From a phage: a stretch of 64,000 nt of DNA. A program made the position numbers and the translations under genes. The stretch lies in NCBI GenBank assembly GCA_014435945.1, contig GCA_014435945.1_4088.1; one strand, given 5' to 3'. Positions 1 to 64,000 of this stretch are shown here, one piece after another. A model generated the notes under the pieces. The model worked only from the letters and a program-made list of their open reading frames with translations. It had not been told where the DNA came from and searched no databases. How positions within the stretch are numbered: position 1 is the first letter of the stretch; every line of letters starts with the position of its first letter.

Positions 1-11
1 AGCACTTTGAG

Positions 12-221
12 GTGCAATGCTTAAATGAAGGAATGAATCGTTTAGTACAAATTTACATGAAATCATTTATAGGTGTTGACACCGCACGTCTACCAGTATA
101 TAATTACTTCATTGAAAGCGAAGAAGGTGAATCACTTCGTGATTATGGTGAAAGATTTAATAATAAAGTTTTCACTGCAATCGCAAACGAGATTCATTAC
201 TATAAACCGTATGTAATTTAA
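12..221 (+). CDS. hypothetical protein (GTG start; frame is open to the window edge, so possibly 5'-truncated)
   Basis: ORF track; no in-frame stop between position 3 and 12. Confidence 0.35.
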   Translation: MQCLNEGMNRLVQIYMKSFIGVDTARLPVYNYFIESEEGESLRDYGERFNNKVFTAIANEIHYYKPYVI

Positions 222-235
222 TTAGAGGATATATC

Positions 236-418
236 ATGCAAATCATCATTCTTATCGTAGGTATCATTCTTGGTGTATATGGTCACTCCTGGATGAACGA
301 GAAGTTTCCTAATACCCGTCCTGAGTATTGCAGTACTAATGTATTCCAGAATAGTGATAAACCAAAGGATAGTATTGGTAAGAAACTGGACAAAGTACTT
401 GACGTAATCAACGAATAA
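236..418 (+). CDS. hypothetical small protein with N-terminal hydrophobic segment
   Basis: ORF track; GAGG-like SD upstream; co-oriented compact gene run. Confidence 0.45.
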   Translation: MQIIILIVGIILGVYGHSWMNEKFPNTRPEYCSTNVFQNSDKPKDSIGKKLDKVLDVINE

Positions 419-427
419 GGGTAAAGT

Positions 428-628
428 ATGTTTAAATCAAATTCGAATGTTGGTAAGAAGGTTCAATTACTTGAGGATGTATCCACCTTGAGTGGAATTT
501 TCCCAAGAGGTCACATCATGACTATTATTGCCGAAACATCCCGTGGGTGGGATTTAGAAGATGCTGACGGTAATCGCATCCTTGAGGCTGGATTCTATGG
601 TCATCGTGAATATAAAATCATTGATTAA
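428..628 (+). CDS. hypothetical protein
   Basis: ORF track; SD-like AAGGG upstream. Confidence 0.45.
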   Translation: MFKSNSNVGKKVQLLEDVSTLSGIFPRGHIMTIIAETSRGWDLEDADGNRILEAGFYGHREYKIID

Positions 629-637
629 GGATGTAAC

Positions 638-721
638 ATGACTTTAGAGATTATCTTTGGTATTGTTAGCTTAGTCATCTGTGTGGGTTGGTTTGGGTAT
701 CTGATGATTTTTGGTGATTAA
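638..721 (+). CDS. putative 27-aa hydrophobic peptide (MTLEIIFGIVSLVICVGWFGYLMIFGD)
   Basis: Read manually; AAGGA upstream; below ORF-track cutoff. Confidence 0.25.
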   Translation: MTLEIIFGIVSLVICVGWFGYLMIFGD

Positions 722-724
722 TAC

Positions 725-755
725 TTGACATAAGATATCAGTACTGTATAATGTT
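725..755 (+). promoter_or_regulatory. sigma70-like promoter TTGACA-N17-TATAAT (spacer contains AGTACTG)
   Basis: ttgacataagatatcagtactgtataat seen directly. Confidence 0.55.
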
Positions 756-845
756 TATATCAAAGGGAATGCAGTGAAAGGAAAGACAGCATAATCGTAC
801 TCGTCACTGCGTTCCCGCCCTTTTAAATTAAATGAGGAATTAACT

Positions 846-1154
846 ATGTTTCAAACTAACACTCAAGGTTTTGTAATCATCGATTTGAACCAAAACAGCG
901 GTTATTGGATGAAACCTACTGACGCATGTATGCAGTTTGATTTTTTAGGTTACAGGATTAGTGTAAGTACTGGTGCTTCTGTACTGAGAGGTGGTTGTAT
1001 CGTTGAACATCTGGTAACTGATCCAGAAGGTCGTGAGTATGAAATCGCAGGTTCAGTACAAGATGCCATTATGTTTGTATGTCAGCGTGAAATGAATGGT
1101 TCGAATTCAAATGCACTGACTCATGCTCTTTCTCAAGAAGTGGAGGTTCGTTAA
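846..1154 (+). CDS. hypothetical protein
   Basis: ORF track; promoter and structured leader upstream. Confidence 0.5.
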   Translation: MFQTNTQGFVIIDLNQNSGYWMKPTDACMQFDFLGYRISVSTGASVLRGGCIVEHLVTDPEGREYEIAGSVQDAIMFVCQREMNGSNSNALTHALSQEVEVR

Positions 1155-1399
1155 TGAAATATATCGTAGCAGTACTCGTAGCATTTTTACTCACTGCATG
1201 TGATGCTTCAACCAAAGAACGCACAAGTGATTTTATTCTCCCGACTGAATTAAAAGAAGCCGGATGTAAGATTTATCGTATGCAAAAGGACGGTGCTGAC
1301 GTAACCTTGTATACAGTTTATTGTCCTAATGCAAATACAAGTACTGGATACACTAGCGGTAAAACACGAATCAACACTTCCGTAATTCATGGAGAATAA
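1154..1399 (+). CDS. putative lipoprotein (signal peptide with LTAC lipobox)
   Basis: N-terminus MKYIVAVLVAFLLTAC; start overlaps upstream stop. Confidence 0.5.
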   Translation: MKYIVAVLVAFLLTACDASTKERTSDFILPTELKEAGCKIYRMQKDGADVTLYTVYCPNANTSTGYTSGKTRINTSVIHGE

Positions 1400-1401
1400 C
1401 A

Positions 1402-1770
1402 ATGAGCCTTGATACAACACGTGTAGCAGGTGATTTAACTCGTCTGAATAATGAAGAATTTCTTGCTGAAATAAAGTACAAGCTTGAAAAACTGGCACGA
1501 AGTGCTGAAGTAATTGAAGTTGAAGGTCACTTACCAATGGACCAATTCCATACGTTCAACGAAGATATGGTTTATTATCCAAATGAAATTTGGATTGAGT
1601 GGGAGTCATGGACTAACAATGTTCTCCGAATCGAAGGGTATTGTGTGAATTATGAATCTGAACCTGGTGATGTTACAAAAACTCTCTCAATTTGGTGTAC
1701 AAAAACACATGAACTAGTTGAGGTGAATTTGAATTATATGAAGGGCTTCCGTTGGGGTGATGTTCAATGA
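1402..1770 (+). CDS. hypothetical protein
   Basis: ORF track. Confidence 0.5.
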   Translation: MSLDTTRVAGDLTRLNNEEFLAEIKYKLEKLARSAEVIEVEGHLPMDQFHTFNEDMVYYPNEIWIEWESWTNNVLRIEGYCVNYESEPGDVTKTLSIWCTKTHELVEVNLNYMKGFRWGDVQ

Positions 1771-2042
1771 TTAAAAAACTATTGACTGTGGTCTTTGTAT
1801 TCTGTACAATGTTTCTTACAGCATGTAATGATGACGGCAGGTTTAGTGCAAAAGACTTAGTTCGTCAGGATTGTACATTCACAGGTAAGTCTTTTATTAA
1901 CGAGTATGAAATATGTACACAATCAGGTCGTATCTGTGGTGGTTGGGAAAAACGTCAGGAGCGATTGTATGTATATGAATGCCCTGGACATCTCAACAAA
2001 GTACTAAGCACACACAAACTTGTTTATGATAAGGTTGAATAA
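1767..2042 (+). CDS. putative lipoprotein (LTAC lipobox)
   Basis: N-terminus MIKKLLTVVFVFCTMFLTAC; overlapping start/stop. Confidence 0.5.
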   Translation: MIKKLLTVVFVFCTMFLTACNDDGRFSAKDLVRQDCTFTGKSFINEYEICTQSGRICGGWEKRQERLYVYECPGHLNKVLSTHKLVYDKVE

Positions 2043-2257
2043 TGACTACCAATGAAATGATGCAGGTTATTTGGGATAAAGGTTGTGATATTAAAATCAC
2101 TAGTACTGATGTTCGTGTATTCAAAACTGAATACATGGAGTACTTGGACCTTGATACTTATAATAATATTGTATCAATTGAACACAAAGGTGCAGTACTG
2201 GAAACAATTGACGTAGTACTGAAGAAAGCTACCGACCTATTAGGAGTGGCAGTGTGA
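2042..2257 (+). CDS. hypothetical protein
   Basis: ORF track; overlapping start/stop coupling. Confidence 0.45.
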   Translation: MTTNEMMQVIWDKGCDIKITSTDVRVFKTEYMEYLDLDTYNNIVSIEHKGAVLETIDVVLKKATDLLGVAV

Positions 2258-2400
2258 ATAACAAAGAGTGGGAAGATTACCGCAAGAAGTGCAGGGAGTT
2301 TGATAAAGAACTTACTGGTGCAGTGAATGCGGTAATGTGGGTATCTTCAATTATTGCAGTACTTGGTTTGGGTTCTATTATTATTAATAAATTTTTATAG
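2254..2400 (+). CDS. putative 48-aa protein with C-terminal TM helix (GTG start)
   Basis: Read manually; fills gap between neighbours; GTG overlaps upstream stop. Confidence 0.3.
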   Translation: MNNKEWEDYRKKCREFDKELTGAVNAVMWVSSIIAVLGLGSIIINKFL

Positions 2401-2408
2401 GAATTCCC

Positions 2409-2609
2409 ATGCTTACTTTATATCTCGCAGTAGTTCTCACCAATGGTGAGATCACTCGTACTATTGGTGAAGGTGTATATAAAACACCTGACCAGTGCTA
2501 CTCTGCTACTCATTGGCCTCGCGATAGTGGGGATGAAACTCGCACTGAATTCAAATGCATGAAAGTAAAAGGTGATTTTGTTAACCTTAAGGTTATCGAG
2601 GCGAAATAA
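2409..2609 (+). CDS. hypothetical protein
   Basis: ORF track. Confidence 0.45.
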   Translation: MLTLYLAVVLTNGEITRTIGEGVYKTPDQCYSATHWPRDSGDETRTEFKCMKVKGDFVNLKVIEAK

Positions 2610-3124
2610 TGGATATTAATGAGTTGTTGATCTTATTGTTTAATCGTGGAAATGATGTAAGACGTTCTGAATATCAAGACAAAATTCACATTGAAACTGA
2701 TAAATGTTATGGTAAAACAACTCATGAGATTTTGAAGCCAAATGGCAAACGATATGCCGATGTATGTTTTCATGAACGAAGTGATGGTAGTGAAATAATC
2801 AGTACTGAAATTGTGTTTTATGATAGATCCTCGGCAGGTTCGTATGAAATAGAACTTATATATTGTCCTGGTTCAGAAACACACAATAAACGTCAGATAT
2901 TATATGATGTTTATTCACCACCAGGTGTAGCTGAATATTTTGTTATTGATTACAGTACTGAAGAAAGTGTGTTTCAACAGAGCTTGATTCATAACTTCCA
3001 GTTGAATGACCCAAATGTACCAAAGTTGTTCAAACTACTCGATACTATCGATGTTGATTTTGAATTTGTTATGTGCATTAGAACTTCCTTGATCGATGAA
3101 TTTATGGAACTACTTAATATATGA
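2609..3124 (+). CDS. hypothetical protein
   Basis: ORF track. Confidence 0.5.
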   Translation: MDINELLILLFNRGNDVRRSEYQDKIHIETDKCYGKTTHEILKPNGKRYADVCFHERSDGSEIISTEIVFYDRSSAGSYEIELIYCPGSETHNKRQILYDVYSPPGVAEYFVIDYSTEESVFQQSLIHNFQLNDPNVPKLFKLLDTIDVDFEFVMCIRTSLIDEFMELLNI

Positions 3125-3342
3125 ATCGTTACTACATTGTTTATGAGCATGTGTCTGAGTTTAATAATGTACGTGGCTATAAGAAAGAAGTACAGAAGAT
3201 TGATGTATTTGTTCGTGCATTAAGTCCAACACATGCACTATTTAAATTGTTTGATGAAGTAACTAAGTACAACACACCAAAAACACAACGCTATGTTGAA
3301 ACAGTACATAGTGTAATACTCACAGAATATGATGGAGAATGA
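3121..3342 (+). CDS. hypothetical protein
   Basis: ORF track. Confidence 0.45.
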   Translation: MNRYYIVYEHVSEFNNVRGYKKEVQKIDVFVRALSPTHALFKLFDEVTKYNTPKTQRYVETVHSVILTEYDGE

Positions 3343-3345
3343 CAA

Positions 3346-3564
3346 ATGAATTTATATCTAGTTGAAGGGTCAGTACAAGTATCCAAGCAAGACGGAGACG
3401 GGTATCGTTTTTCACATGTGGAAAATTTTAAGTACGTAGTAAAGGCCGATGGTCAGTACGACGCAGAAATTCAGGTTGAAGAATCATTCCGTAAGAAGAA
3501 TGATATTGGTAAATTCGAATACCAGAACTTACAATTCACTGTATGGCCTAGCATTAATGACTAA
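3346..3564 (+). CDS. hypothetical protein
   Basis: ORF track. Confidence 0.45.
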   Translation: MNLYLVEGSVQVSKQDGDGYRFSHVENFKYVVKADGQYDAEIQVEESFRKKNDIGKFEYQNLQFTVWPSIND

Positions 3565-3565
3565 A

Positions 3566-3769
3566 ATGTGGTGGTGTCATGGTGTCTACAATGTCTATGA
3601 ATATGGTAGATTCAAAATGAGCAGCACCTATGCCAGACGTGTTAATGCGAAAAACCAAGTTGATGCTGCTTGTGAGATTGTAGAGTGGTATGCAGAGTTC
3701 AATGCAATTGATTTTATGTACGAAATAGTTACAATAAATGTTGTACAAATTGACACGTCTTTGATATAA
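3566..3769 (+). CDS. hypothetical protein (internal ATG of track ORF 3449..3769 chosen to avoid overlap)
   Basis: ATG directly after upstream stop. Confidence 0.35.
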   Translation: MWWCHGVYNVYEYGRFKMSSTYARRVNAKNQVDAACEIVEWYAEFNAIDFMYEIVTINVVQIDTSLI

Positions 3770-3803
3770 TAACTGTATCAAAACAACCGCAACTGAGGAT
3801 ACT

Positions 3804-4466
3804 ATGTTAGTTAATCTTAATTTCATCACTTCTCCTGATTGGGCATTGCGTGGTGTTTCTTTGAACTTTAAAGAAACTAATTTCGACTACATTGGTGATT
3901 GTACTTTAGTTAATGCTACATTTGATCCTCATCATCCTTTTTGGGCTGAGATTCATGATCCTAATGTAAACAATAGTACATCTGTTATGACTATTGTACA
4001 GACGAAACATACAGGTATCCTCTCAGGTTACAGACCTGAACATGCCATCGAGCACTTCACTGATTATGATGTAGTAGATGCATATCCAATGATCCATGAA
4101 GATGGAAGTTTATACACGTCAGAAGACTTCCGTGCTATCTTTAATAGTACTGATAACATTCTACCAAGTGGTCGTCCACGCCCTGAGTCTTATCTTATGC
4201 ACCCGTCTTATGGTGTAGCAGATACGCTTGAACAGATTTTGACGAAGTACAAGAACCTTATTGAAGGTCCAGAAGAAATTGTCTTGTGCTATCATCCAGT
4301 ACTGAAGTCTGACCAACCAGAGAGTGGTGGGTGGCGTTGGCATAAGAATGGTGAGTACATCGGTACTAAGCGTAGTAAAGAACGCTTTGAGTACTTGTAT
4401 GATGAGCCAGATGTTGAGGTTGTTTTATGTTATAATTTTCTTAAGGTGAAAAAGAAATGTATCTAG
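3804..4466 (+). CDS. hypothetical protein (220 aa)
   Basis: ORF track; SD GAGGA upstream. Confidence 0.55.
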   Translation: MLVNLNFITSPDWALRGVSLNFKETNFDYIGDCTLVNATFDPHHPFWAEIHDPNVNNSTSVMTIVQTKHTGILSGYRPEHAIEHFTDYDVVDAYPMIHEDGSLYTSEDFRAIFNSTDNILPSGRPRPESYLMHPSYGVADTLEQILTKYKNLIEGPEEIVLCYHPVLKSDQPESGGWRWHKNGEYIGTKRSKERFEYLYDEPDVEVVLCYNFLKVKKKCI

Positions 4467-4699
4467 TATTGAGTTTTGTAGTCGCATTATTGTTTATGTT
4501 CTACCCTACACTAGTAGCAGTAGCCACTAAACGAAAGCTGGTGGATATCACTACGGTATTCTTGCTAAACGTGGCACTCGTTCTAGTGTCTATTATCATT
4601 CCCGTGAACTTTACGGTTATTGACATGGCATCTGTATTACTATTCGTCTTCAGTTATCTTATGCTTATTGAAGAAAAACCTGTTGACAAACGTTTGTAG
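4457..4699 (+). CDS. small membrane protein (2 predicted TM)
   Basis: Hydrophobic composition. Confidence 0.45.
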   Translation: MYLVLSFVVALLFMFYPTLVAVATKRKLVDITTVFLLNVALVLVSIIIPVNFTVIDMASVLLFVFSYLMLIEEKPVDKRL

Positions 4700-4712
4700 T
4701 ACTGTATAATGG
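4682..4712 (+). promoter_or_regulatory. sigma70-like promoter TTGACA-N16-TATAAT (AGTACTG before -10)
   Basis: ttgacaaacgtttgtagtactgtataat. Confidence 0.5.
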
Positions 4713-4757
4713 TTCTTGTAGTCTGAAACTTAACACTTAAACTTGAGGATATAAAAC

Positions 4758-5084
4758 ATGTTATCAGTTCTAATTTCAATTCCTGCTCTAATTCTGTTAT
4801 GGGTTATGGTTTTCGAATTCTTCATTAAAGACGAAACCGAGCGTGATGAGTTTCGTGAGTTGTTTATGTTAGACTCACCCATTGCACGAATCTTCTTCGT
4901 TGTAGTACTTATTTCAGTACTGTCATGGTTAGTAAGTTTTGTATTACCAATTGGACCATTTGTTTCAATTATGAATTTAGTTGAGAACATTGTTGGTATT
5001 GTATGGTTTACTAATGCATTGTTTGCTGGTAAAGTTTCCATTTGGTTTGATATCTTGAAAGATAAACTAACTAGTAAGAAGTAA
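4758..5084 (+). CDS. small membrane protein (about 3 TM)
   Basis: Hydrophobic composition; SD GAGGA. Confidence 0.5.
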   Translation: MLSVLISIPALILLWVMVFEFFIKDETERDEFRELFMLDSPIARIFFVVVLISVLSWLVSFVLPIGPFVSIMNLVENIVGIVWFTNALFAGKVSIWFDILKDKLTSKK

Positions 5085-5162
5085 CGTTCAAAAAGTCTCT
5101 AATAGTATTAAATACTTCTGTACAAATAATATGTGCAGAAGTATTGCTCGTTAGAGGTTATA

Positions 5163-5528
5163 ATGAAAAAATATATAAGAATGATAATGGTGTTTGTAGT
5201 ATTCATGCTTTATTCAAGGTTCAGTACAGCCGTACCTGCTTACCTTGATTGTATGGGAAACGATGGAACATGGCATGTACTTTCTAATGACCCACAAAAT
5301 GGAAACAATATTGTCGTAGATGATGAGGTTTACCGTTTCAGGGCCGAGAGTTTGATTGGGAATAAAAAGGTATCGACATATAAATCAGATGCTGGTATAA
5401 TAGCAAATGTAATATTGATAGTGGACCCCAAGACAAAGGATGGGGATATTTACATAGTCATTTATCAAGATTCGTCGAATAAACGCGATCAGGACATTGA
5501 TAAATTGAATATTCATTGTGAACTGTAA
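5163..5528 (+). CDS. secreted protein (signal peptide); start moved to internal ATG with SD
   Basis: N-terminus MKKYIRMIMVFVVFMLYS; GAGG upstream. Confidence 0.5.
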   Translation: MKKYIRMIMVFVVFMLYSRFSTAVPAYLDCMGNDGTWHVLSNDPQNGNNIVVDDEVYRFRAESLIGNKKVSTYKSDAGIIANVILIVDPKTKDGDIYIVIYQDSSNKRDQDIDKLNIHCEL

Positions 5529-5538
5529 GGTATAACAA

Positions 5539-5922
5539 ATGATAAACGATGTAATGCTTTATGTATTAATTACTCCGATTCTTATTAACTCAGTAATAAC
5601 TATTTCAATGGCATTATTTGGTATAGTAGCAATTGTTTATGCTGTTAGTACTGGAAAGTATACTTTAATTAGTAAGGTTGATTCATGGTTCGCATCTGAT
5701 AGTGTACCATATTCAGCTAGTATGATTACGATTGGTATTCTAATCGTTGCATTTACACTGCACTGTATTGGTTTTATTAATACAAGTATTTTTTCAGTTT
5801 TTATTGGTCTATCATTATATCCATCACTTTGGTACTTGATTTATGTAACCGATGTTTGGTATAATAACTACAAGCAGTACAAAGTGAAGAAATCCATTTT
5901 ATCCAAAGGAAACAAATCATGA
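5539..5922 (+). CDS. multi-pass membrane protein
   Basis: Hydrophobic composition. Confidence 0.5.
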   Translation: MINDVMLYVLITPILINSVITISMALFGIVAIVYAVSTGKYTLISKVDSWFASDSVPYSASMITIGILIVAFTLHCIGFINTSIFSVFIGLSLYPSLWYLIYVTDVWYNNYKQYKVKKSILSKGNKS

Positions 5923-6269
5923 AAGTAATTTTGTTTTTTGTTTGTATGATTATATGTGGTATGTCTTATGCAGAACCATTACCTGGACTAGTCTGTACTG
6001 AAGGTGATATTAAACACATTTACCAAGGTGATAGCGATGACCATACTATCGTTTATATCGACGGTGAAGTGTATAATTTTGTTAAAGAACATACCGTAGG
6101 TGACATTAGTTTTACGCAGTACTCGAACGATACTGATCCCAATATGCTTGCATTTCTTCAAGTTGATGTATATGAAGATAGTAATGGCGAACAGTATGTT
6201 AAACTTGTGATGATGCGTAAGGCAGCAAAACAGGCAACATTCGGTGGCTTGTGTAAATATGAGGACTAA
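5919..6269 (+). CDS. secreted protein (signal peptide)
   Basis: N-terminus MKVILFFVCMIICGMSYA. Confidence 0.5.
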   Translation: MKVILFFVCMIICGMSYAEPLPGLVCTEGDIKHIYQGDSDDHTIVYIDGEVYNFVKEHTVGDISFTQYSNDTDPNMLAFLQVDVYEDSNGEQYVKLVMMRKAAKQATFGGLCKYED

Positions 6270-6273
6270 ACAT

Positions 6274-6465
6274 ATGTTGATTTATCAATGTGATAACATT
6301 CGTGTTATGCAGCATCCCTACTTACAAATCTTTGATGTGCAGCAGTATATGGAAGGTGATGACCCAAGAACCTATGGTCGTAAGTATGATTACTTCACTG
6401 TAAAGCAGTGTCGTAACATCAAAGAAGTACGACAATTAGTTCAAGAACTTCAAAATAAAGGTTGA
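6274..6465 (+). CDS. hypothetical protein (internal ATG with GAGG SD)
   Basis: Avoids 26-nt overlap of track start 6244. Confidence 0.4.
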   Translation: MLIYQCDNIRVMQHPYLQIFDVQQYMEGDDPRTYGRKYDYFTVKQCRNIKEVRQLVQELQNKG

Positions 6466-6500
6466 CTTCGGTCAGCCTTTTTTGTTATAATTATTTCATC
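6458..6500 (+). promoter_or_regulatory. PeSL-like cassette: terminator hairpin (UUCG loop) with embedded TTGACT -35, T-run, TATAAT -10
   Basis: ggttgacttcggtcagccttttttgttataat; resembles RB49-type promoter-early stem-loops. Confidence 0.7.
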
Positions 6501-6520
6501 AAATACTGGGGATTTTAATT

Positions 6521-6961
6521 ATGTACGTATATCGTTTTGAACTTAAATTCAGTTATATTGAACCTAACTTAGATCCAGCAAAAACAGTAGGTCCGTTCGC
6601 ACGGTACTCTTCACGATACAGTACTAAAAATGGATTTGACCGTTTGTGCATGACCACGCCTTCGCAATTCCAACCAGAACCAACTGAAGATGGAATCTAT
6701 TCAATCAAACGTGGCTGGGCATTTGGCTGTCAGAGTTTGAATGATTTGTTTAAGTTCTTTACTATGGACTTGGGTAAATTACATCGTGCAGGGTTTGCTG
6801 TATCAGTATATGAAGTTCCTGATAATCATGTTGACATTGGTCGTAGTCAGGTTCAGTACTATTGTGGTAGTGCCAATCTGGTTCGTATCATGTCAGTGAG
6901 AGAAGCAAAGGATGAGTACCGCCAAAGTAAAAGAGTAATACATGAGGCTGTATATGGATAA
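6521..6961 (+). CDS. hypothetical protein
   Basis: ORF track; downstream of PeSL-like promoter. Confidence 0.5.
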   Translation: MYVYRFELKFSYIEPNLDPAKTVGPFARYSSRYSTKNGFDRLCMTTPSQFQPEPTEDGIYSIKRGWAFGCQSLNDLFKFFTMDLGKLHRAGFAVSVYEVPDNHVDIGRSQVQYYCGSANLVRIMSVREAKDEYRQSKRVIHEAVYG

Positions 6962-7298
6962 GACTCAAATAGAATTAAAAAAATTTGTATCGTTTTATCT
7001 ACCCAATGACCCACGTTGTACACAATATGATGTTGCATATTACAATGCATTGACTACACAGTTAATGAAGAAATTCAAACAGTGTTTGACTGTATTCAAT
7101 GATGATGGTAGACGTAGATATAGAATCATTCCAATGAATGATGAAAACGATAACTACTTTGACTTTGATGTTGTTTTTCGAGCATACAATGATGATAGAA
7201 TAAAATTAAATTATGAGCAAATAATGCTTGACCTGAGTGTTATCTGTGTTATAATTACTCACATAGCCGAACTTGATGGTTTAAAAGAATGGTATTAA
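6954..7298 (+). CDS. hypothetical protein
   Basis: Internal ATG with GAGG SD. Confidence 0.45.
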   Translation: MDKTQIELKKFVSFYLPNDPRCTQYDVAYYNALTTQLMKKFKQCLTVFNDDGRRRYRIIPMNDENDNYFDFDVVFRAYNDDRIKLNYEQIMLDLSVICVIITHIAELDGLKEWY

Positions 7299-7312
7299 CT
7301 TAGAGGATAATC

Positions 7313-7579
7313 ATGAAGCTTAAATTACAATACAATGGTTTTACTTTGCGTAACGACACTGAGTTTGTCAATCGTTCACCAGGTGCTGAGTTGTTTTTGC
7401 GAGAGATGAACATTCCTTTTGTCATCACTACTGTTGGTGACCGTGAAGTGCTACAATACGCAGAGCATCCTGAGATTGATGTTCCGTGGTATTCTGAGCA
7501 TATGTACATGGATATGGCCCGTCGCTACGACTGTAAGTTCGTAGTTGAAGGTGATAAAATTACAGTCCAATTCAAATAA
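7313..7579 (+). CDS. hypothetical protein
   Basis: ORF track; SD GAGGA. Confidence 0.5.
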   Translation: MKLKLQYNGFTLRNDTEFVNRSPGAELFLREMNIPFVITTVGDREVLQYAEHPEIDVPWYSEHMYMDMARRYDCKFVVEGDKITVQFK

Positions 7580-7590
7580 GGTAACTTAAA

Positions 7591-7884
7591 ATGATCAGTA
7601 CTTCAGTAAATGCAAGCATCGTGGCAGACGTAGAAATGGTTAAAGAATGTACAGACGAAACCCTTCGCAACATGTACATCAATGATTTGATTTCAGAGTA
7701 CGGAAGTCGTGGTGTTCATGAGTTTGTTCGCCTAAGCGGTGAATTGATGAAGAATCGCATTCGTATGAAGCTTAATGTGCATCCAAAAGCATGGGCGTTT
7801 ACAATGAAGTACGCTGAAGATATTGTTGAGTTGCGTCGCAATGATGTGTATAATCGTTTACACAATGGTACATTAAAGGACTAA
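7591..7884 (+). CDS. hypothetical protein
   Basis: ORF track. Confidence 0.5.
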   Translation: MISTSVNASIVADVEMVKECTDETLRNMYINDLISEYGSRGVHEFVRLSGELMKNRIRMKLNVHPKAWAFTMKYAEDIVELRRNDVYNRLHNGTLKD

Positions 7885-7890
7885 ATTATA

Positions 7891-7921
7891 GGAATCCGTA
7901 AAAGGATTCCTGTTCTTGTTT
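7891..7921 (+). terminator. intrinsic terminator (GGAATCC-N6-GGATTCC plus T-rich tail)
   Basis: Inverted repeat and T-run seen directly. Confidence 0.55.
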
Positions 7922-7934
7922 ATAAGGTAATAAA

Positions 7935-8159
7935 ATGAAATATCTAGTACTAGTACTGCTATTCTTGAGTACTGTTGTATGTGCTAAACCAAAGTATCAT
8001 GTAGTGTGTATCAACGAGATGGAAGGATATACTGAAACATATAAGAACCATATTGTTGAAGTTGCAGCCCAAGGTTCCTATGGGACCATCATCTTCCTTA
8101 AGAACAATGTGATTGTTCAGTACAAAAAAGATTCAAATTGTAAAGTGACTAAAAATTGA
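7935..8159 (+). CDS. small secreted protein (signal peptide)
   Basis: N-terminus MKYLVLVLLFLSTVVCA. Confidence 0.5.
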   Translation: MKYLVLVLLFLSTVVCAKPKYHVVCINEMEGYTETYKNHIVEVAAQGSYGTIIFLKNNVIVQYKKDSNCKVTKN

Positions 8160-8229
8160 TCTAGATCAATTTTTCAGATATTCTCTGTAAATAATAGCAG
8201 TACAGAACATTATTTTACGGAGGTGTAAT

Positions 8230-8466
8230 ATGGAAACTATAATCATCATATGTGCGTTGTTTGCATTTTTGGTAATGTGGTCACCAACATTCATTGCATA
8301 TAAAATGAAAAATAAAAATGCAGAAGCAATTATGTACGTAAACTTATGTTGCATACTAACTTATGGAATACTTTTATTCTTTACTGAATTTACATTAATC
8401 CCAGTAGTAGTTTGTTCATCAATGTTTATTTGGTTGTTTCTGCTTTATGAATCTATTAAAAAATAA
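8230..8466 (+). CDS. small membrane protein
   Basis: Hydrophobic composition; SD GGAGG. Confidence 0.45.
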   Translation: METIIIICALFAFLVMWSPTFIAYKMKNKNAEAIMYVNLCCILTYGILLFFTEFTLIPVVVCSSMFIWLFLLYESIKK

Positions 8467-8520
8467 AAGATATAGGGTTGGTAATATGCCATCCCTTTTA
8501 CTTTATGTGGGGTTTAATTA

Positions 8521-9093
8521 ATGAATAGAAAAGGTAAGTTCAAAGTATCAAAGAAGAACAAAAGTTCTAGATTTAGACCTATAACTTTAACTTTTAAGGC
8601 TAAAGAAGAATTAACTGCACTTAGTAAAAAGATAATTTCATCTAAGATTAAAGTATCATACGTAAATTCGTTAAAATTTCAGAAGGTTAAACCACAAGAC
8701 AAACTCATTTCACTTATATTTGAACGTAATGATTTTGAGATATTAGTAGATGATTATAGAGCCTATAATGCTGGATTCATCCATGTCACTTGTAATACCG
8801 AACTAACTGAGTTGGAACATTTGACATGTATCATAAGTGTAGATAACGGTGTGGTGAAGTACAAATTTTTACATTTTACCAATATCAATAATGGAATGGG
8901 TGTACAATCCAGAACTATAGTACCTACATGTGATGTGACTAATTTAGCAAAGCTCAATGAAGAAGAATATTTTCAAGAAAGCATTGTAACTGAGCATTTA
9001 GATGCTATAATAGCAACTTACAAAGAATGCATATGGGTTTTGAATGCGATAAAGCCCAAATTGTGTTTAATGAATGTCGTTCGTGATTTATAA
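8521..9093 (+). CDS. hypothetical protein (190 aa)
   Basis: ORF track. Confidence 0.5.
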   Translation: MNRKGKFKVSKKNKSSRFRPITLTFKAKEELTALSKKIISSKIKVSYVNSLKFQKVKPQDKLISLIFERNDFEILVDDYRAYNAGFIHVTCNTELTELEHLTCIISVDNGVVKYKFLHFTNINNGMGVQSRTIVPTCDVTNLAKLNEEEYFQESIVTEHLDAIIATYKECIWVLNAIKPKLCLMNVVRDL

Positions 9094-9106
9094 CTGGAGA
9101 TGTAGT

Positions 9107-9550
9107 ATGGGTTGGATTAACGTTAATAGCATTGAGCTAAATGAGCAAGACATATTTGCCTTTGTTAATTTGGTAGAGAACATTGCTATTAAAGGTCGTC
9201 TGTTTAGTTCATCGGACGGTAAAAAATGGATCTCTCTTATGAACGACAATGGCGAGATTTATGACGTTATGCAACTACCTCATTGGGCTTATAAGAATAC
9301 ATCTGATGATGTGATGGCTGCTGTTATGCGTGAGTTTGAGAAGCTGCCAGGTGGTGATATTAAGAACATCGTATTCAATGCAGAACGCATGAACTACACA
9401 CCAGAGCAGCTTCAACAGTTGGCAATTGCTGCCTATCAAGCTGCCATTAAGAAACCTGAATGTGTGATATTAAAGTACACACCGGACTTGAAGTTAACAC
9501 TAGAAGATATGGATTCCTTTATCTTCAGTTCAGAACTTAAACAGTACTGA
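9107..9550 (+). CDS. hypothetical protein
   Basis: Internal ATG after GGAG SD. Confidence 0.5.
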   Translation: MGWINVNSIELNEQDIFAFVNLVENIAIKGRLFSSSDGKKWISLMNDNGEIYDVMQLPHWAYKNTSDDVMAAVMREFEKLPGGDIKNIVFNAERMNYTPEQLQQLAIAAYQAAIKKPECVILKYTPDLKLTLEDMDSFIFSSELKQY

Positions 9551-9661
9551 TTTGACTTTGGGACAACCATTTCTTACGTGATATAATCTTAAGTGTCTGT
9601 AGAAATAAACAGCACATGAAGTATAAATATTAAAGTAATTTATCTCTTTAAGGAGTATGAA

Positions 9662-10045
9662 ATGGTTGATAAATGGAATAAGAAAGATCCATCGCATGAT
9701 GTGGATATTTCTGGAATTGATAATGCACATAAGCATAAGTATCTTGATTCACTAGGTCTACTAAAGCCTGACCAAAGTCTTGCACATGATCGTCCTTCAC
9801 GTGAAAAAGCTTTCAGTCTAGAATCACTAGGCCATGAATTGAATCGTGTATTTGAAGATCATCCAATTTATGTACGTGATATCATTGAGAAACTTAAAGT
9901 GACTCCTAAAGAGCACTTCAAGGCAACAGTACACGCAGCATTCCGTGCACTACATGAAGCACTAAAGAAAACTCATAACCTTCGCAAGATTCATGATGAC
10001 ATCGTGAACTCTATTGAAGGCGAAAAACATAAGTTTAAAAAATAA
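9662..10045 (+). CDS. hypothetical protein; shares an SLGLL motif with 10893..12404
   Basis: ORF track; SD AAGGAG. Confidence 0.5.
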   Translation: MVDKWNKKDPSHDVDISGIDNAHKHKYLDSLGLLKPDQSLAHDRPSREKAFSLESLGHELNRVFEDHPIYVRDIIEKLKVTPKEHFKATVHAAFRALHEALKKTHNLRKIHDDIVNSIEGEKHKFKK

Positions 10046-10051
10046 TTAAAA

Positions 10052-10085
10052 GGGGTTGACTTCAGTCAGCCCTTTGTCGTATAAT
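10052..10085 (+). promoter_or_regulatory. PeSL-like terminator-promoter cassette
   Basis: ggggttgacttcagtcagccctttgtcgtataat. Confidence 0.65.
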
Positions 10086-10132
10086 ATTTTCATCAAGTGA
10101 TACAAAATACAAACAACGTGAGGTATTAAATT

Positions 10133-10246
10133 ATGCAAGGTACTAAATTCATCATCGCTGCCCTAATCGCTGCTGTTGTAGTGGGTACAGTATGTTATTC
10201 AATTGACACCTATATCAATACACCTAGTGTTGAACAAACCAAATAA
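10133..10246 (+). CDS. putative 37-aa membrane peptide
   Basis: Read manually; SD GAGG; hydrophobic. Confidence 0.3.
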   Translation: MQGTKFIIAALIAAVVVGTVCYSIDTYINTPSVEQTK

Positions 10247-10254
10247 GGGATATC

Positions 10255-10518
10255 ATGGCTGAAACATTATCACTATATGCGTTAGTACTGTTATTTGTCG
10301 GATTTCTTCCTGCACTCATTACAGCCATTCGTGTTGTTAAACATGAAGCTGCATTGATTGTATGTAGTATTGGGTCGAACATTCTATTGTATTTCTTTTT
10401 GACAAATACTATTGTACTGTTTGCTTTCTTTATCATGATTCTGTGGGTACTTGTAATTCTCGGATTCTTCATTTGGTCATTGGTTGATCCTAAGAAAAAA
10501 ACAGGAGAAGTGAAATGA
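10255..10518 (+). CDS. small membrane protein
   Basis: Hydrophobic composition. Confidence 0.45.
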   Translation: MAETLSLYALVLLFVGFLPALITAIRVVKHEAALIVCSIGSNILLYFFLTNTIVLFAFFIMILWVLVILGFFIWSLVDPKKKTGEVK

Positions 10519-10811
10519 AATTAATTATAGCAATGATGATGTGTTTGGCTTTCCCTGTACTGGCTACTCCTAATCTGGACTGCACACTGTTGCGTTCAGA
10601 TGGTGACACACTTGAAATCAACACATATGAACTCTTTGGTCCAAGTGTAGTGGAGAATGAAACCACCTACAATTTCAAAGCTATTGACTTTGAAGGTAAT
10701 GTTCCAGTACTAACTACAATGACTATTGACAAAACTACTTTACTCGGACGAATCACCACACAACGCGGAGAAAGTAAAACATTCACAGCGAAAGCTGACT
10801 GTAACTACTAA
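10515..10811 (+). CDS. small secreted protein (signal peptide)
   Basis: N-terminus MKLIIAMMMCLAFPVLA. Confidence 0.5.
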   Translation: MKLIIAMMMCLAFPVLATPNLDCTLLRSDGDTLEINTYELFGPSVVENETTYNFKAIDFEGNVPVLTTMTIDKTTLLGRITTQRGESKTFTAKADCNY

Positions 10812-10830
10812 TGGTATAGTACAGTGAAAA

Positions 10831-10866
10831 TAGGGTTGACTTCGGTCAACCTTTTCTTTATACTAT
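10831..10866 (+). promoter_or_regulatory. PeSL-like terminator-promoter cassette
   Basis: gggttgacttcggtcaaccttttctttatact. Confidence 0.6.
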
Positions 10867-10892
10867 AAATATAGTCATAGAGAATAAACAAT

Positions 10893-12404
10893 ATGAAATC
10901 TATGGAGAGAAATCAAATGCCAGGTCAATTTACTGATAAAAATGGCGGGAACATGGCAGGTCACTCTGATAAATGGAGTGAACGCAATCGTCGTCAAAAT
11001 AGCTACCAAGCAGGACAGGGGTCACGTGGATCACGTAATCAAGGGACAGGTTTAGCTGGTAAGGCAAACGCAGAAGCAGGTGAAGTTAAGAGTACTGAGA
11101 ACATGACTGAGCTAGAAAAGCTACGTTATGTTAACTCATTAGGTCTTCTTAACGCAACACAGAAACAACGCCTTGCTGATATGGAACGTGCTGAGAAAGA
11201 ACAAGCAGTTCCTAAAGAAGAACCAAAACCAGAAGCTCCTAAAGCAGCTAACCCTGTTAAAGAGTTATCTGATAACTTAGGTAAGATCTTTGCTAACAAA
11301 CCACAGTTGATTCAGGGTATTGTCAAAGCACTACAGGCAGTTCCTAAAGAAGAACTCAAAGGTAAAGCACAAGCTGTACTTGATGCAATGAAAGGTAATA
11401 AGAGCACTGAACCCACTGAAGTATTCAGTACTATCATGCGTGCACTTGAAGGTACACACAAAGAAGATTCGAAAGAACCTGAACAGGGTGAAGCAAGTCT
11501 TGATGGTATTCTTAAAACTTTTGATAGTATTGGTAAAGCAGACCGTGCTAATGCCCAGCAAATCAAGAATGTACTGGCTAAACTTGAAAACCGTTTAGAA
11601 GGTAAAGACGATAAGGTTAAGCTCGTATCAGATGCAGTTAACAGTGCACTTAAATCTTATGTACAAGGTGAGAAAAGTCGCTTCGTAACAGCTATGGATG
11701 CTGCATTCAACACTATGAAAAAGTATGAAGCAGAACATGGTGAGAAGGTAACACCAGATGGTTATCTAAAGCGTGCAGATGAAGAAGGTGCAGTTGAACA
11801 GAAAGATGTAGAACCTGAACAAGAAGATCTACCTGATACCGTTGATATGGATGGATATATTCATCGTCCTGAGATGGAAGAGTTTGGGTCAGATAAAGAA
11901 GGTTTTGAACATGCAATGGCAGTATATAAAGCATTAGTTAAAAATCCAGATTATGCTAACCGTTTTGTTGACGAGTTTGATAGTGCATGGAATAACTACA
12001 AAGACAAAGGTTATGACTTCCCTGCTGAAGCTGCATTCTTTGAACTTGGTAAACTATTAGCTAAACATGGAATTGACGTTGGTTCATCTGATTCCGAAGG
12101 TATGGAAGAAGAACATCTTGAAATGACCGATAAATCAATTCATGAACTTCAAAAGCTAATGATGTGGATATCCGAGATTGGTAAAAAAGCAGGTGCTGAT
12201 AGTAAAAGTATCAACAAAAACATTAGTTGGATTAAAGATAATGTTGGTAACAATGCTCGTAAACTACAAAAGGCGTGGGCTGATTTAGTAAATGGTGCAG
12301 ATGATGTTGACATTGAATCACCAGAAGCATATGAGTATGCACTAACTACACTTGATAACTCATTCAAAGAGTACGACCGTGGTGTTGGAAAAGATAAAAA
12401 ATAA
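10893..12404 (+). CDS. large charged, low-complexity protein (503 aa; start could be ATG 10917)
   Basis: ORF track; K/E-rich. Confidence 0.55.
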   Translation: MKSMERNQMPGQFTDKNGGNMAGHSDKWSERNRRQNSYQAGQGSRGSRNQGTGLAGKANAEAGEVKSTENMTELEKLRYVNSLGLLNATQKQRLADMERAEKEQAVPKEEPKPEAPKAANPVKELSDNLGKIFANKPQLIQGIVKALQAVPKEELKGKAQAVLDAMKGNKSTEPTEVFSTIMRALEGTHKEDSKEPEQGEASLDGILKTFDSIGKADRANAQQIKNVLAKLENRLEGKDDKVKLVSDAVNSALKSYVQGEKSRFVTAMDAAFNTMKKYEAEHGEKVTPDGYLKRADEEGAVEQKDVEPEQEDLPDTVDMDGYIHRPEMEEFGSDKEGFEHAMAVYKALVKNPDYANRFVDEFDSAWNNYKDKGYDFPAEAAFFELGKLLAKHGIDVGSSDSEGMEEEHLEMTDKSIHELQKLMMWISEIGKKAGADSKSINKNISWIKDNVGNNARKLQKAWADLVNGADDVDIESPEAYEYALTTLDNSFKEYDRGVGKDKK

Positions 12405-12410
12405 ACATTT

Positions 12411-12447
12411 AAAAGGTTGACTTCGGTCAACCTTTTTTTGTAAATAT
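12411..12447 (+). promoter_or_regulatory. PeSL-like terminator-promoter cassette (weaker -10)
   Basis: aggttgacttcggtcaacctttttttgtaaat. Confidence 0.5.
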
Positions 12448-12475
12448 TGTAGAGGGTTTTATAAGAGGTAATGCA

Positions 12476-12727
12476 ATGTTTAAATATGTTTTATTTTCAC
12501 TTGTATTGTTTGCTGATATAGTTTATAGTACTGAATACCAGTGCTCCATTGCTAGACAGGAGTTTAGAAACGGTGAGTTCTATACCAAGTCTTACACTAG
12601 AGGATTGGTACATGACAATAATAAAACTATAGGGTTCAATGCATTTGATAACAAAGATCGATATACGTCTGGAATACTATCTGAACGTAAGTCGGATATA
12701 CTAGGTATCGAGCGTGAATTCCGGTGA
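12476..12727 (+). CDS. secreted protein fragment (signal peptide); possibly one gene with 12714..13055
   Basis: N-terminus MFKYVLFSLVLFADIVYS. Confidence 0.4.
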   Translation: MFKYVLFSLVLFADIVYSTEYQCSIARQEFRNGEFYTKSYTRGLVHDNNKTIGFNAFDNKDRYTSGILSERKSDILGIEREFR

Positions 12728-13055
12728 CACGGTTGCAATGTGTAATGATATTGAGAGTACTAAGAAAGTATATACTAATGGTGAAACTACCTTTAGATTC
12801 CACAATCTTACTACTAATGAAAGTTTATACTTCTACAACTGTAAAGAGTTCATTAAACCTGTGGATAACTCATGTGATATGCCGGAGCCAAAAGCTGCTG
12901 TATGTGAGGAACCACAATCCAAAGCTGACAAATCGGATAAAAAAGAAAACAAAAAGAAAGCTAAAGATGATAAAGATAAAAAGTCCCCTAAGCCAAATCC
13001 ATTTGAAAAGCCAAAGAATGAAAAGCCAAAACCAGACATGACATGTAAAATATAA
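12714..13055 (+). CDS. hypothetical protein with Lys-rich tail; overlaps 12476..12727 in another frame
   Basis: ORF track; overlap suggests frameshift or split gene. Confidence 0.35.
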   Translation: MNSGDTVAMCNDIESTKKVYTNGETTFRFHNLTTNESLYFYNCKEFIKPVDNSCDMPEPKAAVCEEPQSKADKSDKKENKKKAKDDKDKKSPKPNPFEKPKNEKPKPDMTCKI

Positions 13056-13060
13056 AAGAA

Positions 13061-13096
13061 AAGGGTTGACTTCGGTCGGCCCTTTTTGCTATAATC
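13061..13096 (+). promoter_or_regulatory. PeSL-like terminator-promoter cassette
   Basis: gggttgacttcggtcggccctttttgctataat. Confidence 0.7.
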
Positions 13097-13121
13097 ATTT
13101 CATCAACTACTGGAGGCAAAC

Positions 13122-13535
13122 ATGTTAAAAGTTATTTTCCGTTCTATCAGTTCATTACTTCTTATGATTAGTTCAGTTTGTTATGCAAATGAAGTATCTG
13201 ATTTATTTGAGAAGAATTACCCAACTGCACAAGAGATGGGTGTTTTAAAATGCAAGCTAACTTCGTACAACATCATCGGCAGTAAACTTGTACTGGAACA
13301 TGAACGTAGTACACCAATCCCTCTAGTAGAAGAAGGCAGTACCTTTAGCTTCAAGTACGGGGTGAACGTAACATCTGGTGTAATGAACAATGTTGATGCA
13401 GAGACTGGTTCAACATGGAGTACTAGCGGTAAAGATGTGTTTCATCGTATGCGTGAAAATGGTAAACTGAAGTACGTATATGAAAGTTCATTCATGAAAC
13501 GTGTATTCATTATAAAAAATTGTGTACCAGCATAA
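13122..13535 (+). CDS. secreted protein (signal peptide)
   Basis: N-terminus MLKVIFRSISSLLLMISSVCYA. Confidence 0.5.
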   Translation: MLKVIFRSISSLLLMISSVCYANEVSDLFEKNYPTAQEMGVLKCKLTSYNIIGSKLVLEHERSTPIPLVEEGSTFSFKYGVNVTSGVMNNVDAETGSTWSTSGKDVFHRMRENGKLKYVYESSFMKRVFIIKNCVPA

Positions 13536-13546
13536 GGAACAACATC

Positions 13547-13822
13547 ATGCGTTCATTTGAAAACTTAATCGGTAAACTTCGCTTACAAGAAATTGAAGCT
13601 GATGTGAAGGAATTATCTGAAACTAAGAGTTACATTCATTTAGATGAACTGTTTATTAAGTACGGTGAGATTGGTTTTAAGTCATTATTTGTTTTTGTCA
13701 TGAAGGTGCATAGTTTAAAGTACTTTGATTTGAGTTCAAAAGACGGACAACCAAATCTGTATTACATGTATTATCTTAAGAACATAGACGAAGCTAATAC
13801 ATTATTCTTAGAATATATGTAG
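13547..13822 (+). CDS. hypothetical protein
   Basis: Internal ATG with AAGGA SD. Confidence 0.45.
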   Translation: MRSFENLIGKLRLQEIEADVKELSETKSYIHLDELFIKYGEIGFKSLFVFVMKVHSLKYFDLSSKDGQPNLYYMYYLKNIDEANTLFLEYM

Positions 13823-13831
13823 GGGGTAAAA

Positions 13832-14170
13832 ATGGAACATCATTTTGAATTAATTAATAAGGTATCATTTTATATAGTATCGTTAGTTTGGGTGTATTAC
13901 ATGTTTGGTTACATTATTGCATTCTTCCGATACACGACCTTGTATCAACGCATATACTACGATGCACCAATTTCATTTTTGATGTTCTGTGCATGTACGT
14001 GGGGGATAATTGAAGCACTGGTATGTGGATATAGTACGGACGAATTAAATCTCGTATCGGTGTTGACATTACTAACAATTGCTACTATGATAGCTACAGT
14101 TCCAATATTTTTGCTCTTTAAACTGCTTCATCGCATCGATGAGTGGCGTAATAAAATCCCTGAAAAGTAA
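13832..14170 (+). CDS. small multi-pass membrane protein, paralog family M
   Basis: 3-4 hydrophobic segments; basic C-terminus RNKIPEK. Confidence 0.5.
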   Translation: MEHHFELINKVSFYIVSLVWVYYMFGYIIAFFRYTTLYQRIYYDAPISFLMFCACTWGIIEALVCGYSTDELNLVSVLTLLTIATMIATVPIFLLFKLLHRIDEWRNKIPEK

Positions 14171-14179
14171 GGATTGATA

Positions 14180-14521
14180 ATGATTTTTTACACTAATGCG
14201 TTTGCTTATGCCGTTGCATCAATCTACATTGTGTACTTCTTATTTGGTGGAGTACTGTACTTCTTTAAGTACAAAACATTGTTTAACCGAATGTATCCAA
14301 ATCATCCAATTGTAGTAGTACTTTTGATTATTTCTGTTGCTCACATCATTGTAGAAACAATAATGGGTATTAGTGCAGTACATTACAGTCTAGGTACTAT
14401 TGTGATTATTACTATGATCATCGCATACATTTTAGTAATGGGTTCTGGTTTATTTGGGAATGTAGCAATGAAATTGTATAATCGAATTAAAACCTTACGT
14501 GATAATCTACCGGAGCGTTGA
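14180..14521 (+). CDS. small multi-pass membrane protein, family M
   Basis: C-terminus LRDNLPER; shared FKYKTLFNRMYP-type motif. Confidence 0.5.
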   Translation: MIFYTNAFAYAVASIYIVYFLFGGVLYFFKYKTLFNRMYPNHPIVVVLLIISVAHIIVETIMGISAVHYSLGTIVIITMIIAYILVMGSGLFGNVAMKLYNRIKTLRDNLPER

Positions 14522-14522
14522 G

Positions 14523-14867
14523 ATGTATAATTTAAATTTAATATCATATATCATAACAACACTGTTTACTTTCTATGCCTTTGTTGGTATACTCCTACTG
14601 TACTTTAAATTTTATAAACTCTTTGACCGTTTTTATCCGTCATTAGAACATGAATTCTTATTGGTGATGTACATCTGTCTAACGTTTATGTCTACATTTT
14701 TCACTGCATCTGATGGTATCATTGGTATTAAAGCTGAAGAACCAAATGGGAGTACGCTTGTTGCCTTTATTCTGGTAGGATTTTTCAGTACTTATATTAC
14801 CTTTATTTCAGGATGTACCGTGATTGATTATCTTGTGAAATTACGAGATAAAATGCCAAATCGATAG
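14523..14867 (+). CDS. small multi-pass membrane protein, family M
   Basis: C-terminus LRDKMPNR; ATG after upstream stop. Confidence 0.5.
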   Translation: MYNLNLISYIITTLFTFYAFVGILLLYFKFYKLFDRFYPSLEHEFLLVMYICLTFMSTFFTASDGIIGIKAEEPNGSTLVAFILVGFFSTYITFISGCTVIDYLVKLRDKMPNR

Positions 14868-14876
14868 GGGATTGCT

Positions 14877-15134
14877 ATGTTTGCATTGCGTAATAAAAAT
14901 ACAAAAGAGATTCTATGTATCTCAACAGTATGGGATTGTGCAGGAAGTGAAATGATTCTCGAAGAAGGTTCAGGTGATTGTGTTTATGTTGTTCAGGATC
15001 GTCGCGAACTGGAATCATTACTTGACGAATTTAATGCTGGTGGAAATCCTAAAAGTACTCAATTCCCTGAGATCAGGAATCCAGCACCACCAGGCTCTTA
15101 TGAAATTCTACAACTGTGGGAGATGGATAAGTAA
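14877..15134 (+). CDS. hypothetical protein
   Basis: ORF track. Confidence 0.45.
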   Translation: MFALRNKNTKEILCISTVWDCAGSEMILEEGSGDCVYVVQDRRELESLLDEFNAGGNPKSTQFPEIRNPAPPGSYEILQLWEMDK

Positions 15135-15514
15135 TGCGTCAAATGCACAAAGTAACCGAGCTAAACAAGCGTCTGATTAAACAATCAATGTTTGAGGATA
15201 AAGAGTCTTACTATAACTTCAAACGTGCTGTAGAGGCTGCTATCCACATTCAGAAGCTTAAAGAACGTGGTTGTATTATTCTCGAAAATGGTTCTGACGT
15301 TGTGACGAATGACTTCAGTGTAGCGTTTGATGTTTCACCTGATGGTTCGCTATCAATGCCACGCTTAGGGACTGGTAACATGACTGTGTGGGTAGGTTTC
15401 ACTATGGGAAATGTACCAGGTACTGTGTATGTAGATGATGCTGAGTTGAAAGAAAGCTTCAAAAACTTATCGTATCTTGAACCACAACACGCACATGAAA
15501 TGAATTTATTTTGA
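15134..15514 (+). CDS. hypothetical protein
   Basis: ORF track; overlapping start/stop. Confidence 0.5.
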   Translation: MRQMHKVTELNKRLIKQSMFEDKESYYNFKRAVEAAIHIQKLKERGCIILENGSDVVTNDFSVAFDVSPDGSLSMPRLGTGNMTVWVGFTMGNVPGTVYVDDAELKESFKNLSYLEPQHAHEMNLF

Positions 15515-15524
15515 GTTGACAAAC

Positions 15525-15575
15525 TCATTCAGTACTGTATAATGTTTATCAAGGGGATGAACTTCTCATCCCCAC
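15525..15575 (+). promoter_or_regulatory. sigma70-like promoter (TTGACA..AGTACTG-TATAAT) followed by leader hairpin GGGGATGA/TCATCCCC
   Basis: Seen directly. Confidence 0.55.
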
Positions 15576-15590
15576 AATCGAGGAATTGTC

Positions 15591-16145
15591 ATGATTACTT
15601 TTAAGAAAACTGCTAACCACATCCATGAGATCTACATTAACGGTCACAAAGCTGGCCTTCTTCGTTTACTCGCCCATCATCCGAATATTACCGTATCTGA
15701 TAATGAACCTAAAGATTGGCGTGTATTTTTCTTTGGAAAGTACAGTGATTTTCAAGTATCAAACCTGAAGAACATTCGTTCAGTATGCACGTTAACTGAA
15801 ATTAAAGAAAAGTTAACCAAAGCATTGAAAACTAATCCAGATAGTGTTCTTCCACCTGATAACTTTGTAGAGAAAGGATATGCCTTAGCTCATTTCAAAG
15901 ATGGTACTATTCAATCTATCAGTACTGAATATGAATATCAATGGACTGAGTACTTCACTTATGGATCGCGTAATACATTGATGGCTTCACGTAGTAAATT
16001 GGAAGAAGTACTGACTCGTATGAATGAACGCGAGCGTCAATTATATGACAAACCAGAAATGTGGAGTTCAACTTACATTGACCGTATTGACTATGTTATT
16101 ATGACTCCAATCTTTGACACTGCTTACTATGATTCTTTGAAATAA
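15591..16145 (+). CDS. hypothetical protein (184 aa)
   Basis: ORF track; promoter and SD GAGG upstream. Confidence 0.55.
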   Translation: MITFKKTANHIHEIYINGHKAGLLRLLAHHPNITVSDNEPKDWRVFFFGKYSDFQVSNLKNIRSVCTLTEIKEKLTKALKTNPDSVLPPDNFVEKGYALAHFKDGTIQSISTEYEYQWTEYFTYGSRNTLMASRSKLEEVLTRMNERERQLYDKPEMWSSTYIDRIDYVIMTPIFDTAYYDSLK

Positions 16146-16156
16146 GGATAACTTAT

Positions 16157-16333
16157 ATGAAACTACGTACTCGTAATCGACTGATGGATGCACTGTACCA
16201 TGAACAGCTTTCACTGAATGAAGTGAAGCGACAGTTAATGTACACATATCTGTTACCCGCTCGCATTGCAAAACAACGTGCTAAAGAATTGCTGAAAGAA
16301 GCAATCGAGTACTGGGAATCTGATTCGTACTAA
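16157..16333 (+). CDS. putative 58-aa basic helical protein (MKLRTRNRLMDALYHEQ...)
   Basis: Read manually; SD AAGGA; below ORF-track cutoff. Confidence 0.35.
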   Translation: MKLRTRNRLMDALYHEQLSLNEVKRQLMYTYLLPARIAKQRAKELLKEAIEYWESDSY

Positions 16334-16361
16334 TTGTCACGTTAATTAAATGAGGCGATAA

Positions 16362-16613
16362 ATGAAAATTTTATTAGTTCTAATACTACTAATTGTTTTA
16401 CCATTTACGTTAGTATCCCCTGAACTTGCATGGAATGTGTTTGTGTACTTACTATGTACTATTGTAGTAAATGGTATCTTGTTCTTAGTTCTATTCATAA
16501 ATGGAATAGGACACGGTGGAGGATGGACCAGTACTGCTGATATTGTACATAAAACCACTATGTCTTTATTTGTAGTGTGGAATTTATTCTGGACTTGGTT
16601 TGTGTTCTTCTAA
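16362..16613 (+). CDS. small membrane protein
   Basis: Hydrophobic composition. Confidence 0.45.
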   Translation: MKILLVLILLIVLPFTLVSPELAWNVFVYLLCTIVVNGILFLVLFINGIGHGGGWTSTADIVHKTTMSLFVVWNLFWTWFVFF

Positions 16614-16622
16614 TTAAAAAAT

Positions 16623-16994
16623 ATGAATATAGATTTGAAAGGTGCAACACGAACTGTCATACTCATTGGGGAATATGCTATCAAGATTCCAACCTTTAAA
16701 AGTTGGAAGCTATTCTTAACAGGGATGATAGCTAACCTCAATGAACGTTCGTGGATGCAGTACTCCAAGCGTAGTGATACTGGTATCTGTCCTACTTTGT
16801 GGTCATCATGTACTGGACTAGTAACTGTACAGAAACGTTGTAAGCCAGTACAACATAGGGGTTTATTTTGGGTGGAGTTGTGTGCTTTAGCATTGAATTC
16901 AGAGTTAAGTACTGACTTCTTCTATTCAGATGCGAAGCCAGAAAACTTTGGGTATCTGTGTGGTAAGTTGGTTAAACTTGATTATGGAGATTAA
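16623..16994 (+). CDS. hypothetical protein
   Basis: ORF track. Confidence 0.45.
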   Translation: MNIDLKGATRTVILIGEYAIKIPTFKSWKLFLTGMIANLNERSWMQYSKRSDTGICPTLWSSCTGLVTVQKRCKPVQHRGLFWVELCALALNSELSTDFFYSDAKPENFGYLCGKLVKLDYGD

Positions 16995-16995
16995 T

Positions 16996-17265
16996 ATGTA
17001 CGCATTGTATAATAAAGAAAAGAAACGATTTGCTAAGGTTGAAATTTCGATTGATACATTTGACATGTTGGAGTACTGTATTGTAACGGATTTATATGCT
17101 AACTTGTATTACGTTCTTGATGACGTATCAGTACTGCAACGATTGCTTGAGAATTCCAAAAGCCAATGCCAGGGCATCTATGATGGTTCATCTTATGAAA
17201 CACCTGAGTGTTCCTACGGCTATCTGGACGGGTATGAGATTGTGAAGTTGGGGATTGTTGAATAA
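16996..17265 (+). CDS. hypothetical protein
   Basis: Internal ATG with GGAGA SD. Confidence 0.45.
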   Translation: MYALYNKEKKRFAKVEISIDTFDMLEYCIVTDLYANLYYVLDDVSVLQRLLENSKSQCQGIYDGSSYETPECSYGYLDGYEIVKLGIVE

Positions 17266-17356
17266 ATGGATTAAACAATGAAGAAGTGTATCATTCTTTG
17301 TTCTAATCACCATCGCATGGTACATTCTGGTAGACTATGTTTGATTGAAAGAAAAA

Positions 17357-17393
17357 AAGGGTTGACTTCAGTCGGCCCTTTTTGCTATAATCA
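17357..17393 (+). promoter_or_regulatory. PeSL-like terminator-promoter cassette
   Basis: gggttgacttcagtcggccctttttgctataat. Confidence 0.7.
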
Positions 17394-17419
17394 TTTCATC
17401 GAAACGAGAGGATGAATAC

Positions 17420-17935
17420 ATGACACGCATTAACTTAGTACACGTTAAAGAACTTGCTGACCAACATCTGATGGCTGAATATCGTGAACTCCCACGTGTG
17501 TTTGGTGCTGTACAAAAACATGTTCAAGCACGTAAGCGAGTCCGTGATTTCAAAATTAACAGTACTTACCTGTTAGGTTCAGGTCATGTAACATTCTTCT
17601 ACAACAAGTTATTGTACTTACAGAAGCGTCATATTGATATTGTTAACGAATGTTTGCGTCGTGGTATGAAGATTCAAAACACTGAAGTAAACGACATTAG
17701 CGGATTCCCTGCTGAGTTTTGTAATGACTACGTACCATCGGAGTCAGAGATTAAAATGTCTCGTGAGCGTTTGATTGAGAAGCTACAGATGAAGCCTACG
17801 TGGTATAAATTTACTGACGTTGAACGCCCACAGTATGTTAAAGATATGCAGGACGTAAGTAGTAATATAGAATCTAGTACTGATATGTTCGACGAAATTG
17901 AAGAACAAATCAAAGATGAAATGAATAATTATTAA
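17420..17935 (+). CDS. denV: endonuclease V / pyrimidine-dimer DNA glycosylase (DenV family), with about 35-aa acidic C-terminal extension
   Basis: Near-identical to T4 DenV over the N-terminal 60 aa ([42 protein letters not shown]), with weaker similarity through ..PTWYK; catalytic Thr2 and Glu23 conserved. Confidence 0.9.
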
Positions 17936-17940
17936 AGGAA

Positions 17941-17976
17941 AGGGTTGACTTCGGTCAGCCCTTTTTGCTATAATTA
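17941..17976 (+). promoter_or_regulatory. PeSL-like terminator-promoter cassette
   Basis: agggttgacttcggtcagccctttttgctataat. Confidence 0.7.
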
Positions 17977-18000
17977 TTTTATCGAAACGAGAGGTAATAC

Positions 18001-18213
18001 ATGAAACTATCTTTTATACGTTTAGCAGAATTCTTCGGTACTGATATTATTACTTTACAACAAATTGCAGACAATACTTCATTAAGTACACAAGAAGTAC
18101 TTGACTTAGATGTAATTCAGTGCGATAATACTTCCATTGATTTCAAAGAAGGTCTTGTCGAAAAAGATAAGATTCAAGCTAAGATTAATGGTGCTGGACG
18201 GGTTCAGTACTGA
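18001..18213 (+). CDS. hypothetical protein
   Basis: ORF track; downstream of PeSL-like promoter. Confidence 0.45.
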   Translation: MKLSFIRLAEFFGTDIITLQQIADNTSLSTQEVLDLDVIQCDNTSIDFKEGLVEKDKIQAKINGAGRVQY

Positions 18214-18229
18214 AAAGGAGTATTGAGTA

Positions 18230-19378
18230 ATGTTTGAAAAGTACTATTTAAATGAAGATGGTGAGAAAGTTTATATTATTGAAGAATTATGTACTAAATT
18301 TGAGTACATGAAAATAGAAAATGTTCCTGTAAAAAATAAAAAAACTATCGTTAGAATTGATGAAATTAAACTAAAAGCCATTGAAAAAGAAGATACTATT
18401 TTTGGCTTACAGATATCAAACAGTAATCAATTTTTTGGACTAGAAAAGAATAAAGTTCTGTTTAGATGTGGAACATGCAGCACTTTATGTACAAGTTCAC
18501 TGAAAAGTTATCTTATCTCTGGTGGATGTCAGATATGTGGTAAGAAGAAAAGAAAAGAGTACCAAAACACTATCAAAATATCTGAATCTGATGCATTAAA
18601 AGAAATACAAAAAGAGTGTAAACGCGAATCTATTACATTTATCAAATTTGAAGGTGAATTTACTACAAAATTCAAATCTAAATTTTGGTACAAATGTAAA
18701 AACAACCATACTCGTTTATGTGAGAACATTTATGATTTTCTTAATGGTCATAATTGTGTTGAATGTCGTGATTACAGCTCGGCAAAAAAGATTCGTTTGA
18801 ATATTCTAGTAGTCAAATATGAAATAGATAAAAGAAACGCAGTTTGTAATAATACCTTTATTGGATTTGTGGGAGGTGTTTATGAAACATCAAAAACAAA
18901 ATTACATTTACAGTGTAATGATTGTAATAACCCATTTTATCCATCATATCATAACTATATATCATCTGAGTCTTCATGTCCTACCTGTTCATCAGGTGAG
19001 AGTAAGAATTTAGTTGATATTGATGGTATGTTAGAAGATGATACCATAAAAGAGAAACGCTTCATTGATTGTAAGTTCAAAAAGCCATTACCTTTTGATC
19101 GATTTATTGAAAGTAAACGAATCCTTCTGGAATATGATGGAGTACAACATTTTCAATCAATCAAATTATGGGGCGGCAAAAGTGCTTTTGAACAAAGAAA
19201 GATAAAAGACGCAATAAAAACTGAGTACGCCATCAACAACGGTTACAACTTCATTAGGATTGCATACTATGAAGACCACGTTGCAGTACTGAAATCTTTT
19301 CTAAAACTTATCGAAGATAATCCAGAAAAGCAAATCGTACAGATTTATGGTGAAGTACAAATCTTAGACAAGAAATAA
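18230..19378 (+). CDS. Cys-rich multi-Zn-ribbon protein with C-terminal Vsr/DUF559-like (PD-(D/E)xK) endonuclease motif; candidate homing-type endonuclease
   Basis: Several CxxC pairs; C-terminal EYDGxQH..D..K..A...GY.FIRI pattern. Confidence 0.5.
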   Translation: MFEKYYLNEDGEKVYIIEELCTKFEYMKIENVPVKNKKTIVRIDEIKLKAIEKEDTIFGLQISNSNQFFGLEKNKVLFRCGTCSTLCTSSLKSYLISGGCQICGKKKRKEYQNTIKISESDALKEIQKECKRESITFIKFEGEFTTKFKSKFWYKCKNNHTRLCENIYDFLNGHNCVECRDYSSAKKIRLNILVVKYEIDKRNAVCNNTFIGFVGGVYETSKTKLHLQCNDCNNPFYPSYHNYISSESSCPTCSSGESKNLVDIDGMLEDDTIKEKRFIDCKFKKPLPFDRFIESKRILLEYDGVQHFQSIKLWGGKSAFEQRKIKDAIKTEYAINNGYNFIRIAYYEDHVAVLKSFLKLIEDNPEKQIVQIYGEVQILDKK

Positions 19379-19387
19379 CAATACAAA

Positions 19388-19423
19388 AGGGTTGACTTCG
19401 GTCAGCCCTTTTTGCTATAATTA
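19388..19423 (+). promoter_or_regulatory. PeSL-like terminator-promoter cassette
   Basis: gggttgacttcggtcagccctttttgctataat. Confidence 0.7.
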
Positions 19424-19449
19424 TTTCATCAACTGATGAGGATAACGAA

Positions 19450-20220
19450 ATGACCAGAGAAGCACGTAGCATTCAAATCCAGAAAAACTTCAACTCCATG
19501 ATGGTTGCTCTTGAGTGTTTGCTCGATGATAGCAGTACTGTAAAAAGTATGGTTGTCAGTGGTGCACCTGGTGTTGGTAAGACTTACACCCTGTCACAAC
19601 GCCTCCAGAAAGCTCATGACGCAGCAGAATGGAACGTAGCTACTATCAGTGGTAAGATGACTACTCTTGCTCTGTATGAAGTTCTGTACAAGAATCGTCA
19701 CAGCACTAACGTATTAGTACTGGATGATATGGACAGCATCTTTGATTCAGAAGACGGTATGAACCTGCTCAAAGCAGTACTGGACAGCGGTAAACGTACT
19801 GTGTCTTACATGACTAGCTCTAAGTACTTAACTACCAACGGTATCCCTAACAGCTTTGATTTTAACGGTCGTATCGTATTCATTACTAACAAAGATTTAG
19901 CACTGAATGCTAAAGCTAAAACCAAAATGTCTGCTCACTATGCTGCTCTTATGTCTCGCTCTGTGTATGTTGACTTACAGATCCAGACTAAAAGCGATAT
20001 CATGATTCACATTGAAAACGTAATGAACAAGACCAACATCCTGTCAACTAAAGGTGTTAATAGTAATGGTAGCAAAGCAATCCTGAATTGGATGCTGAAA
20101 CATGAAGATGCACTTCGTGCCCCTTCACTGCGTATGCCTCTGTTGATTTCAGCAGTATACAACAACAACCCGTATGATTGGGAAGAGCAGTGCGAAAATT
20201 TGTTCCTTGAGAAAATTTAA
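19450..20220 (+). CDS. P-loop NTPase (Walker A GAPGVGKT, Walker B VLVLDD)
   Basis: Motifs read directly; codon usage looks less AT-biased than neighbours. Confidence 0.65.
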   Translation: MTREARSIQIQKNFNSMMVALECLLDDSSTVKSMVVSGAPGVGKTYTLSQRLQKAHDAAEWNVATISGKMTTLALYEVLYKNRHSTNVLVLDDMDSIFDSEDGMNLLKAVLDSGKRTVSYMTSSKYLTTNGIPNSFDFNGRIVFITNKDLALNAKAKTKMSAHYAALMSRSVYVDLQIQTKSDIMIHIENVMNKTNILSTKGVNSNGSKAILNWMLKHEDALRAPSLRMPLLISAVYNNNPYDWEEQCENLFLEKI

Positions 20221-20287
20221 TTACATGTATTGACAGTACTACCATAGTGTAGTACTATAACTTAATATTCACCACCGGAGATACGAT

Positions 20288-20626
20288 ATGCTTGAGTTTT
20301 TTAATTCAGATACAATGCTTAGTATTACTTTGATTTATCTGTTTGGTTTTTTCTTTTATCATGCACTAGTTGTAGTACTATGGTATTTTAAAAAGAAAAT
20401 CGTTTTCAAACTGTATCCTGATGGAAACATTTCACTACTTCTTTTCACTATTATCCAAGGTATGTTTGCAATTGTTGGTCTTATCGCACACTTAATTTAT
20501 TGTGCTAATCCACAGTTGAACTCAATATCACAATATATTGTATTCCTTGGATTACTAATTTGGGTGCTGATATACTTGTTTAATCTCATCATCAATGGTA
20601 GAGCAAAAATTCGTGGGGACTTCTAA
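20288..20626 (+). CDS. small multi-pass membrane protein, family M
   Basis: Hydrophobic composition; tandem paralog run. Confidence 0.5.
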   Translation: MLEFFNSDTMLSITLIYLFGFFFYHALVVVLWYFKKKIVFKLYPDGNISLLLFTIIQGMFAIVGLIAHLIYCANPQLNSISQYIVFLGLLIWVLIYLFNLIINGRAKIRGDF

Positions 20627-20973
20627 TGTTTGAATCTTATCTTGAGTTTTTAAAGAGTAGTTCTGTTGCACATTCAATTGCAGGGATTATTCTAACAGGT
20701 TATGTAACATTTTGGGTAGTTATGTTTCTAGGATGGTATTTTAAACGACAATTCTATAAGCGTAATGGTGAAGATTTTATGAATTCTTTCATTAATCAAT
20801 CGTTGTTTGCATCAACATTGATAGCATCTATTGTAGCAACACTCACTGGAAAGGTACTGCCAGCATTCTCCGCAGTTTACGGTACATTGGGTATGATATG
20901 TGTAGTTTTTTACTTGATCATTAAACTTTGTTGTGTTATGATTGACCTTCGAAACAAGATACCGGAGGAATGA
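20626..20973 (+). CDS. small multi-pass membrane protein, family M
   Basis: C-terminus LRNKIPEE; overlapping start/stop. Confidence 0.5.
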   Translation: MFESYLEFLKSSSVAHSIAGIILTGYVTFWVVMFLGWYFKRQFYKRNGEDFMNSFINQSLFASTLIASIVATLTGKVLPAFSAVYGTLGMICVVFYLIIKLCCVMIDLRNKIPEE

Positions 20974-21308
20974 TGGAATATTTTTTACACTTACTGCCGT
21001 GGTATATGAAAGTTAGTACTATGTACTATATTCTTAGTGCTGGATTCTACTTTCTGATGTGGTTCTTCAAACGACCAATTTCAGTATTCATCTCTGATAA
21101 CATGCTGCAATTAAAATTACACGCATGGTTTGGTATGGCGATGATTATGCCAATTATTCACTACTCAATGATTAGTAGAGGGTTCCGTTCCAATGGTGAA
21201 CCAATTGTATTAGTATTCTATTGGGGTTCAACTATTGCATATGTAAGTTTGTTGTTGTTCCCAGTCGTTCATAAATTACGTGCTAAAGTTCCTGATGCGA
21301 GGTACTAA
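20970..21308 (+). CDS. small multi-pass membrane protein, family M
   Basis: C-terminus LRAKVPDARY. Confidence 0.5.
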   Translation: MMEYFLHLLPWYMKVSTMYYILSAGFYFLMWFFKRPISVFISDNMLQLKLHAWFGMAMIMPIIHYSMISRGFRSNGEPIVLVFYWGSTIAYVSLLLFPVVHKLRAKVPDARY

Positions 21309-21622
21309 TGGATATCGTAACATTGATTTACACGCTTTATTCATTCTATTTTATTATGTGTTGGGTTGGATTTTTATTTGTATTGAAGATGTTTGATTAT
21401 GTTGAAAAACAGATAAAAGAATTTTGTATTCCTTTTATTGGGTCAACCATAATTAGTATTACTTGTTTGTATTATTTGGTATGTGATCCACCTGTTAATA
21501 CAGCAATGATTGACTTCATGTTATTACCAACAACTGTTATTTTTTTATGTAGTCTGATGCCACCGATTAGTCGTGGGCTAACCGAATTTAGACGCAATCA
21601 AAAGCGTAAACGAGGGATGTGA
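21308..21622 (+). CDS. small multi-pass membrane protein, family M
   Basis: Hydrophobic; basic C-terminus. Confidence 0.5.
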   Translation: MDIVTLIYTLYSFYFIMCWVGFLFVLKMFDYVEKQIKEFCIPFIGSTIISITCLYYLVCDPPVNTAMIDFMLLPTTVIFLCSLMPPISRGLTEFRRNQKRKRGM

Positions 21623-21990
21623 TGGAAATTACACTTATTATATTAACTGCTATGTTGTTTATTAGTACAATTGTTATTATTGGCAAGTTCTTCTGTGTAT
21701 CCTTCTTGGAAACCGTATACGATGAAATTGCTGATGATTATGAATTACATGCGGGATTTTTTACTACGTATTGGATTAGTTTATTACTACTTATCACTGT
21801 ATGGATTTTACATATATTCAAATGGGGTATGGTAGATGGTGATCCAGTACTGGCAATTATCTGTGTAGTGTTTGGTCTACTCGGTGGTGCTGTCCATAAT
21901 CTGATGGTAATTTGGCAAACCGTACAATATGTATTAGTTCCACATTTTCAGAGAATGCACCAAAGCATCAAATACCGCAAACGAGGATAA
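21619..21990 (+). CDS. small multi-pass membrane protein, family M
   Basis: Hydrophobic; basic C-terminus. Confidence 0.5.
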   Translation: MMEITLIILTAMLFISTIVIIGKFFCVSFLETVYDEIADDYELHAGFFTTYWISLLLLITVWILHIFKWGMVDGDPVLAIICVVFGLLGGAVHNLMVIWQTVQYVLVPHFQRMHQSIKYRKRG

Positions 21991-21991
21991 C

Positions 21992-22354
21992 ATGAATAAT
22001 ATTGAATTATCTTTTATTGGTCAATTAATGGTAATGGCGTATACATTTATCTTCTCACTGAATGCATTCGTGTGCATTGGGAAGTACTTCCATAAGCGAC
22101 CATTATCAAATATATATGATGTAATACAAAGGAGATATAGCCCAGCATATACTGTGTTGAGTACAGCATTCAATTTTGGTTTTATTCTAATGCTGGTTGC
22201 ATTATTAACATCGAGTTTAAATTTTATAACATTTGGTATTATGGTATGTTCACTAACACTGAGTGTGGTTATTCTCTGTGCATCCGTTGAGTTGATGGCG
22301 TGGATGTATTATAAGATTTCCGAAATCCATGACCGTTTAGGTAAGAGGAACTAA
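21992..22354 (+). CDS. small multi-pass membrane protein, family M
   Basis: Hydrophobic; basic C-terminus. Confidence 0.5.
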   Translation: MNNIELSFIGQLMVMAYTFIFSLNAFVCIGKYFHKRPLSNIYDVIQRRYSPAYTVLSTAFNFGFILMLVALLTSSLNFITFGIMVCSLTLSVVILCASVELMAWMYYKISEIHDRLGKRN

Positions 22355-22355
22355 A

Positions 22356-22727
22356 ATGAGTTATCGTGAAATATTTTCGATCATTACTATTATTGTTTTT
22401 AGTTTAGGTTCTTTGGTGTGGTTATTGTATTACTTCTGTGTAACCCCAGTATATAATATGCTAAATTCAGTACGCTCTGATGTTGGTATTGTTTCTTTTA
22501 TTATCTTCATGGCATATTATATGCTAAGTATCACAGGTTTGGTTTTGGTTGTTATCTTTGACCTTGGACCGAATCAAGATGGTATGGAGGTGTGGGAATT
22601 GATAACGATGTTTGCATGTATGATACCTGCATTTGGTGTATGTGCTGGTGTATTTTATGGGTTATGTAAAGGTGTGAACTACTTAAAAAATATCCACAAT
22701 ACTATTCGTAAAAAACGTATGTTATAA
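22356..22727 (+). CDS. small multi-pass membrane protein, family M
   Basis: Hydrophobic; basic C-terminus. Confidence 0.5.
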   Translation: MSYREIFSIITIIVFSLGSLVWLLYYFCVTPVYNMLNSVRSDVGIVSFIIFMAYYMLSITGLVLVVIFDLGPNQDGMEVWELITMFACMIPAFGVCAGVFYGLCKGVNYLKNIHNTIRKKRML

Positions 22728-22732
22728 TAAAA

Positions 22733-22757
22733 ATCCAGTACTATTATAGTACTGGAT
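22733..22757. terminator. bidirectional terminator hairpin (ATCCAGTACTA-tta-TAGTACTGGAT) between convergent genes
   Basis: Perfect 11-bp inverted repeat with A/T runs on both sides. Confidence 0.6.
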
Positions 22758-22762
22758 TAATT

Positions 22763-23887
22763 TTAATTATCTAAGCCACCAATTACACTGAACTGTGTGG
22801 TAACGTCTGAACTATTATCTATGTAAGTTCTTCTACCAACATAATATAGTTGTCCTTTTGCTTGTATAAAAGTTACTGTCCCTGTATTGAATGTTATAAT
22901 ATCATTGTATGTAATGTCAGGTGGTAGTGCTGCTGATAACGCAGTAACTTTACTTAATGCAGCACTAGTACTACCATTTATACCAGCAGCAATACTACCA
23001 GTACCATAGAACTTATTATCTTTACCAATGAATACGTTGGCTGATGCTTGTGTAGCTGATGTTATTGCCTTACCAATTTGGAATGCGGTTCCTATGGTGT
23101 ATGGTGTGCTCCTGGCTGCGTCTATGCTTTGTGTATATCCATCCCCTAGCTGACCATTAACTTTGTCACCACATGAGTATAGAGTACCATTGAGGCTGTA
23201 TATGATCCCACGGTTAGAGAAGCTAACAGCTTCTGCATTAGTCCATACTGGTGCGGTGTATGAGTTTACACGACTAGCGGTAGTTCCTAGACCTAGTATA
23301 CCATATGTGTTATCACCACATCCAAACCATTGCCCAGAACTGTTTTGATAGAACACTGAACGTTCTGTTGATTCCATGCGTACAGCATCCACAGCACCAC
23401 TTTTAACGAACGAAGTGGATGAGGATGTAGTACCAGTACCCAATGCACCATAAGTGTTTGTACCAATCGCATAGATTGATCCTAGTGGTGTCATAACACG
23501 TATGCAGTTATATCCCAATTGAACTTTACATTCAAATAGGTTGTCCCATATTTCAGGAACAGCAGAAAATAAATTTGTAATTTCGAACCATGATGTTGTC
23601 GAACCAGTTAATCCTATACTGCTTTTGTTTCCTAAAATGAAAACAGTTTTGTCCTTCTTAATTATCCATGATGATAGGAAACCTATCTCACAGCTATGAA
23701 CATTTGATTCTATTTGGGTAATATAATACTTAACTGTGTTATCACCCATGAATGCCGCAGCACCGGATGCAAAAAGGTTTCCAGTTTGTTTATTTAAAAT
23801 GTAGTTATTGTTTCCATATACTCTAACATCATAAGAACTTTCTTGTTTTTCGTTCCCATAATCAAATAACAATACGAAAGGTAACAT
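22763..23887 (-). CDS. RCC1-like repeat protein, array member 17 (divergent leader MLPFVLLFDYGN)
   Basis: Repeated G-x-N-x-x-GQLG-x-G-like motifs; paralog of array. Confidence 0.7.
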   Translation of the reverse strand: MLPFVLLFDYGNEKQESSYDVRVYGNNNYILNKQTGNLFASGAAAFMGDNTVKYYITQIESNVHSCEIGFLSSWIIKKDKTVFILGNKSSIGLTGSTTSWFEITNLFSAVPEIWDNLFECKVQLGYNCIRVMTPLGSIYAIGTNTYGALGTGTTSSSTSFVKSGAVDAVRMESTERSVFYQNSSGQWFGCGDNTYGILGLGTTASRVNSYTAPVWTNAEAVSFSNRGIIYSLNGTLYSCGDKVNGQLGDGYTQSIDAARSTPYTIGTAFQIGKAITSATQASANVFIGKDNKFYGTGSIAAGINGSTSAALSKVTALSAALPPDITYNDIITFNTGTVTFIQAKGQLYYVGRRTYIDNSSDVTTQFSVIGGLDN

Positions 23888-23964
23888 GATAAAATCTCCT
23901 TGTGTTATACTTTATTTAATCATTTTATAATGTACAATTTTACAGCGATTTAATTGAGGTACTC

Positions 23965-24615
23965 ATGAATAAAAGAAGTAAGTTCTATCAAGAATATTTC
24001 ACTAAACAGAAACGATTCACAAAAAAATACTTTACATCATCCCACCGACCAGTTGCAAGTTACAAACGTCCTAATACTAACTATCTTACTGGTGGCAAGT
24101 TTAGTGCAAAGTTCGAATTACTTATGCGTGAAAAGAATATCAAGATGCATTACGCAGAGACGAGAAAAAACTCATCAATTATTTGCTCTGATTTTCTTGA
24201 GTACGGTTGCTTAACTTATAAATTCAACGATGTATATTTGTATATTGATGTTGATTGTAACAGTACTCGTATGTTTGAGATTTCAATTCACCCAAATCAC
24301 AACCGTTATATAAACATTAACTTGGTTGATAAAGTACTGATTGGTATATCTAGTACTGATGGTGGTGGATTTGAATTTATTGCTTCAAAATATGATGAAG
24401 ATTTCGTACTTTACCCAGTACTTGATGATGTGAAAGATATTCTCAATTCATTAAAAGGAAGTCAATACAAATTATCTGAAGAACAGCTATTCCAGTACTC
24501 ACTTATTCATGATGATATCGAGATATACTTAGAGTGTGCGAGAATCTTGGAGTATCTTTATAATGAACTAACAACAACTGGTAAAGTGACTGCATTCACA
24601 TTATATAATATGTAA
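23965..24615 (+). CDS. hypothetical basic protein (216 aa), opposite strand, embedded inside the RCC1-like array
   Basis: ORF track; SD GAGG; TATAAT upstream. Confidence 0.5.
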   Translation: MNKRSKFYQEYFTKQKRFTKKYFTSSHRPVASYKRPNTNYLTGGKFSAKFELLMREKNIKMHYAETRKNSSIICSDFLEYGCLTYKFNDVYLYIDVDCNSTRMFEISIHPNHNRYININLVDKVLIGISSTDGGGFEFIASKYDEDFVLYPVLDDVKDILNSLKGSQYKLSEEQLFQYSLIHDDIEIYLECARILEYLYNELTTTGKVTAFTLYNM

Positions 24616-24622
24616 AAGAAAA

Positions 24623-24641
24623 GCCAGTACATAGTACTGGC
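24623..24641. terminator. bidirectional terminator hairpin GCCAGTAC-ata-GTACTGGC
   Basis: Inverted repeat between convergent genes. Confidence 0.55.
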
Positions 24642-24647
24642 ATTATA

Positions 24648-25784
24648 TTAAACTGGTGGAGAATTATATGGCTCAAATTTATAAGTTGTCGTAGCAGTAC
24701 CAGCAATGGCGTTGTTAGCTAGTATGTACATAGTCCTGTAGTCGATTACCACCACAGTAATACTACCACCAAAAGCATAGTCTGTTATGTTATTAGTGTT
24801 GAATGGTAAATTAGATGAACTGGTCCATGTATTAGCTGTTGTGCTATTTGTACCATTGGAATAGCCGACACTAGATGCACCAGTTGTCCATAAGTTTCCA
24901 TCATTGAACAACGATACATGGTTAGCTGTATATGATTTATTAGGTATAGAACTATCAATTGGTGTATTCCAAACTTTAGTAACCCATGTTGTAACTGCTG
25001 TATTATTAGTAACGCCATTACCTAATGAACCATTTATTGGTATACCTCTTATATAAGAAGTGTTAGTACTAGGGTCAACATATCCAAATGTATATGTATC
25101 AAATGCAAATTGAAAACAATCAGAACTCGGTAATGTGTACAGTAATGTATATGAAGACGTGTTTATTGATGAATTTGTACCGTTCACGCCTTGGTATAAA
25201 ATACCACTAGCCAATATTTGATTATTATTTTTTGTTATAGTGTTCATTGACGGATATGTTTTCACATCACGCACATCATTAGTCACATATGTTTGTGTTG
25301 ATAATGCAACATTACTACCATTACCTATAACTCCTGTATTTGCACCACTCCCATAAAGTGAACCATCATTCAAAAGAACCATTGTGACATTACCATTTCC
25401 CGTAATTGTTTTAATATTACTAACATCCACCGCAGCAAATACAGTTGATGTTAAATCAGTGAAACGTGTATAATGTGATGTTGTGCCATTGATTGGTGTC
25501 GCAAAACCAGAATACAAAATTCTATTTTCTTTGGTAATAAGGAATGTGCCAGTAACACCATTTGAATGGATATCAACAATATTATCGCCCATTAATACCC
25601 AATCACTTACGAATGTTGTTGTGCCAGTACCTAACCCATATGTAGTGTTGTAACCACGTCCATATACTCTACCATCACTGAGTAATGTTACCACACATTG
25701 ACCACCACCACCAAGTATAACTTTTTGTATAGTACTCTTTACTTTTATATTCCCGTACTTAACCATTCTTGCAAAAGGTAACAT
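24648..25784 (-). CDS. RCC1-like repeat protein, array member 16 (leader MLPFARMVKYGN)
   Basis: Conserved N-terminus; GQLG-type repeats; own promoter/SD cassette. Confidence 0.75.
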   Translation of the reverse strand: MLPFARMVKYGNIKVKSTIQKVILGGGGQCVVTLLSDGRVYGRGYNTTYGLGTGTTTFVSDWVLMGDNIVDIHSNGVTGTFLITKENRILYSGFATPINGTTSHYTRFTDLTSTVFAAVDVSNIKTITGNGNVTMVLLNDGSLYGSGANTGVIGNGSNVALSTQTYVTNDVRDVKTYPSMNTITKNNNQILASGILYQGVNGTNSSINTSSYTLLYTLPSSDCFQFAFDTYTFGYVDPSTNTSYIRGIPINGSLGNGVTNNTAVTTWVTKVWNTPIDSSIPNKSYTANHVSLFNDGNLWTTGASSVGYSNGTNSTTANTWTSSSNLPFNTNNITDYAFGGSITVVVIDYRTMYILANNAIAGTATTTYKFEPYNSPPV

Positions 25785-25856
25785 AATTCCCTCCTTTATT
25801 CATTATACTATATTTAATCAAAAAAGAAAAGCCAGTACTCAAGTACTGGCATTATT
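25785..25856 (-). promoter_or_regulatory. array intergenic cassette: hairpin terminator (25831-25850), T-run, TATAAT, AAGGAGG SD
   Basis: Near-identical sequence recurs between array genes. Confidence 0.65.
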
Positions 25857-27017
25857 TTAAATTGGTGAATCTTCAACAAATATAGTACTAGCAGTACCAC
25901 CAGATACTAGGTTAGTACCACTTGAATATATTTTGTTTCCATCTGTCATATATGTTTTACCATAGCAACTTTGGATTTTAACATCATTGAAATTTAAATC
26001 AGGAGTAATAGACTTAGTGTAAGTTAATACGTTAGTAGTTGAACCTGTACTTAATTGTCCATAGTATGAAGTCGCTGAGTTATTACCAGCAACGTATACA
26101 CCTGTGTCAGTAATAACAAAGTTAGAGTAATATCCGTACCCATATCCTATATCTAATATATTTCCTTGTGGTTGATTTGCCACAACAGTTGTCAATATGT
26201 TGGTTGATGCTGCTGTATTAGTAGCAGTCTGTCCATATGATTGGTCACCACCAGTATACACAGTAACAACAGACGTACTTTTGTTTCTAGCAATACCTTG
26301 AACCATACCATTAACAGTACTTATAAATGCTATAGTACTAACAGTTGCTGGTAATCCATCTGATAATGCGAATACATTATAAAAACTCACGGTTGAAGTA
26401 CTGTTAGTATCACCTTTAACTTCACCTGTGTAATATAATCTACCACTTTCGGCAATAAATGAACACATGTTTATACCTGCAATAATCCTTTTCGGAACCG
26501 CACCACTTGGTATAATTGATTTTACTAATGTAGTAAAACTGTTAGAATAAGAAGCATTGCCAAGCTGTCCTCCTGTGTTATAACCACCACTCCAAATAGT
26601 TCCATTACTCATAAGTATTGAAATGAAGTTATTTCCTAATGATATTTCAGTAATTGTTCCTTGAGAATTAACTTGATTAATAAGAGTTTGCATAGAAGTC
26701 CATGCATTAACAGATGATGTACCCATACACACATTGTATTGTCGCCCTGTGTATTGATATGTACCATCTGATTTGTGAATCATTGTAGCATACTGACCAC
26801 ACCATACATCAATGACATCCGATGCAGTTACTGTCCATGATGTTCTGGTTGTATTGTCTCCTAAACCCAACTGACCACTTGAATTGGCACCACGGGTATA
26901 TAATTTACCATTATTACCCAATACCATAACCCAGTTATACCCTGCAACTAATTTTTTAATGGCAGCAGGGGATGGTGCAATGTTTCCGTAATCAAACATT
27001 CTAACAAAAGGTAACAT
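25857..27017 (-). CDS. RCC1-like repeat protein, array member 15 (MLPFVRMFDYGN)
   Basis: As above; 12-nt gap to upstream gene. Confidence 0.75.
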   Translation of the reverse strand: MLPFVRMFDYGNIAPSPAAIKKLVAGYNWVMVLGNNGKLYTRGANSSGQLGLGDNTTRTSWTVTASDVIDVWCGQYATMIHKSDGTYQYTGRQYNVCMGTSSVNAWTSMQTLINQVNSQGTITEISLGNNFISILMSNGTIWSGGYNTGGQLGNASYSNSFTTLVKSIIPSGAVPKRIIAGINMCSFIAESGRLYYTGEVKGDTNSTSTVSFYNVFALSDGLPATVSTIAFISTVNGMVQGIARNKSTSVVTVYTGGDQSYGQTATNTAASTNILTTVVANQPQGNILDIGYGYGYYSNFVITDTGVYVAGNNSATSYYGQLSTGSTTNVLTYTKSITPDLNFNDVKIQSCYGKTYMTDGNKIYSSGTNLVSGGTASTIFVEDSPI

Positions 27018-27029
27018 AATTATTCTCTC

Positions 27030-28148
27030 CTATATTACTATTTTTTCTTCAGTATATATTAATGCTTTATCTGAGGTAGTGTATCCAGGTAAAGGATACA
27101 ATCTACCTGCAACATAACATATGTCATTTTCTATATAATATGATGAATATGTACTGTCAAAGAATATAGGCTCTATTGAAGTTGGTGCATTGATCATCTT
27201 AGTAAATGCTGGAACCGGTCCAGGTGCAAAACTTGCATTTGTACTGGTAAACCCATAATTATCGGAAACTGCTGACGCATAATAATCGGTTCCATTCTGG
27301 ATTATTATTCTTGCTGCAACCGAACTACTATTATGAACGATTTTAGGAAATGCAAATGTAGCTGCATTATATGTGAATGGTAACGAACAAGAAACTAAAG
27401 TTGCAGTTGCACCAGACACTGATGTTCCATATGTATTGTTGACGTTTCCTCTGGCAAATACACCACTAGCTGTATTAAGCACTACAACAGCAACTGTTGC
27501 TGAATAACCCAAAACCCCTGTTGCAATTTGGGTAAACCCAGTGGAACTAGGTATTTGACTAGCGTTTGGGTTTCCAGAACCATAAAGAACCCCAGAATTA
27601 GTTAATGCCCATACGTTTGCATACATTAATTTGAATGACTTGACATCACTGACTATTGTATTTTTAACAAAAGATGTACTACTACTTGGTGTGCTCATTC
27701 CAAATATATATTGCGTATTCGTACCAATGAACCACAATTCTCCTAAATTTGTTAGCACACCTATACAGTTACGTAACACATTAACTTGAACATCAATTAT
27801 TGTACCAGTTATTGCATTAAAAATCGAACTACAATTAACAAATATATTACTTGTTGGATAACCAAATGCAGTAGTTACACCGCTACACATATACTGACCG
27901 TCTTTGAGTTTTAAAAATGTCCACGTAGGTGAATTGTAAAAGTCATCAACATTTTCATATATCAAAGTCCACTTATCAGCAGATGTAGTAACATCACCAA
28001 ACTGACCATTTGTATTTGGTCCAGTAGCATATAATTTCCCACTTGTTGTTAGTAATAAAACTCCATTACTACCATCCGTGACCAATTTGCGTATTTTCGT
28101 AACTTCTCTTACATTCCCGAACTTAACCATTCTTGCAAAAGGTAACAT
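27030..28148 (-). CDS. RCC1-like repeat protein, array member 14 (MLPFARMVKFGN)
   Basis: As above; 9-nt gap, SD only. Confidence 0.75.
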   Translation of the reverse strand: MLPFARMVKFGNVREVTKIRKLVTDGSNGVLLLTTSGKLYATGPNTNGQFGDVTTSADKWTLIYENVDDFYNSPTWTFLKLKDGQYMCSGVTTAFGYPTSNIFVNCSSIFNAITGTIIDVQVNVLRNCIGVLTNLGELWFIGTNTQYIFGMSTPSSSTSFVKNTIVSDVKSFKLMYANVWALTNSGVLYGSGNPNASQIPSSTGFTQIATGVLGYSATVAVVVLNTASGVFARGNVNNTYGTSVSGATATLVSCSLPFTYNAATFAFPKIVHNSSSVAARIIIQNGTDYYASAVSDNYGFTSTNASFAPGPVPAFTKMINAPTSIEPIFFDSTYSSYYIENDICYVAGRLYPLPGYTTSDKALIYTEEKIVI

Positions 28149-28157
28149 ATTTCCCTC

Positions 28158-29315
28158 CTAATTTATATTCAATTTGATTTCTGTGTAGTTCATCAGTTTT
28201 GGATTATTACCTGGAAAATAAGTTAAAGAATCATCATTAAAAGGCCCACTACCAAATACTTTCCCATCAGAGTTTATAAGAGTTGTATAATTACTTGCAC
28301 TAACAACTGTCTCAATATTACCATCCACTGAACTGAAATCCTGTAATGTAAAGTTTGAACCAGCACCTGGCACAGTTGGGTTGGTGAATCCCATTCTGTT
28401 AGTACTACTGCTATTTGCACCAACACCATAATGAACGACTGAATTGGAAATCCACACACTGACGGTCGCTGTCTGTTCATCTGTTAGAATCTTAAATGTA
28501 CTTACATCATAAGAAAACGGCAATGTAATCTTGCTATTAATTGCACGCTGTTCTGCACTGAATGAATAACCATATCTGTTCGACGATAAACCACGGAAAT
28601 ATAAACCATCACTTTTTGTGTATAACAATTCACCATTTAAACCATTACCGTAGATATTAAGTATAGCAGTATCACCAAGGTTCGTAAATGTAGTCACATC
28701 AGTATTACCACTAATAAACTGATAATTACCACAGAACCACGCTGTATTATCATTCTTAAGAGCCACTATAGTCTCATAAGAACAACTTACAAAATTCCTG
28801 CAATTGGTGTTTATCTTCGTAAATGTTCCTAAACTATTACTTTTGCCTAACCCCAATTGACCACGGTTTCCATATCCAATACCATATAAATCACCATCAG
28901 TGTTTAATGCATATACTGTGTACGAAGCATTATTCCTTCTGGTAAAATCAATCTTCTTGATAGTTCCTAATGCAGAGAACGTAGAACTAACATCAATATA
29001 ATTCAATCCTGAACTACCACCCAGTACTGTAGAGTCGCCAGCAGCAAGATAACGTCCATCAGACATTATTAATAATGTACATCTGGGATGACATATCATA
29101 TCCGATACACCCTGCATTACCATCTGCGGAACTCCCCCACTAATCTCACTAGAACTACCACTACCAAATCTCCAGTTGGTGTTTTGACCATATGCATACA
29201 CGTCACCTGTATTCGTCAATATCATCTGACTAGTACCGAAAGAGTTTATCTTCTTAATCCCAGCAGGTACTGGTGCAATATTCCCGTACTTAACCATTCT
29301 TGCAAAAGGTAACAT
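28158..29315 (-). CDS. RCC1-like repeat protein, array member 13 (MLPFARMVKYGN)
   Basis: As above. Confidence 0.75.
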   Translation of the reverse strand: MLPFARMVKYGNIAPVPAGIKKINSFGTSQMILTNTGDVYAYGQNTNWRFGSGSSSEISGGVPQMVMQGVSDMICHPRCTLLIMSDGRYLAAGDSTVLGGSSGLNYIDVSSTFSALGTIKKIDFTRRNNASYTVYALNTDGDLYGIGYGNRGQLGLGKSNSLGTFTKINTNCRNFVSCSYETIVALKNDNTAWFCGNYQFISGNTDVTTFTNLGDTAILNIYGNGLNGELLYTKSDGLYFRGLSSNRYGYSFSAEQRAINSKITLPFSYDVSTFKILTDEQTATVSVWISNSVVHYGVGANSSSTNRMGFTNPTVPGAGSNFTLQDFSSVDGNIETVVSASNYTTLINSDGKVFGSGPFNDDSLTYFPGNNPKLMNYTEIKLNIN

Positions 29316-29324
29316 ATTTCCCTC

Positions 29325-30500
29325 CTATTCTGGTAAAATCATTTTCTTCATTTTAACTTGTTGTGTACCTGGACTCTGTTCCTGAAACATAGAGCCGTTC
29401 CCACACCAGTACACCTCATTAGTCCCCACTAACGCGTATAACACACCAGAACCACCTTGAACTGAAAATGCATTAACATCTGGTGCAACATCCATATCCT
29501 CATATTGTACCTGGTGGTAATAAGATCTTTCTGATGCAGTAGTAACAGGCCAACCAAGAGGAACACCACTACCACATGTATAAAGTTTACCATTCTGTGT
29601 CATTGCCATTATAAAATAATTCAAACTGTGATTGTTCATCGACCCAGCATCTGGTATAATACCACTAATTGCGGGAGTGGCACTAAATGGACTCATGATA
29701 CTAGTAGTGTCGCCATAACCAATACCTAAAGTATAATCAGTGTTTATACCAGCAGTATATACTCTAATATTACCATTATTAGATGTAAGTACTAAAGTCG
29801 TTAATGTAGTACATGAAATACCAATAACTGTTCCCGATATATCAGTACTTACCGTAAATGTCGAAAGTTTAGAAGAACCTGACCCTAAGTTGTAACTTGC
29901 GTTATTCCCACATCTGTAGTATTGATTATTTTTAACATAATGGAAAGCATCCCCAGCCGTTGTTCCCGCAATTATAGTAACTCCAGTAGCAATCTGAATT
30001 GGCGTTGTTTTTCTACCAGTAACACCCAATGCACCTCCTGTATTACGCCCAATCCCATATAAGTCCCCATTACTTAACAAAATCAATAACGCACCATTTG
30101 ATGCAGTAGTTTCAGTAGCAGCTATATCTACTACTGTAGTAAGTGCTGGTATTGTAGACAATAAAGATGTGATATTAGTCCATCCAGGAACTGGTGATGC
30201 AGATACACCGACATAACCCATTTGACCAGCTAAGTAAAATGCTCCGTCAGTCGTAAGTATAATTGTTGCTGCAAAGAAGCACCAAACATTAGAAACTTTA
30301 TATGGACACTGTACCCACCCATTTTGCACATACGCAGTGCTATTATTTCCTAGCATATAGTTTGCACCATTTCCACGTAGATATAAGTTACCACTATCAA
30401 ATAACATACCCATATGTGATGGAGATGTACTTATCTTCATAACACCTGAAGGTGCTGGAACTCTGTTTCCGTACTTAACCATTCTTGCAAAAGGTAACAT
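29325..30500 (-). CDS. RCC1-like repeat protein, array member 12 (MLPFARMVKYGN)
   Basis: As above; first gene of an apparent 4-gene operon. Confidence 0.75.
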   Translation of the reverse strand: MLPFARMVKYGNRVPAPSGVMKISTSPSHMGMLFDSGNLYLRGNGANYMLGNNSTAYVQNGWVQCPYKVSNVWCFFAATIILTTDGAFYLAGQMGYVGVSASPVPGWTNITSLLSTIPALTTVVDIAATETTASNGALLILLSNGDLYGIGRNTGGALGVTGRKTTPIQIATGVTIIAGTTAGDAFHYVKNNQYYRCGNNASYNLGSGSSKLSTFTVSTDISGTVIGISCTTLTTLVLTSNNGNIRVYTAGINTDYTLGIGYGDTTSIMSPFSATPAISGIIPDAGSMNNHSLNYFIMAMTQNGKLYTCGSGVPLGWPVTTASERSYYHQVQYEDMDVAPDVNAFSVQGGSGVLYALVGTNEVYWCGNGSMFQEQSPGTQQVKMKKMILPE

Positions 30501-30571
30501 ATTTCCCTCCTTTATTCATTATACTATATTTAATACAAATAAGAAAGCCAGTATCAAGTACTGGCCTATAT
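30501..30571 (-). promoter_or_regulatory. array intergenic cassette (hairpin 30546-30564, TATAAT, AAGGAGG)
   Basis: Seen directly. Confidence 0.65.
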
Positions 30572-31741
30572 TTAAACTGGTGAATCTAATATAAATTCTA
30601 AACTACTAATGCCACCATATGTGACATCTGTTCCCGTGCTATATACAAAATTACCATCAGTTATATAAGTTCGGTGATAACTACCTGCCATCTGTGACTT
30701 ACTATAATCAAACCCATCAGGTACGATTGCTTTGGTATATACTAATGCATTAGTAGATGTACCAATACCTAACATACCAGCTTGTGTAGATTTATTGTAA
30801 CCGCAACAATATATACCATCTGTTGTAGCAATAACTTGGTTATAATATGAAGTATTGTTAGCAATGCTTACTACATCACCAGGTGGCATTAGTGATGCTG
30901 TTTGTACCTCAAATGCTCTATAATCGTTGAGAGAACCATCGTTCCCATCTGCTTGTGCACCAAATATTCTTGAACCACCATTTGCGATGATAGTTTTACC
31001 AGTGGGATCAGTGCCTATTGCCATTGCCATTGAAGTACCATTATTCACATAGTATTTTATATTAATTGTATTACTTAAGCTGGTAGGAGCACCATAATAT
31101 ATATTATATAACTTACTTCCTGAACTTGTAACTGCATTGACTCTTCCTGTATAAAATAGCCATCCTTGGTTTGTAACATAACCGTGCATTAAATTACTTG
31201 CAAACAATTTAACAGGTAATTGATTTGCTGCGGTCGGGACAGTACTTTTGACGAATCTACCAGAAACATAGTTAGTTGTTGTCCCATCACCCAACTGACC
31301 ATCCGACCCTACTCCAGTACTCCATATTGTTTGGTCTGATAGTAACACACTTGTAGTCTGATAACTAACGGCTATATCTAATATTGGTAATGTTAATGTA
31401 TTGAATATAGGCATAGCAGATGTCCATATTGATACTCCTGCCCCTTTCATACCAACAGTTGTTGAACTTCCACTGTACCATATTTCATTATTGCTTTTCT
31501 TAACAACTATCGACGTGGTTCCCATCCAAAAATCTTCAACACCAGAAGTACTAAAAGTCCATGTAGTAACAGTATTTTCGTGACCTAAACCCAAAAGACC
31601 ATATGCATTATCACCACGCACATATAAATCACCACTGTTTGTTAAAACAGCAACATTATAGTTGTTAGCAAGTATTTTTTTAATATTTGGTTTAGTAGGT
31701 GCAATATTCCCGTAATCAAACATTCTAACAAAAGGTAACAT
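30572..31741 (-). CDS. RCC1-like repeat protein, array member 11 (MLPFVRMFDYGN); track start 31777 is translated promoter
   Basis: Start set at conserved MLPF codon after AAGGAGG. Confidence 0.75.
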   Translation of the reverse strand: MLPFVRMFDYGNIAPTKPNIKKILANNYNVAVLTNSGDLYVRGDNAYGLLGLGHENTVTTWTFSTSGVEDFWMGTTSIVVKKSNNEIWYSGSSTTVGMKGAGVSIWTSAMPIFNTLTLPILDIAVSYQTTSVLLSDQTIWSTGVGSDGQLGDGTTTNYVSGRFVKSTVPTAANQLPVKLFASNLMHGYVTNQGWLFYTGRVNAVTSSGSKLYNIYYGAPTSLSNTINIKYYVNNGTSMAMAIGTDPTGKTIIANGGSRIFGAQADGNDGSLNDYRAFEVQTASLMPPGDVVSIANNTSYYNQVIATTDGIYCCGYNKSTQAGMLGIGTSTNALVYTKAIVPDGFDYSKSQMAGSYHRTYITDGNFVYSTGTDVTYGGISSLEFILDSPV

Positions 31742-31811
31742 ATTTCCTCCTTTATTCATTATACTATATTTAATCAAAAAGAAAAGCCAGTATCAAGTAC
31801 TGGCATTATTG
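31742..31811 (-). promoter_or_regulatory. array intergenic cassette (hairpin 31786-31804)
   Basis: Seen directly. Confidence 0.65.
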
Positions 31812-33002
31812 TTATAGTTGTCTTGGAGTATCAAGTACATATCTATTTGTACTAGGACCACCATCATCATAAGTTCCGGTTGAATATATATTTTTCATAT
31901 CAGCAGTTAGGAAAGTACGTAACGACCCTCGATATATTTTTATTTTATCATACATAGAATATGTTATTTCTGACGGCAATGGACATGCAGTAAATTTACC
32001 AATGGTAACATTAGAACCAACACCCAATGAACCAGCATAACTACTCGCATTTAAACCTGTTGCATATACACCAGAACTCGTAACTAGTATACTAGATTGT
32101 GCTGGGTATCCAGTATGAATTGAATACAAAGTACCGGGTGGTAAGGTTGTACTATTATTTCCTAATACTGCTCGTGCTGTACTAGACGTAGTGTTATTAC
32201 CCCATGCCCCATTATTGGCGTTCCCACCCACTAGGAACTGACGTGCTCCTGTACTTGGATTCTCCACTAAAGCACTGACTGCACCAATTGTACATACAAC
32301 ATATTGTAATGTTTTTGTATATGTTGTACTTGGCTGATATAAAGTATATTGATTGTATGGAGTCCATGTATCAGTAGTACTTATACCTGATGTACTACCA
32401 CCAATATATAAATTATTTTGTGTATCATAAAACATTACACAGCTATTTGTTGACTGTATTCGTGCAATATCAACATTAGGCGTGACAGCTTTTACAAATG
32501 ATCCATCTGTTATTTGTTGAGTACTACCAGTACCATCAGCGAATTGTCTAGCCCCACTCCAACCAGTACTCCATATTGTATTATTATCCATTAAGAAAGT
32601 AAACCAAGTAGTACCTGCATACATCTGTTTAATTGAAGTACCTGAACTTTGTGTGTACAAATTTTCAATATATTGGTTATAACTTAAAAATGATGTAGTA
32701 CTAGTTTCTAAACCAATATGACCACCATATCCACAATAAAAATAATTTAAGTCCTTATCTTGAACTAACAAAGTTCCTTGTGTCATCCAGCAATCTTTGA
32801 CATTTTCTCTAATTAATGTCCACGACCTTACTGCATTATTATTTCCGCGACCGAACTTCCCATAACTATTATTTCCTCGTGCGTATAGTTGACCGTCAGT
32901 ATAAAGTACAACCACATCAGTATCAGTTGGTATTATTTTCTTAATTAGAAGAGGTTCAGGTGTGATATTCCCATAATCAAACAATCTAACAAAAGGTAAC
33001 AT
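31812..33002 (-). CDS. RCC1-like repeat protein, array member 10 (MLPFVRLFDYGN)
   Basis: As above. Confidence 0.75.
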   Translation of the reverse strand: MLPFVRLFDYGNITPEPLLIKKIIPTDTDVVVLYTDGQLYARGNNSYGKFGRGNNNAVRSWTLIRENVKDCWMTQGTLLVQDKDLNYFYCGYGGHIGLETSTTSFLSYNQYIENLYTQSSGTSIKQMYAGTTWFTFLMDNNTIWSTGWSGARQFADGTGSTQQITDGSFVKAVTPNVDIARIQSTNSCVMFYDTQNNLYIGGSTSGISTTDTWTPYNQYTLYQPSTTYTKTLQYVVCTIGAVSALVENPSTGARQFLVGGNANNGAWGNNTTSSTARAVLGNNSTTLPPGTLYSIHTGYPAQSSILVTSSGVYATGLNASSYAGSLGVGSNVTIGKFTACPLPSEITYSMYDKIKIYRGSLRTFLTADMKNIYSTGTYDDGGPSTNRYVLDTPRQL

Positions 33003-33073
33003 ATTTTCCTCCTTTATTCATTATACTATATTTAACCAAAAAGAAAAGCCAGTGCTCAAGTACTGGAGTAATG
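33003..33073 (-). promoter_or_regulatory. array intergenic cassette (hairpin 33049-33066)
   Basis: Seen directly. Confidence 0.65.
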
Positions 33074-34216
33074 TCAATAAGTATCCCAAGGTAATGGTGT
33101 CTTCCTAAATCCATACCTGGTTGTGCTCGCACCATCACCAGCAATGTATCTACCTATACCACATTGGTATAACTCTGTACTACTACATATAGCACCACCT
33201 ATAGTACCACTACTCCACTGAATTATATTAGAATATGTTATTGGTAAATCACTACATTTAGTATATATCCCAACGGTAGCACCACCACTAATACCACCAA
33301 ACATACTTCGGTTAGCACCAGTGTAATATATACCATCTGGACTCATAAATGCAGAGGTGTAAGTTGTACTGCAATCCACTGGACTTCTTATTGTATTAAG
33401 ATCGCCTGGGTATGTCCTGACACCAAAGGTGTATACATTACCATCAGTTGTAATACCATTACCTAACTGTCCACTGTTTTGTCCACCACATGTAAGCAAC
33501 AATGCAGAACCAGAAACAATTGCAGTAGCATTATACGAAGTACCCATTGCAATAGAAGCACCAGACAATAGTTTTGGAGTAACAATAGCTGTTGTATTAC
33601 CCTGGCCTAATTCACCATTGATATTTCGTCCCCATGCGTATATAGAAGTCGTATCCAATCGACATAGTACTGAACCATAACTAAACGTATATCGCATGTC
33701 ATTTACAGCAGAAGGCAAATTAACCTTAGTTGCAACACTAATAACACCACCAGTAACACCACTGTTTGCGTACATGTTACGACCATATGCATATAAAGAA
33801 CCATCTGAAGTTTTAATATGCATCATACCATCTGTACAATATAATGCATCTATACTCTCCACCGCAACCGGACCCATACTGGTAGTTATATCGGTCCACC
33901 CAAGCGTGGTAGTACTAGAAATTAAGTTATTTCCGGCGTATAGTATTCTATTATTATTAGTAACTACAACTGTATATCTGGCAGTAACACCAATTAATCG
34001 AACATCAGTATATATCTTAGACCACGCACCTAATGAATTGGTGTTTGCATCCAAAAAGCCCAACTGCCCATCTGTATTGTATCCAATACCCCATACATCA
34101 CCTGCACTGTCCAATAACACTTCATGTGAAAATCCAATCTTAAAATCTTTTATTGTAGGAACTACCGGAACTGGTGCAATATTCCCGTACTTAACCATTC
34201 TTGCAAAAGGTAACAT
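33074..34216 (-). CDS. RCC1-like repeat protein, array member 9 (MLPFARMVKYGN)
   Basis: As above. Confidence 0.75.
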   Translation of the reverse strand: MLPFARMVKYGNIAPVPVVPTIKDFKIGFSHEVLLDSAGDVWGIGYNTDGQLGFLDANTNSLGAWSKIYTDVRLIGVTARYTVVVTNNNRILYAGNNLISSTTTLGWTDITTSMGPVAVESIDALYCTDGMMHIKTSDGSLYAYGRNMYANSGVTGGVISVATKVNLPSAVNDMRYTFSYGSVLCRLDTTSIYAWGRNINGELGQGNTTAIVTPKLLSGASIAMGTSYNATAIVSGSALLLTCGGQNSGQLGNGITTDGNVYTFGVRTYPGDLNTIRSPVDCSTTYTSAFMSPDGIYYTGANRSMFGGISGGATVGIYTKCSDLPITYSNIIQWSSGTIGGAICSSTELYQCGIGRYIAGDGASTTRYGFRKTPLPWDTY

Positions 34217-34281
34217 AATTCCCTCCTTTATTCATTATACTATATTTAATACAAATAAGAATGCCAGTATCAAGTACTGGC
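34217..34281 (-). promoter_or_regulatory. array intergenic cassette; hairpin 34263-34281 overlaps last codons of upstream gene
   Basis: Seen directly. Confidence 0.6.
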
Positions 34282-35466
34282 ATTAATTGTTGGGAGTGGG
34301 AATTCTTTCATGACAGATGAACTACTTGCTGAAATATTATCAGGAGATTTCCCCGCGTAGTATAATTTATTATTAATGTACATATACAACGTTGCATCGT
34401 TCCCTGCTACAAGGGATTCACTTTTCTTAAAGTTAACACCAGCAGGTAAAATTGCTTCAACAAATGATCCTGAATCGCGTGTGGTATTATTTGCTAACTG
34501 ACCATTGTTATTATAACCAGTACTATAAATTTTACCTGAACTATAATATACAAGACCACGTGTACTAGTGTTTTCTATTCGAATGAATTCACTATCATCT
34601 GGGACTGTAGTTGATAGTACTGCGTTTAACCTATAAGCAGTTGATACATTATTATTGCCCAGTTGTCCATAACCTTGAAAACCTAGTGCATACATAGGAC
34701 ATGATTCTGGTGATGTTGGTGTTCCTTTTGTTATAATACCAATATAATTCGCACTACAAAAAATATCTACTGCTTCTACAACAGGTGTACCCTTATATTG
34801 AACCCAAGGGAATACATACGATTGTTGTCTGCCATCTGCCAAAGTACCAGAAGATGTTGTTCCTGTACGCCACATTGTATCATCAAGTTTAATAATCCAG
34901 TTAGCTGATGTAATTGATGAACAGAATTTTTTAACATTATCTACTACAAATGTAAATCTATTATAATATGATGCCGTGTTTATACCAAACTTAGCACCAG
35001 TATTATCACCTAACACATATAAACTATTATCAGTTCCTAAAATCACAGCATAATTATAACCTACGTATATCTCTTTAATTCTTGAAATTCCAAATTGTGT
35101 AAAATAGCTTGTACATTCAGTGAATGTTGTTACATTATTGGTGGTATTATTACCCAGCCAAGTATCCAAACCACTATAAAAGAATCTATCATCATTAGTG
35201 CGTATTAGACAAAAAGCGTTCATAGTACTGCACCAAAAATCTTTAACATTGCTATATATTTTTGTCCATTCAGTTACTTGATTAGTATGACCTAAACCAA
35301 AAATTCCACCATTCTGAAGACCCATAGCCCATACTGAACCATTTACATCAAGTAGCATTGTACATGTATATGAATAACCACCCGATGGGGTGACTAATTT
35401 AGTAAAATTTGGTACATATGGAATGACTACATTCCCGTACTTAACCATTCTTGCAAAAGGTAACAT
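34270..35466 (-). CDS. RCC1-like repeat protein, array member 8 (MLPFARMVKYGN)
   Basis: As above. Confidence 0.75.
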   Translation of the reverse strand: MLPFARMVKYGNVVIPYVPNFTKLVTPSGGYSYTCTMLLDVNGSVWAMGLQNGGIFGLGHTNQVTEWTKIYSNVKDFWCSTMNAFCLIRTNDDRFFYSGLDTWLGNNTTNNVTTFTECTSYFTQFGISRIKEIYVGYNYAVILGTDNSLYVLGDNTGAKFGINTASYYNRFTFVVDNVKKFCSSITSANWIIKLDDTMWRTGTTSSGTLADGRQQSYVFPWVQYKGTPVVEAVDIFCSANYIGIITKGTPTSPESCPMYALGFQGYGQLGNNNVSTAYRLNAVLSTTVPDDSEFIRIENTSTRGLVYYSSGKIYSTGYNNNGQLANNTTRDSGSFVEAILPAGVNFKKSESLVAGNDATLYMYINNKLYYAGKSPDNISASSSSVMKEFPLPTINAST

Positions 35467-35537
35467 ATTTCCCTCCTTTATTCATTATACTATATTTAAT
35501 TCAAAAAGAAAAGCCAGTATCAAGTACTGGCATTATG
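35467..35537 (-). promoter_or_regulatory. array intergenic cassette (hairpin 35513-35531)
   Basis: Seen directly. Confidence 0.65.
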
Positions 35538-36647
35538 TTATTTTGGTAAATCAATTTTAGTAAAGACTGCAACATCCTCGCTTGCCCCTGGGATGGCGTA
35601 ATAAGAACCAGTACTATATACATCTCCGTCTTTTGTTAATATTGATGTCAAACCATCACTAAAAAGAACATCCCTAATTGCACTAACTTCAACGGGTAAT
35701 TGTAAATTTGTAGCACTATATATAGCACCAGTTTGAGAATTGTTTAATCCCAAACCACGGTTCGCCCCAACACCCTTCTGATATGTACTAGTAATTACCA
35801 TTTGTGTCGCAGTATTTAAGGCAGGTGAATTCGTCATAAACAACGGAGAACTATTCGGCAAAGTACTTACAGGAACTGCACGGAATGTAGTTGTATCTGA
35901 ACTAAGAAAGTTTGGCGTTTGACCACATACGAAATATGATGTACCATTATAGTAATTAAATGCATTACCACCTATAGCTGCATCTATTACTCCAGTACTA
36001 CGTAATCCCCACGTGTTAATTTGTGTTCGGTTCCCCGTGCCATGCTGACCCCTGTCATTCCACCCAGAACTATATAACTTATTATCTAATGTAATATACA
36101 TACTGTCATTTGCATTCGTCATTACTTTACGCACATTAGTAGCACATTGAGTTAATGTGTAAATTGATGATGAACCAATACCTAAAGCACCACGATATCC
36201 ATTAGCCCCTGCACCATAGAGTACTGAACTAGTGCTAAGTACAAATATTAAACCATACGAACATACTATATCAGCAATTTCATTTACCGATAGTACACTC
36301 GTAAACCACGCAGTCCTATCAACTAATACAGTACTGTAAGAAGTCCCAGTAGAAGACGAAAACCAATAAGTCTCACCAGCAGTCCATATAGTATTGTCAC
36401 TCTTAATAACAACAACTGTACGATCACCAGCAAAAAAATTAGTAACTCCTGTACTCACTAATCTCCATGAAGATACAGTGTTGGTATTACCATTACCAGA
36501 TTCACCACCTTGATTTCTTCCTATGTAATATAAATCATGTGAATCAGTCAATAAGAATTGACCCTGTGTGGAAGCACCAACTTTAATTATATTTTTAGGA
36601 CCAGGTGCAACATTCCCATACTCCAACATCCTTACAAAAGGTAACAT
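35538..36647 (-). CDS. RCC1-like repeat protein, array member 7 (MLPFVRMLEYGN)
   Basis: As above. Confidence 0.75.
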   Translation of the reverse strand: MLPFVRMLEYGNVAPGPKNIIKVGASTQGQFLLTDSHDLYYIGRNQGGESGNGNTNTVSSWRLVSTGVTNFFAGDRTVVVIKSDNTIWTAGETYWFSSSTGTSYSTVLVDRTAWFTSVLSVNEIADIVCSYGLIFVLSTSSVLYGAGANGYRGALGIGSSSIYTLTQCATNVRKVMTNANDSMYITLDNKLYSSGWNDRGQHGTGNRTQINTWGLRSTGVIDAAIGGNAFNYYNGTSYFVCGQTPNFLSSDTTTFRAVPVSTLPNSSPLFMTNSPALNTATQMVITSTYQKGVGANRGLGLNNSQTGAIYSATNLQLPVEVSAIRDVLFSDGLTSILTKDGDVYSTGSYYAIPGASEDVAVFTKIDLPK

Positions 36648-36657
36648 ATTTCTCTCC

Positions 36658-37788
36658 TTAATTTAATAATGCCCCTGGCAAATCCACTTTGACGAATTGT
36701 GCATATGCTGAGGAATTTTGATCAAAGTTTGGTCCCAATCCATAAAATGAGCTAATGCCGTCTTCATTTGTGTATATGATATAAACGTTCTTTACATCAT
36801 TTCCGCATATAAATCGAATGTCTTTCGTTTGTGTTCCCGCTGGAACATTACGAAGGTTCACAACGCCATTACTTGCATTGTTATCAGCCGCCGCAATTGG
36901 TAATTGATTTTGACCATATTGACCACGCATATTTTTTGCATCTAAACCAAACACAGTATCTGATACCGCACCAACTTTCAAAAATGAACCAAAACTATTA
37001 TTGAATGACTTTGGAAATGTACCACTATAAACACTTCTCCCATCTGATAATACCGCTGAACTGAATTTCCCGCTATTCGATATGGCAAATTCATTGTAAG
37101 GAAGTGTACCCATTTTGGTATATACAGAATATGAATTAGTGGAAGTATTATCAATAATCTTATTACCATTATATCCAATACCATACTGGTATCCGTCTGC
37201 ATCTTGAACTATACACAAAGGACCACTTGGGGTTTGTGTCAACGAAACAACACGTTCAACTTGTATATCACCAAATGTATTTCTTCGCCATGTTCTATCT
37301 ATTATAGTACTAGTATTACCCAAAGATAATGCCACACTATATAATAGATTGTTTTCAGTAAAAATGGCAACATAATATGCGTGGTTAATAACTTGCTTCA
37401 TCCCAGCATCAATAACTTCCTGTGGAATATGATCAGTAACATCCAACCAATCAAGGTTAGATGATGCAATATCTGGAGTACTGAATTTGTCAAATCTAGT
37501 TGAGCCACAAACTAGCACTCTATCATCATTTGTCAAAGCCACTGTGCTAGTCTGCATATTAGAACTGAATGATTTAACATTACTAATGTTAGACTTGTAC
37601 CAACCCTTATCAGCAGCACCCACCGTGAATCCGGTTCCCATTGATCCACTTGTACTTGTACCATAAGCCCACATCTCACCACTATATGTTAGTGCCATAC
37701 AGTGGCTTCCATTTGCTTGGAAATCCTTTATACCAGTGGGAGCAACCACTGTATTCCCATAATCAAACATTCTAACAAAAGGTAACAT
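36658..37788 (-). CDS. RCC1-like repeat protein, array member 6 (MLPFVRMFDYGN); start at conserved MLPF codon
   Basis: Track start 37803 adds MEILV. Confidence 0.7.
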   Translation of the reverse strand: MLPFVRMFDYGNTVVAPTGIKDFQANGSHCMALTYSGEMWAYGTSTSGSMGTGFTVGAADKGWYKSNISNVKSFSSNMQTSTVALTNDDRVLVCGSTRFDKFSTPDIASSNLDWLDVTDHIPQEVIDAGMKQVINHAYYVAIFTENNLLYSVALSLGNTSTIIDRTWRRNTFGDIQVERVVSLTQTPSGPLCIVQDADGYQYGIGYNGNKIIDNTSTNSYSVYTKMGTLPYNEFAISNSGKFSSAVLSDGRSVYSGTFPKSFNNSFGSFLKVGAVSDTVFGLDAKNMRGQYGQNQLPIAAADNNASNGVVNLRNVPAGTQTKDIRFICGNDVKNVYIIYTNEDGISSFYGLGPNFDQNSSAYAQFVKVDLPGALLN

Positions 37789-37803
37789 AACTAAAATCTC
37801 CAT

Positions 37804-37863
37804 ATAATAATTATAATGTATTTACAAAAAAATACCAGTACGTATTTCAGTACTGGTATAATG
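37804..37863 (-). promoter_or_regulatory. array intergenic cassette variant (hairpin ACCAGTAC..GTACTGGT, TATAAT, GGAG)
   Basis: Seen directly. Confidence 0.55.
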
Positions 37864-39045
37864 TTATGGTAAAATAATAGCTTGTAACGAACTCATACCC
37901 AATGTTGGGACACTCGCCTGTGGTGCTGGTGAATTCAATTTTGGTGATGAAACCGCATATGACATTCCTGAACCCAAATCTGGATCAAAAACTACAGCAC
38001 AATAATTCCCACTATATATAAGTCCATTCTTGTATCCTTGTGCACTTTGAATGCATTTCGTGAACGTACCAATATCTGTAGTGGCATTTATTAAGTTCCT
38101 CCCACGATAACCGCAGGTGTATATGAAATTATCATCGCCTATGTACATACTAGAATCCCCAGAAGAACTACATAGATACGACATATAAGCACGCATGTTT
38201 TTAGGAGCAACTGACAATGTACCTGCATAGAATTTATTATTCGAACCCGTAATATCACCATCACCCAATGCACCAAAACTTCCCCAGCCAGTACCGTAAT
38301 ATCTCTTATCACTCAAAAATATAATACAGTTGTTATTACACATCTTGATTTGATATATCAATGAAGGATCAACCCCAGGGAATGATTCAGTGAATGTTAG
38401 AACAGCCGGATCAGTACTAGCATTACATTGATGATATGTATTAGTACCAGCGGACAAGATTGTTCCATTAGCTAACAGAATTCTCGCAGTACCAGTACCA
38501 GCAGTACAAGCAACTGCACTTCCTGCACTTCCGGTGTATATTTGTCTGAAAGTAAAGAAACCAACAGTTTTACTTCCCTGCCCACTCCAACCAGTATTAT
38601 CAACTCCACACGCCCATACTGAACCATCTTGCATGATCATCATTACACCAAAGCGTTCTATTGAAATATAAACAATCTTCGTTGTATCAACTGCACTAAA
38701 TCTAGAAGTTATATCAGTCCATACCTTAACACTTACCGCCGTCGCACTGGAAGTAGGATCTTCACCAGCTATCATTATCCTCCCATTGTTAGTAAGATAC
38801 ATTGTCTGACTATAACCAGTACTACAAAACTTAACACTATTAGTCTCTGGAACTTTTAACCACTCGTTGTAACGTGTTACGTTAGTGTTATTACCTAACT
38901 GATAATAGTTATTCATCCCAGATACATATAACACACCATCCTTTATTAAACTATAAGTCGCACTATAGTCACTACAGGTATAACGTGTACCCACAGGTCG
39001 CTCAACGACGTTCCCATAATCAAACATTCTAACAAAAGGTAACAT
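37864..39045 (-). CDS. RCC1-like repeat protein, array member 5 (MLPFVRMFDYGN)
   Basis: As above. Confidence 0.75.
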   Translation of the reverse strand: MLPFVRMFDYGNVVERPVGTRYTCSDYSATYSLIKDGVLYVSGMNNYYQLGNNTNVTRYNEWLKVPETNSVKFCSTGYSQTMYLTNNGRIMIAGEDPTSSATAVSVKVWTDITSRFSAVDTTKIVYISIERFGVMMIMQDGSVWACGVDNTGWSGQGSKTVGFFTFRQIYTGSAGSAVACTAGTGTARILLANGTILSAGTNTYHQCNASTDPAVLTFTESFPGVDPSLIYQIKMCNNNCIIFLSDKRYYGTGWGSFGALGDGDITGSNNKFYAGTLSVAPKNMRAYMSYLCSSSGDSSMYIGDDNFIYTCGYRGRNLINATTDIGTFTKCIQSAQGYKNGLIYSGNYCAVVFDPDLGSGMSYAVSSPKLNSPAPQASVPTLGMSSLQAIILP

Positions 39046-39118
39046 AATAAAATCTCCGTAATTAAATTATATAGTATTTACAAAAAATACCAGTACATAT
39101 TTCAGTACTGACCTATTA
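39046..39118 (-). promoter_or_regulatory. array intergenic cassette variant
   Basis: Seen directly. Confidence 0.55.
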
Positions 39119-40240
39119 TTAAAAGGGCAACGGTAACTCAGTAAAAGTACTTACGTCCGGTAAACCATACATTGAATTAGCATCACCACAGTAATACCAC
39201 TTCGTAGAATCATGTACCACCGATAAACGCTGTGCACATAACACTTCCTGTATGTCATTAAACACCATCGGGACTAACTCATATGTATCCGCAAATGAAG
39301 ATACACCACCACTCGCATGAAAAGTATTCGTCCCAGCATAAAATAACTGATTAGTGTTCTTACCCACAGCAAATGTCATCAATATCCCATCATTCGCCCA
39401 TAAAGAAGAAAACTTATCAACACTACCAGAAAGCTCTGTGTAAGTACTCGTAATGGCACTCGCAGCCGCCGCATTACCCATCTGTTTATTCAAGTTCTGT
39501 CCAGCAATAAAATATCTCGTGCGTGCACTAGAATCAGTATATAATAACCCAGTGTTCGTAGTCATCATTCCAATGTCCTTAATCGTCATACCAGTCTGTG
39601 AATAACTTAGATACGAAGTTAAATTAACATTATTACCCAACGAACCGTTATCACTCATACCACAACGATGTAATATACCACTTGTATCAACGTAGATTGT
39701 ACTAACTAAACTCGTATACAACTCTTGTACATTATTCGCAATAAACACAGCAGTCGCCTTATTACTAACCCCACCAAATGATAGGTTATTATCAAATCCC
39801 TTAGCGTATAATTGATTATTAGTAGTCAATAATCCAATCGTGAAATAAGACATTTTCATATCCCTTACTGTACTCAAATCTACTGCCCCAAATTGGTGCG
39901 TAACATCTGTCCATGTGAAAATCTGTGCACTACCAACACCACCCGTTTCAAACCATTTGTCACCACAGTACAATATGCGATTACCCTTAGTAAAGATAAC
40001 TGTTACCAATCCACTACCACACGCAAACTTTACATCACTTCTAACCTTCGTCCAATTAAGTACATAGGTAGTGGTGTTATTACCTATACCTAACTTGCCA
40101 TAACGGTTATAACCACGCACCCACAAATCACCACTCTTAGTAATTAATAGTAATGCGTCTCCTGTACTTATTATTCGAAATCCCGAACTAGGATCAGGTG
40201 TAATATTTCCATAATCAAACAATCTAACAAAAGGTAACAT
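39119..40240 (-). CDS. RCC1-like repeat protein, array member 4 (MLPFVRLFDYGN)
   Basis: As above. Confidence 0.75.
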   Translation of the reverse strand: MLPFVRLFDYGNITPDPSSGFRIISTGDALLLITKSGDLWVRGYNRYGKLGIGNNTTTYVLNWTKVRSDVKFACGSGLVTVIFTKGNRILYCGDKWFETGGVGSAQIFTWTDVTHQFGAVDLSTVRDMKMSYFTIGLLTTNNQLYAKGFDNNLSFGGVSNKATAVFIANNVQELYTSLVSTIYVDTSGILHRCGMSDNGSLGNNVNLTSYLSYSQTGMTIKDIGMMTTNTGLLYTDSSARTRYFIAGQNLNKQMGNAAAASAITSTYTELSGSVDKFSSLWANDGILMTFAVGKNTNQLFYAGTNTFHASGGVSSFADTYELVPMVFNDIQEVLCAQRLSVVHDSTKWYYCGDANSMYGLPDVSTFTELPLPF

Positions 40241-40249
40241 GATTTTCTC

Positions 40250-41443
40250 CTATGATTGCCATAACTGCGTTGGCATTAATGTTAATGTTTTAATTACGGA
40301 AGTACCATCCGGTAAGTTACCACCTGAACCGTTAAAGCCCCCACATGCATATAATTTATAATCTTTAGTTATAATTATTGTTCTGGACCAGTCTTTGGAT
40401 GCCATAAGAACATTGTCATATCCACCCTGTATCGCACTTAAAGAAAACGCCCCCCACGAAGTAATTACTGTTGTATTTCCCGTCCCTTCTTGACCATATG
40501 TATTGATGCCTGCACTCCTGACATATGATGGGTATTGAGCCATAGGTGCACCAATTGTTGAGTTACCCATATTACTAGGACACAGGAAACCATCACTAAT
40601 ATTCACTATAACCTGTGAATTCTGAACTGTAGTTAATTGGTTTGTAGTTGAAGTAGTACCATTCCCAGCTTGTCCAGAATTGTTTCTACCACTCCAGTAC
40701 ACCCTACCGGCAGTGAACCACCAGGTAACATCATAAGTAGCACTTATATAATCGACGTTGGATCGTATTAATTTATTAGTAAAAACGTATGAGCTAGTCC
40801 CACCACCACTTTCACCAAAGTTATCCTTACCACAAAACCATGCTTCTTTATTTGTTTTGAGATAGTGCGTACCCTGTAATGAACACGCCAATTGAGAAAC
40901 TTCACCCATACCAGTAACAACTGTTAGTACTGGAATGGAATTTTGGTTACCTGTTCCACATTCGGCATTTGCATTTTTACCACAAACAACTACTCTTCCA
41001 TCGTGTAGTAATATTCTAGTACTTTCACCTATATGTACACTCTTGATTAAATTAGCGTGTACATTTATTTTGTTAAATGCGGCAGTAACATCAGTCCATG
41101 TTCTAAAATAACCATTAACTGGAGTTGCATCTCCATAATCGGGGAATGCTACAGTATTCCCTGTGAAATATATTCTATTATCCAAGTCAATCATCAATGA
41201 GCCATGAACGCCTAACCAAAAGGCTGCACAGTGCGTTGCCAGTACTGTAAAAGTAGAAACTGTCGATTGATTCCCTAGACCTAATTGGCTCAAGTTATTA
41301 CCACCATAACCGTATAGTGTATTCGTGGGCTTATGTAGATACATAGCATTAGTATAATGTTGCTGTAAAACATCAGTGAACTCAACTGGATCAGGAATAG
41401 GCAGTTTATTCCCGTATTTAACCATTCTTGCAAAAGGTAACAT
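40250..41443 (-). CDS. RCC1-like repeat protein, array member 3 (MLPFARMVKYGN)
   Basis: As above. Confidence 0.75.
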   Translation of the reverse strand: MLPFARMVKYGNKLPIPDPVEFTDVLQQHYTNAMYLHKPTNTLYGYGGNNLSQLGLGNQSTVSTFTVLATHCAAFWLGVHGSLMIDLDNRIYFTGNTVAFPDYGDATPVNGYFRTWTDVTAAFNKINVHANLIKSVHIGESTRILLHDGRVVVCGKNANAECGTGNQNSIPVLTVVTGMGEVSQLACSLQGTHYLKTNKEAWFCGKDNFGESGGGTSSYVFTNKLIRSNVDYISATYDVTWWFTAGRVYWSGRNNSGQAGNGTTSTTNQLTTVQNSQVIVNISDGFLCPSNMGNSTIGAPMAQYPSYVRSAGINTYGQEGTGNTTVITSWGAFSLSAIQGGYDNVLMASKDWSRTIIITKDYKLYACGGFNGSGGNLPDGTSVIKTLTLMPTQLWQS

Positions 41444-41513
41444 ATTTCCCTCCTTTATTCATTATACTATATTTAATCAAAAATAAATGCCAGTACACAG
41501 TACTGGCATAATA
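41444..41513 (-). promoter_or_regulatory. array intergenic cassette (hairpin 41489-41507)
   Basis: Seen directly. Confidence 0.65.
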
Positions 41514-42692
41514 TTATCGGTTAAATTTAAAATCTGTTATGTGTGTCCATGTATGATTTAATGGTGTACTCATTGGTGTAAAGCCAGCAGGGTCTGACAA
41601 AGCTGTACCACGTGCGTACATAAATTGATTGCCAGTACAATCCATTATAGCATAAGAACGTTTTGCTGTGCCACATTTGAACCCAACTGCACTACTTGGG
41701 GTCGGTAATACTTCAAATGTAGGTGCATTTGAACTACCACCCCCATCTTTTGTTCCAGCTATGTACAGAACTCCATTAGTATCAATGATTAAGTTAGTCC
41801 AATATACTTGTTCTCGTCCAGCAAAAAAATATGTTAAATCACCTGGTACAAATGGTAACGTTCCTTTATATATTGTGGTATTAACATCCACTGGTGCACC
41901 AGCTACACCCCATGAACTCATATAGTTTCTCCCACTTGCGTAGAATGTAGTTCCTTTACCGTAAAGTATTAATGTTGCTAGACTTGTTCGCATTGCATTA
42001 TATTCAAACTCAGGATCATCAGTAGCGTCCTTAAAAATCTGTGTCCATGTTGTTATATTGCCAGTAGTTGTAACACCCATTTGATAATAATAATTATCAC
42101 CAGTAGCATAGAATTCTTTAGGGCCAGTTTGTACAATTGCATTCCTATTAGTTAACCAAAAATCTAATGTATTAGTCTTGATCTTGGTTGGTGTGTAATT
42201 CGCCACGGTATTTCCTTTTCCGAAATAACCATTAGCGTTATTTCCATGACCCCATAAATCACCATTAGTTGTGCGTAGGAATAATGTACCAATATTGAAT
42301 CCAACTTTTTCTATAGTACTTATGTCAATACCAACAGTCGTGTACTTCGTTGTAAAATCTTGAAAAGTACTCCAATAATTAGATGAACCATTAAACATGG
42401 TTTGTTTACCAGTGTACTTCACTTTATTATCTTTAGTGATAAGTAATGTCCCCCACACTGACGCGAACATCAACTTAACATTTTCCATAACAAAGTATGG
42501 CTTACCGTATGCTGACGCGGTAGAGTTCAAACCTAATAGTTGTCCATTATTACTACAACCCCATACTTCGCCGTTATCCAAAAGCATCAACATAGTAGGT
42601 TTGCCAGATGATACATCCAAAAAGAAATCTTTTGGTGTTGGTACACCAGGTGTAATATTTCCATAATCAAACATTCTAACAAAAGGTAACAT
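41514..42692 (-). CDS. RCC1-like repeat protein, array member 2 (MLPFVRMFDYGN)
   Basis: As above. Confidence 0.75.
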   Translation of the reverse strand: MLPFVRMFDYGNITPGVPTPKDFFLDVSSGKPTMLMLLDNGEVWGCSNNGQLLGLNSTASAYGKPYFVMENVKLMFASVWGTLLITKDNKVKYTGKQTMFNGSSNYWSTFQDFTTKYTTVGIDISTIEKVGFNIGTLFLRTTNGDLWGHGNNANGYFGKGNTVANYTPTKIKTNTLDFWLTNRNAIVQTGPKEFYATGDNYYYQMGVTTTGNITTWTQIFKDATDDPEFEYNAMRTSLATLILYGKGTTFYASGRNYMSSWGVAGAPVDVNTTIYKGTLPFVPGDLTYFFAGREQVYWTNLIIDTNGVLYIAGTKDGGGSSNAPTFEVLPTPSSAVGFKCGTAKRSYAIMDCTGNQFMYARGTALSDPAGFTPMSTPLNHTWTHITDFKFNR

Positions 42693-42764
42693 ATTTCCCT
42701 CCTTTATTCATTATACTATATTTAATCAAAAATAAAAGCCAGTACTCTGTACTGGCATATTAAT
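42693..42764 (-). promoter_or_regulatory. array intergenic cassette (hairpin 42738-42756)
   Basis: Seen directly. Confidence 0.65.
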
Positions 42765-43913
42765 TCATTGTATAAATGACATATCTACTTCTGTATAATT
42801 AAGAACGTTCTGTCCAGAAATACCACCCATTACTACTATTGCAATGCCACAATAATATAATTTTCCAGTATCCGTAAGTATAAGTGAACCAGATGGACTG
42901 CGTACCAAATTACACGAAGTATTAAACGAAGTATATGAAGGAGTATAGGAGTACTGATTATTATTATTACCAACACCTAATTGCCCAAACCCATTCGATC
43001 CAGAAGCATATAGAACTTCATCTGCTTTGACAATATGTGATGCCATGTTACCAACACAAGTATATAGAGTATAAACTCCTGAACTCAATAATGTCGGAGT
43101 TTTATATTGTATATCTGTAGATGTAGAAGTACCACCTGTACCAAATTCGTTCCCATATTGTGCACCGAACTGTTTACCACAAGCGTACAAATTATTATCC
43201 GATTTGATAAAAAATGTACTCTGATAACTTACATTAAAATCTATAACATCCGAAGAAATCATCGTCACCCCAGTAATAGAAGTTTGATTACCCGTGCCCA
43301 ACTGGTAGTAATAGTTAAAACCACAACCCCATAAAGTATTATCTTCTCGCAAATAAATGTTACCAACTGCCTTTTTAACCGAAGTTATAGTATCTACTCT
43401 TTTGAATGTGTTAAAAGAATTAATGTTTGTGCCATCACCAAATGATGATATGTTCGATATATTGTTAGCTCCACAACAATACAATGTACCATCGTTTGTT
43501 ATCAAATTCACCTTCATATCATAAAAACTACTCATGTATTTTATATCAGAAACATTAATACCACTTGATGTTATCCACGTAGTACAGTCCGTCCACAAAG
43601 TTTTTCTATCAGTTACACCAGTGAATGCCTTCGTGTTACCAGTGATAAAAACTTTTCCAGTACCTTTCTCTTCATACAATTGACAATCACTACTGTTATC
43701 TTCCAATAGAACTCGTTTAACATTCTCCGCACAAAGAATAAATTTACTCGATGCTACACCTGTACCAGTACCCCAATTCGTCGCAGAAGATGCATACAAC
43801 TTATCAGTATAAGTATCATGAAGATACATAGAATCACTGGAATATATTTTAAAACGCCCTTCTTTCTCAGGTATAATATTCCCATAATCAAACATTCTAA
43901 CAAAAGGTAACAT
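42765..43913 (-). CDS. RCC1-like repeat protein, array member 1 (MLPFVRMFDYGN); track start 43931 is translated SD region
   Basis: Start at conserved MLPF codon. Confidence 0.75.
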   Translation of the reverse strand: MLPFVRMFDYGNIIPEKEGRFKIYSSDSMYLHDTYTDKLYASSATNWGTGTGVASSKFILCAENVKRVLLEDNSSDCQLYEEKGTGKVFITGNTKAFTGVTDRKTLWTDCTTWITSSGINVSDIKYMSSFYDMKVNLITNDGTLYCCGANNISNISSFGDGTNINSFNTFKRVDTITSVKKAVGNIYLREDNTLWGCGFNYYYQLGTGNQTSITGVTMISSDVIDFNVSYQSTFFIKSDNNLYACGKQFGAQYGNEFGTGGTSTSTDIQYKTPTLLSSGVYTLYTCVGNMASHIVKADEVLYASGSNGFGQLGVGNNNNQYSYTPSYTSFNTSCNLVRSPSGSLILTDTGKLYYCGIAIVVMGGISGQNVLNYTEVDMSFIQ

Positions 43914-44015
43914 ATTTCCTCCTTTATTCATTATATCATATTTACCCCATAAACAAAACCCTTGACATCCTTTCAGTACTGGTGTACTATAGAAGGAATA
44001 TAAGGAGAACTGTAC
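43914..44015. promoter_or_regulatory. divergent promoter region: -10/SD cassette for the minus array and TTGACA-N17-TACTAT plus AAGGAG for the + strand mini-gene array
   Basis: cccttgacatcctttcagtactggtgtactat on + strand; TATAATGAATAAAGGAGG on - strand. Confidence 0.55.
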
Positions 44016-44243
44016 ATGACAACTACACTTAAGTACTACCTCAATACTCTAAATGAACTAGAGTACGCGAAGTTTCTCGCGGATAGTTCGTGGCTAATTG
44101 AGCTAAAAACACATAACAGTACTGGATGTAACCTTATGCTGAACAATGCACTTGATACCCTTGTAGTGAGTATTTTACACAGCAACATCTGCGGGGATAG
44201 CAATAAACAATTATCAAAAATCTTAGTACTGGTAGCTCTATGA
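44016..44243 (+). CDS. mini-protein family S member
   Basis: ORF track; SD AAGGAG. Confidence 0.5.
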   Translation: MTTTLKYYLNTLNELEYAKFLADSSWLIELKTHNSTGCNLMLNNALDTLVVSILHSNICGDSNKQLSKILVLVAL

Positions 44244-44452
44244 ACACTATGAACATTGAACAGTACTACATTGATGCACTACCAACAAAAGGTCTACGAG
44301 AAAGCCTACTGTATACACAAAATAATTATATAAACCTCAAACATTGTCCTAAACTCTTGAACTCGTACAGGAATAATAAAATAAGAAATGCTGTACAAGG
44401 GGTAGAAAGTATGCAATACTATTACATCCTAACCCTTTTAATCGAACACTAA
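44240..44452 (+). CDS. mini-protein family S member (N-terminal ..QYYIDALP, Tyr/Leu-rich C-terminus)
   Basis: ORF track; tandem paralogs. Confidence 0.5.
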   Translation: MNTMNIEQYYIDALPTKGLRESLLYTQNNYINLKHCPKLLNSYRNNKIRNAVQGVESMQYYYILTLLIEH

Positions 44453-44453
44453 T

Positions 44454-44639
44454 ATGTATAAAGAATTCTACTGTAGTAAGCTGCACAAACAATACAGAGA
44501 TTCATTTCCCAATGAACCTATGGATATGAATAGTCCCTTTTATAAATTTGACTTCAGACTGGAGACACGTTATGCAATAGAACATCAATTTCCTGAAACT
44601 AAGTACTTATCTATCATGAACCTCATCTTTAAGTTCTAA
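44454..44639 (+). CDS. mini-protein family S member
   Basis: ORF track. Confidence 0.45.
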   Translation: MYKEFYCSKLHKQYRDSFPNEPMDMNSPFYKFDFRLETRYAIEHQFPETKYLSIMNLIFKF

Positions 44640-44650
44640 AAGAGTACTAT

Positions 44651-44863
44651 ATGAAAACTATGAACATACACCAGTACTACTTAGATATTCTCCCTAAAGA
44701 TGTACAGTTCATCCTTAAACAAGAATACAGTACTTTAAAAAACCTTAAAAGAACCGCACCGAATGTATTAATCCTGCACCAAGAAAATGTAGTTGATAAT
44801 ATTCTACAAGGTGTACCAGGGACCGAGTACTTTAACATAATAAGGCTAATTACATTACCATGA
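44651..44863 (+). CDS. mini-protein family S member
   Basis: ORF track. Confidence 0.5.
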   Translation: MKTMNIHQYYLDILPKDVQFILKQEYSTLKNLKRTAPNVLILHQENVVDNILQGVPGTEYFNIIRLITLP

Positions 44864-45045
44864 ATCATATATTATACTATTACCAAAATCTATCCGACAG
44901 GGACAAGTACACCCACAACTCCAATGTATGGTACTACAAACGCGGTAGTATAAGAGACAAACAACATTACTTCTGTATTGCTATAAAAGAAGCACTAACA
45001 ACTAAGTACACGTACAGAGCAGTACTGAAACTTATTGATATGTAA
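44860..45045 (+). CDS. mini-protein family S member
   Basis: ORF track. Confidence 0.5.
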   Translation: MNHILYYYQNLSDRDKYTHNSNVWYYKRGSIRDKQHYFCIAIKEALTTKYTYRAVLKLIDM

Positions 45046-45055
45046 AGAGAATACT

Positions 45056-45238
45056 ATGAGCATTGAATTGTACTTAAGTAAATTACAGCCTGGCGATAGA
45101 TTCATCTACAATAAGTTCGAATTCAACTACAAGAACGGGAGCAACAAATATCGTCGAGGATACCTATATACAAGCACAAGAGATGCACAAAACGAAAAGT
45201 ACACATACAGAGAAGTACTTAAACTAATCTCTATTTGA
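45056..45238 (+). CDS. mini-protein family S member (C-terminus YTYREVLKLISI)
   Basis: ATG after upstream stop. Confidence 0.5.
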   Translation: MSIELYLSKLQPGDRFIYNKFEFNYKNGSNKYRRGYLYTSTRDAQNEKYTYREVLKLISI

Positions 45239-45246
45239 GGTAATAT

Positions 45247-45432
45247 ATGAACACATTTGAGTACTATACAAATAAACTATCTATGCCTGAAAGATCTCAT
45301 CTCTATGTGTGGAGAAATGCGTATAAAAGCGGCAATAAACTTATACAAAGAAATTCCCTTACAGTGTGTACAAATTTAATTAAAGCAGAGTACCGCACAT
45401 ATATTGAAGTACTCAAACTGATAGCAATATAA
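45247..45432 (+). CDS. mini-protein family S member
   Basis: ORF track. Confidence 0.5.
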   Translation: MNTFEYYTNKLSMPERSHLYVWRNAYKSGNKLIQRNSLTVCTNLIKAEYRTYIEVLKLIAI

Positions 45433-45440
45433 GGTACTCT

Positions 45441-45620
45441 ATGCAAGAATTCTATATCTATAACCTCCAGCACAAAGATAGATACAACTATAATAAATTC
45501 CAAAGGTACTACACAGTCGGGAACAAAAGAGATAAAAAACGTTATCTACTCTCGTGTACAGTAGAAGCACAAAACGAAAAGTACAGGTACAGAGAAGTAC
45601 TTAAACTAATCTCAATCTAA
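45441..45620 (+). CDS. mini-protein family S member (59 aa, missed by 60-aa cutoff)
   Basis: Read manually; MQEFYIYNL...YRYREVLKLISI. Confidence 0.5.
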   Translation: MQEFYIYNLQHKDRYNYNKFQRYYTVGNKRDKKRYLLSCTVEAQNEKYRYREVLKLISI

Positions 45621-45627
45621 GGTAGAC

Positions 45628-45816
45628 ATGAACACTTTTGAGTACTACTTCAATAAACTAAACCACATAGAACAAAGTATGCACAACTCATTTATTCAGC
45701 ACCATCAATCATCTGCATCTGGAATTAAAAATATATCGATTGAGATTATAACTACCCGTGTACTGTCATCTGAACGTTATATGTATATTGATGTACTGAA
45801 ACTCATCTCTATGTAA
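45628..45816 (+). CDS. mini-protein family S member
   Basis: ORF track. Confidence 0.5.
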   Translation: MNTFEYYFNKLNHIEQSMHNSFIQHHQSSASGIKNISIEIITTRVLSSERYMYIDVLKLISM

Positions 45817-45824
45817 GGAATAAT

Positions 45825-46004
45825 ATGCAAGAATACTATATAGAACACATAAACATTAAAGACCGTTTCATGTACGACACCTTCGTGAAGTACTACAACC
45901 TGGCAACTAACAGTACTAAAAATATTAATCTCAATAGCTGCATTCATCACGCACTAACAAAAGATAATCCCTTCAGGGAAATCCTCGCTCTCGCATCTGT
46001 ATAA
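45825..46004 (+). CDS. mini-protein family S member (59 aa, missed by cutoff)
   Basis: Read manually; MQEYYIEHI... Confidence 0.45.
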   Translation: MQEYYIEHINIKDRFMYDTFVKYYNLATNSTKNINLNSCIHHALTKDNPFREILALASV

Positions 46005-46014
46005 AGGAAACCAA

Positions 46015-46674
46015 ATGAAACTTAATGCACACAGCAAACAATACCTTAAGCACTTTAAGTACCTCAACAGTATTCAAGCAGAATCTTTTACATCTGCATA
46101 TACGTATCACCCAAATGTACTAAAGAAACGAAATAAAAAGAAAAAATCCAGAAATGTTCTCGTATCTAAGAACCTCAAATCGTACTTGAAGAAAAATAAT
46201 ATAGCTCTTGCTTTTATTAATATCTATAATACTGATTTAAAAGTATTGAGTACTAATACCAGCACAAAAGCACTAAAGAATGCATCTATCTATATACACA
46301 TGGATAATATCCCGTGTACTATAATTCTATCTTTCGGGAATGTATACTTCTTCGGGAATTGTAATAGCACCCATGATATCAGTACTGCACAATTCCAAAT
46401 CGGAGATATGTACTGCATGGGTTCAGAAAAAATACACGATAACATGCACTTCTTCCAAAAGCAACGTACTAACGAAACTGATACAGTACTGCAATTCCTC
46501 AAAGAACTACAAAACAAAGAATTAACACCAGAAGAAGAATTCATGTACAGTACTGTAATCGATAATCCAGAACTCTATAAAAACGCGTACAAACTAACAA
46601 AACATGTACAGGAACTTATCAGTACTGATAAGAAATTTCATAACCTCATTACGTATATTACAAACTATGTATAA
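46015..46674 (+). CDS. hypothetical protein (219 aa) interrupting the mini-gene array
   Basis: ORF track. Confidence 0.5.
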   Translation: MKLNAHSKQYLKHFKYLNSIQAESFTSAYTYHPNVLKKRNKKKKSRNVLVSKNLKSYLKKNNIALAFINIYNTDLKVLSTNTSTKALKNASIYIHMDNIPCTIILSFGNVYFFGNCNSTHDISTAQFQIGDMYCMGSEKIHDNMHFFQKQRTNETDTVLQFLKELQNKELTPEEEFMYSTVIDNPELYKNAYKLTKHVQELISTDKKFHNLITYITNYV

Positions 46675-46849
46675 AGAATACTACAAAGATAAAATCCCAA
46701 TGCATCTACAACACCATATACCAAACGTTGCATTGGGTATCAAAGATCACACAAAGATAATGTTCCAACAATGTACTAAGTACACGCTCATATACGATGA
46801 TAATCCATATATGCTGTACTACGTAGTAATGCTAACATTCAGGTACTAA
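46667..46849 (+). CDS. mini-protein family S member (MYKEYYKDKIP...)
   Basis: ATG overlapping upstream stop. Confidence 0.5.
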   Translation: MYKEYYKDKIPMHLQHHIPNVALGIKDHTKIMFQQCTKYTLIYDDNPYMLYYVVMLTFRY

Positions 46850-46850
46850 T

Positions 46851-47030
46851 ATGCACAAATATAAAGAATTCTACCTCTCGTACCTTAATTCCGATATAGT
46901 AACATCCAATACATTCAGTACTAAAATTATCTATAATGAAGTAATGAAAGAATGTATTAAAGGTGCTATTAACCCTAAAGATACGTATGACTTGTACTAT
47001 GCAGTACTAACCCTTGTTTTCACGAAATAA
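46851..47030 (+). CDS. mini-protein family S member (59 aa, missed by cutoff)
   Basis: Read manually; MHKYKEFYLSYL... Confidence 0.5.
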   Translation: MHKYKEFYLSYLNSDIVTSNTFSTKIIYNEVMKECIKGAINPKDTYDLYYAVLTLVFTK

Positions 47031-47038
47031 CACATAAT

Positions 47039-47230
47039 ATGAATAACCACAAAGAATACTACATAGAGAAACTCCCAATGTATCTACAACACCTTGTACC
47101 AACAGAACCATTGCGTATAGAAAAAGACTACGAAAAAGACTATTTCATTAAGTGCACTAAATCCTCGATAGATATTGAGGACTATAATAGAGTACTGTAT
47201 CACATCCTTTTACTAATATATAAGTACTAA
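47039..47230 (+). CDS. mini-protein family S member (MNNHKEYYIEKLP...)
   Basis: ORF track. Confidence 0.55.
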   Translation: MNNHKEYYIEKLPMYLQHLVPTEPLRIEKDYEKDYFIKCTKSSIDIEDYNRVLYHILLLIYKY

Positions 47231-47240
47231 AGAGAACAAT

Positions 47241-47429
47241 ATGAATAACCACAAAGAATACTACACACAATTTCTCCCCAGCATTTTTGAACACTACGCC
47301 AGATATAAAGTCCCCCTGGATAACGATTTGGCAGTACTGGGATTCAATAATTGCATAGAACGCAGTATAGAAAATAGTAGTAGCTATGACCAATTATATA
47401 ACACTATCCTACTTATATTCAGGTACTAA
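47241..47429 (+). CDS. mini-protein family S member
   Basis: ORF track. Confidence 0.55.
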   Translation: MNNHKEYYTQFLPSIFEHYARYKVPLDNDLAVLGFNNCIERSIENSSSYDQLYNTILLIFRY

Positions 47430-47430
47430 T

Positions 47431-47619
47431 ATGCATAAAGAATACTACACAAAATATTTCCCAATGTACCTCAGTACTAATCTATTAGATAAACCTCGCG
47501 GTATCAATGCACAAAACGATAAAGTGTACTTTACTATGTGCACTAAAGCATGTATACTAGATTTTGATAGCTATCATCGAGTACTATACCACACTCTGTA
47601 CCTCGCGTTCGTGTACTAA
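47431..47619 (+). CDS. mini-protein family S member (MHKEYYTKYFP...)
   Basis: ATG immediately after upstream stop. Confidence 0.55.
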   Translation: MHKEYYTKYFPMYLSTNLLDKPRGINAQNDKVYFTMCTKACILDFDSYHRVLYHTLYLAFVY

Positions 47620-47629
47620 AGAGGCCAAT

Positions 47630-47836
47630 ATGAACGAACAGAAAGAATTTTACACCAAATACCTCAGCAACGAAGAACAATTGTTTCTAAGGAGTGTATC
47701 ACCTTTAAGTTTAGATACACCACACGCCAGACATTGCTTTAATAATTGTATACGTAGTACTCTAGAAGCTTTAGAAAACAATAACAAAAAGATTCAGTAC
47801 TCAGGTGTAATAGGACTAATATTCTTCTATGAATAA
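47630..47836 (+). CDS. mini-protein family S member (MNEQKEFYTKYL...)
   Basis: Internal ATG of track ORF. Confidence 0.55.
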   Translation: MNEQKEFYTKYLSNEEQLFLRSVSPLSLDTPHARHCFNNCIRSTLEALENNNKKIQYSGVIGLIFFYE

Positions 47837-48008
47837 CTATAAAGAATTCTACATAAGCCATCTGGATATAAACTCCCAAATGCTTATACCACTAAAACCA
47901 ATAGATTTCAAGGATAAGAAAAATACCCAACAATTTATTGACCATACTGACTGTGCGGTGAACCAAAATTATATGTACTACATTCTCGCCCTAATATACA
48001 GGTACTAA
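47829..48008 (+). CDS. mini-protein family S member (59 aa, missed by cutoff)
   Basis: Read manually; MNNYKEFYISHL... Confidence 0.5.
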   Translation: MNNYKEFYISHLDINSQMLIPLKPIDFKDKKNTQQFIDHTDCAVNQNYMYYILALIYRY

Positions 48009-48009
48009 T

Positions 48010-48195
48010 ATGCATAGAGAATACTACACACAATTTGTTAAAGGGAACTACAAACACGCCGTCCCCGTAAACCCCTTAAATTCTAATGACCCAAGTACTA
48101 TATTCTTGTTCCATGACGCAATACGTACAGTACTCAATACTAAAGATGAACAGGTGCAGTACGTATTCTTACTTTTACTTATATACAGACACTAA
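48010..48195 (+). CDS. mini-protein family S member
   Basis: ORF track. Confidence 0.55.
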   Translation: MHREYYTQFVKGNYKHAVPVNPLNSNDPSTIFLFHDAIRTVLNTKDEQVQYVFLLLLIYRH

Positions 48196-48200
48196 CTAAT

Positions 48201-48410
48201 ATGAATAATGAACATAAAGAATTCTATTCCAAACACCTCAGCCAATCAGAACAAATGTTTCTAAGGACTACACCACCTTTAAGTACTAATACATATTTCG
48301 GCAGAGTATGCTACAATAATTGTATTCAAATGACTTTAAACGCAAACGCCAATGGTAACAGTACTAACCTGTACTCAGGCATCATAGGTATACTATTTCT
48401 ATATGAATAA
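48201..48410 (+). CDS. mini-protein family S member
   Basis: ORF track. Confidence 0.55.
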   Translation: MNNEHKEFYSKHLSQSEQMFLRTTPPLSTNTYFGRVCYNNCIQMTLNANANGNSTNLYSGIIGILFLYE

Positions 48411-48585
48411 AGAACATAAAGACTTCTATATAAGAAAACTAACATTCGTCCCCGTAAGAATATACAAAGAATGCGACCCAAGATTATACCTATGGCACTT
48501 CAATGAGTGCATAAAAGATTCTATATACCCTAAGAACTATAAAGAACAATTGATCTCAGTACTAACACTAGTACTATCATATTAA
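48403..48585 (+). CDS. mini-protein family S member
   Basis: ORF track; ATGA overlap. Confidence 0.55.
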   Translation: MNKEHKDFYIRKLTFVPVRIYKECDPRLYLWHFNECIKDSIYPKNYKEQLISVLTLVLSY

Positions 48586-48598
48586 TAGAGATAATACT

Positions 48599-48781
48599 AT
48601 GTATAAAGACTTCTATATAAGTAAACTAAAAGAAAACGAACAAGCATGGGTTAACAATTTAATCCCCTTGGCAATGACTCAATACGAATTTAATATGTGT
48701 ACAAAGATTGTTTTAACTACTAATGATATCTCTAATACGTACTACTTCCTAGTAAGAGTACTATATGGTACTTTGAAATAA
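48599..48781 (+). CDS. mini-protein family S member
   Basis: ORF track. Confidence 0.5.
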   Translation: MYKDFYISKLKENEQAWVNNLIPLAMTQYEFNMCTKIVLTTNDISNTYYFLVRVLYGTLK

Positions 48782-48792
48782 TAAGGTATACT

Positions 48793-48999
48793 ATGCAGAA
48801 CATAAAAAATTATAAAGAGTACTATATAAGTAAACTACCACCGACTGACCAAGCATGGATTAGATCTATAATAGTACTTGCATTTAATAGATATGCATTT
48901 AACAGATGTACCGAGATTGCTATAGACCCTTATAATATTAAAGAGAATGTACAGCATAATCAGTACTACTATATGTTAATGCTTATATATAGGAAGTAA
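48793..48999 (+). CDS. mini-protein family S member
   Basis: ORF track. Confidence 0.55.
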   Translation: MQNIKNYKEYYISKLPPTDQAWIRSIIVLAFNRYAFNRCTEIAIDPYNIKENVQHNQYYYMLMLIYRK

Positions 49000-49124
49000 T
49001 TCAACATATAGACAGGGGAAGCTCCGCAGGGAAAGCATTGGACAGGCTTTAACATATGTTATATATGTTAAAATTCAGCCTGGACAAATGCGATCACTAG
49101 GATTCTCCCCAGGCTAAACCCCGT

Positions 49125-49410
49125 AATCATATGTAGTCATAAGTAATCATATATAAACATTTAAGTAATCATTTATAATCACAGTAGTGATCAGTAGTGA
49201 GTACTAGAGTGTAATAGAGTGTAATAGAGTACAGGAATGTGCACGTTTAATCAAGAACGTAGCAGTACTGCCCCAAAAGTATTCAGTACTGAAGGTGTCG
49301 ATATGCCACTAAGTAGGCAGAGGAAGTCTGCCGTACTTTGTAGTTTCCAAGCTCCTTTTCCATTTTGCAAATTACATCAAATGTAATCAAAAGTAATCAC
49401 GCAATGATTA
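49125..49410. repeat. cluster of short direct repeats (GTAATCA about 6 times; AGTGTAATAGAGT twice)
   Basis: Read directly in ORF-free region. Confidence 0.5.
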
Positions 49411-49448
49411 GTACTGAATTATTACTTTCACCTTAATTACAATTACCC

Positions 49449-49468
49449 TTTTACCCTTCGGGGTAAAA
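49449..49468 (+). other. perfect hairpin TTTTACCC-TTCG-GGGTAAAA (UUCG tetraloop) with no T-run
   Basis: 8-bp inverted repeat. Confidence 0.5.
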
Positions 49469-49686
49469 TTCCATTACCCCTTGAGGCTCCAGCAAAAAGT
49501 TGGTTAGTACTCCATCCTAAATCTCGATCCTAAAAATTTTGGAGTACCTATGAAATAAAAGTTGGATCTTCGAAAGTTGAAATTTACGTTGGGACGTTTA
49601 TGATTTGTGGGATATAATGATGTTTGTAGTCGGGTAGTTCTCAAGAATATCAGTACTGAATGGTGAAAGAAAGTTATTGACATTAT

Positions 49687-49716
49687 GATTCAGTACTGTA
49701 TAATGTTCTACATAGA
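49687..49716 (+). promoter_or_regulatory. orphan sigma70-like promoter (TTGACA-N17-TATAAT) with no ORF for over 1 kb
   Basis: ttgacattatgattcagtactgtataat. Confidence 0.45.
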
Positions 49717-50029
49717 GAGATGAGTTGCTGCGAACAATTCATTTACTCTACCTCCTGTCGTGAGACAGTACAGAAAAGATAGTTCCTCCTATTGGTGGTG
49801 CATCTTTTTGAACCTCATATGAAAATCGTAATAACAGTACTGATATTAACAGAATGGTATTAGTACTGATTTTAATCTAAAGCATTATGCCACCAGCTTG
49901 TGCTGGTGGATTCCCTCTAACAGTATTCAGTACTACATGATGGTCTTCATCCTCCTAGGGTAACATAGTGAGGGCTATGATGGCAGTACTGAATACTCCT
50001 TTCACAAGATAGATCTATGGTATAGTACT

Positions 50030-50225
50030 GACGGATTTTGGGCGTAGTTACCCTGGGTGGATTTTGGACGTAGATATGTCTAGCCCTCCAGAAGTCTGGA
50101 AGTAAAGATGGCTATCCATCTAGACGGCTAAACGGCTAGATTTCTAGATGGCTGTATGGCTAGACGTTTGGACGGCTAAACGGCTAGATGGTTACACGTC
50201 TGGATGTATAGACGGCTAAATCAAA
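50030..50225. repeat. iteron-like direct repeats: GACGGCTAAACGGCTAGAT twice (50123-50141, 50171-50189), partial copy at 50211, and GGATTTTGG(G/A)CGTAG twice
   Basis: Read directly. Confidence 0.6.
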
Positions 50226-50916
50226 ATTTTTATTTTGTTTTTTCCAATAGTTCCCCTACCGCGTGGGGATAGTTTCCCCGCAGTATCTGGAGTTAGATTT
50301 TTCTGAATCTGGAATCATTATCCCCGTTTTAGCCTGGTATGTCAACCGCCTGGATGAATATTTTTAAAAAATAATCTAGTACTGAATTTTGGGCGTAACT
50401 ATGCACCCGGTGGGCTTGAGTCTTTCTCGACTTGATGGAACTATTATACAGTACTGGAAAAATAAAGCAATACCCTGGAAGCAAAAAAGTTTTAATTAAT
50501 TTGCTTGCTATCCTGGGCCGGACTATGGTACTATATTTCAGTACTGAGAAAGTGCGTTTACCTGCTAGGGTGCGGGAGTGTATCCTTTTTAAATTTACTG
50601 AATTTTGGGCGTAATTCCGCACCCCCAGGGGTATCCGCTTTCTCGCGTCTATGTAGTAATTATACGCTTTTTCGGTGCTGAGTCAATAGCTAAAAACAAA
50701 ATAATTGAAAATAATTTAACGCGTTTAAACGGCCCGTAAAGCCCTGGTTAGCTGGTGGCGGTGCAAATGTATAGCTTAGGTGTATTAATGCGTTAGAATG
50801 CGATTGAGGACGTTTTACGGGGTATAGTACTGATTCAGTACTGAAAGATTGTTCTCCCTGGATTGTTCCAGTACTCCTATATAGAAAGAAAACTATTTTA
50901 AAAGTATTTGTAGAAA

Positions 50917-50950
50917 GTACTTGCAAAGTATTGGGAAAGGTGTAGAATGT
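50917..50950 (+). promoter_or_regulatory. sigma70-like promoter (TTGCAA-N16-TAGAAT) followed by leader hairpin
   Basis: Seen directly. Confidence 0.5.
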
Positions 50951-51005
50951 TTTACATCGAGACGGGGGATACGCTCCCGACTCACTTTTAAAAGAGATTA
51001 AAACG

Positions 51006-51368
51006 ATGGCGACTCAAATCAATACTATCATGCTTAACCTGGTTTCTTTCCGTGAAGAGATGAAAGATCTTCCCGCTGAGACTGTACGGATTCACATTGC
51101 AGCTTATCGGGAATTGATTGCAATGCTGCCGCTTAAGCGTGAACAGTACGCCGCTACTGCAATGCTGGACGCAATGATACATAAGATGATCCAGACTGAT
51201 TTAACGATGGCTTATCAGTACATGGGCGAAATGTTTGCAGTGTATAGCAAGCCAGTACCAGGAATGGAAAGTACAGAAGTATTACACGGCTTAAACTTAA
51301 AACAAGATGCATGGGATAATATGCCTCGTTTCCTGGTATGGGCTGATAGTGGAAAGATTTACGAATAA
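51006..51368 (+). CDS. hypothetical protein
   Basis: ORF track; promoter and hairpin upstream. Confidence 0.5.
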   Translation: MATQINTIMLNLVSFREEMKDLPAETVRIHIAAYRELIAMLPLKREQYAATAMLDAMIHKMIQTDLTMAYQYMGEMFAVYSKPVPGMESTEVLHGLNLKQDAWDNMPRFLVWADSGKIYE

Positions 51369-51375
51369 GTTTTTA

Positions 51376-51440
51376 AAAGTACTTGCAAAGTAAGTTTAAA
51401 GGCGTATAATACTTTACATCAGGTGGGGAATAGTTCCCCA
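51376..51440 (+). promoter_or_regulatory. right-region promoter unit: AGTACTTGCAA(-35)-N16-TATAAT then leader hairpin GTGGGGAA-tag-TTCCCCAC
   Basis: Same unit recurs before most genes from 51 to 64 kb. Confidence 0.6.
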
Positions 51441-51461
51441 CTATATAAGAGGATTAAAAAA

Positions 51462-51701
51462 ATGGCTAAATCAAAAATGTTCTTAGGTCACAAAAACAAA
51501 ACTCAATGGAATGTAAGCCTTTGGATTAATAACGACGAATCATTATACCGGTTGGCCCAGGACTTTATTGCCGCTAACACTAATCGTAATGATGCGGCCC
51601 GTCATATGATGCTATTTTTAGAACAGACTGGACAAGATAAAACGCCGGACGGCTTTAAGTATAGCACTACTGCGATCCGTGCGGCGATGGTTGGAATGTA
51701 A
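51462..51701 (+). CDS. hypothetical protein; paralog of 53854..54093
   Basis: Shared GHKNKTQWNVSLWINN..ESLYRLAQ...TPDGFKYSTTAIRAAMVGM. Confidence 0.55.
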   Translation: MAKSKMFLGHKNKTQWNVSLWINNDESLYRLAQDFIAANTNRNDAARHMMLFLEQTGQDKTPDGFKYSTTAIRAAMVGM

Positions 51702-51784
51702 TAGAATATATTAAAAGTACTATTGCACGGTGATAGTACTTTATAATAGTGTTTTATTCATACACCAACGATAAGGGTAACAGC

Positions 51785-52051
51785 ATGAATATTATATATT
51801 TTGCGACGCGTGAACAAGCTCGGATCGCCGCACGCCAGGACGGGGCGACGTTTAAAGATATGGGCGTACAATCGGAACGTGGTAAACGTTGGGCCATTGT
51901 AAAGCGTAGTACCGCCAGATCATTACAGTACTGGTTAGCGGCCTTAAAAAGACCCGATAGTGTATCGCGACGAGTGGTAGAAATAAAGCTCGACCGAAAG
52001 GGCAACCGCGTGACCGTGTACCGTACTAAAAAGATTGCAGTACTTGAATAA
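51785..52051 (+). CDS. hypothetical basic protein
   Basis: Internal ATG with AAGGG SD. Confidence 0.45.
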   Translation: MNIIYFATREQARIAARQDGATFKDMGVQSERGKRWAIVKRSTARSLQYWLAALKRPDSVSRRVVEIKLDRKGNRVTVYRTKKIAVLE

Positions 52052-52138
52052 AAAGTACTTGCAAACTAAGTTTAAAAGCGTATAATGTTTTACATCGAGA
52101 GCGGGAATAGTTCCCGCCTATAACCTGGAGTAATAAAA

Positions 52139-52369
52139 ATGACTAATATGTATATGACTGAAGTTAAAACCGTAAAAGATACTACCACTAATAAAACTAC
52201 TTACTTACAGCGGATCTGTGGTGTATGGCAACGTATCAGAAAATCAAAGTACTTTAAATTAACATCATATGCAAACCGTTCGGATTCATTCAGTACTGAA
52301 ATAAAAGGTAATAAAGTACACCAATACGGCACTTATTATTATTATAGCCTGGACGCGATTGCAGTATAA
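52139..52369 (+). CDS. hypothetical protein
   Basis: ORF track; promoter unit at about 52061. Confidence 0.45.
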   Translation: MTNMYMTEVKTVKDTTTNKTTYLQRICGVWQRIRKSKYFKLTSYANRSDSFSTEIKGNKVHQYGTYYYYSLDAIAV

Positions 52370-52639
52370 GCAGTTTACAAATCTTTACAATTGCCAGTAT
52401 TGACTTATTTTGTCAGTACTGGCATAATGTATTCATTGGCAGATAAGCCGTAGCCCATAGGGTGCGGAAGTGTATCTATAGAAAAAGTAGTTTAGTACAG
52501 TTACAATTGTGCACCCGGTGGGTTAGCTGTTGTCATGGGGTATATTATACCAGTACTGGATAGTGCTGTCAATACTTTTTTTACTATTCAGTACTGAAAA
52601 ACTATTTGATAAAAAGTACTTGCAAACTATGTTTAAAGG

Positions 52640-52735
52640 CGTATAATGTTTTACATCAGGACGGGGAACGAAATAAGTAACTTCCCGTTAAGTAGCCCAG
52701 GAGTAAGGCACACGAAAAACTCCCCTGATAAAATA
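52640..52735 (+). ncRNA. candidate structured RNA element between tandem promoters (copy 1)
   Basis: About 90-nt segment nearly identical to 63797-63885; compensatory change in ACGGGG/CCCCGT stem. Confidence 0.35.
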
Positions 52736-52797
52736 GTTTGACAATTGTTTTTAAAAGCGTATAATACTTACATAAACTACTGAATGAGGGTTACAAA

Positions 52798-53409
52798 ATG
52801 AAAACTATCACTACTACTACTTATGTTATGGATTTTTCTGAATTGAACGCAGAACAAAAAACGTCAGCTATCGAACTAGTTCGGGAACGTGAAAAAAACT
52901 CAAACGACGATTATTTTTCTGAAAGTGAAATTGAACACTATAAAGAAACAGTATTGCCGGAATATGGCATTAATGACGCTGAAATACAATTCAGTGGTTT
53001 TTGGTCCCAGGGTGACGGTGCATCAATCAGTACTGACCACGTTGACGCAGTGAAGTTTTTACGCAAGGTAAGAGCATTAACTAAGTATCGCTCAATCCGT
53101 CACCTGCTGAATGAAGATGATTTGGCGATGAGTGTAAAGCGTTCGCACTCCCACTACTCGCATGAGAATACTGTAAGCGGGTACATTGAATCGGCTTACA
53201 CTGATTTAACCGCAAAACAAGAAACGTTAGTTAATGAGCTTGAGGAACTACTCACTGACACTATTCGTGAATTATCCCGCAAGTTGTACCGTGATTTAGA
53301 GAATGCATATGAGGATCAATTCACTACTGAAAACATTACGGCACTGATTGAGGGTAACGAATATCAATTCAATGTTATTGATGGCGTAGTAGAATCAATC
53401 GAATATTAA
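52798..53409 (+). CDS. hypothetical acidic protein (203 aa)
   Basis: ORF track; SD GAGGG. Confidence 0.5.
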   Translation: MKTITTTTYVMDFSELNAEQKTSAIELVREREKNSNDDYFSESEIEHYKETVLPEYGINDAEIQFSGFWSQGDGASISTDHVDAVKFLRKVRALTKYRSIRHLLNEDDLAMSVKRSHSHYSHENTVSGYIESAYTDLTAKQETLVNELEELLTDTIRELSRKLYRDLENAYEDQFTTENITALIEGNEYQFNVIDGVVESIEY

Positions 53410-53502
53410 TTTAAAAAGTACTTGCAAACTAAGTTTAAAGGCGTATAATACTTTATATCGAGGCGGGGAGTGGTTCCCCGCTCATACTAAAAGGGTAACA
53501 AA

Positions 53503-53769
53503 ATGAAAACTTTAAATATCACAACTGCACATCAATTGGTTCGGGATGCGATGGATCATGTGCAAGATTTCTTCCCTGATGTAAGTGTAGTGACTTATGA
53601 AAAAGGTACTTGGACTTATTCAACAATTAACGGTTATGAGCCTGATTTTGATGATCTGGAAGAAATGGAATTTAATTTTGATCTGCTGAATGATGCCGCC
53701 CGTGAAGTGGGAAACGATGTTCAATACATTGATGGAGTAGTCGCACCTGATGCCGTAAAAGGATTATAA
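53503..53769 (+). CDS. hypothetical acidic protein
   Basis: ORF track; promoter unit upstream. Confidence 0.5.
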   Translation: MKTLNITTAHQLVRDAMDHVQDFFPDVSVVTYEKGTWTYSTINGYEPDFDDLEEMEFNFDLLNDAAREVGNDVQYIDGVVAPDAVKGL

Positions 53770-53853
53770 AAGTACTTGCAAACTAAGTTTAAAGGCGTAT
53801 AATACTTTATATCGAGGCGGGGAGTGGTTCCCCGCTCAAACGAGGATTAAAAA

Positions 53854-54093
53854 ATGGCTAGTACTAAAACTTACAACGGGCACAAAAACAAAACTCATTG
53901 GAATGTTTCCTTATGGATTAATAACGGTGAGTCATTGTATCGGCTTGCTCAAAGTTGCATCGCACAAAGTAGAACTAAAGATATTGCTGCGGAATGTATG
54001 TACCGCAGATTAAAAGCCAACGGTACTACTACAACGCCGGACGGATTCAAGTATAGCACTACGGCGATCCGTGCTGCAATGGTTGGAATGTAA
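53854..54093 (+). CDS. hypothetical protein; paralog of 51462..51701
   Basis: Shared motifs; identical promoter unit. Confidence 0.55.
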   Translation: MASTKTYNGHKNKTHWNVSLWINNGESLYRLAQSCIAQSRTKDIAAECMYRRLKANGTTTTPDGFKYSTTAIRAAMVGM

Positions 54094-54151
54094 TATTCAG
54101 TACTGTAACAATGGCGGGGAATGGTTCCCGCCTTTATTGAGGGTTTATCTA

Positions 54152-54412
54152 ATGAGTAAAGTAATTAACTATACAGTACTAAGCAAGTCATTATCTATTA
54201 GCCAGTGCACCGATGGTTATTGGTTTTATGATGAAACGCGTGGAATGAATTTAGCTATGCGTGCAAAAACTGCTGAGGCGGCGTATCTTGAGGCACTGGA
54301 ATACTACCAGGAACGTTTAACGGAAGTAGAAGAAGATTATAAAAGCCTCAAAGCGAAAGTAGATCATTTCGTCGGTCAATTCATCGAGGAAGACGCCGAC
54401 AAACAATATTGA
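54152..54412 (+). CDS. hypothetical protein
   Basis: Internal ATG with GAGGG SD. Confidence 0.45.
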   Translation: MSKVINYTVLSKSLSISQCTDGYWFYDETRGMNLAMRAKTAEAAYLEALEYYQERLTEVEEDYKSLKAKVDHFVGQFIEEDADKQY

Positions 54413-54498
54413 AAAAGTACTTGCAATTAGTTTTCAGTACTGTATAATGGTTTACATCAAAGGGAGAAATGGTTCTCCCTGGTAATGAGGAAAATAAA

Positions 54499-54720
54499 AT
54501 GGCTAATATCACTACTCTTTCCCAACTGGAAGCACTGGTTAAATCTATGCGGGAACATGCCGACAAAATCGGCGTACAAGATCCAGCCGTTTGCTTCTGC
54601 GACGAATTGAATGATGATACCCTGGTAATAGCAGAAGTCCAGGACGTTTCTAACTATTCCTCGCGTTACACTGGCGGCGTAGCAAATAAAGGTGACTTCT
54701 GTTTATACCTTACAAAATAA
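54499..54720 (+). CDS. hypothetical protein
   Basis: ATG after SD GAGGA. Confidence 0.5.
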   Translation: MANITTLSQLEALVKSMREHADKIGVQDPAVCFCDELNDDTLVIAEVQDVSNYSSRYTGGVANKGDFCLYLTK

Positions 54721-54963
54721 CAACGCGGGGAGATAATAACTCCCCGTTACTTTTTCAGTACTGAATCATTTAATAGACGGATCTCGGCACCCGGTGGGTT
54801 AGTGACTGTTTCGTCTTGATGTAGTAATTATGCCAGTACTGGATGCACTTGTCAACAATTATTTTCCAAATACTTTTTATTAAAATACTTGCTATTAGTT
54901 TTTAAACGCGTATAATGTTTTGCATAGGGGGAGCGGTTCCCCTGGTAACTAAGGAATAAGAAA

Positions 54964-55200
54964 ATGGTCGAACAAATCAAATCAACGTCTTCGAATGTAA
55001 CGGGAACGGTAGCACACTTTACTAGTGATGAATCGCGGGGCGTTCCCTATTGTGCTGTACATGTAAACACTGAGGGTAACTACTGGTTTACGGTTTACGG
55101 ATCATATTCATTTGGACGGCCAGGGCATCAAAAAATTCTGGATAAAGTACAACCAACGGGTAAAAATATCACTGCCGAAATGTTTTATAAAAAATCATAA
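54964..55200 (+). CDS. hypothetical protein
   Basis: ORF track. Confidence 0.5.
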   Translation: MVEQIKSTSSNVTGTVAHFTSDESRGVPYCAVHVNTEGNYWFTVYGSYSFGRPGHQKILDKVQPTGKNITAEMFYKKS

Positions 55201-55284
55201 AGTACTTGCAATTAGTTTTTAGTACTGTATAATATTTTACATCGCAAGGGGAAACGGTTTCCCCTGGTAACTAAGGATAATCAA

Positions 55285-55584
55285 ATGAAAGTAGCAATCA
55301 TCGCCCTGGCTTTATCTGTTTCCTCTTTCGCTGTTAATGCGTCGTTAGATGTACCTGGTGATAAATTCATTCAGTGCACCGTAGCAATGACAGATGAAAG
55401 TACTGGCGAGATTGTATTAAAGGATTTAGAGATCCAGCCGGAAGCATTTAAAAACGGCCCGTTCCATGAAGAAGACGAAAACGGTAGCACAACAATTTAT
55501 TATGATGCCAGTACTAAACGTGGTTCTGTCACTGTAATGGATACGGAGAAAGTAACTCACACCGGAGTAATTAACTGTTTATAA
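55285..55584 (+). CDS. secreted protein (signal peptide)
   Basis: N-terminus MKVAIIALALSVSSFAVNA. Confidence 0.55.
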   Translation: MKVAIIALALSVSSFAVNASLDVPGDKFIQCTVAMTDESTGEIVLKDLEIQPEAFKNGPFHEEDENGSTTIYYDASTKRGSVTVMDTEKVTHTGVINCL

Positions 55585-55666
55585 TAGTTTGACTATGTAT
55601 TACAGTACTGTATAATAGATACATAAGGGGCGAATAGTTTGCCCCTGGCATAAAGGGGAAAACATT

Positions 55667-55897
55667 ATGACAGCACGAATTGTTTTACTTAACGCTGGAA
55701 GTACTACACAACTCCTTAACGCCGTGCATTATGATATTGAAACGAGCGTTAATCTTATCAGTACTGTAGTACTATTGGACACTGGAAAGGTCGCCAATGA
55801 TAAAGCGATTGCAGGTATACTAACTGATCTCAAGCCTGGTAGCAGTACGCCAATAACGTTAAATGGCAAAGTGTTTAATATTTTACTTACTGATTAA
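55667..55897 (+). CDS. hypothetical protein
   Basis: ORF track. Confidence 0.45.
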   Translation: MTARIVLLNAGSTTQLLNAVHYDIETSVNLISTVVLLDTGKVANDKAIAGILTDLKPGSSTPITLNGKVFNILLTD

Positions 55898-55903
55898 GTA
55901 CAT

Positions 55904-55926
55904 AGCCCACCTGGTGGGCTTTTTTG
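55904..55926 (+). terminator. intrinsic terminator AGCCCAC-ctg-GTGGGCT plus T5
   Basis: Inverted repeat and T-run. Confidence 0.65.
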
Positions 55927-55994
55927 TTTTTGTAGTATCGTAGTACTGAGATACTTTAAAAATAGTTTTAAAAAAGTAGTTGACATTACCACAA

Positions 55995-56085
55995 AAAGGC
56001 GTAGAATGTATTACATCAAGACGGGGAGCACTAAGTAGACCGCCAGTAAGTCGAACGAAAAACTGGACACGTCGAGAAAACTTTG
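55995..56085 (+). ncRNA. candidate structured RNA element, divergent copy
   Basis: Shares acgggga...aagtag.cc..cagtaag..acgaaaaact with 52640 and 63797. Confidence 0.25.
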
Positions 56086-56130
56086 ATACACTAATAAACG
56101 TAAACTAAACTTTAATTGAGGATTTATAAA

Positions 56131-56613
56131 ATGGCTAATGTAAAATCATTCATCAAAGCACTGGTAGCAAATGAAACTAACGTCGCGGCAGAGATCCTGG
56201 CTGAACTGGATAACGATACCATGAAAGCGGTACGCAATAATTTTAACATCGCGTACAGTACTGCGAAAGAACTACAAGCAAATAAAGCGGCAGAAATTGA
56301 AGCGGCAAAGGCGGCCCGTGAAGCAGAACTACAAGCAACAATCGAAAGTATTCAGGCGGCAGTAGTTGGATTGGATCTGGAAGTAGTTACAGAGATGGCA
56401 CAAAAAGCCCTGGCGGTTAAGTATGGGGAAGACAAGCCAGAAGTAAAAGCCAAAAAATGGATTCAGGAACGCGTAGCGGTAGTACTGGACAACGGGGAAG
56501 AATATCTGATTCCGGTGCGTGGTAACTGCATTGCGGTAGTACTGGATGCGATTAACTCCAGTGGTATGACTCGCGAGGAATGGATCGAAGCTCATCGCAA
56601 AGTTGAAGCATAA
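56131..56613 (+). CDS. hypothetical Ala/Glu-rich protein
   Basis: ATG after SD GAGGA; track start 56116 is TTG. Confidence 0.5.
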   Translation: MANVKSFIKALVANETNVAAEILAELDNDTMKAVRNNFNIAYSTAKELQANKAAEIEAAKAAREAELQATIESIQAAVVGLDLEVVTEMAQKALAVKYGEDKPEVKAKKWIQERVAVVLDNGEEYLIPVRGNCIAVVLDAINSSGMTREEWIEAHRKVEA

Positions 56614-56634
56614 CAATTAAAGTACTGAATCACT

Positions 56635-56662
56635 AGCCCACCTTAAACGGTGGGCTTTTTTG
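56635..56662 (+). terminator. intrinsic terminator AGCCCACC..GGTGGGCT plus T6
   Basis: Inverted repeat and T-run. Confidence 0.65.
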
Positions 56663-56898
56663 TGTTTATCGTTTACCAGCTCCACATCACCGCCTAGAAA
56701 CGATTCTAACGCATTAAACTGATTATCTGATGCATTGCCCTAGCTGGTGGCGTTAAGGTCGTTGTAATGCGATTGAGAGCGTTTAAAGTATTTTGCAAAA
56801 AGTAATAAAAAGTACTTGCACGATTAAGAGATTAGCGTATAATGTTTTACATCGAGAGGGGGAAACGGTTCTCCTTCCAAATCAAAGGAATAAAAACA

Positions 56899-57126
56899 AT
56901 GGCTATTATCATTACTCGCGTATCTGGTACTACTGGCAACGAACAAGTAGTTGCAGTCATTACCAACAAGGAAGGTGCGGAATTGCAAAATGCAATGAAT
57001 ACCTGGGCCGTTAATGAGTTCGGTCAGTGGGCAAGTGTAGCATACATTGAAACCTATCAAGTGCCGTCGATTAGTTTAACTGATTTGGGCGTTGAGCGTA
57101 TCCTTTGCCTGGATGAATTAAATTAA
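56899..57126 (+). CDS. hypothetical protein
   Basis: ATG after SD AAGGAA. Confidence 0.5.
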   Translation: MAIIITRVSGTTGNEQVVAVITNKEGAELQNAMNTWAVNEFGQWASVAYIETYQVPSISLTDLGVERILCLDELN

Positions 57127-57212
57127 AAAAAGTACTTGCAAAGTAAATCGAATAAAGTATAATACATTACATCAAGGGGAGAAATGGTTCTCCCCACTAC
57201 AAGGAAACTAAA

Positions 57213-57356
57213 ATGAAAACTTGTCAATGTGGTCAGAAATCTATTACGGGTTTAAAGCGGGGCGTTGCTCTTTGCCAGTACCATTATAATTTACAAGTAT
57301 GGGGTAAAGAATGGGCCGACCAGGTGGAAGCAGCAAAGAAAGCAAAAAGTAAGTAA
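57213..57356 (+). CDS. putative 47-aa Cys-containing basic protein (MKTCQCGQKS...KAKSK)
   Basis: Read manually; promoter, hairpin and SD upstream. Confidence 0.4.
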   Translation: MKTCQCGQKSITGLKRGVALCQYHYNLQVWGKEWADQVEAAKKAKSK

Positions 57357-57435
57357 AAATATTATCACAGTACTATTGACATAGTTTGATAGTACTGGCA
57401 TAATAGATTTTATCAAGACAACTGAGGAAAATAAA

Positions 57436-57648
57436 ATGGCTATCATCACTAAAATCAAAGTTAACAAATCACTGGTTAAGCTGGAAGAAGTGAAAGAAGG
57501 TTATAAAGTATCTTGGTGCGGCATGTATCGGATATTCACTGATATTGATGACGCAATCAATTATTACAGCGACACGGTTAAAAACTTTGTTCGTGCTGAT
57601 GTGGTTATGGCAGTGGCAACGCACAAAGCAGCGAAAGAAAGTAAGTAA
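57436..57648 (+). CDS. hypothetical protein
   Basis: ORF track; same 3' end and downstream promoter as 57213..57356. Confidence 0.5.
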   Translation: MAIITKIKVNKSLVKLEEVKEGYKVSWCGMYRIFTDIDDAINYYSDTVKNFVRADVVMAVATHKAAKESK

Positions 57649-57737
57649 AAATATTATCACAGTACTATTGACATAGTTTGATAGTACTGGCATAATAGAT
57701 TTTATCAAGACAACATATTAATTTAAGGAATACAAAA

Positions 57738-58061
57738 ATGGCTAAAACTATCATTAACACCGTTTCCCTGGCTGCAATCCGTGCAATCAATGTTGACGGT
57801 AAACGTTGGACTGATTCATATGGCAATACTTATCATTCTTGTCATGTAAGCGTTGAACTGGATAACGGTTTGAATGATCTGGCGGTTGAATCATTTACTT
57901 ATGGCTATGAAGATGCATATCAACAAACGGCGTTATCTCTCTTAAAGGAATCAGTAGACGGGCTTAATACTGATGAAACCTCCCTTACTCGTGTGTGCAA
58001 TGATCTTAATATCCCGTTGCATTGTACTGTACAGAATGTTAAACGCAAAAAAGATCTTTAA
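57738..58061 (+). CDS. hypothetical protein
   Basis: ORF track. Confidence 0.5.
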   Translation: MAKTIINTVSLAAIRAINVDGKRWTDSYGNTYHSCHVSVELDNGLNDLAVESFTYGYEDAYQQTALSLLKESVDGLNTDETSLTRVCNDLNIPLHCTVQNVKRKKDL

Positions 58062-58141
58062 TTAGCTTTACTTTATGCAGATACTTTGATATAGTGTCTG
58101 CATAGGGGAAAGAAATTAAATTAACTTAAGAGGATCGTATA

Positions 58142-58411
58142 ATGAAAAATATCAGTACTTTAATCGATGCAGGTACTCATGTTCGTCGGTCTATGGTTGC
58201 AACCAGTACTACAAAACAAGTAGCGAGCGGTTATCTTGTATTTGTGCACGATGGTAAACTCCTGGAACGTTCAATCAATTTTGATGTTAAAAACAATTGC
58301 CGTTTTATTATCTTTAAGCGTGAGCAATATAAAATTGATTTACCAGCAAAGCCCATTAGTGGGGCGTACAACGTGCAATCATTGTTTGAACGTCAACCAT
58401 ACACCTATTAA
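58142..58411 (+). CDS. hypothetical protein
   Basis: ORF track; SD GAGGA. Confidence 0.5.
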   Translation: MKNISTLIDAGTHVRRSMVATSTTKQVASGYLVFVHDGKLLERSINFDVKNNCRFIIFKREQYKIDLPAKPISGAYNVQSLFERQPYTY

Positions 58412-58462
58412 TCAAAACATCGTTAGCGGTCGATTCAGGCCGCTTATATTGGGGATTATACC

Positions 58463-58735
58463 ATGAACGTTAATCAAGTACTGAATGAGATCGAAAGCAT
58501 CATTAAACCGATGAAGCGTACTGATGCTATGTTAACACCGGAAGAATGCCGCCTTTATGAGCGTTACAGCGTCGAACAAGTCCAGGCAATGGCTATGGCT
58601 ACCCCAGCCGTTAAACCGCCTGAGAATGCGTTACAGGACGTTACAGGGGATTATATCATCAATCCAGTACTAGGGAAGATGGCTGCAATCACCGAAGATC
58701 AACAAGACTACTTAAGCCAGTACTTAAAAGGTTAA
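58463..58735 (+). CDS. hypothetical protein
   Basis: ORF track. Confidence 0.5.
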   Translation: MNVNQVLNEIESIIKPMKRTDAMLTPEECRLYERYSVEQVQAMAMATPAVKPPENALQDVTGDYIINPVLGKMAAITEDQQDYLSQYLKG

Positions 58736-58740
58736 TTAAT

Positions 58741-58950
58741 ATGCTTACTGTACAGGATAAGATCGACATCTTAAAGGTTAATATGTATGTGATTGATGCC
58801 GTACCTGGTAAAGTATTTGCATACGATGACACTACTGTAAGCGATTTCTACTATAGCCAGGCCGTGGGGGATCTTTCTGTACAGTCGGTTATTGAAAACG
58901 TAGTTAATGCAGCGTATGAGCATTTACTTTCAAATAGTACTTGCAATTAG
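58741..58950 (+). CDS. hypothetical protein
   Basis: ORF track. Confidence 0.45.
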   Translation: MLTVQDKIDILKVNMYVIDAVPGKVFAYDDTTVSDFYYSQAVGDLSVQSVIENVVNAAYEHLLSNSTCN

Positions 58951-59019
58951 TTTTTAAACGCGTATAATGTTTTACATGAAGGGGAGAAATGATTCTCCCC
59001 ACTAATTAAGGAATATGAA

Positions 59020-59166
59020 ATGAAAGCATCAAAAAAGAGTACTAACAAGAAAGCACGTTCAACCTTAGATGGGGTATTCCCTTTACGTTTTGTTGATGAA
59101 GTAGTTTCCTACCCGCCGGGCCTTACTCCTGAGATGGTAGAAAGTTTGCGTAAATCTAAAAAATAG
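59020..59166 (+). CDS. putative 48-aa basic protein (MKASKKSTNKKARS...)
   Basis: Read manually; promoter, hairpin and SD AAGGAA upstream. Confidence 0.4.
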   Translation: MKASKKSTNKKARSTLDGVFPLRFVDEVVSYPPGLTPEMVESLRKSKK

Positions 59167-59248
59167 TACTTGCAATTAGTTTTTAGTACTGTATAATAGT
59201 TTACATGAAGGGGAAAACGTTCCCCTTACACCTAACGAGGAAAGTATA

Positions 59249-59500
59249 ATGGAAACAATTTTAATCAAAGACACTGCTACTACTGTAACTTATGATAATG
59301 ATTGCATTATCCCAGGGACTGAGTACGGCGAACGTGTACCCGTTCAAGTAGAGATTGATACCACATACATCGACAAGGCTGACCAGTGTATCACTATTGT
59401 AATTGGTGAATATCGTTTTCTACCAGAAGAGATCCAAAAATGGCAGAATATGATTGACCGTGCGAAATTAGTCGCACAAAGTTTAAAATACAAAGTTTAA
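59249..59500 (+). CDS. hypothetical protein
   Basis: ORF track. Confidence 0.5.
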   Translation: METILIKDTATTVTYDNDCIIPGTEYGERVPVQVEIDTTYIDKADQCITIVIGEYRFLPEEIQKWQNMIDRAKLVAQSLKYKV

Positions 59501-59586
59501 AATAATACTTGCAATTAGTTTTTAAACGCGTATAATGTTTTACATGAAGGGGAGAAATGATTCTCCCCAATAACAGGAGAAACAAA

Positions 59587-59739
59587 ATGAAACAATACAA
59601 CGCTCGGTTTGATGTTACTATCGGTAACGGCAAAGGTCAATTCTCTTTCAGTACTCGCAAAAGTTATACAGAAAACTTCCTGCGTAATTGTGCACTGACC
59701 GCCGCACAAATTAAACATTACTTTCAGGCTAAAAAATGA
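59587..59739 (+). CDS. putative 50-aa protein
   Basis: ATG after SD AGGAGA. Confidence 0.4.
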   Translation: MKQYNARFDVTIGNGKGQFSFSTRKSYTENFLRNCALTAAQIKHYFQAKK

Positions 59740-59825
59740 AATCATTAGCTTATTACAGTTCGGCCCTGGTCGGTGCATTGATCGCGGCATTGTTAGTAAC
59801 CTATCTATTCTTTATGGTGATTTAA
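59736..59825 (+). CDS. putative 29-aa single-TM peptide (MKSLAYYSSALVGALIAALLVTYLFFMVI)
   Basis: Read manually; ATGA overlap with upstream stop. Confidence 0.3.
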   Translation: MKSLAYYSSALVGALIAALLVTYLFFMVI

Positions 59826-59969
59826 ATGAATCCAACAGGCTTAAATTATAAAAGTTGTTCGGCGTTTACGAAAGCAAATAAAGCGAATGCACGTAAAGCG
59901 AAAGTACAGGAATACATCAAGCAAGGCATGACGCGAAAGGCGGCGATTCTAAAAGCTAAAAATAAATGA
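59826..59969 (+). CDS. putative 47-aa basic protein
   Basis: Read manually; directly follows previous stop. Confidence 0.35.
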   Translation: MNPTGLNYKSCSAFTKANKANARKAKVQEYIKQGMTRKAAILKAKNK

Positions 59970-59974
59970 AAAAA

Positions 59975-60010
59975 GTGGTTGACTCCGGTCAGCCATTTTG
60001 CTATTATATA
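59975..60010 (+). promoter_or_regulatory. PeSL-like terminator-promoter cassette
   Basis: gtggttgactccggtcagccattttgctattat. Confidence 0.6.
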
Positions 60011-60179
60011 TTCATTGAGAGATAGCTCACTAGCCCACAGGGTGCATAAGTGTATCTATTATATAAGTATTGAGTACTGAAAACTATTTTTAAAAAGTAC
60101 TTGCAAACTATCTCAATAAGCGTATAATGTTTTACATCGCAAGGGGAAATGGTTTCCCCTGGTAATAAGGAAACGAATC

Positions 60180-60521
60180 ATGACTATCTCAATTGCTCAA
60201 TCTAACTTTGAAAATGAAATCATCGCCCAGGCACTGCGTTTAAATGATGGTCGGGCCGAAATTAATTACGGTTTCAATTCAGGCGGTTGTGAAAAATATC
60301 AGTACTTTGTAACGGCTGATGGCGGTGTCCTGGGGATCAATACAGTTATTGTAAACATTCAGAAAATTAATTTCAATGATCCAGAAGATAGCCAGTTTTA
60401 CATCACGGGCGTGAACGTGAACTATGAGGATGATTATCTAACTGATGATCACACTGGCGAGAAGTTAGAAAGTGCATACGGTGAAGATGATTATCAGTCC
60501 GGTCCAGAAGATTTCGAATAA
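60180..60521 (+). CDS. hypothetical acidic protein
   Basis: ORF track. Confidence 0.5.
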   Translation: MTISIAQSNFENEIIAQALRLNDGRAEINYGFNSGGCEKYQYFVTADGGVLGINTVIVNIQKINFNDPEDSQFYITGVNVNYEDDYLTDDHTGEKLESAYGEDDYQSGPEDFE

Positions 60522-60616
60522 TATAAAAAATAGTTTGACAATAGATTATAGTACTGTATAATAGTTTACATCAAGGGGAGAGATGATTCTCCCCACTAAC
60601 AGAGAGAGAAAACAAA

Positions 60617-60799
60617 ATGGCTGAATTAATCGCTCGGAATACAATTGAAGGCATTGAAGATGTAACGTTGTCCTATGATTCAGATAAAAAAGTTTATGTT
60701 GTTCGTTATGGTTTGATTGGTGTTAACGTTGATTATATTGATGAAGCCTTTGAAAAATACTTTGAATTTATTAATATGGCTTATAATGATTATCGTTAA
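60617..60799 (+). CDS. hypothetical protein
   Basis: ORF track. Confidence 0.5.
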   Translation: MAELIARNTIEGIEDVTLSYDSDKKVYVVRYGLIGVNVDYIDEAFEKYFEFINMAYNDYR

Positions 60800-60889
60800 A
60801 AAATAGTTTGACAATAGTTTTAAGTACTGTATAATAGTTTTCATCAAGGGGAGAAAAACTTCTCCCCACTAACAGAGAGAGAAAGCAAA

Positions 60890-61102
60890 ATGGCTAATAT
60901 CTGCACTGTACTGAAAAATGCAAAACAAGTTTTATTTTCTGATCACGATCATTTAAACAAGGATATTACGGGCGTTCGGAATATCAAAGATGTAAAAAGT
61001 GTTATGGGTATCTATTGCAATATGAAACGTGTTGGTACGTTCGGCGACAAAGTACTATACCAGGCAGGGGATTATAACTTTACATTAACCATTATCAATT
61101 AA
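60890..61102 (+). CDS. hypothetical protein
   Basis: ORF track. Confidence 0.5.
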   Translation: MANICTVLKNAKQVLFSDHDHLNKDITGVRNIKDVKSVMGIYCNMKRVGTFGDKVLYQAGDYNFTLTIIN

Positions 61103-61192
61103 AATATATTACCAGTACTATTGACAACGTTTGATAGTACTGTATAATAAGTTTTATAAACAGTAGTTAACTTAACCTAAGAGAGAAACAAA

Positions 61193-61336
61193 ATGATCGC
61201 ACTGGATTCATTCATCGACGCAGTACTGGCAAAAACTGGCGAGGATCTGACCGCAGAACAATACGCGATGATCGAGCAATGTCAGCAAAACGGTAAATCG
61301 GTGAAAGATACTGTTAAGATTATCCGCAAGATGTAA
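61193..61336 (+). CDS. putative 47-aa protein (MIALDSFIDAVLAK...)
   Basis: Read manually; promoter at 61120-61150; SD GAGAGA; terminator follows. Confidence 0.4.
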   Translation: MIALDSFIDAVLAKTGEDLTAEQYAMIEQCQQNGKSVKDTVKIIRKM

Positions 61337-61342
61337 GATTAT

Positions 61343-61370
61343 AGCCCACTGGTTAACGCTGGTGGGCTTT
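61343..61370 (+). terminator. probable terminator hairpin AGCCCAC..GTGGGCT with short T tail
   Basis: Inverted repeat. Confidence 0.45.
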
Positions 61371-61441
61371 AATCATTTACCCTATACAATGCCAGTACTA
61401 AACCGTTTATCTCGTTAGAATGCGTTACAGGACGTTTAACA

Positions 61442-61639
61442 ATGATTAGCATGAAATCAGTACAAAAACAAATAGAAACATTATCAAAAATTAAACGTAA
61501 ACAATACTCCTTAGAATATACAATCAATGGTAACTATCATCTAATGAAAGAAAATAATTTTATAGTCATTGATGAATCATTGCAAATTATTAGTATAGTA
61601 CTGAAAGCATTAATCAATGACAGAAAAAAATTAAAATAA
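61442..61639 (+). CDS. hypothetical protein
   Basis: ORF track. Confidence 0.4.
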   Translation: MISMKSVQKQIETLSKIKRKQYSLEYTINGNYHLMKENNFIVIDESLQIISIVLKALINDRKKLK

Positions 61640-61968
61640 TCTATTGACAATATCCTCCAGTACTGGCATAATACTTACATCAAGACGAGAACGTCACTAA
61701 CCCATAGGGTGCACAAATGTAACTATATAATATCGATCAATAAATGATCAAAAAAGTACTGGATCAATTTAGCATAAGGAGTATAATTCTGATCAATTCT
61801 TGATCAAAGGCAATAAACGCAGTTGAATTTATATAGACAATACAAAGGCGTTACTATCCGTGGTAATGCTGGTGGATATGTAGTATCATATGGTTTGAAT
61901 AAGATAAACACTAGTAGTATTATTGTAGCATTACAGTACTATAGTATTTTTATAATGAGGTTAAAATA

Positions 61969-62226
61969 ATGGCTGTAGGATTTGCGAAGGACGGGGCCGA
62001 ACAAGACGAGATTAACGCAGTGATTCAGGCCGCTGTAAACCACGCTAGAAAGCAAATTAACGCACAAAGAGAATCACTGGTACATTGCCTCGACTGCGGC
62101 GATAAAATTCCTGAGAATCGACGCCAGGCCGTTATAGGGTGCATGTATTGTATTACTTGCCAGGAGGATCATGATAGTACTTTTAAAAGAGATCCGCGTA
62201 ATTGTTGGCATAGATCTATGAGATAA
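61969..62226 (+). CDS. TraR/DksA-family C4 zinc-finger protein
   Basis: CLDCGDKIPENRRQAVIGCMYCITCQ matches the CxxC-N17-CxxC DksA/TraR signature. Confidence 0.7.
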   Translation: MAVGFAKDGAEQDEINAVIQAAVNHARKQINAQRESLVHCLDCGDKIPENRRQAVIGCMYCITCQEDHDSTFKRDPRNCWHRSMR

Positions 62227-62290
62227 AAAGTAATTGACAGTACTGAAAGATAGTGTATAATGTTTTATATCTTAACTGAGGATAGAAATC

Positions 62291-62647
62291 ATGGGAATAC
62301 AACATATCACGCGTACTACTGACAATGGCGAGATCACTGGTTATCAAGTACAGGGCAAAGTAGCACAATTGCAGTACTGGTTTGTTAAACGTGGAATCAT
62401 TGCACCGGATCTTGATTATGACCGTGTAGCGTTTATTGATTCTCTTTATGTTGATCCTGATAGTCGGGGCAATGGTGAAGGTAACGAATTAATGAATGCC
62501 TTTATCGATGCCGCCGATGATTCAGATTGTATCATCTTAGAATGCGATACGGGAGAAGATAACGCCTTTAATCTTAAAGAATGGTACGAAGGTTTCGGAT
62601 TCGAGGTATTGATAGATAGTGAATATCCTATCATGATTTTATCATAG
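62291..62647 (+). CDS. possible small GNAT-like acetyltransferase
   Basis: Weak motif-A-like segment VDPDSRGNGEGNELMNAF. Confidence 0.35.
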   Translation: MGIQHITRTTDNGEITGYQVQGKVAQLQYWFVKRGIIAPDLDYDRVAFIDSLYVDPDSRGNGEGNELMNAFIDAADDSDCIILECDTGEDNAFNLKEWYEGFGFEVLIDSEYPIMILS

Positions 62648-62725
62648 TACTTGCATTTAGTTTTCAGTACTGTTATAGTACTTGCATCAAGGGGAAACAT
62701 CTTCCCCTACTAAGAGGAAATAAAA

Positions 62726-62914
62726 ATGGAAAACTTATCAAGTATTTTAGTACAAGATGATTTCGGTAATCCTGGAAGTGCTATCATTGTTCGGGGTAAT
62801 AAAGCAACGTTTGTTATTGCTGGTGGACCCGTACAGCGTAGCATTAAAAATAATGCTGTTACCATTAATAATGTACGCTATCGCTTAGATAAAGAATTAA
62901 TTCATAAACTGTAA
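62726..62914 (+). CDS. hypothetical protein
   Basis: ORF track. Confidence 0.5.
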   Translation: MENLSSILVQDDFGNPGSAIIVRGNKATFVIAGGPVQRSIKNNAVTINNVRYRLDKELIHKL

Positions 62915-62999
62915 AAAAGTACTGGACAATAGATTATAGTACTGTATAATAAGTTACATGAAGGGGAGAAATGATTCTCCCCACTAAGAGGAAAGAAAA

Positions 63000-63212
63000 A
63001 TGCAAGGTCAACTAATCGTTCGTAAATGGTCTGATACTAACGCTAAACCGTGGGATGTACAATACATCGCCCCCAATGGTGAATCACGTTATCAGCCAGG
63101 TGTAACGCATAGTACTGAGCAATTCGCCGCCGCTCACCGTGAACGCCTGTTACAATCAATGCAGCAAGGTTTCGGTGAAAAATTCATTCAGGATCATTGG
63201 CTGAAAGATTAA
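63000..63212 (+). CDS. hypothetical protein
   Basis: ORF track. Confidence 0.5.
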   Translation: MQGQLIVRKWSDTNAKPWDVQYIAPNGESRYQPGVTHSTEQFAAAHRERLLQSMQQGFGEKFIQDHWLKD

Positions 63213-63298
63213 AAAGTACTTGCACTGTACTGAATAAAGTGTATAATGTTTTATATCGGAAGGGGAATAGTTCCCCTCCGAACAAAGAGGAAAGTATA

Positions 63299-63472
63299 AT
63301 GGTCCAGGTAGAATTAACAGTACTGAAAGATCTGTTTTATCGGATTGGTACTACTGGCGAATATCCGAAGGGTGATAATGCAAAACTTTACGTATCACTC
63401 GACTTATGGCAACGCGAACAATTAGCAACGGCCTGGCGTAAAGGCAAAGCAGATAGCGAGGTGAAAGCATGA
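63299..63472 (+). CDS. hypothetical 57-aa protein
   Basis: ATG after SD AGAGGAAAG. Confidence 0.45.
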   Translation: MVQVELTVLKDLFYRIGTTGEYPKGDNAKLYVSLDLWQREQLATAWRKGKADSEVKA

Positions 63473-63618
63473 AAGAATTCTTATTTGAAGTAGTGTTTCA
63501 AGGTGTCGGTAGTAACCAACTGATTCGCTCAAGTGGTTATAATGTTAACCAGGCATGGAATAACATTAAACAAATGTACCCGAACGCTATCACATATCGC
63601 AACCCGAAAGAAGTTTAA
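63469..63618 (+). CDS. putative 49-aa protein
   Basis: Read manually; ATGA overlap with upstream stop. Confidence 0.35.
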   Translation: MKEFLFEVVFQGVGSNQLIRSSGYNVNQAWNNIKQMYPNAITYRNPKEV

Positions 63619-63634
63619 AAATAATTGAAAAAGG

Positions 63635-63668
63635 GATTGACTCCGGTCAGTCCCTTTGCTATTATATA
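63635..63668 (+). promoter_or_regulatory. PeSL-like terminator-promoter cassette
   Basis: gggattgactccggtcagtccctttgctattat. Confidence 0.6.
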
Positions 63669-63796
63669 CGCATAGAAACAAATCAGCCCACAGGGTGCAT
63701 AAATGTATCTATTGTTTGCTGGTGGCTAGTACTGAAAACTATTTTTAAAAAGTACTTGCATTGTACTTAGAATAAAGTATAATGTTTTACATCAGG

Positions 63797-63885
63797 ACGG
63801 GGAACGAAACAAGTAACCCCGTTAAGTAGTCCAGGAGTAAGACATACGAAAAACTCCCCTGATAAAATAGTTTGACAATAGAAAG
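63797..63885 (+). ncRNA. candidate structured RNA element between tandem promoters (copy 2)
   Basis: Near-identical to 52640-52735. Confidence 0.35.
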
Positions 63886-63931
63886 TAAAAGAGTATAATA
63901 CTTACATCAACCACTGATAAGGAAACATAAA

Positions 63932-64000
63932 ATGCGGATTCTACTGACAGCTAACGAAATCGAACAAGTACTGACTACTAACCTGGAAGACTGGAAACGT
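63932..64000 (+). CDS. hypothetical protein, 3'-truncated by window end
   Basis: ATG after SD AAGGAAA; open to the edge. Confidence 0.35.
   Translation, partial: MRILLTANEIEQVLTTNLEDWKR

Follow-up and report, generated by a model that had tools for sequence, protein, structure and literature searches.

The closest known system to the locus described here is the terminator-promoter cassette of T4-type phages, a mobile element called PeSL (promoter-early stem-loop) or PmSL (promoter-middle stem-loop) (Arbiol et al. 2010, PMC2839356; Comeau et al. 2014, PMC4122927). PeSL promoters are sigma-70-like early promoters with a -35 and a -10 element, and PmSL promoters consist of a Mot box and a -10. 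Crossovers at PeSL elements have been mapped between the -10 and the Shine-Dalgarno sequence (SD)/ATG and in the loop, and recombination between neighboring elements yields circular DNA (mini-circles). The T4 recombination system needs <50 bp of homology, and the PeSL authors speculated on a helper protein that binds the stem-loop. The other relevant element is the gp55-dependent T4-type late promoter, an 8-bp TATAAATA box about one helical turn ahead of the start site; in the T4 family, late boxes are variable at -13/-12, lack a -35, and are A/T rich downstream (PMC2988020).

We analyzed 64 kb of DNA (the window) from an Asteriusvirus-like (121Q/PBECO4) jumbo coliphage with E. coli as its host. 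It is a 350-kb Rak2-like jumbo phage, only distant kin of T4. The minus strand carries 17 RCC1-like β-propeller paralogs. As in PeSL/PmSL, the junctions between them have the order stem-loop (predicted terminator), promoter, SD, and start codon. Again as in PeSL/PmSL, many near-identical copies are clustered in a hyperplastic region, insertions, deletions, replacements, and displacements occur next to the elements between close relatives, some sites have degraded or half elements, and each module is predicted to be transcriptionally insulated. What is new relative to PeSL/PmSL is a late-like promoter, TAAATA-N3-TATAAT, with neither a -35 nor a Mot box; a cargo of 1.1-kb virion-associated β-propeller genes in place of small ORFans; and a conserved block that enters the coding sequence for 36 nt as a portable N-terminal protein tag, itself a crossover site. 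The host phage is also far from T4. The plus strand of the same window holds classical early-type PeSL-like elements.

We consider it probable that the junction is a composite module of a hypervariable virion-protein gene array, made up of a terminator, a promoter that is a late-box variant, an SD/ATG, and a tag, and that it serves as a portable crossover site. An intrinsic terminator (AGTAC-core hairpin plus U-run) would end the transcript of the upstream gene. About 13 nt further on, a promoter without a -35, its conserved parts being TAAATA-N3-TATAAT, would be a modified form of the T4-type late box of this phage and be read by host RNA polymerase with a phage gp55-like sigma. A strong SD and ATG would follow, and then 12 codons of a flexible N-terminal tag, MLPF-x-RM-xx-YGN, lying outside the β-propeller. 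Genes joined by an SD alone, with hairpin and promoter missing, would probably be cotranscribed.

Anatomy of the array and its junctions

The 17 paralogs share 14 to 35% protein identity (mean, 22%). PF00415 (RCC1, Pfam) scored above the cutoff in 4 of 5 array proteins tested, and a match to PF25390 fell below it. The AlphaFold2 model of the gene I protein is an all-β repeat fold (pLDDT, 84.8; pTM, 0.86), consistent with a β-propeller.

Array genes are separated by 10 composite and 5 SD-only junctions (Table 1). Read on the minus strand, a composite junction consists of a GCCAGTAC-type hairpin, a T-run, TAAATA-N3-TATAAT, an SD, and the ATG. The earlier note had described a near-identical element in eight gaps of 53 to 73 bp and a variant in two others. 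The gap sequences do match: eight main cassettes span 53 to 72 nt, and the exact 15-mer TAAATATAGTATAAT occurs in eight copies, all on the minus strand and all in array gaps. Both variant cassettes were also found, one with a corrected boundary, and the five SD-only junctions measure 9 to 12 nt. The SD is AAAGGAGGGAAAT-ATG in main cassettes and GGAG in variant cassettes.

Mechanical calls of open reading frames were too long at starts that we corrected to 31741 (not 31777), 37788 (not 37803), and 43913 (not 43931). With the first correction, the gap before 30572..31741 becomes a full 70-nt cassette; with the second, the start of gene F, the first variant gap becomes 37789-37863. The system reaches beyond 25785-42764, taking in gene P with its predicted terminator, gene A with a hairpin-less leader promoter, and a 17th paralog, Q, with its own box. 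A GGTAAATATGATATAAT box like that of the leader also heads the arrays of relatives, of Salmonella phage Munch, and of the metagenomic contig L017.

Table 1. Genes, junctions, and predicted expression signals of the array (window positions; hairpins, boxes, and SDs as predicted)
Feature	Position	Strand	Details
Predicted leader promoter, SD, and ATG of gene A; no hairpin	43914..43960	-	box GGGGTAAATATGATATAAT at 43930-43944
Gene A, RCC1-like paralog	42765..43913	-	begins MLPFVRMFDYGN
Main cassette A>B	42693..42764	-	hairpin 42738-42756 (-12.4 kcal/mol, z -3.7), T-run, box 42710-42724, SD
Gene B, RCC1-like paralog	41514..42692	-	Pfam RCC1 repeats
Main cassette B>C	41444..41513	-	hairpin 41487-41509 (-14.7 kcal/mol, z -4.4), box 41461-41475, SD
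Gene C	40250..41443	-	predicted two-gene operon C-D (39119..41443)
Gene D	39119..40240	-	joined to C by 9-nt SD-only junction 40241-40249
Variant cassette D>E	39046..39118	-	weak hairpin 39089-39112 (-8.1 kcal/mol, z -1.7), box TAAATACTATATAAT 39066-39080, SD GGAG
Gene E, RCC1-like paralog	37864..39045	-	Pfam
Variant cassette E>F	37789..37863	-	hairpin 37832-37859 (-14.5 kcal/mol, z -4.9), box TAAATACATTATAAT 37810-37824, SD
Gene F	36658..37788	-	predicted two-gene operon F-G (35538..37788)
Gene G	35538..36647	-	joined to F by 10-nt SD-only junction 36648-36657
Main cassette G>H	35467..35537	-	hairpin 35513-35531, box 35484-35498, SD
Gene H, RCC1-like paralog	34270..35466	-	Pfam
Main cassette H>I	34217..34284	-	hairpin 34260-34284 (-13.9 kcal/mol, z -4.2), running over stop codon of gene H; box 34234-34248, SD
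Gene I, RCC1-like paralog (protein modeled)	33074..34216	-	AlphaFold2
Main cassette I>J	33003..33073	-	degraded hairpin 33049-33066 (-5.9 kcal/mol, z 0), box 33020-33034, SD
Gene J, RCC1-like paralog	31812..33002	-	
Main cassette J>K	31742..31811	-	hairpin 31786-31804, box 31758-31772, SD
Gene K, RCC1-like paralog	30572..31741	-	corrected start 31741
Main cassette K>L	30501..30571	-	hairpin 30545-30567, box 30518-30532, SD
Genes L (29325..30500), M (28158..29315), N (27030..28148), O (25857..27017)	25857..30500	-	predicted four-gene operon; SD-only junctions of 9, 9, and 12 nt
Main cassette O>P	25785..25856	-	hairpin 25831-25850 (-13.2 kcal/mol, z -4.3), box 25802-25816, SD
Gene P, last gene of tandem run	24648..25784	-	Pfam
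Predicted terminal terminator, then decayed promoter box	24600..24641	-	hairpin 24623-24641, T-run; box TACATATTATATAAT 24600-24614
17th paralog Q (22763..23887)	22735..23918	-	own box TAAATAAAGTATAAC 23904-23918; hairpin 22735-22755 common with converging plus-strand genes

Predicted promoter and terminator

The pattern TAAATA-N3-TATAAY has 12 matches in the 64 kb, each 16 to 21 nt ahead of an array start codon and none elsewhere in the window. Of 102 genes, 75 have both hexamers unchanged, with variation in the N3 spacer. The array promoters lack a -35 (TTGACA is matched at no more than 3 of 6 positions at 16 to 18 nt), and no TGCTT (Mot) box was found in them. On the plus strand of the window, 13 sites have at least 11 of 12 matches to TTGACA-N16-18-TATAAT, compared with none in the array, in agreement with the earlier proposal that the array promoters belong to a class unlike the plus-strand early promoters.

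The array box retains the TAAATA core of the phage's own T4-type late box. Structural genes of phAPEC6 carry NATAAATA, and the only two TATAAATA boxes in the window precede homologs of virion proteins 121Q_199 and 121Q_201; one of these boxes has TAAATATAGT in common with the cassette. Like T4-type late promoters (PMC2988020), the array box has no -35, is directly followed by an A/T-rich segment, and sits 25 to 35 nt ahead of the ATG, in a phage group that has a gp55-like sigma (annotated in relatives only, as phAPEC6 gp237c and CBB_244, and encoded outside this window). Unlike them, it reads AT, TG, or GG at -13/-12 in every copy, never TA, and has a second invariant hexamer, TATAAT, 3 nt further on. 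The A at -12 of the phage's canonical late boxes occurs in 0 of 75 array-box copies, which may point to another sigma factor or to a promoter that is weak by design.

This missing A would also suit a promoter that is not late-type at all, with TATAAT as the -10 of a -35-less sigma-70-family promoter and TAAATA only as spacer or discriminator. Such a promoter would be active in the middle phase. Recognition would fall to host sigma-70, aided by the T-rich tract upstream, or to an RpoD-like sigma, which these phages encode. TATAAT is invariant in Asteriusvirus and Munch cassettes, and the motif occurs only at tagged genes, with no copy in 49 kb of structural and replication genes, suggesting that it marks a regulon of its own. 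However, a start ~7 nt past TATAAT would leave a leader of only ~11 nt, beginning at the SD. In GAP32 and Serratia BF it is TAAATA that is kept, and the second hexamer decays to GATATT, TATATA, or TAAAAT. The products are virion proteins, and the second predicted promoter class of CBB and GAP32 has a TGAAACG -35 that the array lacks. We therefore regard a purely sigma-70-type promoter as unlikely, although a serious candidate, and prefer the late-box variant, which may have an additional sigma-70-type -10 function.

Exact matches to CCAGTAC-N2-8-GTACTGG number 6, against 0 in 100 shuffles, and 9 of the 11 window hairpins fold with -10 to -14.7 kcal/mol (z-scores, -3.4 to -4.9). The two exceptions are the weak hairpin of cassette D>E and the degraded one of cassette I>J; with the values of the latter (Table 1), the predicted I>J terminator is probably leaky. 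A hairpin plus T-run was found in silico in all 10 internal cassettes, 12 to 14 nt ahead of the box, and a hairpin is present in 57 of 69 unique cassettes. Compensatory double changes occur at three stem pairs, across genera, and loops vary (n = 18), with both orientations seen. ARNOLD terminators are annotated in phage G17 at positions matching the window hairpins. With a stem of 7 to 10 bp, 4 or 5 G-C pairs, a loop of 3 to 8 nt, and an immediate U-run, the element resembles intrinsic (Rho-independent) terminators; unlike theirs, its stem sequence is conserved across genera, with a palindromic AGTAC core, beyond what a terminator needs. The stable hairpins, T-runs, compensatory changes, and G17 annotation support, at the level of sequence, the earlier description of a terminator-promoter-SD module.

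Neither a hairpin nor a promoter box is present in any of the five SD-only junctions, as expected from the one four-gene and two two-gene operons postulated before. We predict operons C-D, F-G, and L-M-N-O, and the 17 genes would form 12 transcription units. Alternatively, a single long message might start at the leader promoter and span the array, with the hairpins as RNA-processing or 3′-stabilizing elements and the internal boxes as inactive passengers. In L017 and over much of the Munch array, the genes do form operons behind a single leader promoter and internal cassettes are nearly absent, so that an internal terminator-promoter is dispensable, and the hairpins are of moderate stability (-10 to -15 kcal/mol), two in the window being weak or degraded. 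Even so, a single message seems improbable, since a U-run follows every hairpin, as is typical of intrinsic terminators, both hexamers are invariant over dozens of copies while the spacer and flanks drift, and spacing is held from hairpin to box (12 to 14 nt) and from box to ATG (16 to 23 nt).

Gene shuffling at the junctions

We compared the arrays of seven phages, that of the window and those of six relatives. Each has 12 to 17 array genes, drawn from 34 types. Genes in common are 89 to 99.7% identical (~95 to 99.7% for the four closest relatives). The earlier note had proposed looking for gain, loss, or reordering of cassettes among relatives; gene content and order do differ, and all 44 homology-block ends inside the array fall between -51 and +83 nt relative to an ATG; this zone covers ~11% of the array. 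None of the 44 breakpoints in the six relatives is inside a gene body. This statistic alone does not prove crossovers at junctions, because blocks tend to end in shared junctions whatever the mechanism.

A deletion in BF17 and swaps of tags are more specific evidence. The C-E junction of BF17 has the sequence of the C-D junction of the window, so gene D was lost through a crossover within the first ~18 nt of shared coding sequence. BF17 also has a half-hairpin cassette. A given gene type differs from phage to phage in its tag and in whether its junction is full or SD-only. Since partners are also exchanged at SD-only junctions among relatives, the substrate for recombination is mainly the SD together with the 36 conserved nt at the start of the coding sequence. 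The six-relative comparison thus directly supports, and refines, the earlier idea that identical flanks make each gene a recombination-ready cassette.

Since ~50 to 110 nt of near identity precede genes of ~22% identity, homologous recombination would use the junction as a portable crossover site. Whole genes could be deleted, inserted, replaced, and reordered between coinfecting relatives, their expression signals staying functional, and the same exchanges would homogenize junctions within a lineage. When tags are stripped, Munch paralogs pair with specific Asteriusvirus types (370 versus 97, 253 versus 91, and 197 versus 54 bits), and Munch542 is a cross-genus ortholog of gene E (50% identity). 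Despite this pairing, tags are genome specific. We conclude that junctions and tags undergo concerted evolution within a lineage.

The similarity of the junctions could also mean that they are normal regulatory sequence, multiplied by tandem duplication and preserved by purifying selection, with no special part in recombination and with array differences due to unrelated indels. Genome growth by tandem duplication has been proposed for these phages (PMC7247149), and selection on regulatory elements and on a functional tag is expected anyway. The duplications are ancient, however, given the ~22% identity of the genes. Several paralog lineages are older than the genus split, and yet junctions and tags are uniform per genome and differ between genera. 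Synonymous sites in the tag are nearly frozen. Of the 33 gene types, all 33 use TTA at codon 2 (baseline, 0.48) and 31 use CCT at codon 3 (baseline, 0.28); at codon 6, AGA accounts for 30 of 32 Arg codons (baseline, 0.40). Together with the exchange of tags and junction types between orthologous genes and the intact gene bodies, this makes duplication and selection by themselves a quite improbable explanation.

We give almost no credence to an integron-like site-specific system in which the hairpins are sites for a dedicated recombinase that moves gene cassettes: the cross-genus palindromic core, the BF17 half-hairpin junction, both loop orientations, and the helper protein imagined for PeSL would fit it, but hairpin-less SD-only junctions change partners too, the deletion that could be mapped falls within the coding tag, the annotations of six relatives show no integrase or recombinase within ~15 kb of the arrays, and these phages encode RecA-like (UvsX-type) general recombination proteins, which in the T4 system need only the short homology cited above.

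The conserved N-terminal tag

The conserved block extends 36 nt into every array gene and encodes the 12 residues MLPF[A/V]RM..YGN; ATGTTACCWTTY, for these first 36 nt, has 17 matches compared with 0.15 expected. M1, L2, P3, F4, G11, and N12 are invariant among paralogs of 22% identity. The tag is also found on Kelch and Gly_rich_2 proteins and on one weakly lectin-like protein. Eight phAPEC6 array proteins were detected in virions by mass spectrometry in published proteomics; all eight are tagged and lie behind these junctions. GAP32_001 was likewise detected in the GAP32 virion.

The internal-protein (IP) locus of T4 is polymorphic and encodes dissimilar, dispensable proteins that are packaged in the virion and shuffled between related phages. 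IP proteins have a common short conserved N-terminal peptide, with conserved 5′ flanks, and the prohead protease cuts this targeting peptide after Glu. Repoila et al. in 1994 and Mullaney and Black in 1996 are said to have described the locus and its capsid targeting sequence. The array resembles the IP locus, which is mentioned in PMC4122927, in being polymorphic and in having a short conserved N-terminal peptide, with conserved 5′ flanks, on otherwise dissimilar, dispensable proteins that have homologs in virions and are shuffled among relatives. In contrast to the T4 peptide, removed by the prohead protease at an (L/I)-x-E site, the array tag has no Glu in the first 12 residues in 101 of 102 genes. 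The cargo also differs, consisting of 25- to 45-kDa β-propeller or glycine-rich domains (one weakly lectin-like), with 12 to 17 genes per genome.

We tentatively suggest, as a possibility rather than an expectation, that the junction, the TAAATA-N3-TATAAT promoter, and the 12-residue tag form a plug-and-play system. The tag would be a portable virion-incorporation signal for interchangeable ligand-binding modules (RCC1 and Kelch propellers, glycine-rich, and possibly lectin-like) on or in the particles of Rak2-like jumbo phages, and recombination at junctions would give each strain its own repertoire of 12 to 17 cargoes from a large common pool. If so, the array would correspond to the T4 IP locus on a much larger scale and with late expression, with possible roles in host range or counterdefense.

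Conservation of the tag could stem from coevolution with a docking partner rather than from gene conversion. In the AlphaFold2 model of the gene I protein, residues 1 to 20 lie outside the β-propeller fold.

Array genes and composition of their junctions

By megablast, the window matched Asteriusvirus-like jumbo coliphages, including 121Q, PBECO4, phAPEC6, BF17, and Turkey3. Aligned stretches were 85 to 99% identical, and coverage of the 23-kb array region by any single record was 36% at most. Asteriusvirus is a Rak2-like group transcribed by host RNA polymerase with phage sigma factors; promoters of Chimallivirus (Goslar/phiKZ type) were dismissed because the window matches Asteriusvirus. The array consists of tandem minus-strand paralogs, lettered A to P, and a further paralog, Q (see table). 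Their products are RCC1-like, with PF00415 above the Pfam cutoff in four of five proteins tested. AlphaFold2 predicted a confident all-beta repeat fold for the product of 33074..34216 (pLDDT, 84.8; pTM, 0.86), consistent with a beta-propeller. Protein identity among paralogs is 14 to 35% (mean, 22%). The spacer between P and Q is not a decayed paralog (best tblastn E value, 0.08) and holds an intact ORF oriented opposite to the array. This ORF has no Pfam match, is also present in fEgEco12, BF17, and Turkey3, and overlaps a decayed cassette box at its 3′ end.

We corrected three overextended ORF starts (now 31741, 37788, and 43913) before examining the junctions. The earlier note had described a near-identical element in eight gaps, a variant in two others, and short junctions with only an SD. 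All of this held: there are eight main cassettes, eight exact copies of the 15-mer TAAATATAGTATAAT, two variant cassettes (the first redefined after start correction), and five SD-only junctions. The proposed extent, 25785-42764, is the core of a system that reaches slightly past both of these ends. The box, TAAATA-N3-TATAAY, occurs 12 times in 64 kb, always 16 to 21 nt upstream of the ATG of an array gene, and the rest of the window has no copy; a 49-kb structural/replication region of phAPEC6 has no match. The hairpin pattern had six exact matches, versus none in shuffled sequence. Nine of 11 hairpins have predicted energies of -10 to -14.7 kcal/mol (z-scores, -3.4 to -4.9), the exceptions being one degraded and one weak copy, and the annotation of phage G17 places ARNOLD terminators at equivalent positions.

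Features in the window
Feature	Position (nt)	Strand	Number or size
Array genes A to P	24648..43913	-	16 paralogs
Gene Q	22763..23887	-	17th paralog
Spacer between P and Q	23888-24647		760 nt
ORF in spacer	23965-24615	+	216 aa
Decayed cassette box	24600-24614		
Main cassettes		-	n = 8; 53-72 nt
Variant cassettes	37789-37863, 39046-39118	-	n = 2
SD-only junctions		-	n = 5; 9-12 nt
Degraded hairpin	33049-33066		
Weak hairpin	39089-39112		
Asymmetric hairpin (example)	31786-31804		
Canonical late boxes	9622-9629, 10864-10871	+	n = 2
Early-type elements	6457-6491, 10832-10864 (+), 12411-12436 (-)		
TTGACA-N17-TACTAT site	43962-43990		
Small-ORF run	44016-45045 and onward	+	about 60-75 aa each

Cassettes of the window, BF17 (L004), and record L001 include an asymmetric hairpin in either orientation, GCCAGTAC-TTG-ATACTGGC or its reverse complement GCCAGTAT-CAA-GTACTGGC, which suggests occasional inversion or template switching inside the palindrome. 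In phAPEC6 (L008), the late boxes and SDs upstream of gp244, gp226c, gp228c, and the MCP gene gp225c are separated by CAGTACT/CCAGTACTG-like palindromes that resemble the core of the array hairpin. Given these palindromes at structural genes, the AGTAC core may be recognized by something beyond terminator formation.

Although mean protein identity is only 22%, the DNA of the junction and of the first 36 nt of each gene hardly varies. These 36 nt encode a 12-residue N-terminal tag, MLPF[A/V]RM..YGN. Among 33 gene types drawn from the seven phages compared below, codon 2 is TTA in 33/33 (baseline use in gene bodies, 0.48), codon 3 is CCT in 31/33 (0.28), and codon 6 is AGA in 30/32 Arg codons (0.40). 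Because these codons are nearly fixed relative to baseline, we conclude that conservation acts on nucleotides and not on protein alone. The sequence ATGTTACCWTTY occurs 17 times, versus 0.15 expected.

Exchange at gene starts among related phages

We compared the window array with those of G17, Turkey3, BF17, vB_Ec-M-J, fEgEco12, and 121Q, clustering proteins at an identity of at least 60%; CMSTMSU (L003) was left out because apparent frameshifts fragment its array. The seven phages carry 12 to 17 genes each, representing 34 types, and both order and neighbors differ. Shared genes are 89 to 99.7% identical (about 95 to 99.7% in the four closest relatives).

Array order by gene type (space, junction of >20 nt; hyphen, SD-only junction)
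Phage	Array
Window	A B C-D E F-G H I J K L-M-N-O P Q
BF17	Y-A X C-E F-G I J S R V T W-P Q
fEgEco12	A R D E C-G X I J S R V W-P Q

Inside the array there are 44 homology-block ends. Every one falls within -51 to +83 nt of an initiation codon; this interval makes up ~11% of the array, and none of the ends is in a gene body. These positions alone are not specific, since shared flanks would tend to bound blocks whatever moved the genes. For a given gene type, the tag variant can differ between phages (types A, G, J, R, S, and T), and the upstream junction can be a full cassette or SD-only depending on the phage (types P, E, D, G, and A). The C-E junction of BF17 is identical to the C-D junction of the window; hence, gene D and the following cassette were lost by a crossover no farther than ~18 nt into the shared coding stretch. 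The earlier note had predicted that identical flanks would make each gene a recombination-ready cassette, with gain, loss, or reordering at these boundaries in related genomes. Gene content and order do vary, with block ends near start codons, and the tag swaps, junction-type swaps, and deletion of gene D support the prediction. SD-only junctions also swap partners (C-D, C-E, and C-G). We conclude that the SD and coding tag are the main crossover substrate and that the hairpin-promoter segment provides extra homology.

BF17 also has a half cassette, 'tagttatacctcgttaaaattaaatgagtactggcatttatttttgatTAAATATAG', in which only the 3′ hairpin arm is left. It marks a breakpoint inside the hairpin and resembles the "1/2 PeSLs" described for T4-type phages. 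In phAPEC6, gp551 and gp001 (L024/L025) flank the record start; both are 380 aa, residues 1 to 14 are the same in the two, and the 85-nt cassettes upstream of them are identical, reflecting either recent duplication or a terminal-repeat/assembly effect.

The design recurs in other Rak2-like genera. In Salmonella phage Munch (L011), hairpins with the AGTAC core and compensatory changes in the stem are accompanied by a T-run, TAAATA-N3-TATAAT, an SD, and MIPF[A/T]RIL.YGN; GAP32 has GTAAATA and MLPF[S/A]RI..YG[N/D]; and in Serratia phage BF, five neighboring genes carry MLPFPIIS. Scored after removal of the first 14 residues, Munch paralogs match particular Asteriusvirus types far better than one another (M542 with E, 370 versus 97 bits; M550 with B, 253 versus 91 bits; M548 with I, 197 versus 54 bits). 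Thus, the paralog lineages predate the genera. Tags and junctions are uniform inside each genome lineage. Old paralogs with lineage-uniform junctions are the pattern that repeated exchange or conversion between junctions leaves; coevolution with a shared docking partner may be an added cause of the uniformity.

A pattern scan of IMG/VR yielded two informative contigs, L012 and L017. The remaining matches had no tagged ORF of at least 120 aa and are probably due to chance. The 109-kb contig L017 (IMGVR_UViG_3300007747_000009) has six MIPF-tagged genes behind one GGTAAATATGATATAAT leader promoter. The homologous arrays in L017 and Munch are mostly or fully operonic, which suggests that internal cassettes spread secondarily in Asteriusvirus.

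Class of the array promoter

On the plus strand, 13 sites match TTGACA-N16-18-TATAAT at 11 or more of 12 positions, several of them with a TG extension, whereas the array has none, in keeping with an earlier proposal that the array promoter is unlike these early promoters. A sigma-70 scan inside the array gave 88 matches, versus 97 expected from shuffles. In relatives, promoters are predicted to fall into three classes, one of them late and T4-like (ATAAATA), and a gp55-like sigma factor is present; phAPEC6 gp237c is annotated as a late sigma. In phAPEC6, capsid, scaffold, portal-region, and baseplate genes have NATAAATA 20 to 45 nt upstream of the ATG. The canonical T4-type late box, TATAAATA, occurs only twice in the window, directly preceding 9662..10045 and 10893..12404, homologs of virion proteins 121Q_199 and 121Q_201; one copy reads TATAAATATAGT, versus ATTAAATATAGT in the cassette. 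A sigma-70-like promoter and a hairpin also lie just upstream of 10893..12404, which may be under dual early and late control.

Late boxes of the T4 family lack a -35 element, are A/T rich downstream, and vary at -13/-12 (PMC2988020). In the array box, TAAATA is invariant across genera; GAP32 and BF have a degenerate second hexamer. Mass spectrometry has detected eight phAPEC6 array proteins in the virion, all tagged and all encoded behind these junctions, and GAP32_001 has also been detected in the virion. Given the TAAATA core, the missing -35 element, the late boxes at structural genes, and the virion products, we favor a late-type variant as the predicted class. Use of a distinct sigma specificity, or a dual promoter, is a real alternative but a rather doubtful one; it would account for the perfect TATAAT kept in the array box and for the lack of A at -12 in all 75 copies.

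Known systems, tagged proteins, and a neighboring gene family

The closest known system to the array junction is PeSL/PmSL of T4-type phages, in which a stem-loop terminator, promoter, SD, and ATG are present in many copies in hyperplastic regions; PeSL exchanges map to the loop and to the interval from the -10 to the SD or ATG, allowing insulated modular shuffling (PMC2839356, PMC4122927). Judged from sequence, the array junction works in PeSL fashion. However, it lacks one defining feature, a sigma-70 or Mot-type promoter; it carries other cargo; and its conserved block runs into coding sequence. The T4 internal-protein locus offers a second, functional analogy. The window also has classical early-type PeSL-like elements, with the hairpin (A)GGTTGAC-TTCG-GTCAACC(TT), the -35 TTGAC inside the stem, and then TATAAT or TATACT. 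With these beside the array cassettes, the genome has two separate terminator-promoter cassette families.

We found no earlier description of the junction element, array shuffling, or tag in the literature, nor an Asteriusvirus transcriptome; published Asteriusvirus papers mention only multiple, or differing, "chromosome condensation" genes. Shuffling accounts for these "chromosome condensation/RCC1" genes being the main reported difference among otherwise near-identical isolates. Asteriusvirus isolates are under development for therapy. With our analysis, the "mobile regulatory cassette" idea covers not only small early ORFans of T4-type phages but also a large virion-protein array in 350-kb jumbo phages, with a crossover substrate that can include a coding tag.

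Residues 1 to 20 lie outside the propeller in the AlphaFold2 model, and residues 1 to 10 have a pLDDT of ~50. The tag is not a closing ("velcro") propeller strand, since these 20 residues are unstructured in the model and proteins that are not RCC1-like also carry it. These are a Kelch propeller (type Y; E = 1e-26), Gly_rich_2 proteins (Munch544 above cutoff; BF gp377 and gp379 weak matches), a protein annotated as belonging to the GAP32 virion (its weak match to lectin-like Laminin_G_3 falls short of the Pfam cutoff), and a 245-aa type without any family match. A T4-style prohead-protease site would need a Glu, which the tag lacks. The simplest reading of the tag would be a portable signal for incorporation into the virion. 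RCC1-like proteins were rejected as tail "whiskers": CBB, which lacks a homolog, still has whiskers. The common annotation "DNA condensation protein" derives only from the RCC1 name; the evidence points instead to interchangeable virion-associated binding modules. Possible tools are a compact predicted terminator-promoter-RBS module and a candidate 12-residue peptide to target foreign proteins into jumbo-phage virions.

Just past the array, a run of back-to-back small ORFs lies behind a TTGACA-N17-TACTAT site. The number of these genes annotated differs between relatives, and the run may be a second copy-number-variable tandem family.

Follow-up and report, generated by a model that had tools for sequence, protein, structure and literature searches.

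The window analysed here, a stretch of 64,000 nucleotides, belongs to Asteriusvirus (Rak2-like jumbo coliphages), and contains two gene arrays that diverge from an intergenic spacer of 102 bp. The 4 kb around the spacer are 97.6% identical to Escherichia phage Turkey3, and the same stretch is 89-97% identical in about 35 further Asteriusvirus genomes, including 121Q, PBECO4 and phAPEC6. All of these are Rak2-like jumbo myoviruses with genomes of about 350 kb.

To the left of the spacer lie 17 RCC1-like genes, all on the minus strand (22763-43913), which we number R01 to R17 starting from the spacer. Against the RCC1 repeat PF00415 (cutoff 21.7 bits), R01, R05 and R17 scored 35.6, 25.3 and 50.2 bits, and the RCC1-like protein matched PHROG 4219 at 6e-110. 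Multiple copies of RCC1-like genes were already known in Rak2-like phages (PMC5259590; PMC7247149), and 11 copies have been reported in phAPEC6 and 13 in 121Q. The proteins encoded by the paralogs show a mean identity of 21.6% and a maximum of 35%, and all 17 genes share their first codons (peptide MLPF(V/A)RM...). An (L/I)xE site of the prohead-protease type after this N-terminus is found in R01 (IPE) and is absent from the other paralogs, so that a cleavable targeting peptide is not supported on this criterion. R16 and R17 are separated by a gene on the plus strand (23965-24615, PHROG 34359). Beyond R17, paralogy of seven genes of ~115 aa (20288-22727) was considered and left unconfirmed, at 12-29% identity.

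To the right of the spacer, the plus-strand mini-genes fall into two families of paralogs, with 15 and 6 members, and into singletons, among them the first gene and a 219-aa ORF. The array matches PHROG 11711, and a search of IMG/VR with mini-gene 1 returned 121Q only; relatives were drawn from the phage records of GenBank. The array stops ~300 bp short of position 49313, from which point the window is terminal repeat by homology with phage fEgEco12; the direct terminal repeats of the latter, 20,993 bp long, were determined by PhageTerm and restriction digests (PMC13070987). The right edge of the 22.8-49.0 kb island formed by both arrays coincides with this boundary. Cumulative GC skew peaks near 22-24 kb and is lowest near 49-50 kb, where the terminal repeat begins; neither extreme falls at 43.9 kb, and a replication origin or skew switch at the spacer was rejected.

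The length of the spacer depends on the start assigned to R01. The true start on the minus strand is ATG 43913, preceded by GGAGG (43922-43918). A start at 43931, which would give the longest ORF, lacks a Shine-Dalgarno sequence and was rejected; the annotators of Turkey3, fEgEco12, phAPEC6 and SP27 chose the equivalent of 43913, and the GenBank start calls in these four genomes yield an identical 102-bp spacer. Coordinates are collected in Table 1.

Table 1. Features of the divergent region, the RCC1-like array and the mini-gene array (window coordinates; a dot in the strand column means that no strand is assigned).
Feature	Position	Strand	Remarks
Divergent intergenic spacer, 102 bp	43914..44015	.	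Sequence; GenBank annotation of relatives; conserved island in 11 genomes
R01, first RCC1-like gene, 382 aa	42765..43913	-	Ortholog in phAPEC6 (gp549) found in virions
First 13 codons, conserved (MLPFVRMFDYGN...)	43875..43913	-	About 83% nucleotide identity among all 17 paralogs
Shine-Dalgarno GGAGG of R01	43918..43922	-	Sequence
Leftward element TAAATA-TGA-TATAAT (TAAATA 43944-43939, TATAAT 43935-43930)	43930..43944	-	First copy of the RCC1 unit cassette; exact motif match
A-rich tract TAAACAAAACCC, UP-element-like, 5' of -35	43950..43961	+	Indels tolerated
-35 hexamer TTGACA, rightward promoter	43962..43967	+	6/6 match; invariant in 11/11 genomes
CAGTACTG palindrome within the promoter spacer	43974..43981	.	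AGTACT starts at -22
-10 hexamer TACTAT, 17 nt 3' of -35	43985..43990	+	4/6 match, including A2 and T6
Shine-Dalgarno AAGGAG, 8 nt 5' of ATG 44016	44002..44007	+	Invariant in relatives
24 tightly packed small ORFs	44016..48999	+	Gaps of at most 13 nt, or overlaps
Match to fEgEco12 nucleotide 1 (physical genome end, start of ~21-kb direct terminal repeat)	49313	.	Homology
Module R01>R02	42693..42764	-	Terminator-like hairpin 42756-42738, T-run, TAAATATAGTATAAT (42724-42710), GGAGGG
Module R02>R03	41444..41513	-	Terminator-like hairpin 41509-41487, cassette 41475-41461
Module R04>R05	39046..39118	-	Terminator-like hairpin 39112-39089, variant cassette TAAATACTATATAAT (39080-39066)
Module R05>R06	37789..37863	-	Terminator-like hairpin 37859-37832, variant cassette TAAATACATTATAAT (37824-37810)
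Module R07>R08	35467..35537	-	Terminator-like hairpin 35531-35513, cassette 35498-35484
Module R08>R09	34217..34284	-	Terminator-like hairpin 34284-34260 (overlaps R08 end), cassette 34248-34234
Module R09>R10	33003..33073	-	Terminator-like hairpin 33066-33049, cassette 33034-33020
Module R10>R11	31742..31811	-	Terminator-like hairpin 31804-31786, cassette 31772-31758
Module R11>R12	30501..30571	-	Terminator-like hairpin 30567-30545, cassette 30532-30518
Module R15>R16	25785..25856	-	Terminator-like hairpin 25850-25831, cassette 25816-25802
Terminator-like hairpin after R16	24623..24641	-	Followed by degenerate cassette remnant 24614-24600
Variant cassette TAAATAAAGTATAAC upstream of R17	23904..23918	-
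R17, last RCC1-like gene	22763..23887	-	Preceded by variant cassette

A first-pass annotation of the sequence had described a spacer of this size with a -10/Shine-Dalgarno cassette on the minus strand and TTGACA-N17-TACTAT plus AAGGAG on the plus strand. Direct reading of the sequence located every one of these motifs: TATAAT and GGAGG are present on the minus strand, and the plus-strand motifs make up a credible sigma70-type promoter facing the mini-genes. The outward geometry likewise holds, as the RCC1-like genes and the mini-genes do diverge from the spacer. The leftward -10 and the rightward -35 are separated by 26 bp, and the two core promoters lie on opposite strands without overlapping. 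An Rfam scan of the whole window gave nothing at gathering thresholds, and no known RNA element thus accounts for the spacer. A second plus-strand candidate, TTTAAA-18-TATAAT at 43848-43877 inside R01, was set aside because it is conserved only in the closest relatives.

Counting both strands, the 64-kb window has 5 exact matches to TTGACA-N17-TAnnAT where 0.69 would be expected, and the chance of finding one on this strand of this spacer is ~4e-4. Loose matches (at least 9/12) are not enriched in the window (43 versus 51.9 expected); in DNA this rich in A and T, loose consensus matching is uninformative. With a position weight matrix (PWM) trained on 23 strong promoters from the window, the rightward site scored 2.9 bits, a value reached by ~45 sites per 64 kb of simulated sequence, so that the matrix did not separate the site from chance. 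The matrix mixes two promoter subclasses and was therefore dropped in favour of exact-pattern rarity and conservation. Dozens of sigma70-type promoters precede small genes in the window, chiefly at 1-20 kb and 49.6-64 kb, and the spacer promoter shares their style (A-tract, consensus -35) but has a weaker -10. Its A-tract is the complement of a T-run relic in the leftward cassette, which reads GGGTTTTGTTTAT in the spacer and GGCTTTTCTTTTT in internal copies.

The rightward promoter occupies the only gap longer than 13 nt ahead of the 24 mini-genes. Between 44.0 and 49.0 kb no plus-strand terminator-like site was found, and the sole site with a promoter match of at least 10/12 (48845-48872) lies inside a gene. 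The tight packing of the genes and the lack of a convincing internal promoter or terminator make a mini-gene operon of ~5 kb plausible, and one promoter serving one such operon would be the economical reading. The rightward arm would then be an early-type promoter for host sigma70 (A-tract, TTGACA, 17 nt, TACTAT); transcription is predicted to start near 43997, which would leave a ~19-nt leader carrying AAGGAG, and would most likely yield one polycistronic mRNA of ~5 kb directed towards the terminal-repeat boundary.

The leftward arm is of a different kind. Its TAAATA-N3-TATAAT motif has 12 exact matches in the window, all of them on the minus strand and directly upstream of RCC1 units; with at most one mismatch, the count is 16 against 3.3 expected. 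When the 110 nt upstream of each RCC1 gene were compared, TAAATA-N3-TATAAT, GGAGG and a conserved N-terminus of 12 codons were found together before 12 of the 17 genes. A copy with one mismatch (TATAAC) precedes R17; of the 13 copies in the window, 12 have a perfect TATAAT. No cassette has lost the 15-mer, not even those that have diverged and have an altered Shine-Dalgarno distance. Matches to TGNTATAAT are also in excess (24 in the window versus 9.05 expected), and the corresponding chance for the spacer is ~0.007. The cassette has no recognizable -35: the sequence at that position is CTTTTC, a 1/6 match, and sigma70 -35/-10 pairs are not enriched inside the RCC1 array (88 versus 99.6 expected). 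In the spacer copy, TGA precedes TATAAT, thus forming an extended -10 (TGATATAAT), whereas the 9 canonical internal copies all read TAGTATAAT, without TG. Nucleotide identity among paralogs is about 83-86% across the cassette and the first 13 codons, and drops to ~35% immediately after.

Internal cassettes do not stand alone. A near-identical module of ~70 nt precedes 8 internal RCC1 genes, and a diverged variant precedes R05 and R06, which makes ten hairpin-plus-cassette modules of about 70-75 nt each. In these modules a hairpin (GCCAGTAC-loop-GTACTGGC) is followed by a broken T-run, then by GATTAAATATAGTATAATGAATAAAGGAGGGAAAT and the start ATG TTA CCT TTT. The spacer copy is the only cassette lacking an upstream hairpin; it keeps the relic of the T-run. 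Altogether, 11 terminator-like hairpins were detected on the minus strand 3' of RCC1 units, 10 of them in gaps between RCC1 genes just before the next cassette and one after R16. Terminator-like sites on both strands of the RCC1 region amount to 25, compared with 8.8 ± 3.1 in shuffled sequences. The fold energies of the gap hairpins range from about -10 to -19 kcal/mol; their rating as terminators is based only on pattern and folding, and the T-runs that follow are interrupted (TTTTCTTTTT). Where an RCC1 gene lacks a module, 9-12 nt separate it from the gene before it, and R12-R15 look translationally coupled.

A single operon should be free of internal terminators; none was found in the mini-gene array, and the RCC1 array has terminator-like hairpins between its genes. 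With a predicted terminator after nearly every unit, a transcript initiated in the spacer should rarely pass R01. The virion proteome of phAPEC6 bears on this point: gp003, gp005, gp006, gp007, gp009 and gp010, distal to the spacer, are found at peptide counts similar to those of the proximal gp549 and gp551. The gp003-gp010 range corresponds to distal RCC1 paralogs, and the RCC1-like protein gp1 of GAP32 is also in the virion proteome of that phage. The presence of distal paralogs in virions, together with the predicted internal terminators, implies that distal units need initiation of their own. The repeated cassettes and hairpins would therefore divide the RCC1 array into ~12 insulated units rather than one operon. 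The predicted units hold 1 to 4 genes each: R01, R02, R03-04, R05, R06-07, R08, R09, R10, R11, R12-15, R16 and R17. The leftward element of the spacer would drive R01 only, and the internal cassettes would follow an intrinsic terminator built on GCCAGTAC...GTACTGGC. The view that a single hub drives both arrays is thus plausible for the mini-gene arm and is not supported for the RCC1 arm, where 12 cassette copies and 11 hairpins are found. Treating the 22.8-49.0 kb island as one unit is not supported either, since the RCC1 array splits into ~12 units and the two arms are separable, as described below.

The strongest support for the spacer motifs comes from their conservation. Among 11 Asteriusvirus genomes, mean pairwise identity is 87% in the spacer, against 55-58% in the body of the adjoining RCC1 gene and 76% in mini-gene 1. 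Compared with JNE01, the spacer is 81% identical and its flanks 36-43%. The near-invariant block runs from codon 13 of the RCC1 gene through the spacer to the Shine-Dalgarno sequence of the mini-gene. On one side of it, several of the 11 genomes have the body of a different RCC1 paralog; on the other, mini-gene 1 has diverged. Neither TTGACA nor the 17-nt spacing changes in any of the 11 genomes, and the rightward -10 varies at positions 3-4 only (TACTAT, TACAAT, TAGAAT), T1, A2, A5 and T6 being invariant. Indels are confined to the stretch between the arms (a 5-nt deletion in UE-S1 and a 1-nt deletion in Turkey5). The distance between arms thus differs among genomes, which indicates that there is no fixed phasing and counts against a single hub. 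In the Klebsiella phage fENko-Kae01, which belongs to a different genus cluster (~29% ANI to fEgEco12), the leftward element is present as gggTAAATAtgaTATAATga upstream of the first RCC1-like gene. This phage has no TTGACA promoter, and in the ~330 bp that separate its RCC1 start from its terminal repeat no mini-gene is annotated or evident. Persistence of the leftward element without the rightward promoter makes the two arms separable.

Altogether, we favour a reading in which the spacer holds two back-to-back, independent promoters, the RCC1 genes form ~12 units each led by a cassette, and the cassettes double as recombination substrates; we give this reading a probability of about 0.65. The spacer would thus be a real, conserved divergent control region containing two independent promoters and not one hub, so that the first-pass reading is supported in part. 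The motifs, their repetition and conservation, the hairpins, the unit indel described below and the occurrence of the proteins in virions of relatives are observations; we infer initiation and termination at the individual elements, the form of the polymerase and the timing of expression from the sequence.

What kind of promoter the cassette may be is a separate question. Most likely it acts as a -35-independent promoter, used in the middle or late phase of infection by a polymerase that the phage has modified, and a gp55-like late sigma is the favoured candidate. The two arms of the spacer probably belong to different temporal classes because the cassette lacks a -35 and resembles late promoters, and because RCC1-like proteins are components of the virions of phAPEC6 and GAP32. 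Late genes of phAPEC6 carry (T)ATAAATA, and two of them, gp231c and gp077 (AATAAATAcgtTATAAT), have TATAAT at a comparable distance after it; gp077 codes for a virion protein and is the sole non-RCC1 match to the 15-mer in the phAPEC6 loci (100 kb). The invariance of TAAATA, as opposed to TATAAT, and the persistence of the element in fENko-Kae01 also lean towards a phage-specific, probably late, class. A caveat is that the base preceding TAAATA is T or G in the cassette and A in 12 of 13 late promoters examined; the missing A indicates that the cassette is not a canonical late promoter.

A serious rival is that the cassette is an ordinary host-sigma70 promoter without a -35, made of TATAAT and a T-rich upstream tract, in which case the RCC1 genes would be early or constitutive, in the same class as the rightward promoter. 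The perfect TATAAT of most copies fits sigma70 too, the spacer copy has the TGn of an extended -10, and the GTATAATG core is also found in strong early promoters of the phage. Several observations make this explanation less likely, however. Internal copies lack the TG. TAAATA does not vary in any copy, orthologous or paralogous, whereas TATAAT is replaced by TATAAC in JNE01, Turkey5 and R17 and by GATGAT in ph0011, with loss of the T that is most critical for sigma70. The RCC1 products are virion proteins, and no other early gene uses the 15-mer in the 164 kb surveyed, the only other match being the one that precedes gp077.

It is considerably less probable that the spacer is one bidirectional hub after all. 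Under this hypothesis the RCC1 array would be one long operon, the internal cassettes would serve only as ribosome-binding sites or in mRNA processing or stabilisation, and the hairpins would be leaky. The divergence of the arrays, the lack of an upstream hairpin in the spacer copy alone and the lack of a -35 in internal cassettes are all compatible with it. On the other hand, 11 hairpins with T-runs follow RCC1 units, 10 of them between units; a promoter-like 15-mer has been kept in every cassette, even where the distance to the Shine-Dalgarno sequence changes; distal paralogs are found in phAPEC6 virions at levels like those of proximal ones; and the plus-strand gene at 23965-24615 interrupts the array before R17. 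An equally improbable proposal, that neither arm is a working promoter and that the block is a recombination or gene-conversion tract with translation-initiation regions, transcribed from elsewhere, can draw on leftward terminal-repeat promoters at ~50317 and ~50659 as a possible entry, on the lack of a minus-strand terminator between 44 and 50 kb, on synonymous sites invariant in codons 2-4 of the 17 paralogs, on two N-terminal haplotypes shared by unrelated paralogs and on a unit indel with its junction within a cassette, but it conflicts with conservation that is motif-specific (hexamers and spacing kept, indels tolerated between arms), with internal terminators that would block incoming transcription, and with the fact that the mini-genes have no other gap able to hold a promoter.

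Exchange between units is nevertheless part of the reading we favour, that of independent promoters and cassette-led units. Turkey3 and the window differ by the insertion or deletion of one whole unit (gene plus cassette, ~1.18 kb), with the junction in the hairpin at 42738-42756. The paralog that abuts the spacer differs among genomes, and the breakpoints fall at the conserved N-terminal block. In addition, two N-terminal nucleotide haplotypes (MLPFVRMFDYGN and MLPFARMVKYGN) are common to otherwise unrelated paralogs. Near-identical cassettes would serve as substrates to add, delete or swap whole RCC1 units. Conversely, the near-identity of the cassettes could be caused by gene conversion rather than by function.

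A side observation concerns the palindrome that lies inside the rightward promoter. AGTACT occurs 266 times in the window, about 12-fold above the ~22 copies expected, and CAGTACTG occurs 58 times versus ~1 expected. Copies are found in all three codon frames, with ~2-fold enrichment in intergenic DNA. Their flanks are symmetric (consensus TTnCAGTACTGnAA), which argues that double-stranded DNA, and not RNA or protein, is what is constrained. Promoter copies keep a fixed phase: 11 start at -19 and 10 at -39. The motif also forms terminator stems. The excess extends to other regions, sampled in phAPEC6 (91 and 146 copies per 50 kb, 17 expected), and to fENko-Kae01 (22 copies in 3 kb). A comparison of conservation at individual AGTACT sites gave 84% versus 74%, and 93% versus 88%, a small difference in alignments contaminated by paralogous matches. 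The copy in the spacer starts 3 nt off the -19 register and has been lost in JNE01 and Turkey5 although both keep the -35 and the -10; hence, it is probably not essential to the rightward promoter, and may be a relic of the terminator arm that reads AGTACTGGC in internal cassettes.

No description of CAGTACTG or AGTACT in a phage context was found in the literature searched, and no candidate binding protein was found. A tentative interpretation, which we consider rather doubtful, is that the AGTACT dyad (TTnCAGTACTGnAA) is a genome-wide site for a dimeric phage or host factor across Rak2-like genera, in which case the spacer CAGTACTG would be one, probably vestigial, copy. If so, AGTACT, whose copies in early promoters lie at -39 and -19, two helical turns apart, could be a global switch (e.g., for shutting off early promoters) or a signal for self-marking or for the organisation of DNA, which would make it the phage equivalent of highly iterated palindromes such as HIP1 of cyanobacteria (GCGATCGC). 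Like HIP1, AGTACT is a short palindrome; its excess is shared by related genomes and affects every codon frame as well as intergenic DNA. Unlike HIP1, it is found in a phage, has another sequence, keeps a fixed phase in promoters and takes part in terminator stems, and no methyltransferase associated with it was identified here.

The corrected picture describes how a jumbo phage may run and reshuffle a large array of paralogs: each RCC1-like gene would travel with its own cassette of terminator, promoter, ribosome-binding site and N-terminus. Possession of a cassette by each unit would permit expression of distal copies, and would also account for differences in the number and order of copies among nearly identical phages (11 in phAPEC6, 13 in 121Q and 17 here). 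No Asteriusvirus transcript data or Rak2-like transcriptome was found in the literature searched; for annotators of a genus that has no transcript map, the predicted promoters and terminators and the terminal-repeat boundary can be used as landmarks.

Back-to-back pairs of divergent promoters are common in bacteria and phages, and the spacer itself is an ordinary divergent promoter region. Further pairs of this type exist in the window (e.g., at 52400-52572). In contrast with other divergent pairs, the spacer shows no sign of a shared operator or of fixed phasing.

The rightward arm can be compared with the RpoD-like early promoters of the Rak2-like phage CBB, which have UP-like elements and are clustered in the early region and the terminal repeat (PMC5259590). 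It has a consensus -35, 17-nt spacing and an A-rich tract, and precedes short hypothetical genes near the terminal repeat; phAPEC6 encodes an RpoD-like sigma (gp066c). However, its -10 (TACTAT) is weaker, and its AGTACT lies 3 nt off the -19 register seen in 11 other promoters of the window.

The leftward arm recalls the T4-type late promoter, TATAAATA, which is read by the gp55 sigma. The cassette lacks a -35, ends its A/T-rich element in TAAATA ~30 nt before the start codon and precedes genes for virion proteins; phAPEC6, moreover, encodes a gp55-like late sigma (gp237c). In Rak2-like phages, ATAAATA has been reported for CBB and GAP32 (PMC5259590). The cassette, however, retains only TAAATA of the TATAAATA or ATAAATA core: the two 5' bases of the octamer are TT or GG instead of TA, and a perfect sigma70-type TATAAT follows 3 nt after TAAATA.

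The closest analogue of the RCC1 cassette is the PeSL (promoter-early stem-loop), a composite terminator/promoter cassette of T4-like phages (Arbiol et al. 2010, PMC2839356; Comeau et al. 2014, PMC4122927). In both cases, short conserved modules made of a stem-loop and a promoter are repeated between variable genes, each of which is thereby insulated, and RCC1 modules are likewise found at indel and replacement junctions between close relatives. The window is also rich in true PeSL-like modules, which carry sigma70 hexamers (e.g., gggTTGACTtcggtcagcccTTTTTgcTATAAT). The differences are also clear. The RCC1 cassette contains TAAATA-N3-TATAAT without a -35 rather than a near-consensus sigma70 promoter; it runs through the Shine-Dalgarno sequence into 12 conserved codons; it flanks one family of virion-protein paralogs, whereas PeSLs flank unrelated early ORFans; and its host genome is that of a Rak2-like jumbo phage and not of a member of the Tevenvirinae. 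The notion of a mobile regulatory cassette, put forward for PeSLs, would thus extend past T4-like phages and past early sigma70 promoters.

All 17 RCC1-like paralogs begin with the same dodecapeptide, MLPF(V/A)RM(F/V)(D/K)YGN, encoded by the first 36 nt of each gene, and are only ~22% identical overall. Codons 2-4 are invariant in the 17 paralogs, synonymous sites included, and two discrete nucleotide haplotypes are found among the 36-nt segments. This pattern suggests gene conversion, a common signal (for instance, for virion targeting) or both.

The array also differs between phages. In Turkey3, which is 97.6% identical to the window, the orthologs of R01 and R02 (the first two RCC1-like genes counted leftward from the spacer) are separated by one additional RCC1 unit, a 1110-nt gene with its cassette; the junction of this indel falls inside the terminator hairpin. 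Within the phAPEC6 sequence surveyed (100 kb), a single TAAATA-N3-TATAAT match is not linked to an RCC1-like gene. It is located upstream of gp077, which encodes a virion protein of high abundance (10 peptides); the motif at this site, AATAAATAcgtTATAAT, contains the canonical late core.

In the mini-gene array, which lies on the plus strand, GC skew is negative (-0.13 to -0.20) and AT skew strongly positive (+0.20), a pattern that sets it apart from every other plus-strand gene block in the window. The variant found in the rightward promoter of the 43.9-kb spacer, TTGACA-N17-TACTAT, is also present ahead of seven abutting ORFs (~104-123 aa) that are convergent with the end of the RCC1 array. 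These seven ORFs could not be confirmed as paralogs (12-29% identity).

By alignment, nucleotide 1 of the related phage fEgEco12 corresponds to window position 49313; in fEgEco12 this nucleotide is an experimentally supported genome end, the start of a ~21-kb direct terminal repeat (PMC13070987). This position is flanked by six (G)TAATCA direct repeats, possible signals for packaging or for the terminase. In ORF-poor surroundings ~800 bp into the terminal repeat, ~14 tandem copies of the 8-nt unit AYGGCTAR were detected (e.g., ACGGCTAA, ACGGCTAG and ATGGCTAG); the run looks iteron-like.

Across the whole window, the palindrome AGTACT is found 266 times against ~22 expected, a ~12-fold excess, and CAGTACTG reaches 58 copies against ~1. 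Copies occur in every codon frame, with symmetric flanks (TTnCAGTACTGnAA); those in promoters are phase-locked at -39 and -19, and predicted terminator stems are built from the palindrome. Two other phages, phAPEC6 and Klebsiella phage fENko-Kae01, likewise show an excess of AGTACT. A literature search in the phage context yielded no prior description.

Coordinates of the features in the window and in related-phage sequences (L003, Turkey3; L016, phAPEC6; L011 and L015, further such sequences)
Feature	Window	Related sequence
RCC1-like genes	22763-43913	
RCC1-unit indel junction	42738-42756	L003 17700-19050
Non-RCC1 TAAATA-N3-TATAAT		L016 46429-46465
Mini-gene array	44000-49000	
TTGACA-N17-TACTAT	20230-20258	
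Seven-ORF block	20230-22727	
(G)TAATCA repeats	49123-49183, 49373-49399	
AYGGCTAR run	50108-50219	
AGTACT, example sites	739, 15530, 49691, 54435	also in L015, L016, L011
Divergent promoter pairs	52400-52572, 54800-54916	
Hairpin-embedded TTGACT, -35 starts	6462, 10056, 13066, 17362, 17945, 19392, 59978, 63637	

Two further back-to-back divergent promoter pairs were detected, both within the terminal repeat, and the arrangement at 43.9 kb is therefore not unique; in each arm of these pairs, CCAGTACTGG adjoins the -10. Successive small genes are preceded by compact terminator-promoter modules in which a -35 TTGACT lies within a GC-rich hairpin (pattern gggTTGACTtcggtcagccc TTTTTgc TATAAT). These modules are classic PeSL-like cassettes, resembling the composite terminator/promoter cassettes of T4-like phages.

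Follow-up and report, generated by a model that had tools for sequence, protein, structure and literature searches.

Among the systems closest to the locus described here are the early takeover clusters of large lytic phages, such as the host-takeover module of SPO1, the early genes of T4 and T5, the terminal-repeat genes of PA5oct, and the regions with RpoD promoters in CBB and GAP32. The likeness lies in very small genes, host-type promoters, an adjoining terminal repeat, and products that do not enter the virion. In the related phage PA5oct the terminal-repeat genes are early and are transcribed by the host RNA polymerase (PMC7318152), and in CBB promoters of RpoD type stand ahead of runs of short hypothetical genes, which were taken as early takeover genes (PMC5259590). 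However, early takeover clusters consist mostly of unrelated genes, whereas in the Asteriusvirus array 21 of the 22 genes are paralogous and share a single fold, and neither sequence nor fold searches found homology to characterised takeover proteins. Tandem duplication has been described as a route to genome expansion, with 121Q explicitly cited (PMC5646251; PMC7824862; PMC7247149). These papers neither name the genes that are meant nor assign a function to them, and they call the copies “very similar”, while the Asteriusvirus mini-genes are old and highly diverged paralogs with a median identity of 21%. PHROG 11711 and hypothetical proteins in the GenBank records of PBECO4, 121Q, G17, phAPEC6, and SHEFM2K represent the same genes as ours, and alpha-alpha hairpin repeat modules (HEAT/ARM-like and CID/VHS-like) are also counted among the closest known systems. 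Individually the mini-genes are thus already annotated as hypotheticals in GenBank (as separate genes in the records of G17, 121Q, and SHEFM2K); the link between their subfamilies, the fold, the promoter, and the comparison of copy number are absent from any annotation or paper that we found.

The window, the whole stretch of 64,000 nucleotides that was analysed, derives from a PBECO4/121Q-type jumbo coliphage (Asteriusvirus), the host of which is E. coli. Its plus strand carries at 44016-48999 a set of 22 tightly packed mini-genes of 59–75 aa each (m01 to m22) together with one conserved ORF of 219 aa, and the mini-gene array is syntenic at each Asteriusvirus locus examined. All of the 22 small plus-strand ORFs that an earlier note had claimed for this region are present in the sequence. 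Four of them, read by hand by its author, are real 59-aa ORFs, namely m08 (45441-45620), m10 (45825-46004), m12 (46851-47030), and m17 (47829-48008). Each has pairwise BLASTP matches to other members, which are independent of the family HMMs; they also score E 1e-17 to 1e-30 with these HMMs among the 978 stop-to-stop ORFs of the window, although such scores are not independent since the HMM alignments include the same four genes. Four starts given by the ORF finder proved too long, and the family-consistent ATG starts are 45056 for m06 (previously a TTG at 45035), 46667 for m11, 47431 for m15 (previously 47386), and 47630 for m16 (previously 47564).

Codon-level conservation, to which the earlier note had tied the coding status of the array, is evident. 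The dN/dS of the array is 0.37 against SHEFM2K, 0.41 against G17, 0.41 against slurp01, and 0.26 against BF17, compared with 1.06–1.39 in the off-frame control, and nearly all orthologous mini-gene ORFs are intact. Values of 0.3–0.4 show constraint and not the positive selection predicted by an arms-race model. It is barely credible, in our judgement, that the ORFs are non-coding or spurious, or else that they encode internal virion proteins with a T4-like N-terminal capsid-targeting sequence. The genes are indeed short, many of them fall under common gene-calling cut-offs, and several GenBank records annotate just about half of them; however, the in-frame signal and the intact orthologs refute non-coding repeats and spurious ORFs.

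Profile-profile comparison with hhalign places 21 of the 22 mini-proteins in one superfamily of three subfamilies, so that the single family proposed at first stands for all but the first gene, in subdivided form. Subfamily A (six members) comprises m05 (44860-45045, 61 aa), m06 (45056-45238, 60 aa), m07 (45247-45432, 61 aa), m08, m09 (45628-45816, 62 aa), and m10. Subfamily B (13 members) comprises m03 (44454-44639, 61 aa), m11 (46667-46849, 60 aa), m12, m13 (47039-47230, 63 aa), m14 (47241-47429, 62 aa), m15 (47431-47619, 62 aa), m16 (47630-47836, 68 aa), m17, m18 (48010-48195, 61 aa), m19 (48201-48410, 69 aa; nearest paralog m16), m20 (48403-48585, 60 aa), m21 (48599-48781, 60 aa), and m22 (48793-48999, 68 aa), the last gene of the array. 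The two members of subfamily C, m02 (44240-44452) and m04 (44651-44863), are both of 70 aa, and m04 matches m02 by BLASTP at about 1e-11 in the small database of the array. Subfamilies A and B are linked at 95% hhalign probability (E 2e-8, 54 columns), and C and B at 74% (E 3e-5, 57 columns). The best non-B match of the B HMM in the window is a member of A, m07 (E 0.001), and bridging sequences exist between subfamilies, for example P0069 with 47.6 bits to the B HMM and 20.4 bits to the A HMM. Matches of subfamily B to phrog_11711 run end to end with E 5e-12 to 3e-27 (m03, 2e-15; m13, 3e-27; m16, 5e-12; m22, 3e-19), and none of the four A, C, and m01 members scanned has a PHROG match at E 0.01 or below. 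All members have a hydrophobic scaffold in common, in which the (K)EYYxxxL helix at the N-terminus and the YxxxLxLI helix at the C-terminus pack on a central helix; the stretch between the conserved helices and the helix surfaces vary. The F-N-x-C-(I/T) motif named in the earlier note is present, but it is limited to subfamily B. The operon's first gene, m01 (44016-44243, 75 aa), shows an hhalign probability below 2% to A, B, and C and has in common with the family a KYYLNTL-like N-terminus only; its membership is not established, and its orthologs are intact with 90–98% nucleotide identity. Taken with the dN/dS values and the intact orthologs, the links among A, B, and C support the reading of the mini-genes as coding paralogs arranged in tandem.

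As had been noted, the run is broken by the 219-aa ORF (46015-46674), which separates the A block from the main B block and overlaps m11 by 8 nt. It is unrelated to the mini-genes and has no Pfam, PADLOC, or mini-family HMM match; it matches phrog_29152 (E 3e-113), holds four CAGTACTG sites, and has homologs in Asteriusvirus-type contigs only, being truncated in the Salmonella SD phages. No other ORF of the window is matched by the family HMMs. The mini-protein family was found only in Asteriusvirus-type phages; 1.84 billion representatives yielded 40 family clusters, and 5.8 billion proteins yielded 54 matches, where all named matches are Asteriusvirus phages or E. coli records. Searches by tblastn with m08 and m13 returned 36 records each, Asteriusvirus only, the hosts being all E. 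coli or Salmonella. There are 14–22 copies per genome; the order of the subfamily blocks is broadly kept across genomes with local variation, and orthologs are mostly 75–100% identical in nucleotides.

The mini-proteins are of about 60 aa and rich in Tyr and Leu. AlphaFold predicts confident small helical bundles for the A-type m08 (pLDDT 91.9, four helices) and the B-type m13 (pLDDT 90.4), and the two predicted helical layouts match although the inputs were separate, the alignment for m08 holding A-type sequences only (A2) and that for m13 all 22 window genes (A1). No informative match to these models was found in PDB or BFVD. Across the alignment Tyr8 alone is invariant and Leu59 nearly so; because conserved polar residues are absent, the mini-proteins are judged not to be enzymes. 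No hydrophobic run in them exceeds 11 residues and no signal peptide-like N-terminus is present, and to judge by sequence they are probably soluble and not membrane-bound. Four of the six members of subfamily A are strongly basic (pI 9.4–9.7, net charge +5 to +7), and the palindrome CAGTACTG, which is highly over-represented in the phage genome and sits in promoters and terminators, implies some binding factor. Both points would suit nucleic-acid-binding or transcription-modulating factors for the phage's own programme, acting for example at the CAGTACTG sites. We regard this as quite improbable: subfamily B is mostly near neutral (pI 5.5–9.3), neither Pfam nor fold searches detected a helix-turn-helix, zinc-binding, or other DNA-binding signature, and a single palindromic target is hard to square with 22 diverged paralogs.

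A predicted sigma70-type promoter precedes the array at 43962-43990 (+), with TTGACA, 6 nt, CAGTACTG, 3 nt, and TACTAT, giving a 17-nt spacer. It is a consensus match only (10 of 12 positions), of a kind that is not enriched across the region, and its function as promoter of the mini-gene operon is putative. Of 12 aligned copies, 11 share both hexamers unchanged and as many have an intact CAGTACTG element, JNE01 having CTGGACTG and a TACAAT −10; the terminal-repeat region carries promoters of the same class (TTGACA-N8-CAGTACTG-TATAAT). The Shine-Dalgarno sequence AAGGAG of m01 (44002-44007) is kept at all loci. At nine of the 22 junctions the neighbouring genes overlap or lie 1 nt apart, and at the other 13 they are separated by 5–13 nt. 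Neither a hairpin scan nor the G17 annotation places a terminator-like site inside the array, and the first such hairpin 3′ of it lies at 49313-49332 (+), at the inferred start of a direct terminal repeat of about 21 kb. This start, at about 49302, is some 300 bp from the end of the array; window position 50000 aligns with position 699 of vB_Ec-M-J, within its annotated terminal repeat, and in fEgEco12 the repeat (20,993 bp) begins 303 bp past the mini-gene array. The mini-genes would thus form a single polycistronic operon read from one promoter by host sigma70 RNA polymerase, partly translated through stop-start coupling. Expression early in infection is suggested because the operon adjoins the terminal repeat, which is the site of early genes in related phages.

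For internal virion proteins it may be counted that the conserved N-terminal motif is, presumably, loosely like the T4 internal-protein targeting peptide. Yet the confident AlphaFold models include the N-terminal helix in the fold, a conserved Glu cleavage site is absent after the motif, and the promoter is of early type. Of the 62 proteins in the virion proteome of phAPEC6 none is a mini-protein, while a protein of 4.7 kDa was detected and eight RCC1-like paralogs are present (PMC7247149), which speaks against a place in the virion as well as against the pairing discussed next.

Divergent from the mini-genes, as the earlier note had it, lies the RCC1-like array (22763-43931, minus strand), whose assignment as WD40_RLD beta-propellers is taken from relatives (Pfam PF25390, PHROG 4219), and within whose span sits an unrelated plus-strand ORF (23965-24615). 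The earlier note had put the copy numbers of the two arrays as similar; the RCC1-like genes number 17 and not about 22. That the mini-proteins are dedicated partners of the 17 RCC1-like proteins, with subgroups and not single proteins corresponding to each other, and serve as their regulators, stabilisers, or chaperones of folding or assembly, is unlikely but has points in its favour. The arrays diverge across a common 84-bp control region in 13 of the 13 genomes examined, their sizes covary (r = 0.83, 12 genomes; r = 0.84, p = 0.0007 in a crude independent-contrast test), and neither family is expanded outside Asteriusvirus. In GAP32 a single RCC1-like gene occurs and no mini-gene, which fits joint expansion but also shows that an RCC1-like gene can do without mini-genes. 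The covariation test is weakened in that its tree was built from mosaic marker genes and that the two arrays, being physically linked, are exchanged together. There are 1.3 to 2.6 mini-genes per RCC1-like gene, and in no genome is the ratio 1:1 (TH47 has 18 mini-genes and 7 RCC1-like genes). The arrays are separate and not interleaved, from which it follows that duplication never copied a pair together. Furthermore, the mini-genes share one TTGACA-type operon, whereas most RCC1-like genes, about 11, have their own terminator, a TAAATATAGTATAAT cassette that lacks a −35 element, and a strong Shine-Dalgarno sequence; the remaining ones start 9–12 nt after the upstream gene.

The same neighbourhood of a diversified small helical array and a diversified array of larger virion proteins, their covarying sizes, and the predicted early expression could also fit an early immunity-like or superinfection-exclusion panel, resembling arrays of orphan immunity genes, that would neutralise the RCC1-like proteins delivered by the virions of competing related phages, or other effectors of such phages. 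This wholly speculative reading is very improbable, as the RCC1-like proteins have no known toxin-like domain and their ejection into the cell is purely hypothetical, the gene order lacks effector-immunity interleaving, and neither PADLOC nor Pfam found an immunity family match.

Of the 22 mini-genes, 21 therefore form a lineage-specific superfamily that arose by old tandem duplication with later divergence, in which purifying selection maintains each paralog as an ortholog from phage to phage and the copy number differs between phages. We infer, with confidence that is evenly balanced, that the mini-genes supply a set of small, diversified binding proteins, made early and kept out of the virion, that serve host takeover or anti-defence, although the covariation with the RCC1-like array is not predicted by a purely host-directed role. 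The mini-proteins would remain in the cell rather than be packaged, as a panel of small protein-binding modules that would each have its own target among the host factors, or possibly among those of the phage.

The tandem array on the + strand at 44016-48999 consists of 22 small genes of 59-75 aa (m01-m22, here called minis), and all 22 of the open reading frames (ORFs) that the earlier note had claimed in this interval are present. Four genes of 59 aa that had been picked out by hand proved to be real ORFs, linked by pairwise BLASTP to other members of the array. Family HMMs score these four at E values of 1e-17 to 1e-30, which is not an independent test of membership since the alignments used to build the HMMs include these genes. 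The starts given by the ORF finder are overlong in four minis, for which the family-consistent ATGs are 45056, 46667, 47431 and 47630. Junctions are tight, with an overlap or a 1-nt gap in 9 of 22 and a gap of 5-13 nt in 13 of 22. A weak Shine-Dalgarno-like element was recognized at only 14 of 23 starts, and thus several genes of the array probably need stop-start coupling. Family HMM search of the other ORFs in the 64-kb window gave no further members.

The minis are coding sequences kept under purifying selection. Compared with orthologs in related Asteriusvirus phages, pooled Nei-Gojobori dN/dS is 0.37 (SHEFM2K), 0.41 (G17), 0.41 (slurp01), and 0.26 (BF17), whereas reading these alignments in the two wrong frames yields 1.06-1.39. 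The orthologous ORFs are nearly all intact, and their length differences keep the reading frame. Codon-level conservation, on which the earlier note had staked the coding status of the array, is therefore found, and non-coding repeats are ruled out by the in-frame dN/dS together with the intact orthologs. Under-annotation of small genes is systematic in Asteriusvirus: the GenBank records of BF17, vB_Ec-M-J, and PBECO4 annotate just 6-12 of the 17-22 intact minis that are present.

All-vs-all BLASTP divides the minis into three groups. Subfamily A consists of m05-m10, with the C-terminal end KYTYREVLKLISI; subfamily B consists of m03 and m11-m22, with the pattern KEYY...C...LLLIYRY; and subfamily C consists of m02 and m04. 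Only the scanned members of subfamily B match PHROG 11711, a family annotated as of unknown function (m03, E 2e-15; m13, 3e-27; m16, 5e-12; m22, 3e-19), and the matches cover profile positions 1-62 or 3-62; m01, m02, m06, m08, and m09 have no PHROG match at E <= 0.01. Median identity between paralogs is 21%. Profile-profile comparison, run after relatives from the database searches had been added to A, B, and C, joins A to B with 95% probability (E 2e-8, 54 columns) and C to B with 74% probability (E 3e-5, 57 columns), and the bridging sequence P0069 scores with both the A and the B HMM. These comparisons thus unite A, B, and C in a single superfamily covering 21 of the 22 minis. Membership of the first gene, m01, is not supported, as its profile-profile probability is below 2% and its common feature with the others is an N-terminal KYYLNTL motif alone.

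AlphaFold2 models of both larger subfamilies are helical and confidently predicted. The B-type m13 (pLDDT 90.4) has helices at residues 3-10, 14-17, 30-45, and 49-61, and the A-type m08 (pLDDT 91.9, modeled with an alignment restricted to A-type sequences) has helices at 2-7, 11-26, 29-43, and 46-58. The models have the same topology and matching helix order, and B has a short helix plus a Pro-rich loop in the place of the long helix 2 of A. The one invariant residue across the 22 genes is Tyr8, Leu59 is almost invariant, and conserved polar residues are absent; the conservation looks like that of a scaffold and not of an active site. Tyrosine makes up 10% of the residues, and four of the six subfamily A members are strongly basic. 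The possibility of membrane or secreted proteins was discarded, as the longest hydrophobic run is 11 residues, below transmembrane length.

The array is 97% identical to the corresponding DNA of Escherichia phage BF17, and its nucleotide matches fall in 34 records, all of them from jumbo phages of the PBECO4/121Q/G17 type (genus Asteriusvirus) that infect E. coli or Salmonella. At the protein level, tblastn locates the family in 36 phage records, again all Asteriusvirus-type. Profile searching among 5.8 billion proteins returned 54 family matches, and HMMER run exhaustively against 1.84 billion cluster representatives returned 40 clusters; the matches in both databases are proteins of the same kind, 41-84 aa in length, and neither search gave a distant annotated homolog outside these Asteriusvirus-type relatives. 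The locus has the same layout in two divergent contigs inspected from metagenomes. No Pfam-A hit reached its gathering threshold (the best, EB1, scored 17 bits where 27 are required), no PADLOC-DB family was matched at E <= 0.1 by m01, m02, m08, m13, the 219-aa ORF within the array, or one RCC1-like protein, and sequence search of the PDB gave nothing usable.

The 219-aa ORF (46015-46674, + strand) lies between the subfamily A block and the main B block. It is unrelated to the minis, as the earlier note had described it, and belongs to PHROG 29152, another family annotated as of unknown function. Its homologs are confined to Asteriusvirus-type sequences, and the large-database searches gave no distant annotated homolog. 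In the Salmonella phages SD-2_S15 and SD-6_S16 the ORF is shortened to 137 and 120 aa, so not every phage of the group needs the protein at full length. A + strand ORF of 216 aa (23965-24615) is also found inside the neighboring array of RCC1-like genes, between its genes 1 and 2; in 121Q and G17 an ORF of similar size and corresponding orientation borders the end of this array.

Upstream of the minis is an 84-bp divergent intergenic region that contains a predicted promoter, then AAGGAG, and then the first ATG. The promoter, a consensus match on the + strand at 43962-43990, reads TTGACA, 6 nt, CAGTACTG, 3 nt, TACTAT. Promoter and Shine-Dalgarno sequence are kept in 12 of 12 aligned copies, including loci with a different first gene; identity of the intergenic DNA across loci is 86-96%, in most loci higher than that of the neighboring m01 (90% in SHEFM2K, G17, and slurp01). 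The promoter belongs to a phage-specific class, TTGACA-N8-CAGTACTG-TATAAT, which has nine exact matches in the window (0.01 expected), most of them in the terminal-repeat region, where small genes are numerous. The palindrome CAGTACTG itself occurs 58 times across the window against 1.06 expected by chance and is dense at 49263-49991. It is found in the spacers of sigma70-like promoters, in the stems of RCC1 intergenic terminators, and in coding DNA; the 219-aa ORF has four copies, all in its 3' half. Some phage or host factor may bind or modify the DNA at this motif; a literature search on it found nothing relevant.

Terminator-like sites inside the mini array were found neither in the window scan nor among the features marked by the annotators of G17. 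In PA5oct, a RaK2-like relative, the genes of the terminal repeat are early ones that require host RNA polymerase (PMC7318152). Another such relative, CBB, has RpoD-type promoters ahead of series of short hypothetical genes, which were interpreted as serving early takeover, and a T4-like ATAAATA motif ahead of structural genes (PMC5259590). Given these patterns, the conserved promoter class and the uninterrupted array, the minis probably form a single early operon. Our literature search found no Asteriusvirus transcriptome, and the genus is not covered by the jumbo-phage review and the phage Tn-seq preprint consulted.

The position of the array in the genome can be read from two relatives. Position 699 of vB_Ec-M-J, within its annotated direct terminal repeat, aligns with window 50000, and the confirmed terminal repeat of fEgEco12, 20,993 bp in length (PMC13070987), starts 303 bp past the mini array. 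Both comparisons place the repeat boundary at about window 49302, roughly 300 bp from the end of the array, which makes the minis the final gene cluster in the unique region, with transcription running towards the terminal repeat. Non-coding DNA at this inferred boundary (49000-49400) carries short tandem repeats, namely about five GTAATCAT-type units of about 10 nt (49123-49181) and three copies of GTAATAGAGT (49201-49230), which may be linked to genome ends or packaging. Other small paralogs occur in the window: two + strand genes of 79 aa in the terminal-repeat region (51462-51701 and 53854-54093), with Pfam DUF7249 present in the 79-aa genes that occupy the corresponding position in a related contig, and an adjacent + strand pair of 112 and 113 aa (13832-14170 and 14180-14521), which belongs to a series of genes of 110-125 aa situated upstream of the RCC1-like array.

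The RCC1-like array itself comprises 17 beta-propeller genes on the - strand at 22763-43931. About 11 of the 17 are preceded by their own near-identical cassette of about 70 bp in the - strand intergenic regions. Each cassette consists of a terminator hairpin (GCCAGTACT...AGTACTGGC, then a T-run), a conserved TAAATATAGTATAAT without a -35 element, and a strong AAAGGAGG, with AAAGGAGGGAAAT ahead of the ATG; the remaining six genes start 9-12 nt after the upstream gene. The ORF-finder start of the last gene (43931, MNKGGN...) is probably six codons too far upstream.

The earlier note suggested that the minis are functionally paired with the RCC1-like proteins, which we consider rather unlikely while keeping it as a live minority hypothesis. 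The divergent arrangement is kept in every genome examined, and in 12 genomes the array sizes covary (14-22 minis, 7-17 RCC1-like equivalents, r = 0.83). CMSTMSU (MH494197.1) was excluded from this final correlation because its record is full of frameshifts and its counts are unreliable, about 15 RCC1-like gene equivalents being broken up into 35 fragments. A crude independent-contrast analysis of the array sizes gave r = 0.84 (p = 0.0007), with a weak phylogenetic correction: the tree rests on 1.4 kb, and its four marker genes give relationships that conflict, with two of the genes missing from some loci. The conflict among these flanking genes points to mosaic recombination around the locus, and as the two arrays are physically linked, recombination moves both together, which makes covariation a weak test. 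Against pairing, the ratio of minis to RCC1-like genes varies from 1.3 to 2.6 across the 12 genomes, with 18 minis facing seven RCC1-like genes in TH47, and the arrays are separate, on opposite strands and not interleaved. Their regulatory design also differs, a TTGACA-type operon against per-gene cassettes for most RCC1-like genes. GAP32 has one RCC1-like gene, yet the initial 12 kb of its record, which include this gene, contain neither minis nor the 219-aa ORF.

Virion data also count against pairing. The virion proteome of phAPEC6 lists 62 proteins, eight of them entries of the RCC1-like cluster (gp003, 005, 006, 007, 009, 010, 549, and 551), six annotated as 'DNA condensation protein' (PMC7247149, Table 1); gp006 and gp010, listed as hypothetical, are counted here by position and size. 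The phage encodes minis, for example gp542c and gp545c, and none is among the 62, though a protein of 4.7 kDa was detectable (PMC7247149). This absence, together with the lack of a conserved Glu after the EYY motif, led us to reject internal head proteins of the T4 type. The layout also differs from that expected of chaperones for tail-fibre or virion assembly, directly downstream of the client and expressed late with it: the minis form a separate divergent operon with a TTGACA-type promoter unlike the RCC1-like cassette. Nor does it fit effector-immunity or toxin-antitoxin pairs, whose cognate genes would be adjacent, co-duplicated and in a 1:1 ratio, and an immunity-like variant of the pairing is very improbable. 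One further reading, distinctly unlikely in our judgment, takes the arrays as one coupled system in which some 22 early minis would bind subsets of some 17 virion-borne RCC1-like beta-propellers, as assembly or licensing factors or as immunity-like neutralizers, the two sets expanding and contracting together. If true, it would give the phage a polymorphic system for host-range variation or between-phage competition, and the size covariation, if it reflects real coupling, would be the first functional handle on the multi-copy RCC1-like virion proteins.

Beyond their coding status, superfamily, fold, operon layout, and distribution, which stand as described, we infer for the minis host takeover or defence evasion as the most likely role and early expression as its timing. 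An early non-virion operon would supply a panel of diversified binding modules, small and helical, that act on host factors, with each paralog maintained by selection and the genes individually dispensable, as the variation in copy number between phages suggests. The predicted host-type promoter, the adjacency to the terminal repeat, and the small, probably non-virion products are shared with early host-takeover gene clusters, a functional class and not a homology family, and the array is of a kind with such clusters and with the lineage-specific expansions of jumbo phages. The minis had been deposited as hypothetical proteins, with subfamily B as PHROG 11711, and the tandem arrays of 121Q and phAPEC6 have been mentioned generally as genome growth by duplication (PMC5646251; PMC7247149). 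The present analysis adds the joining of the subfamilies into one superfamily, the models of the fold, the test for selection, the recognition of a conserved promoter class, and the comparison of copy numbers. Jumbo phages remain largely unannotated, and this array, of which several GenBank records carry just half, accounts for about 3% of the genes in a therapy-relevant coliphage genus. With one fold, a conserved scaffold and variable surfaces, probably expressed from a single early operon, these 22 putative natural mini-binders would offer a compact panel for finding takeover and anti-defence targets in E. coli.
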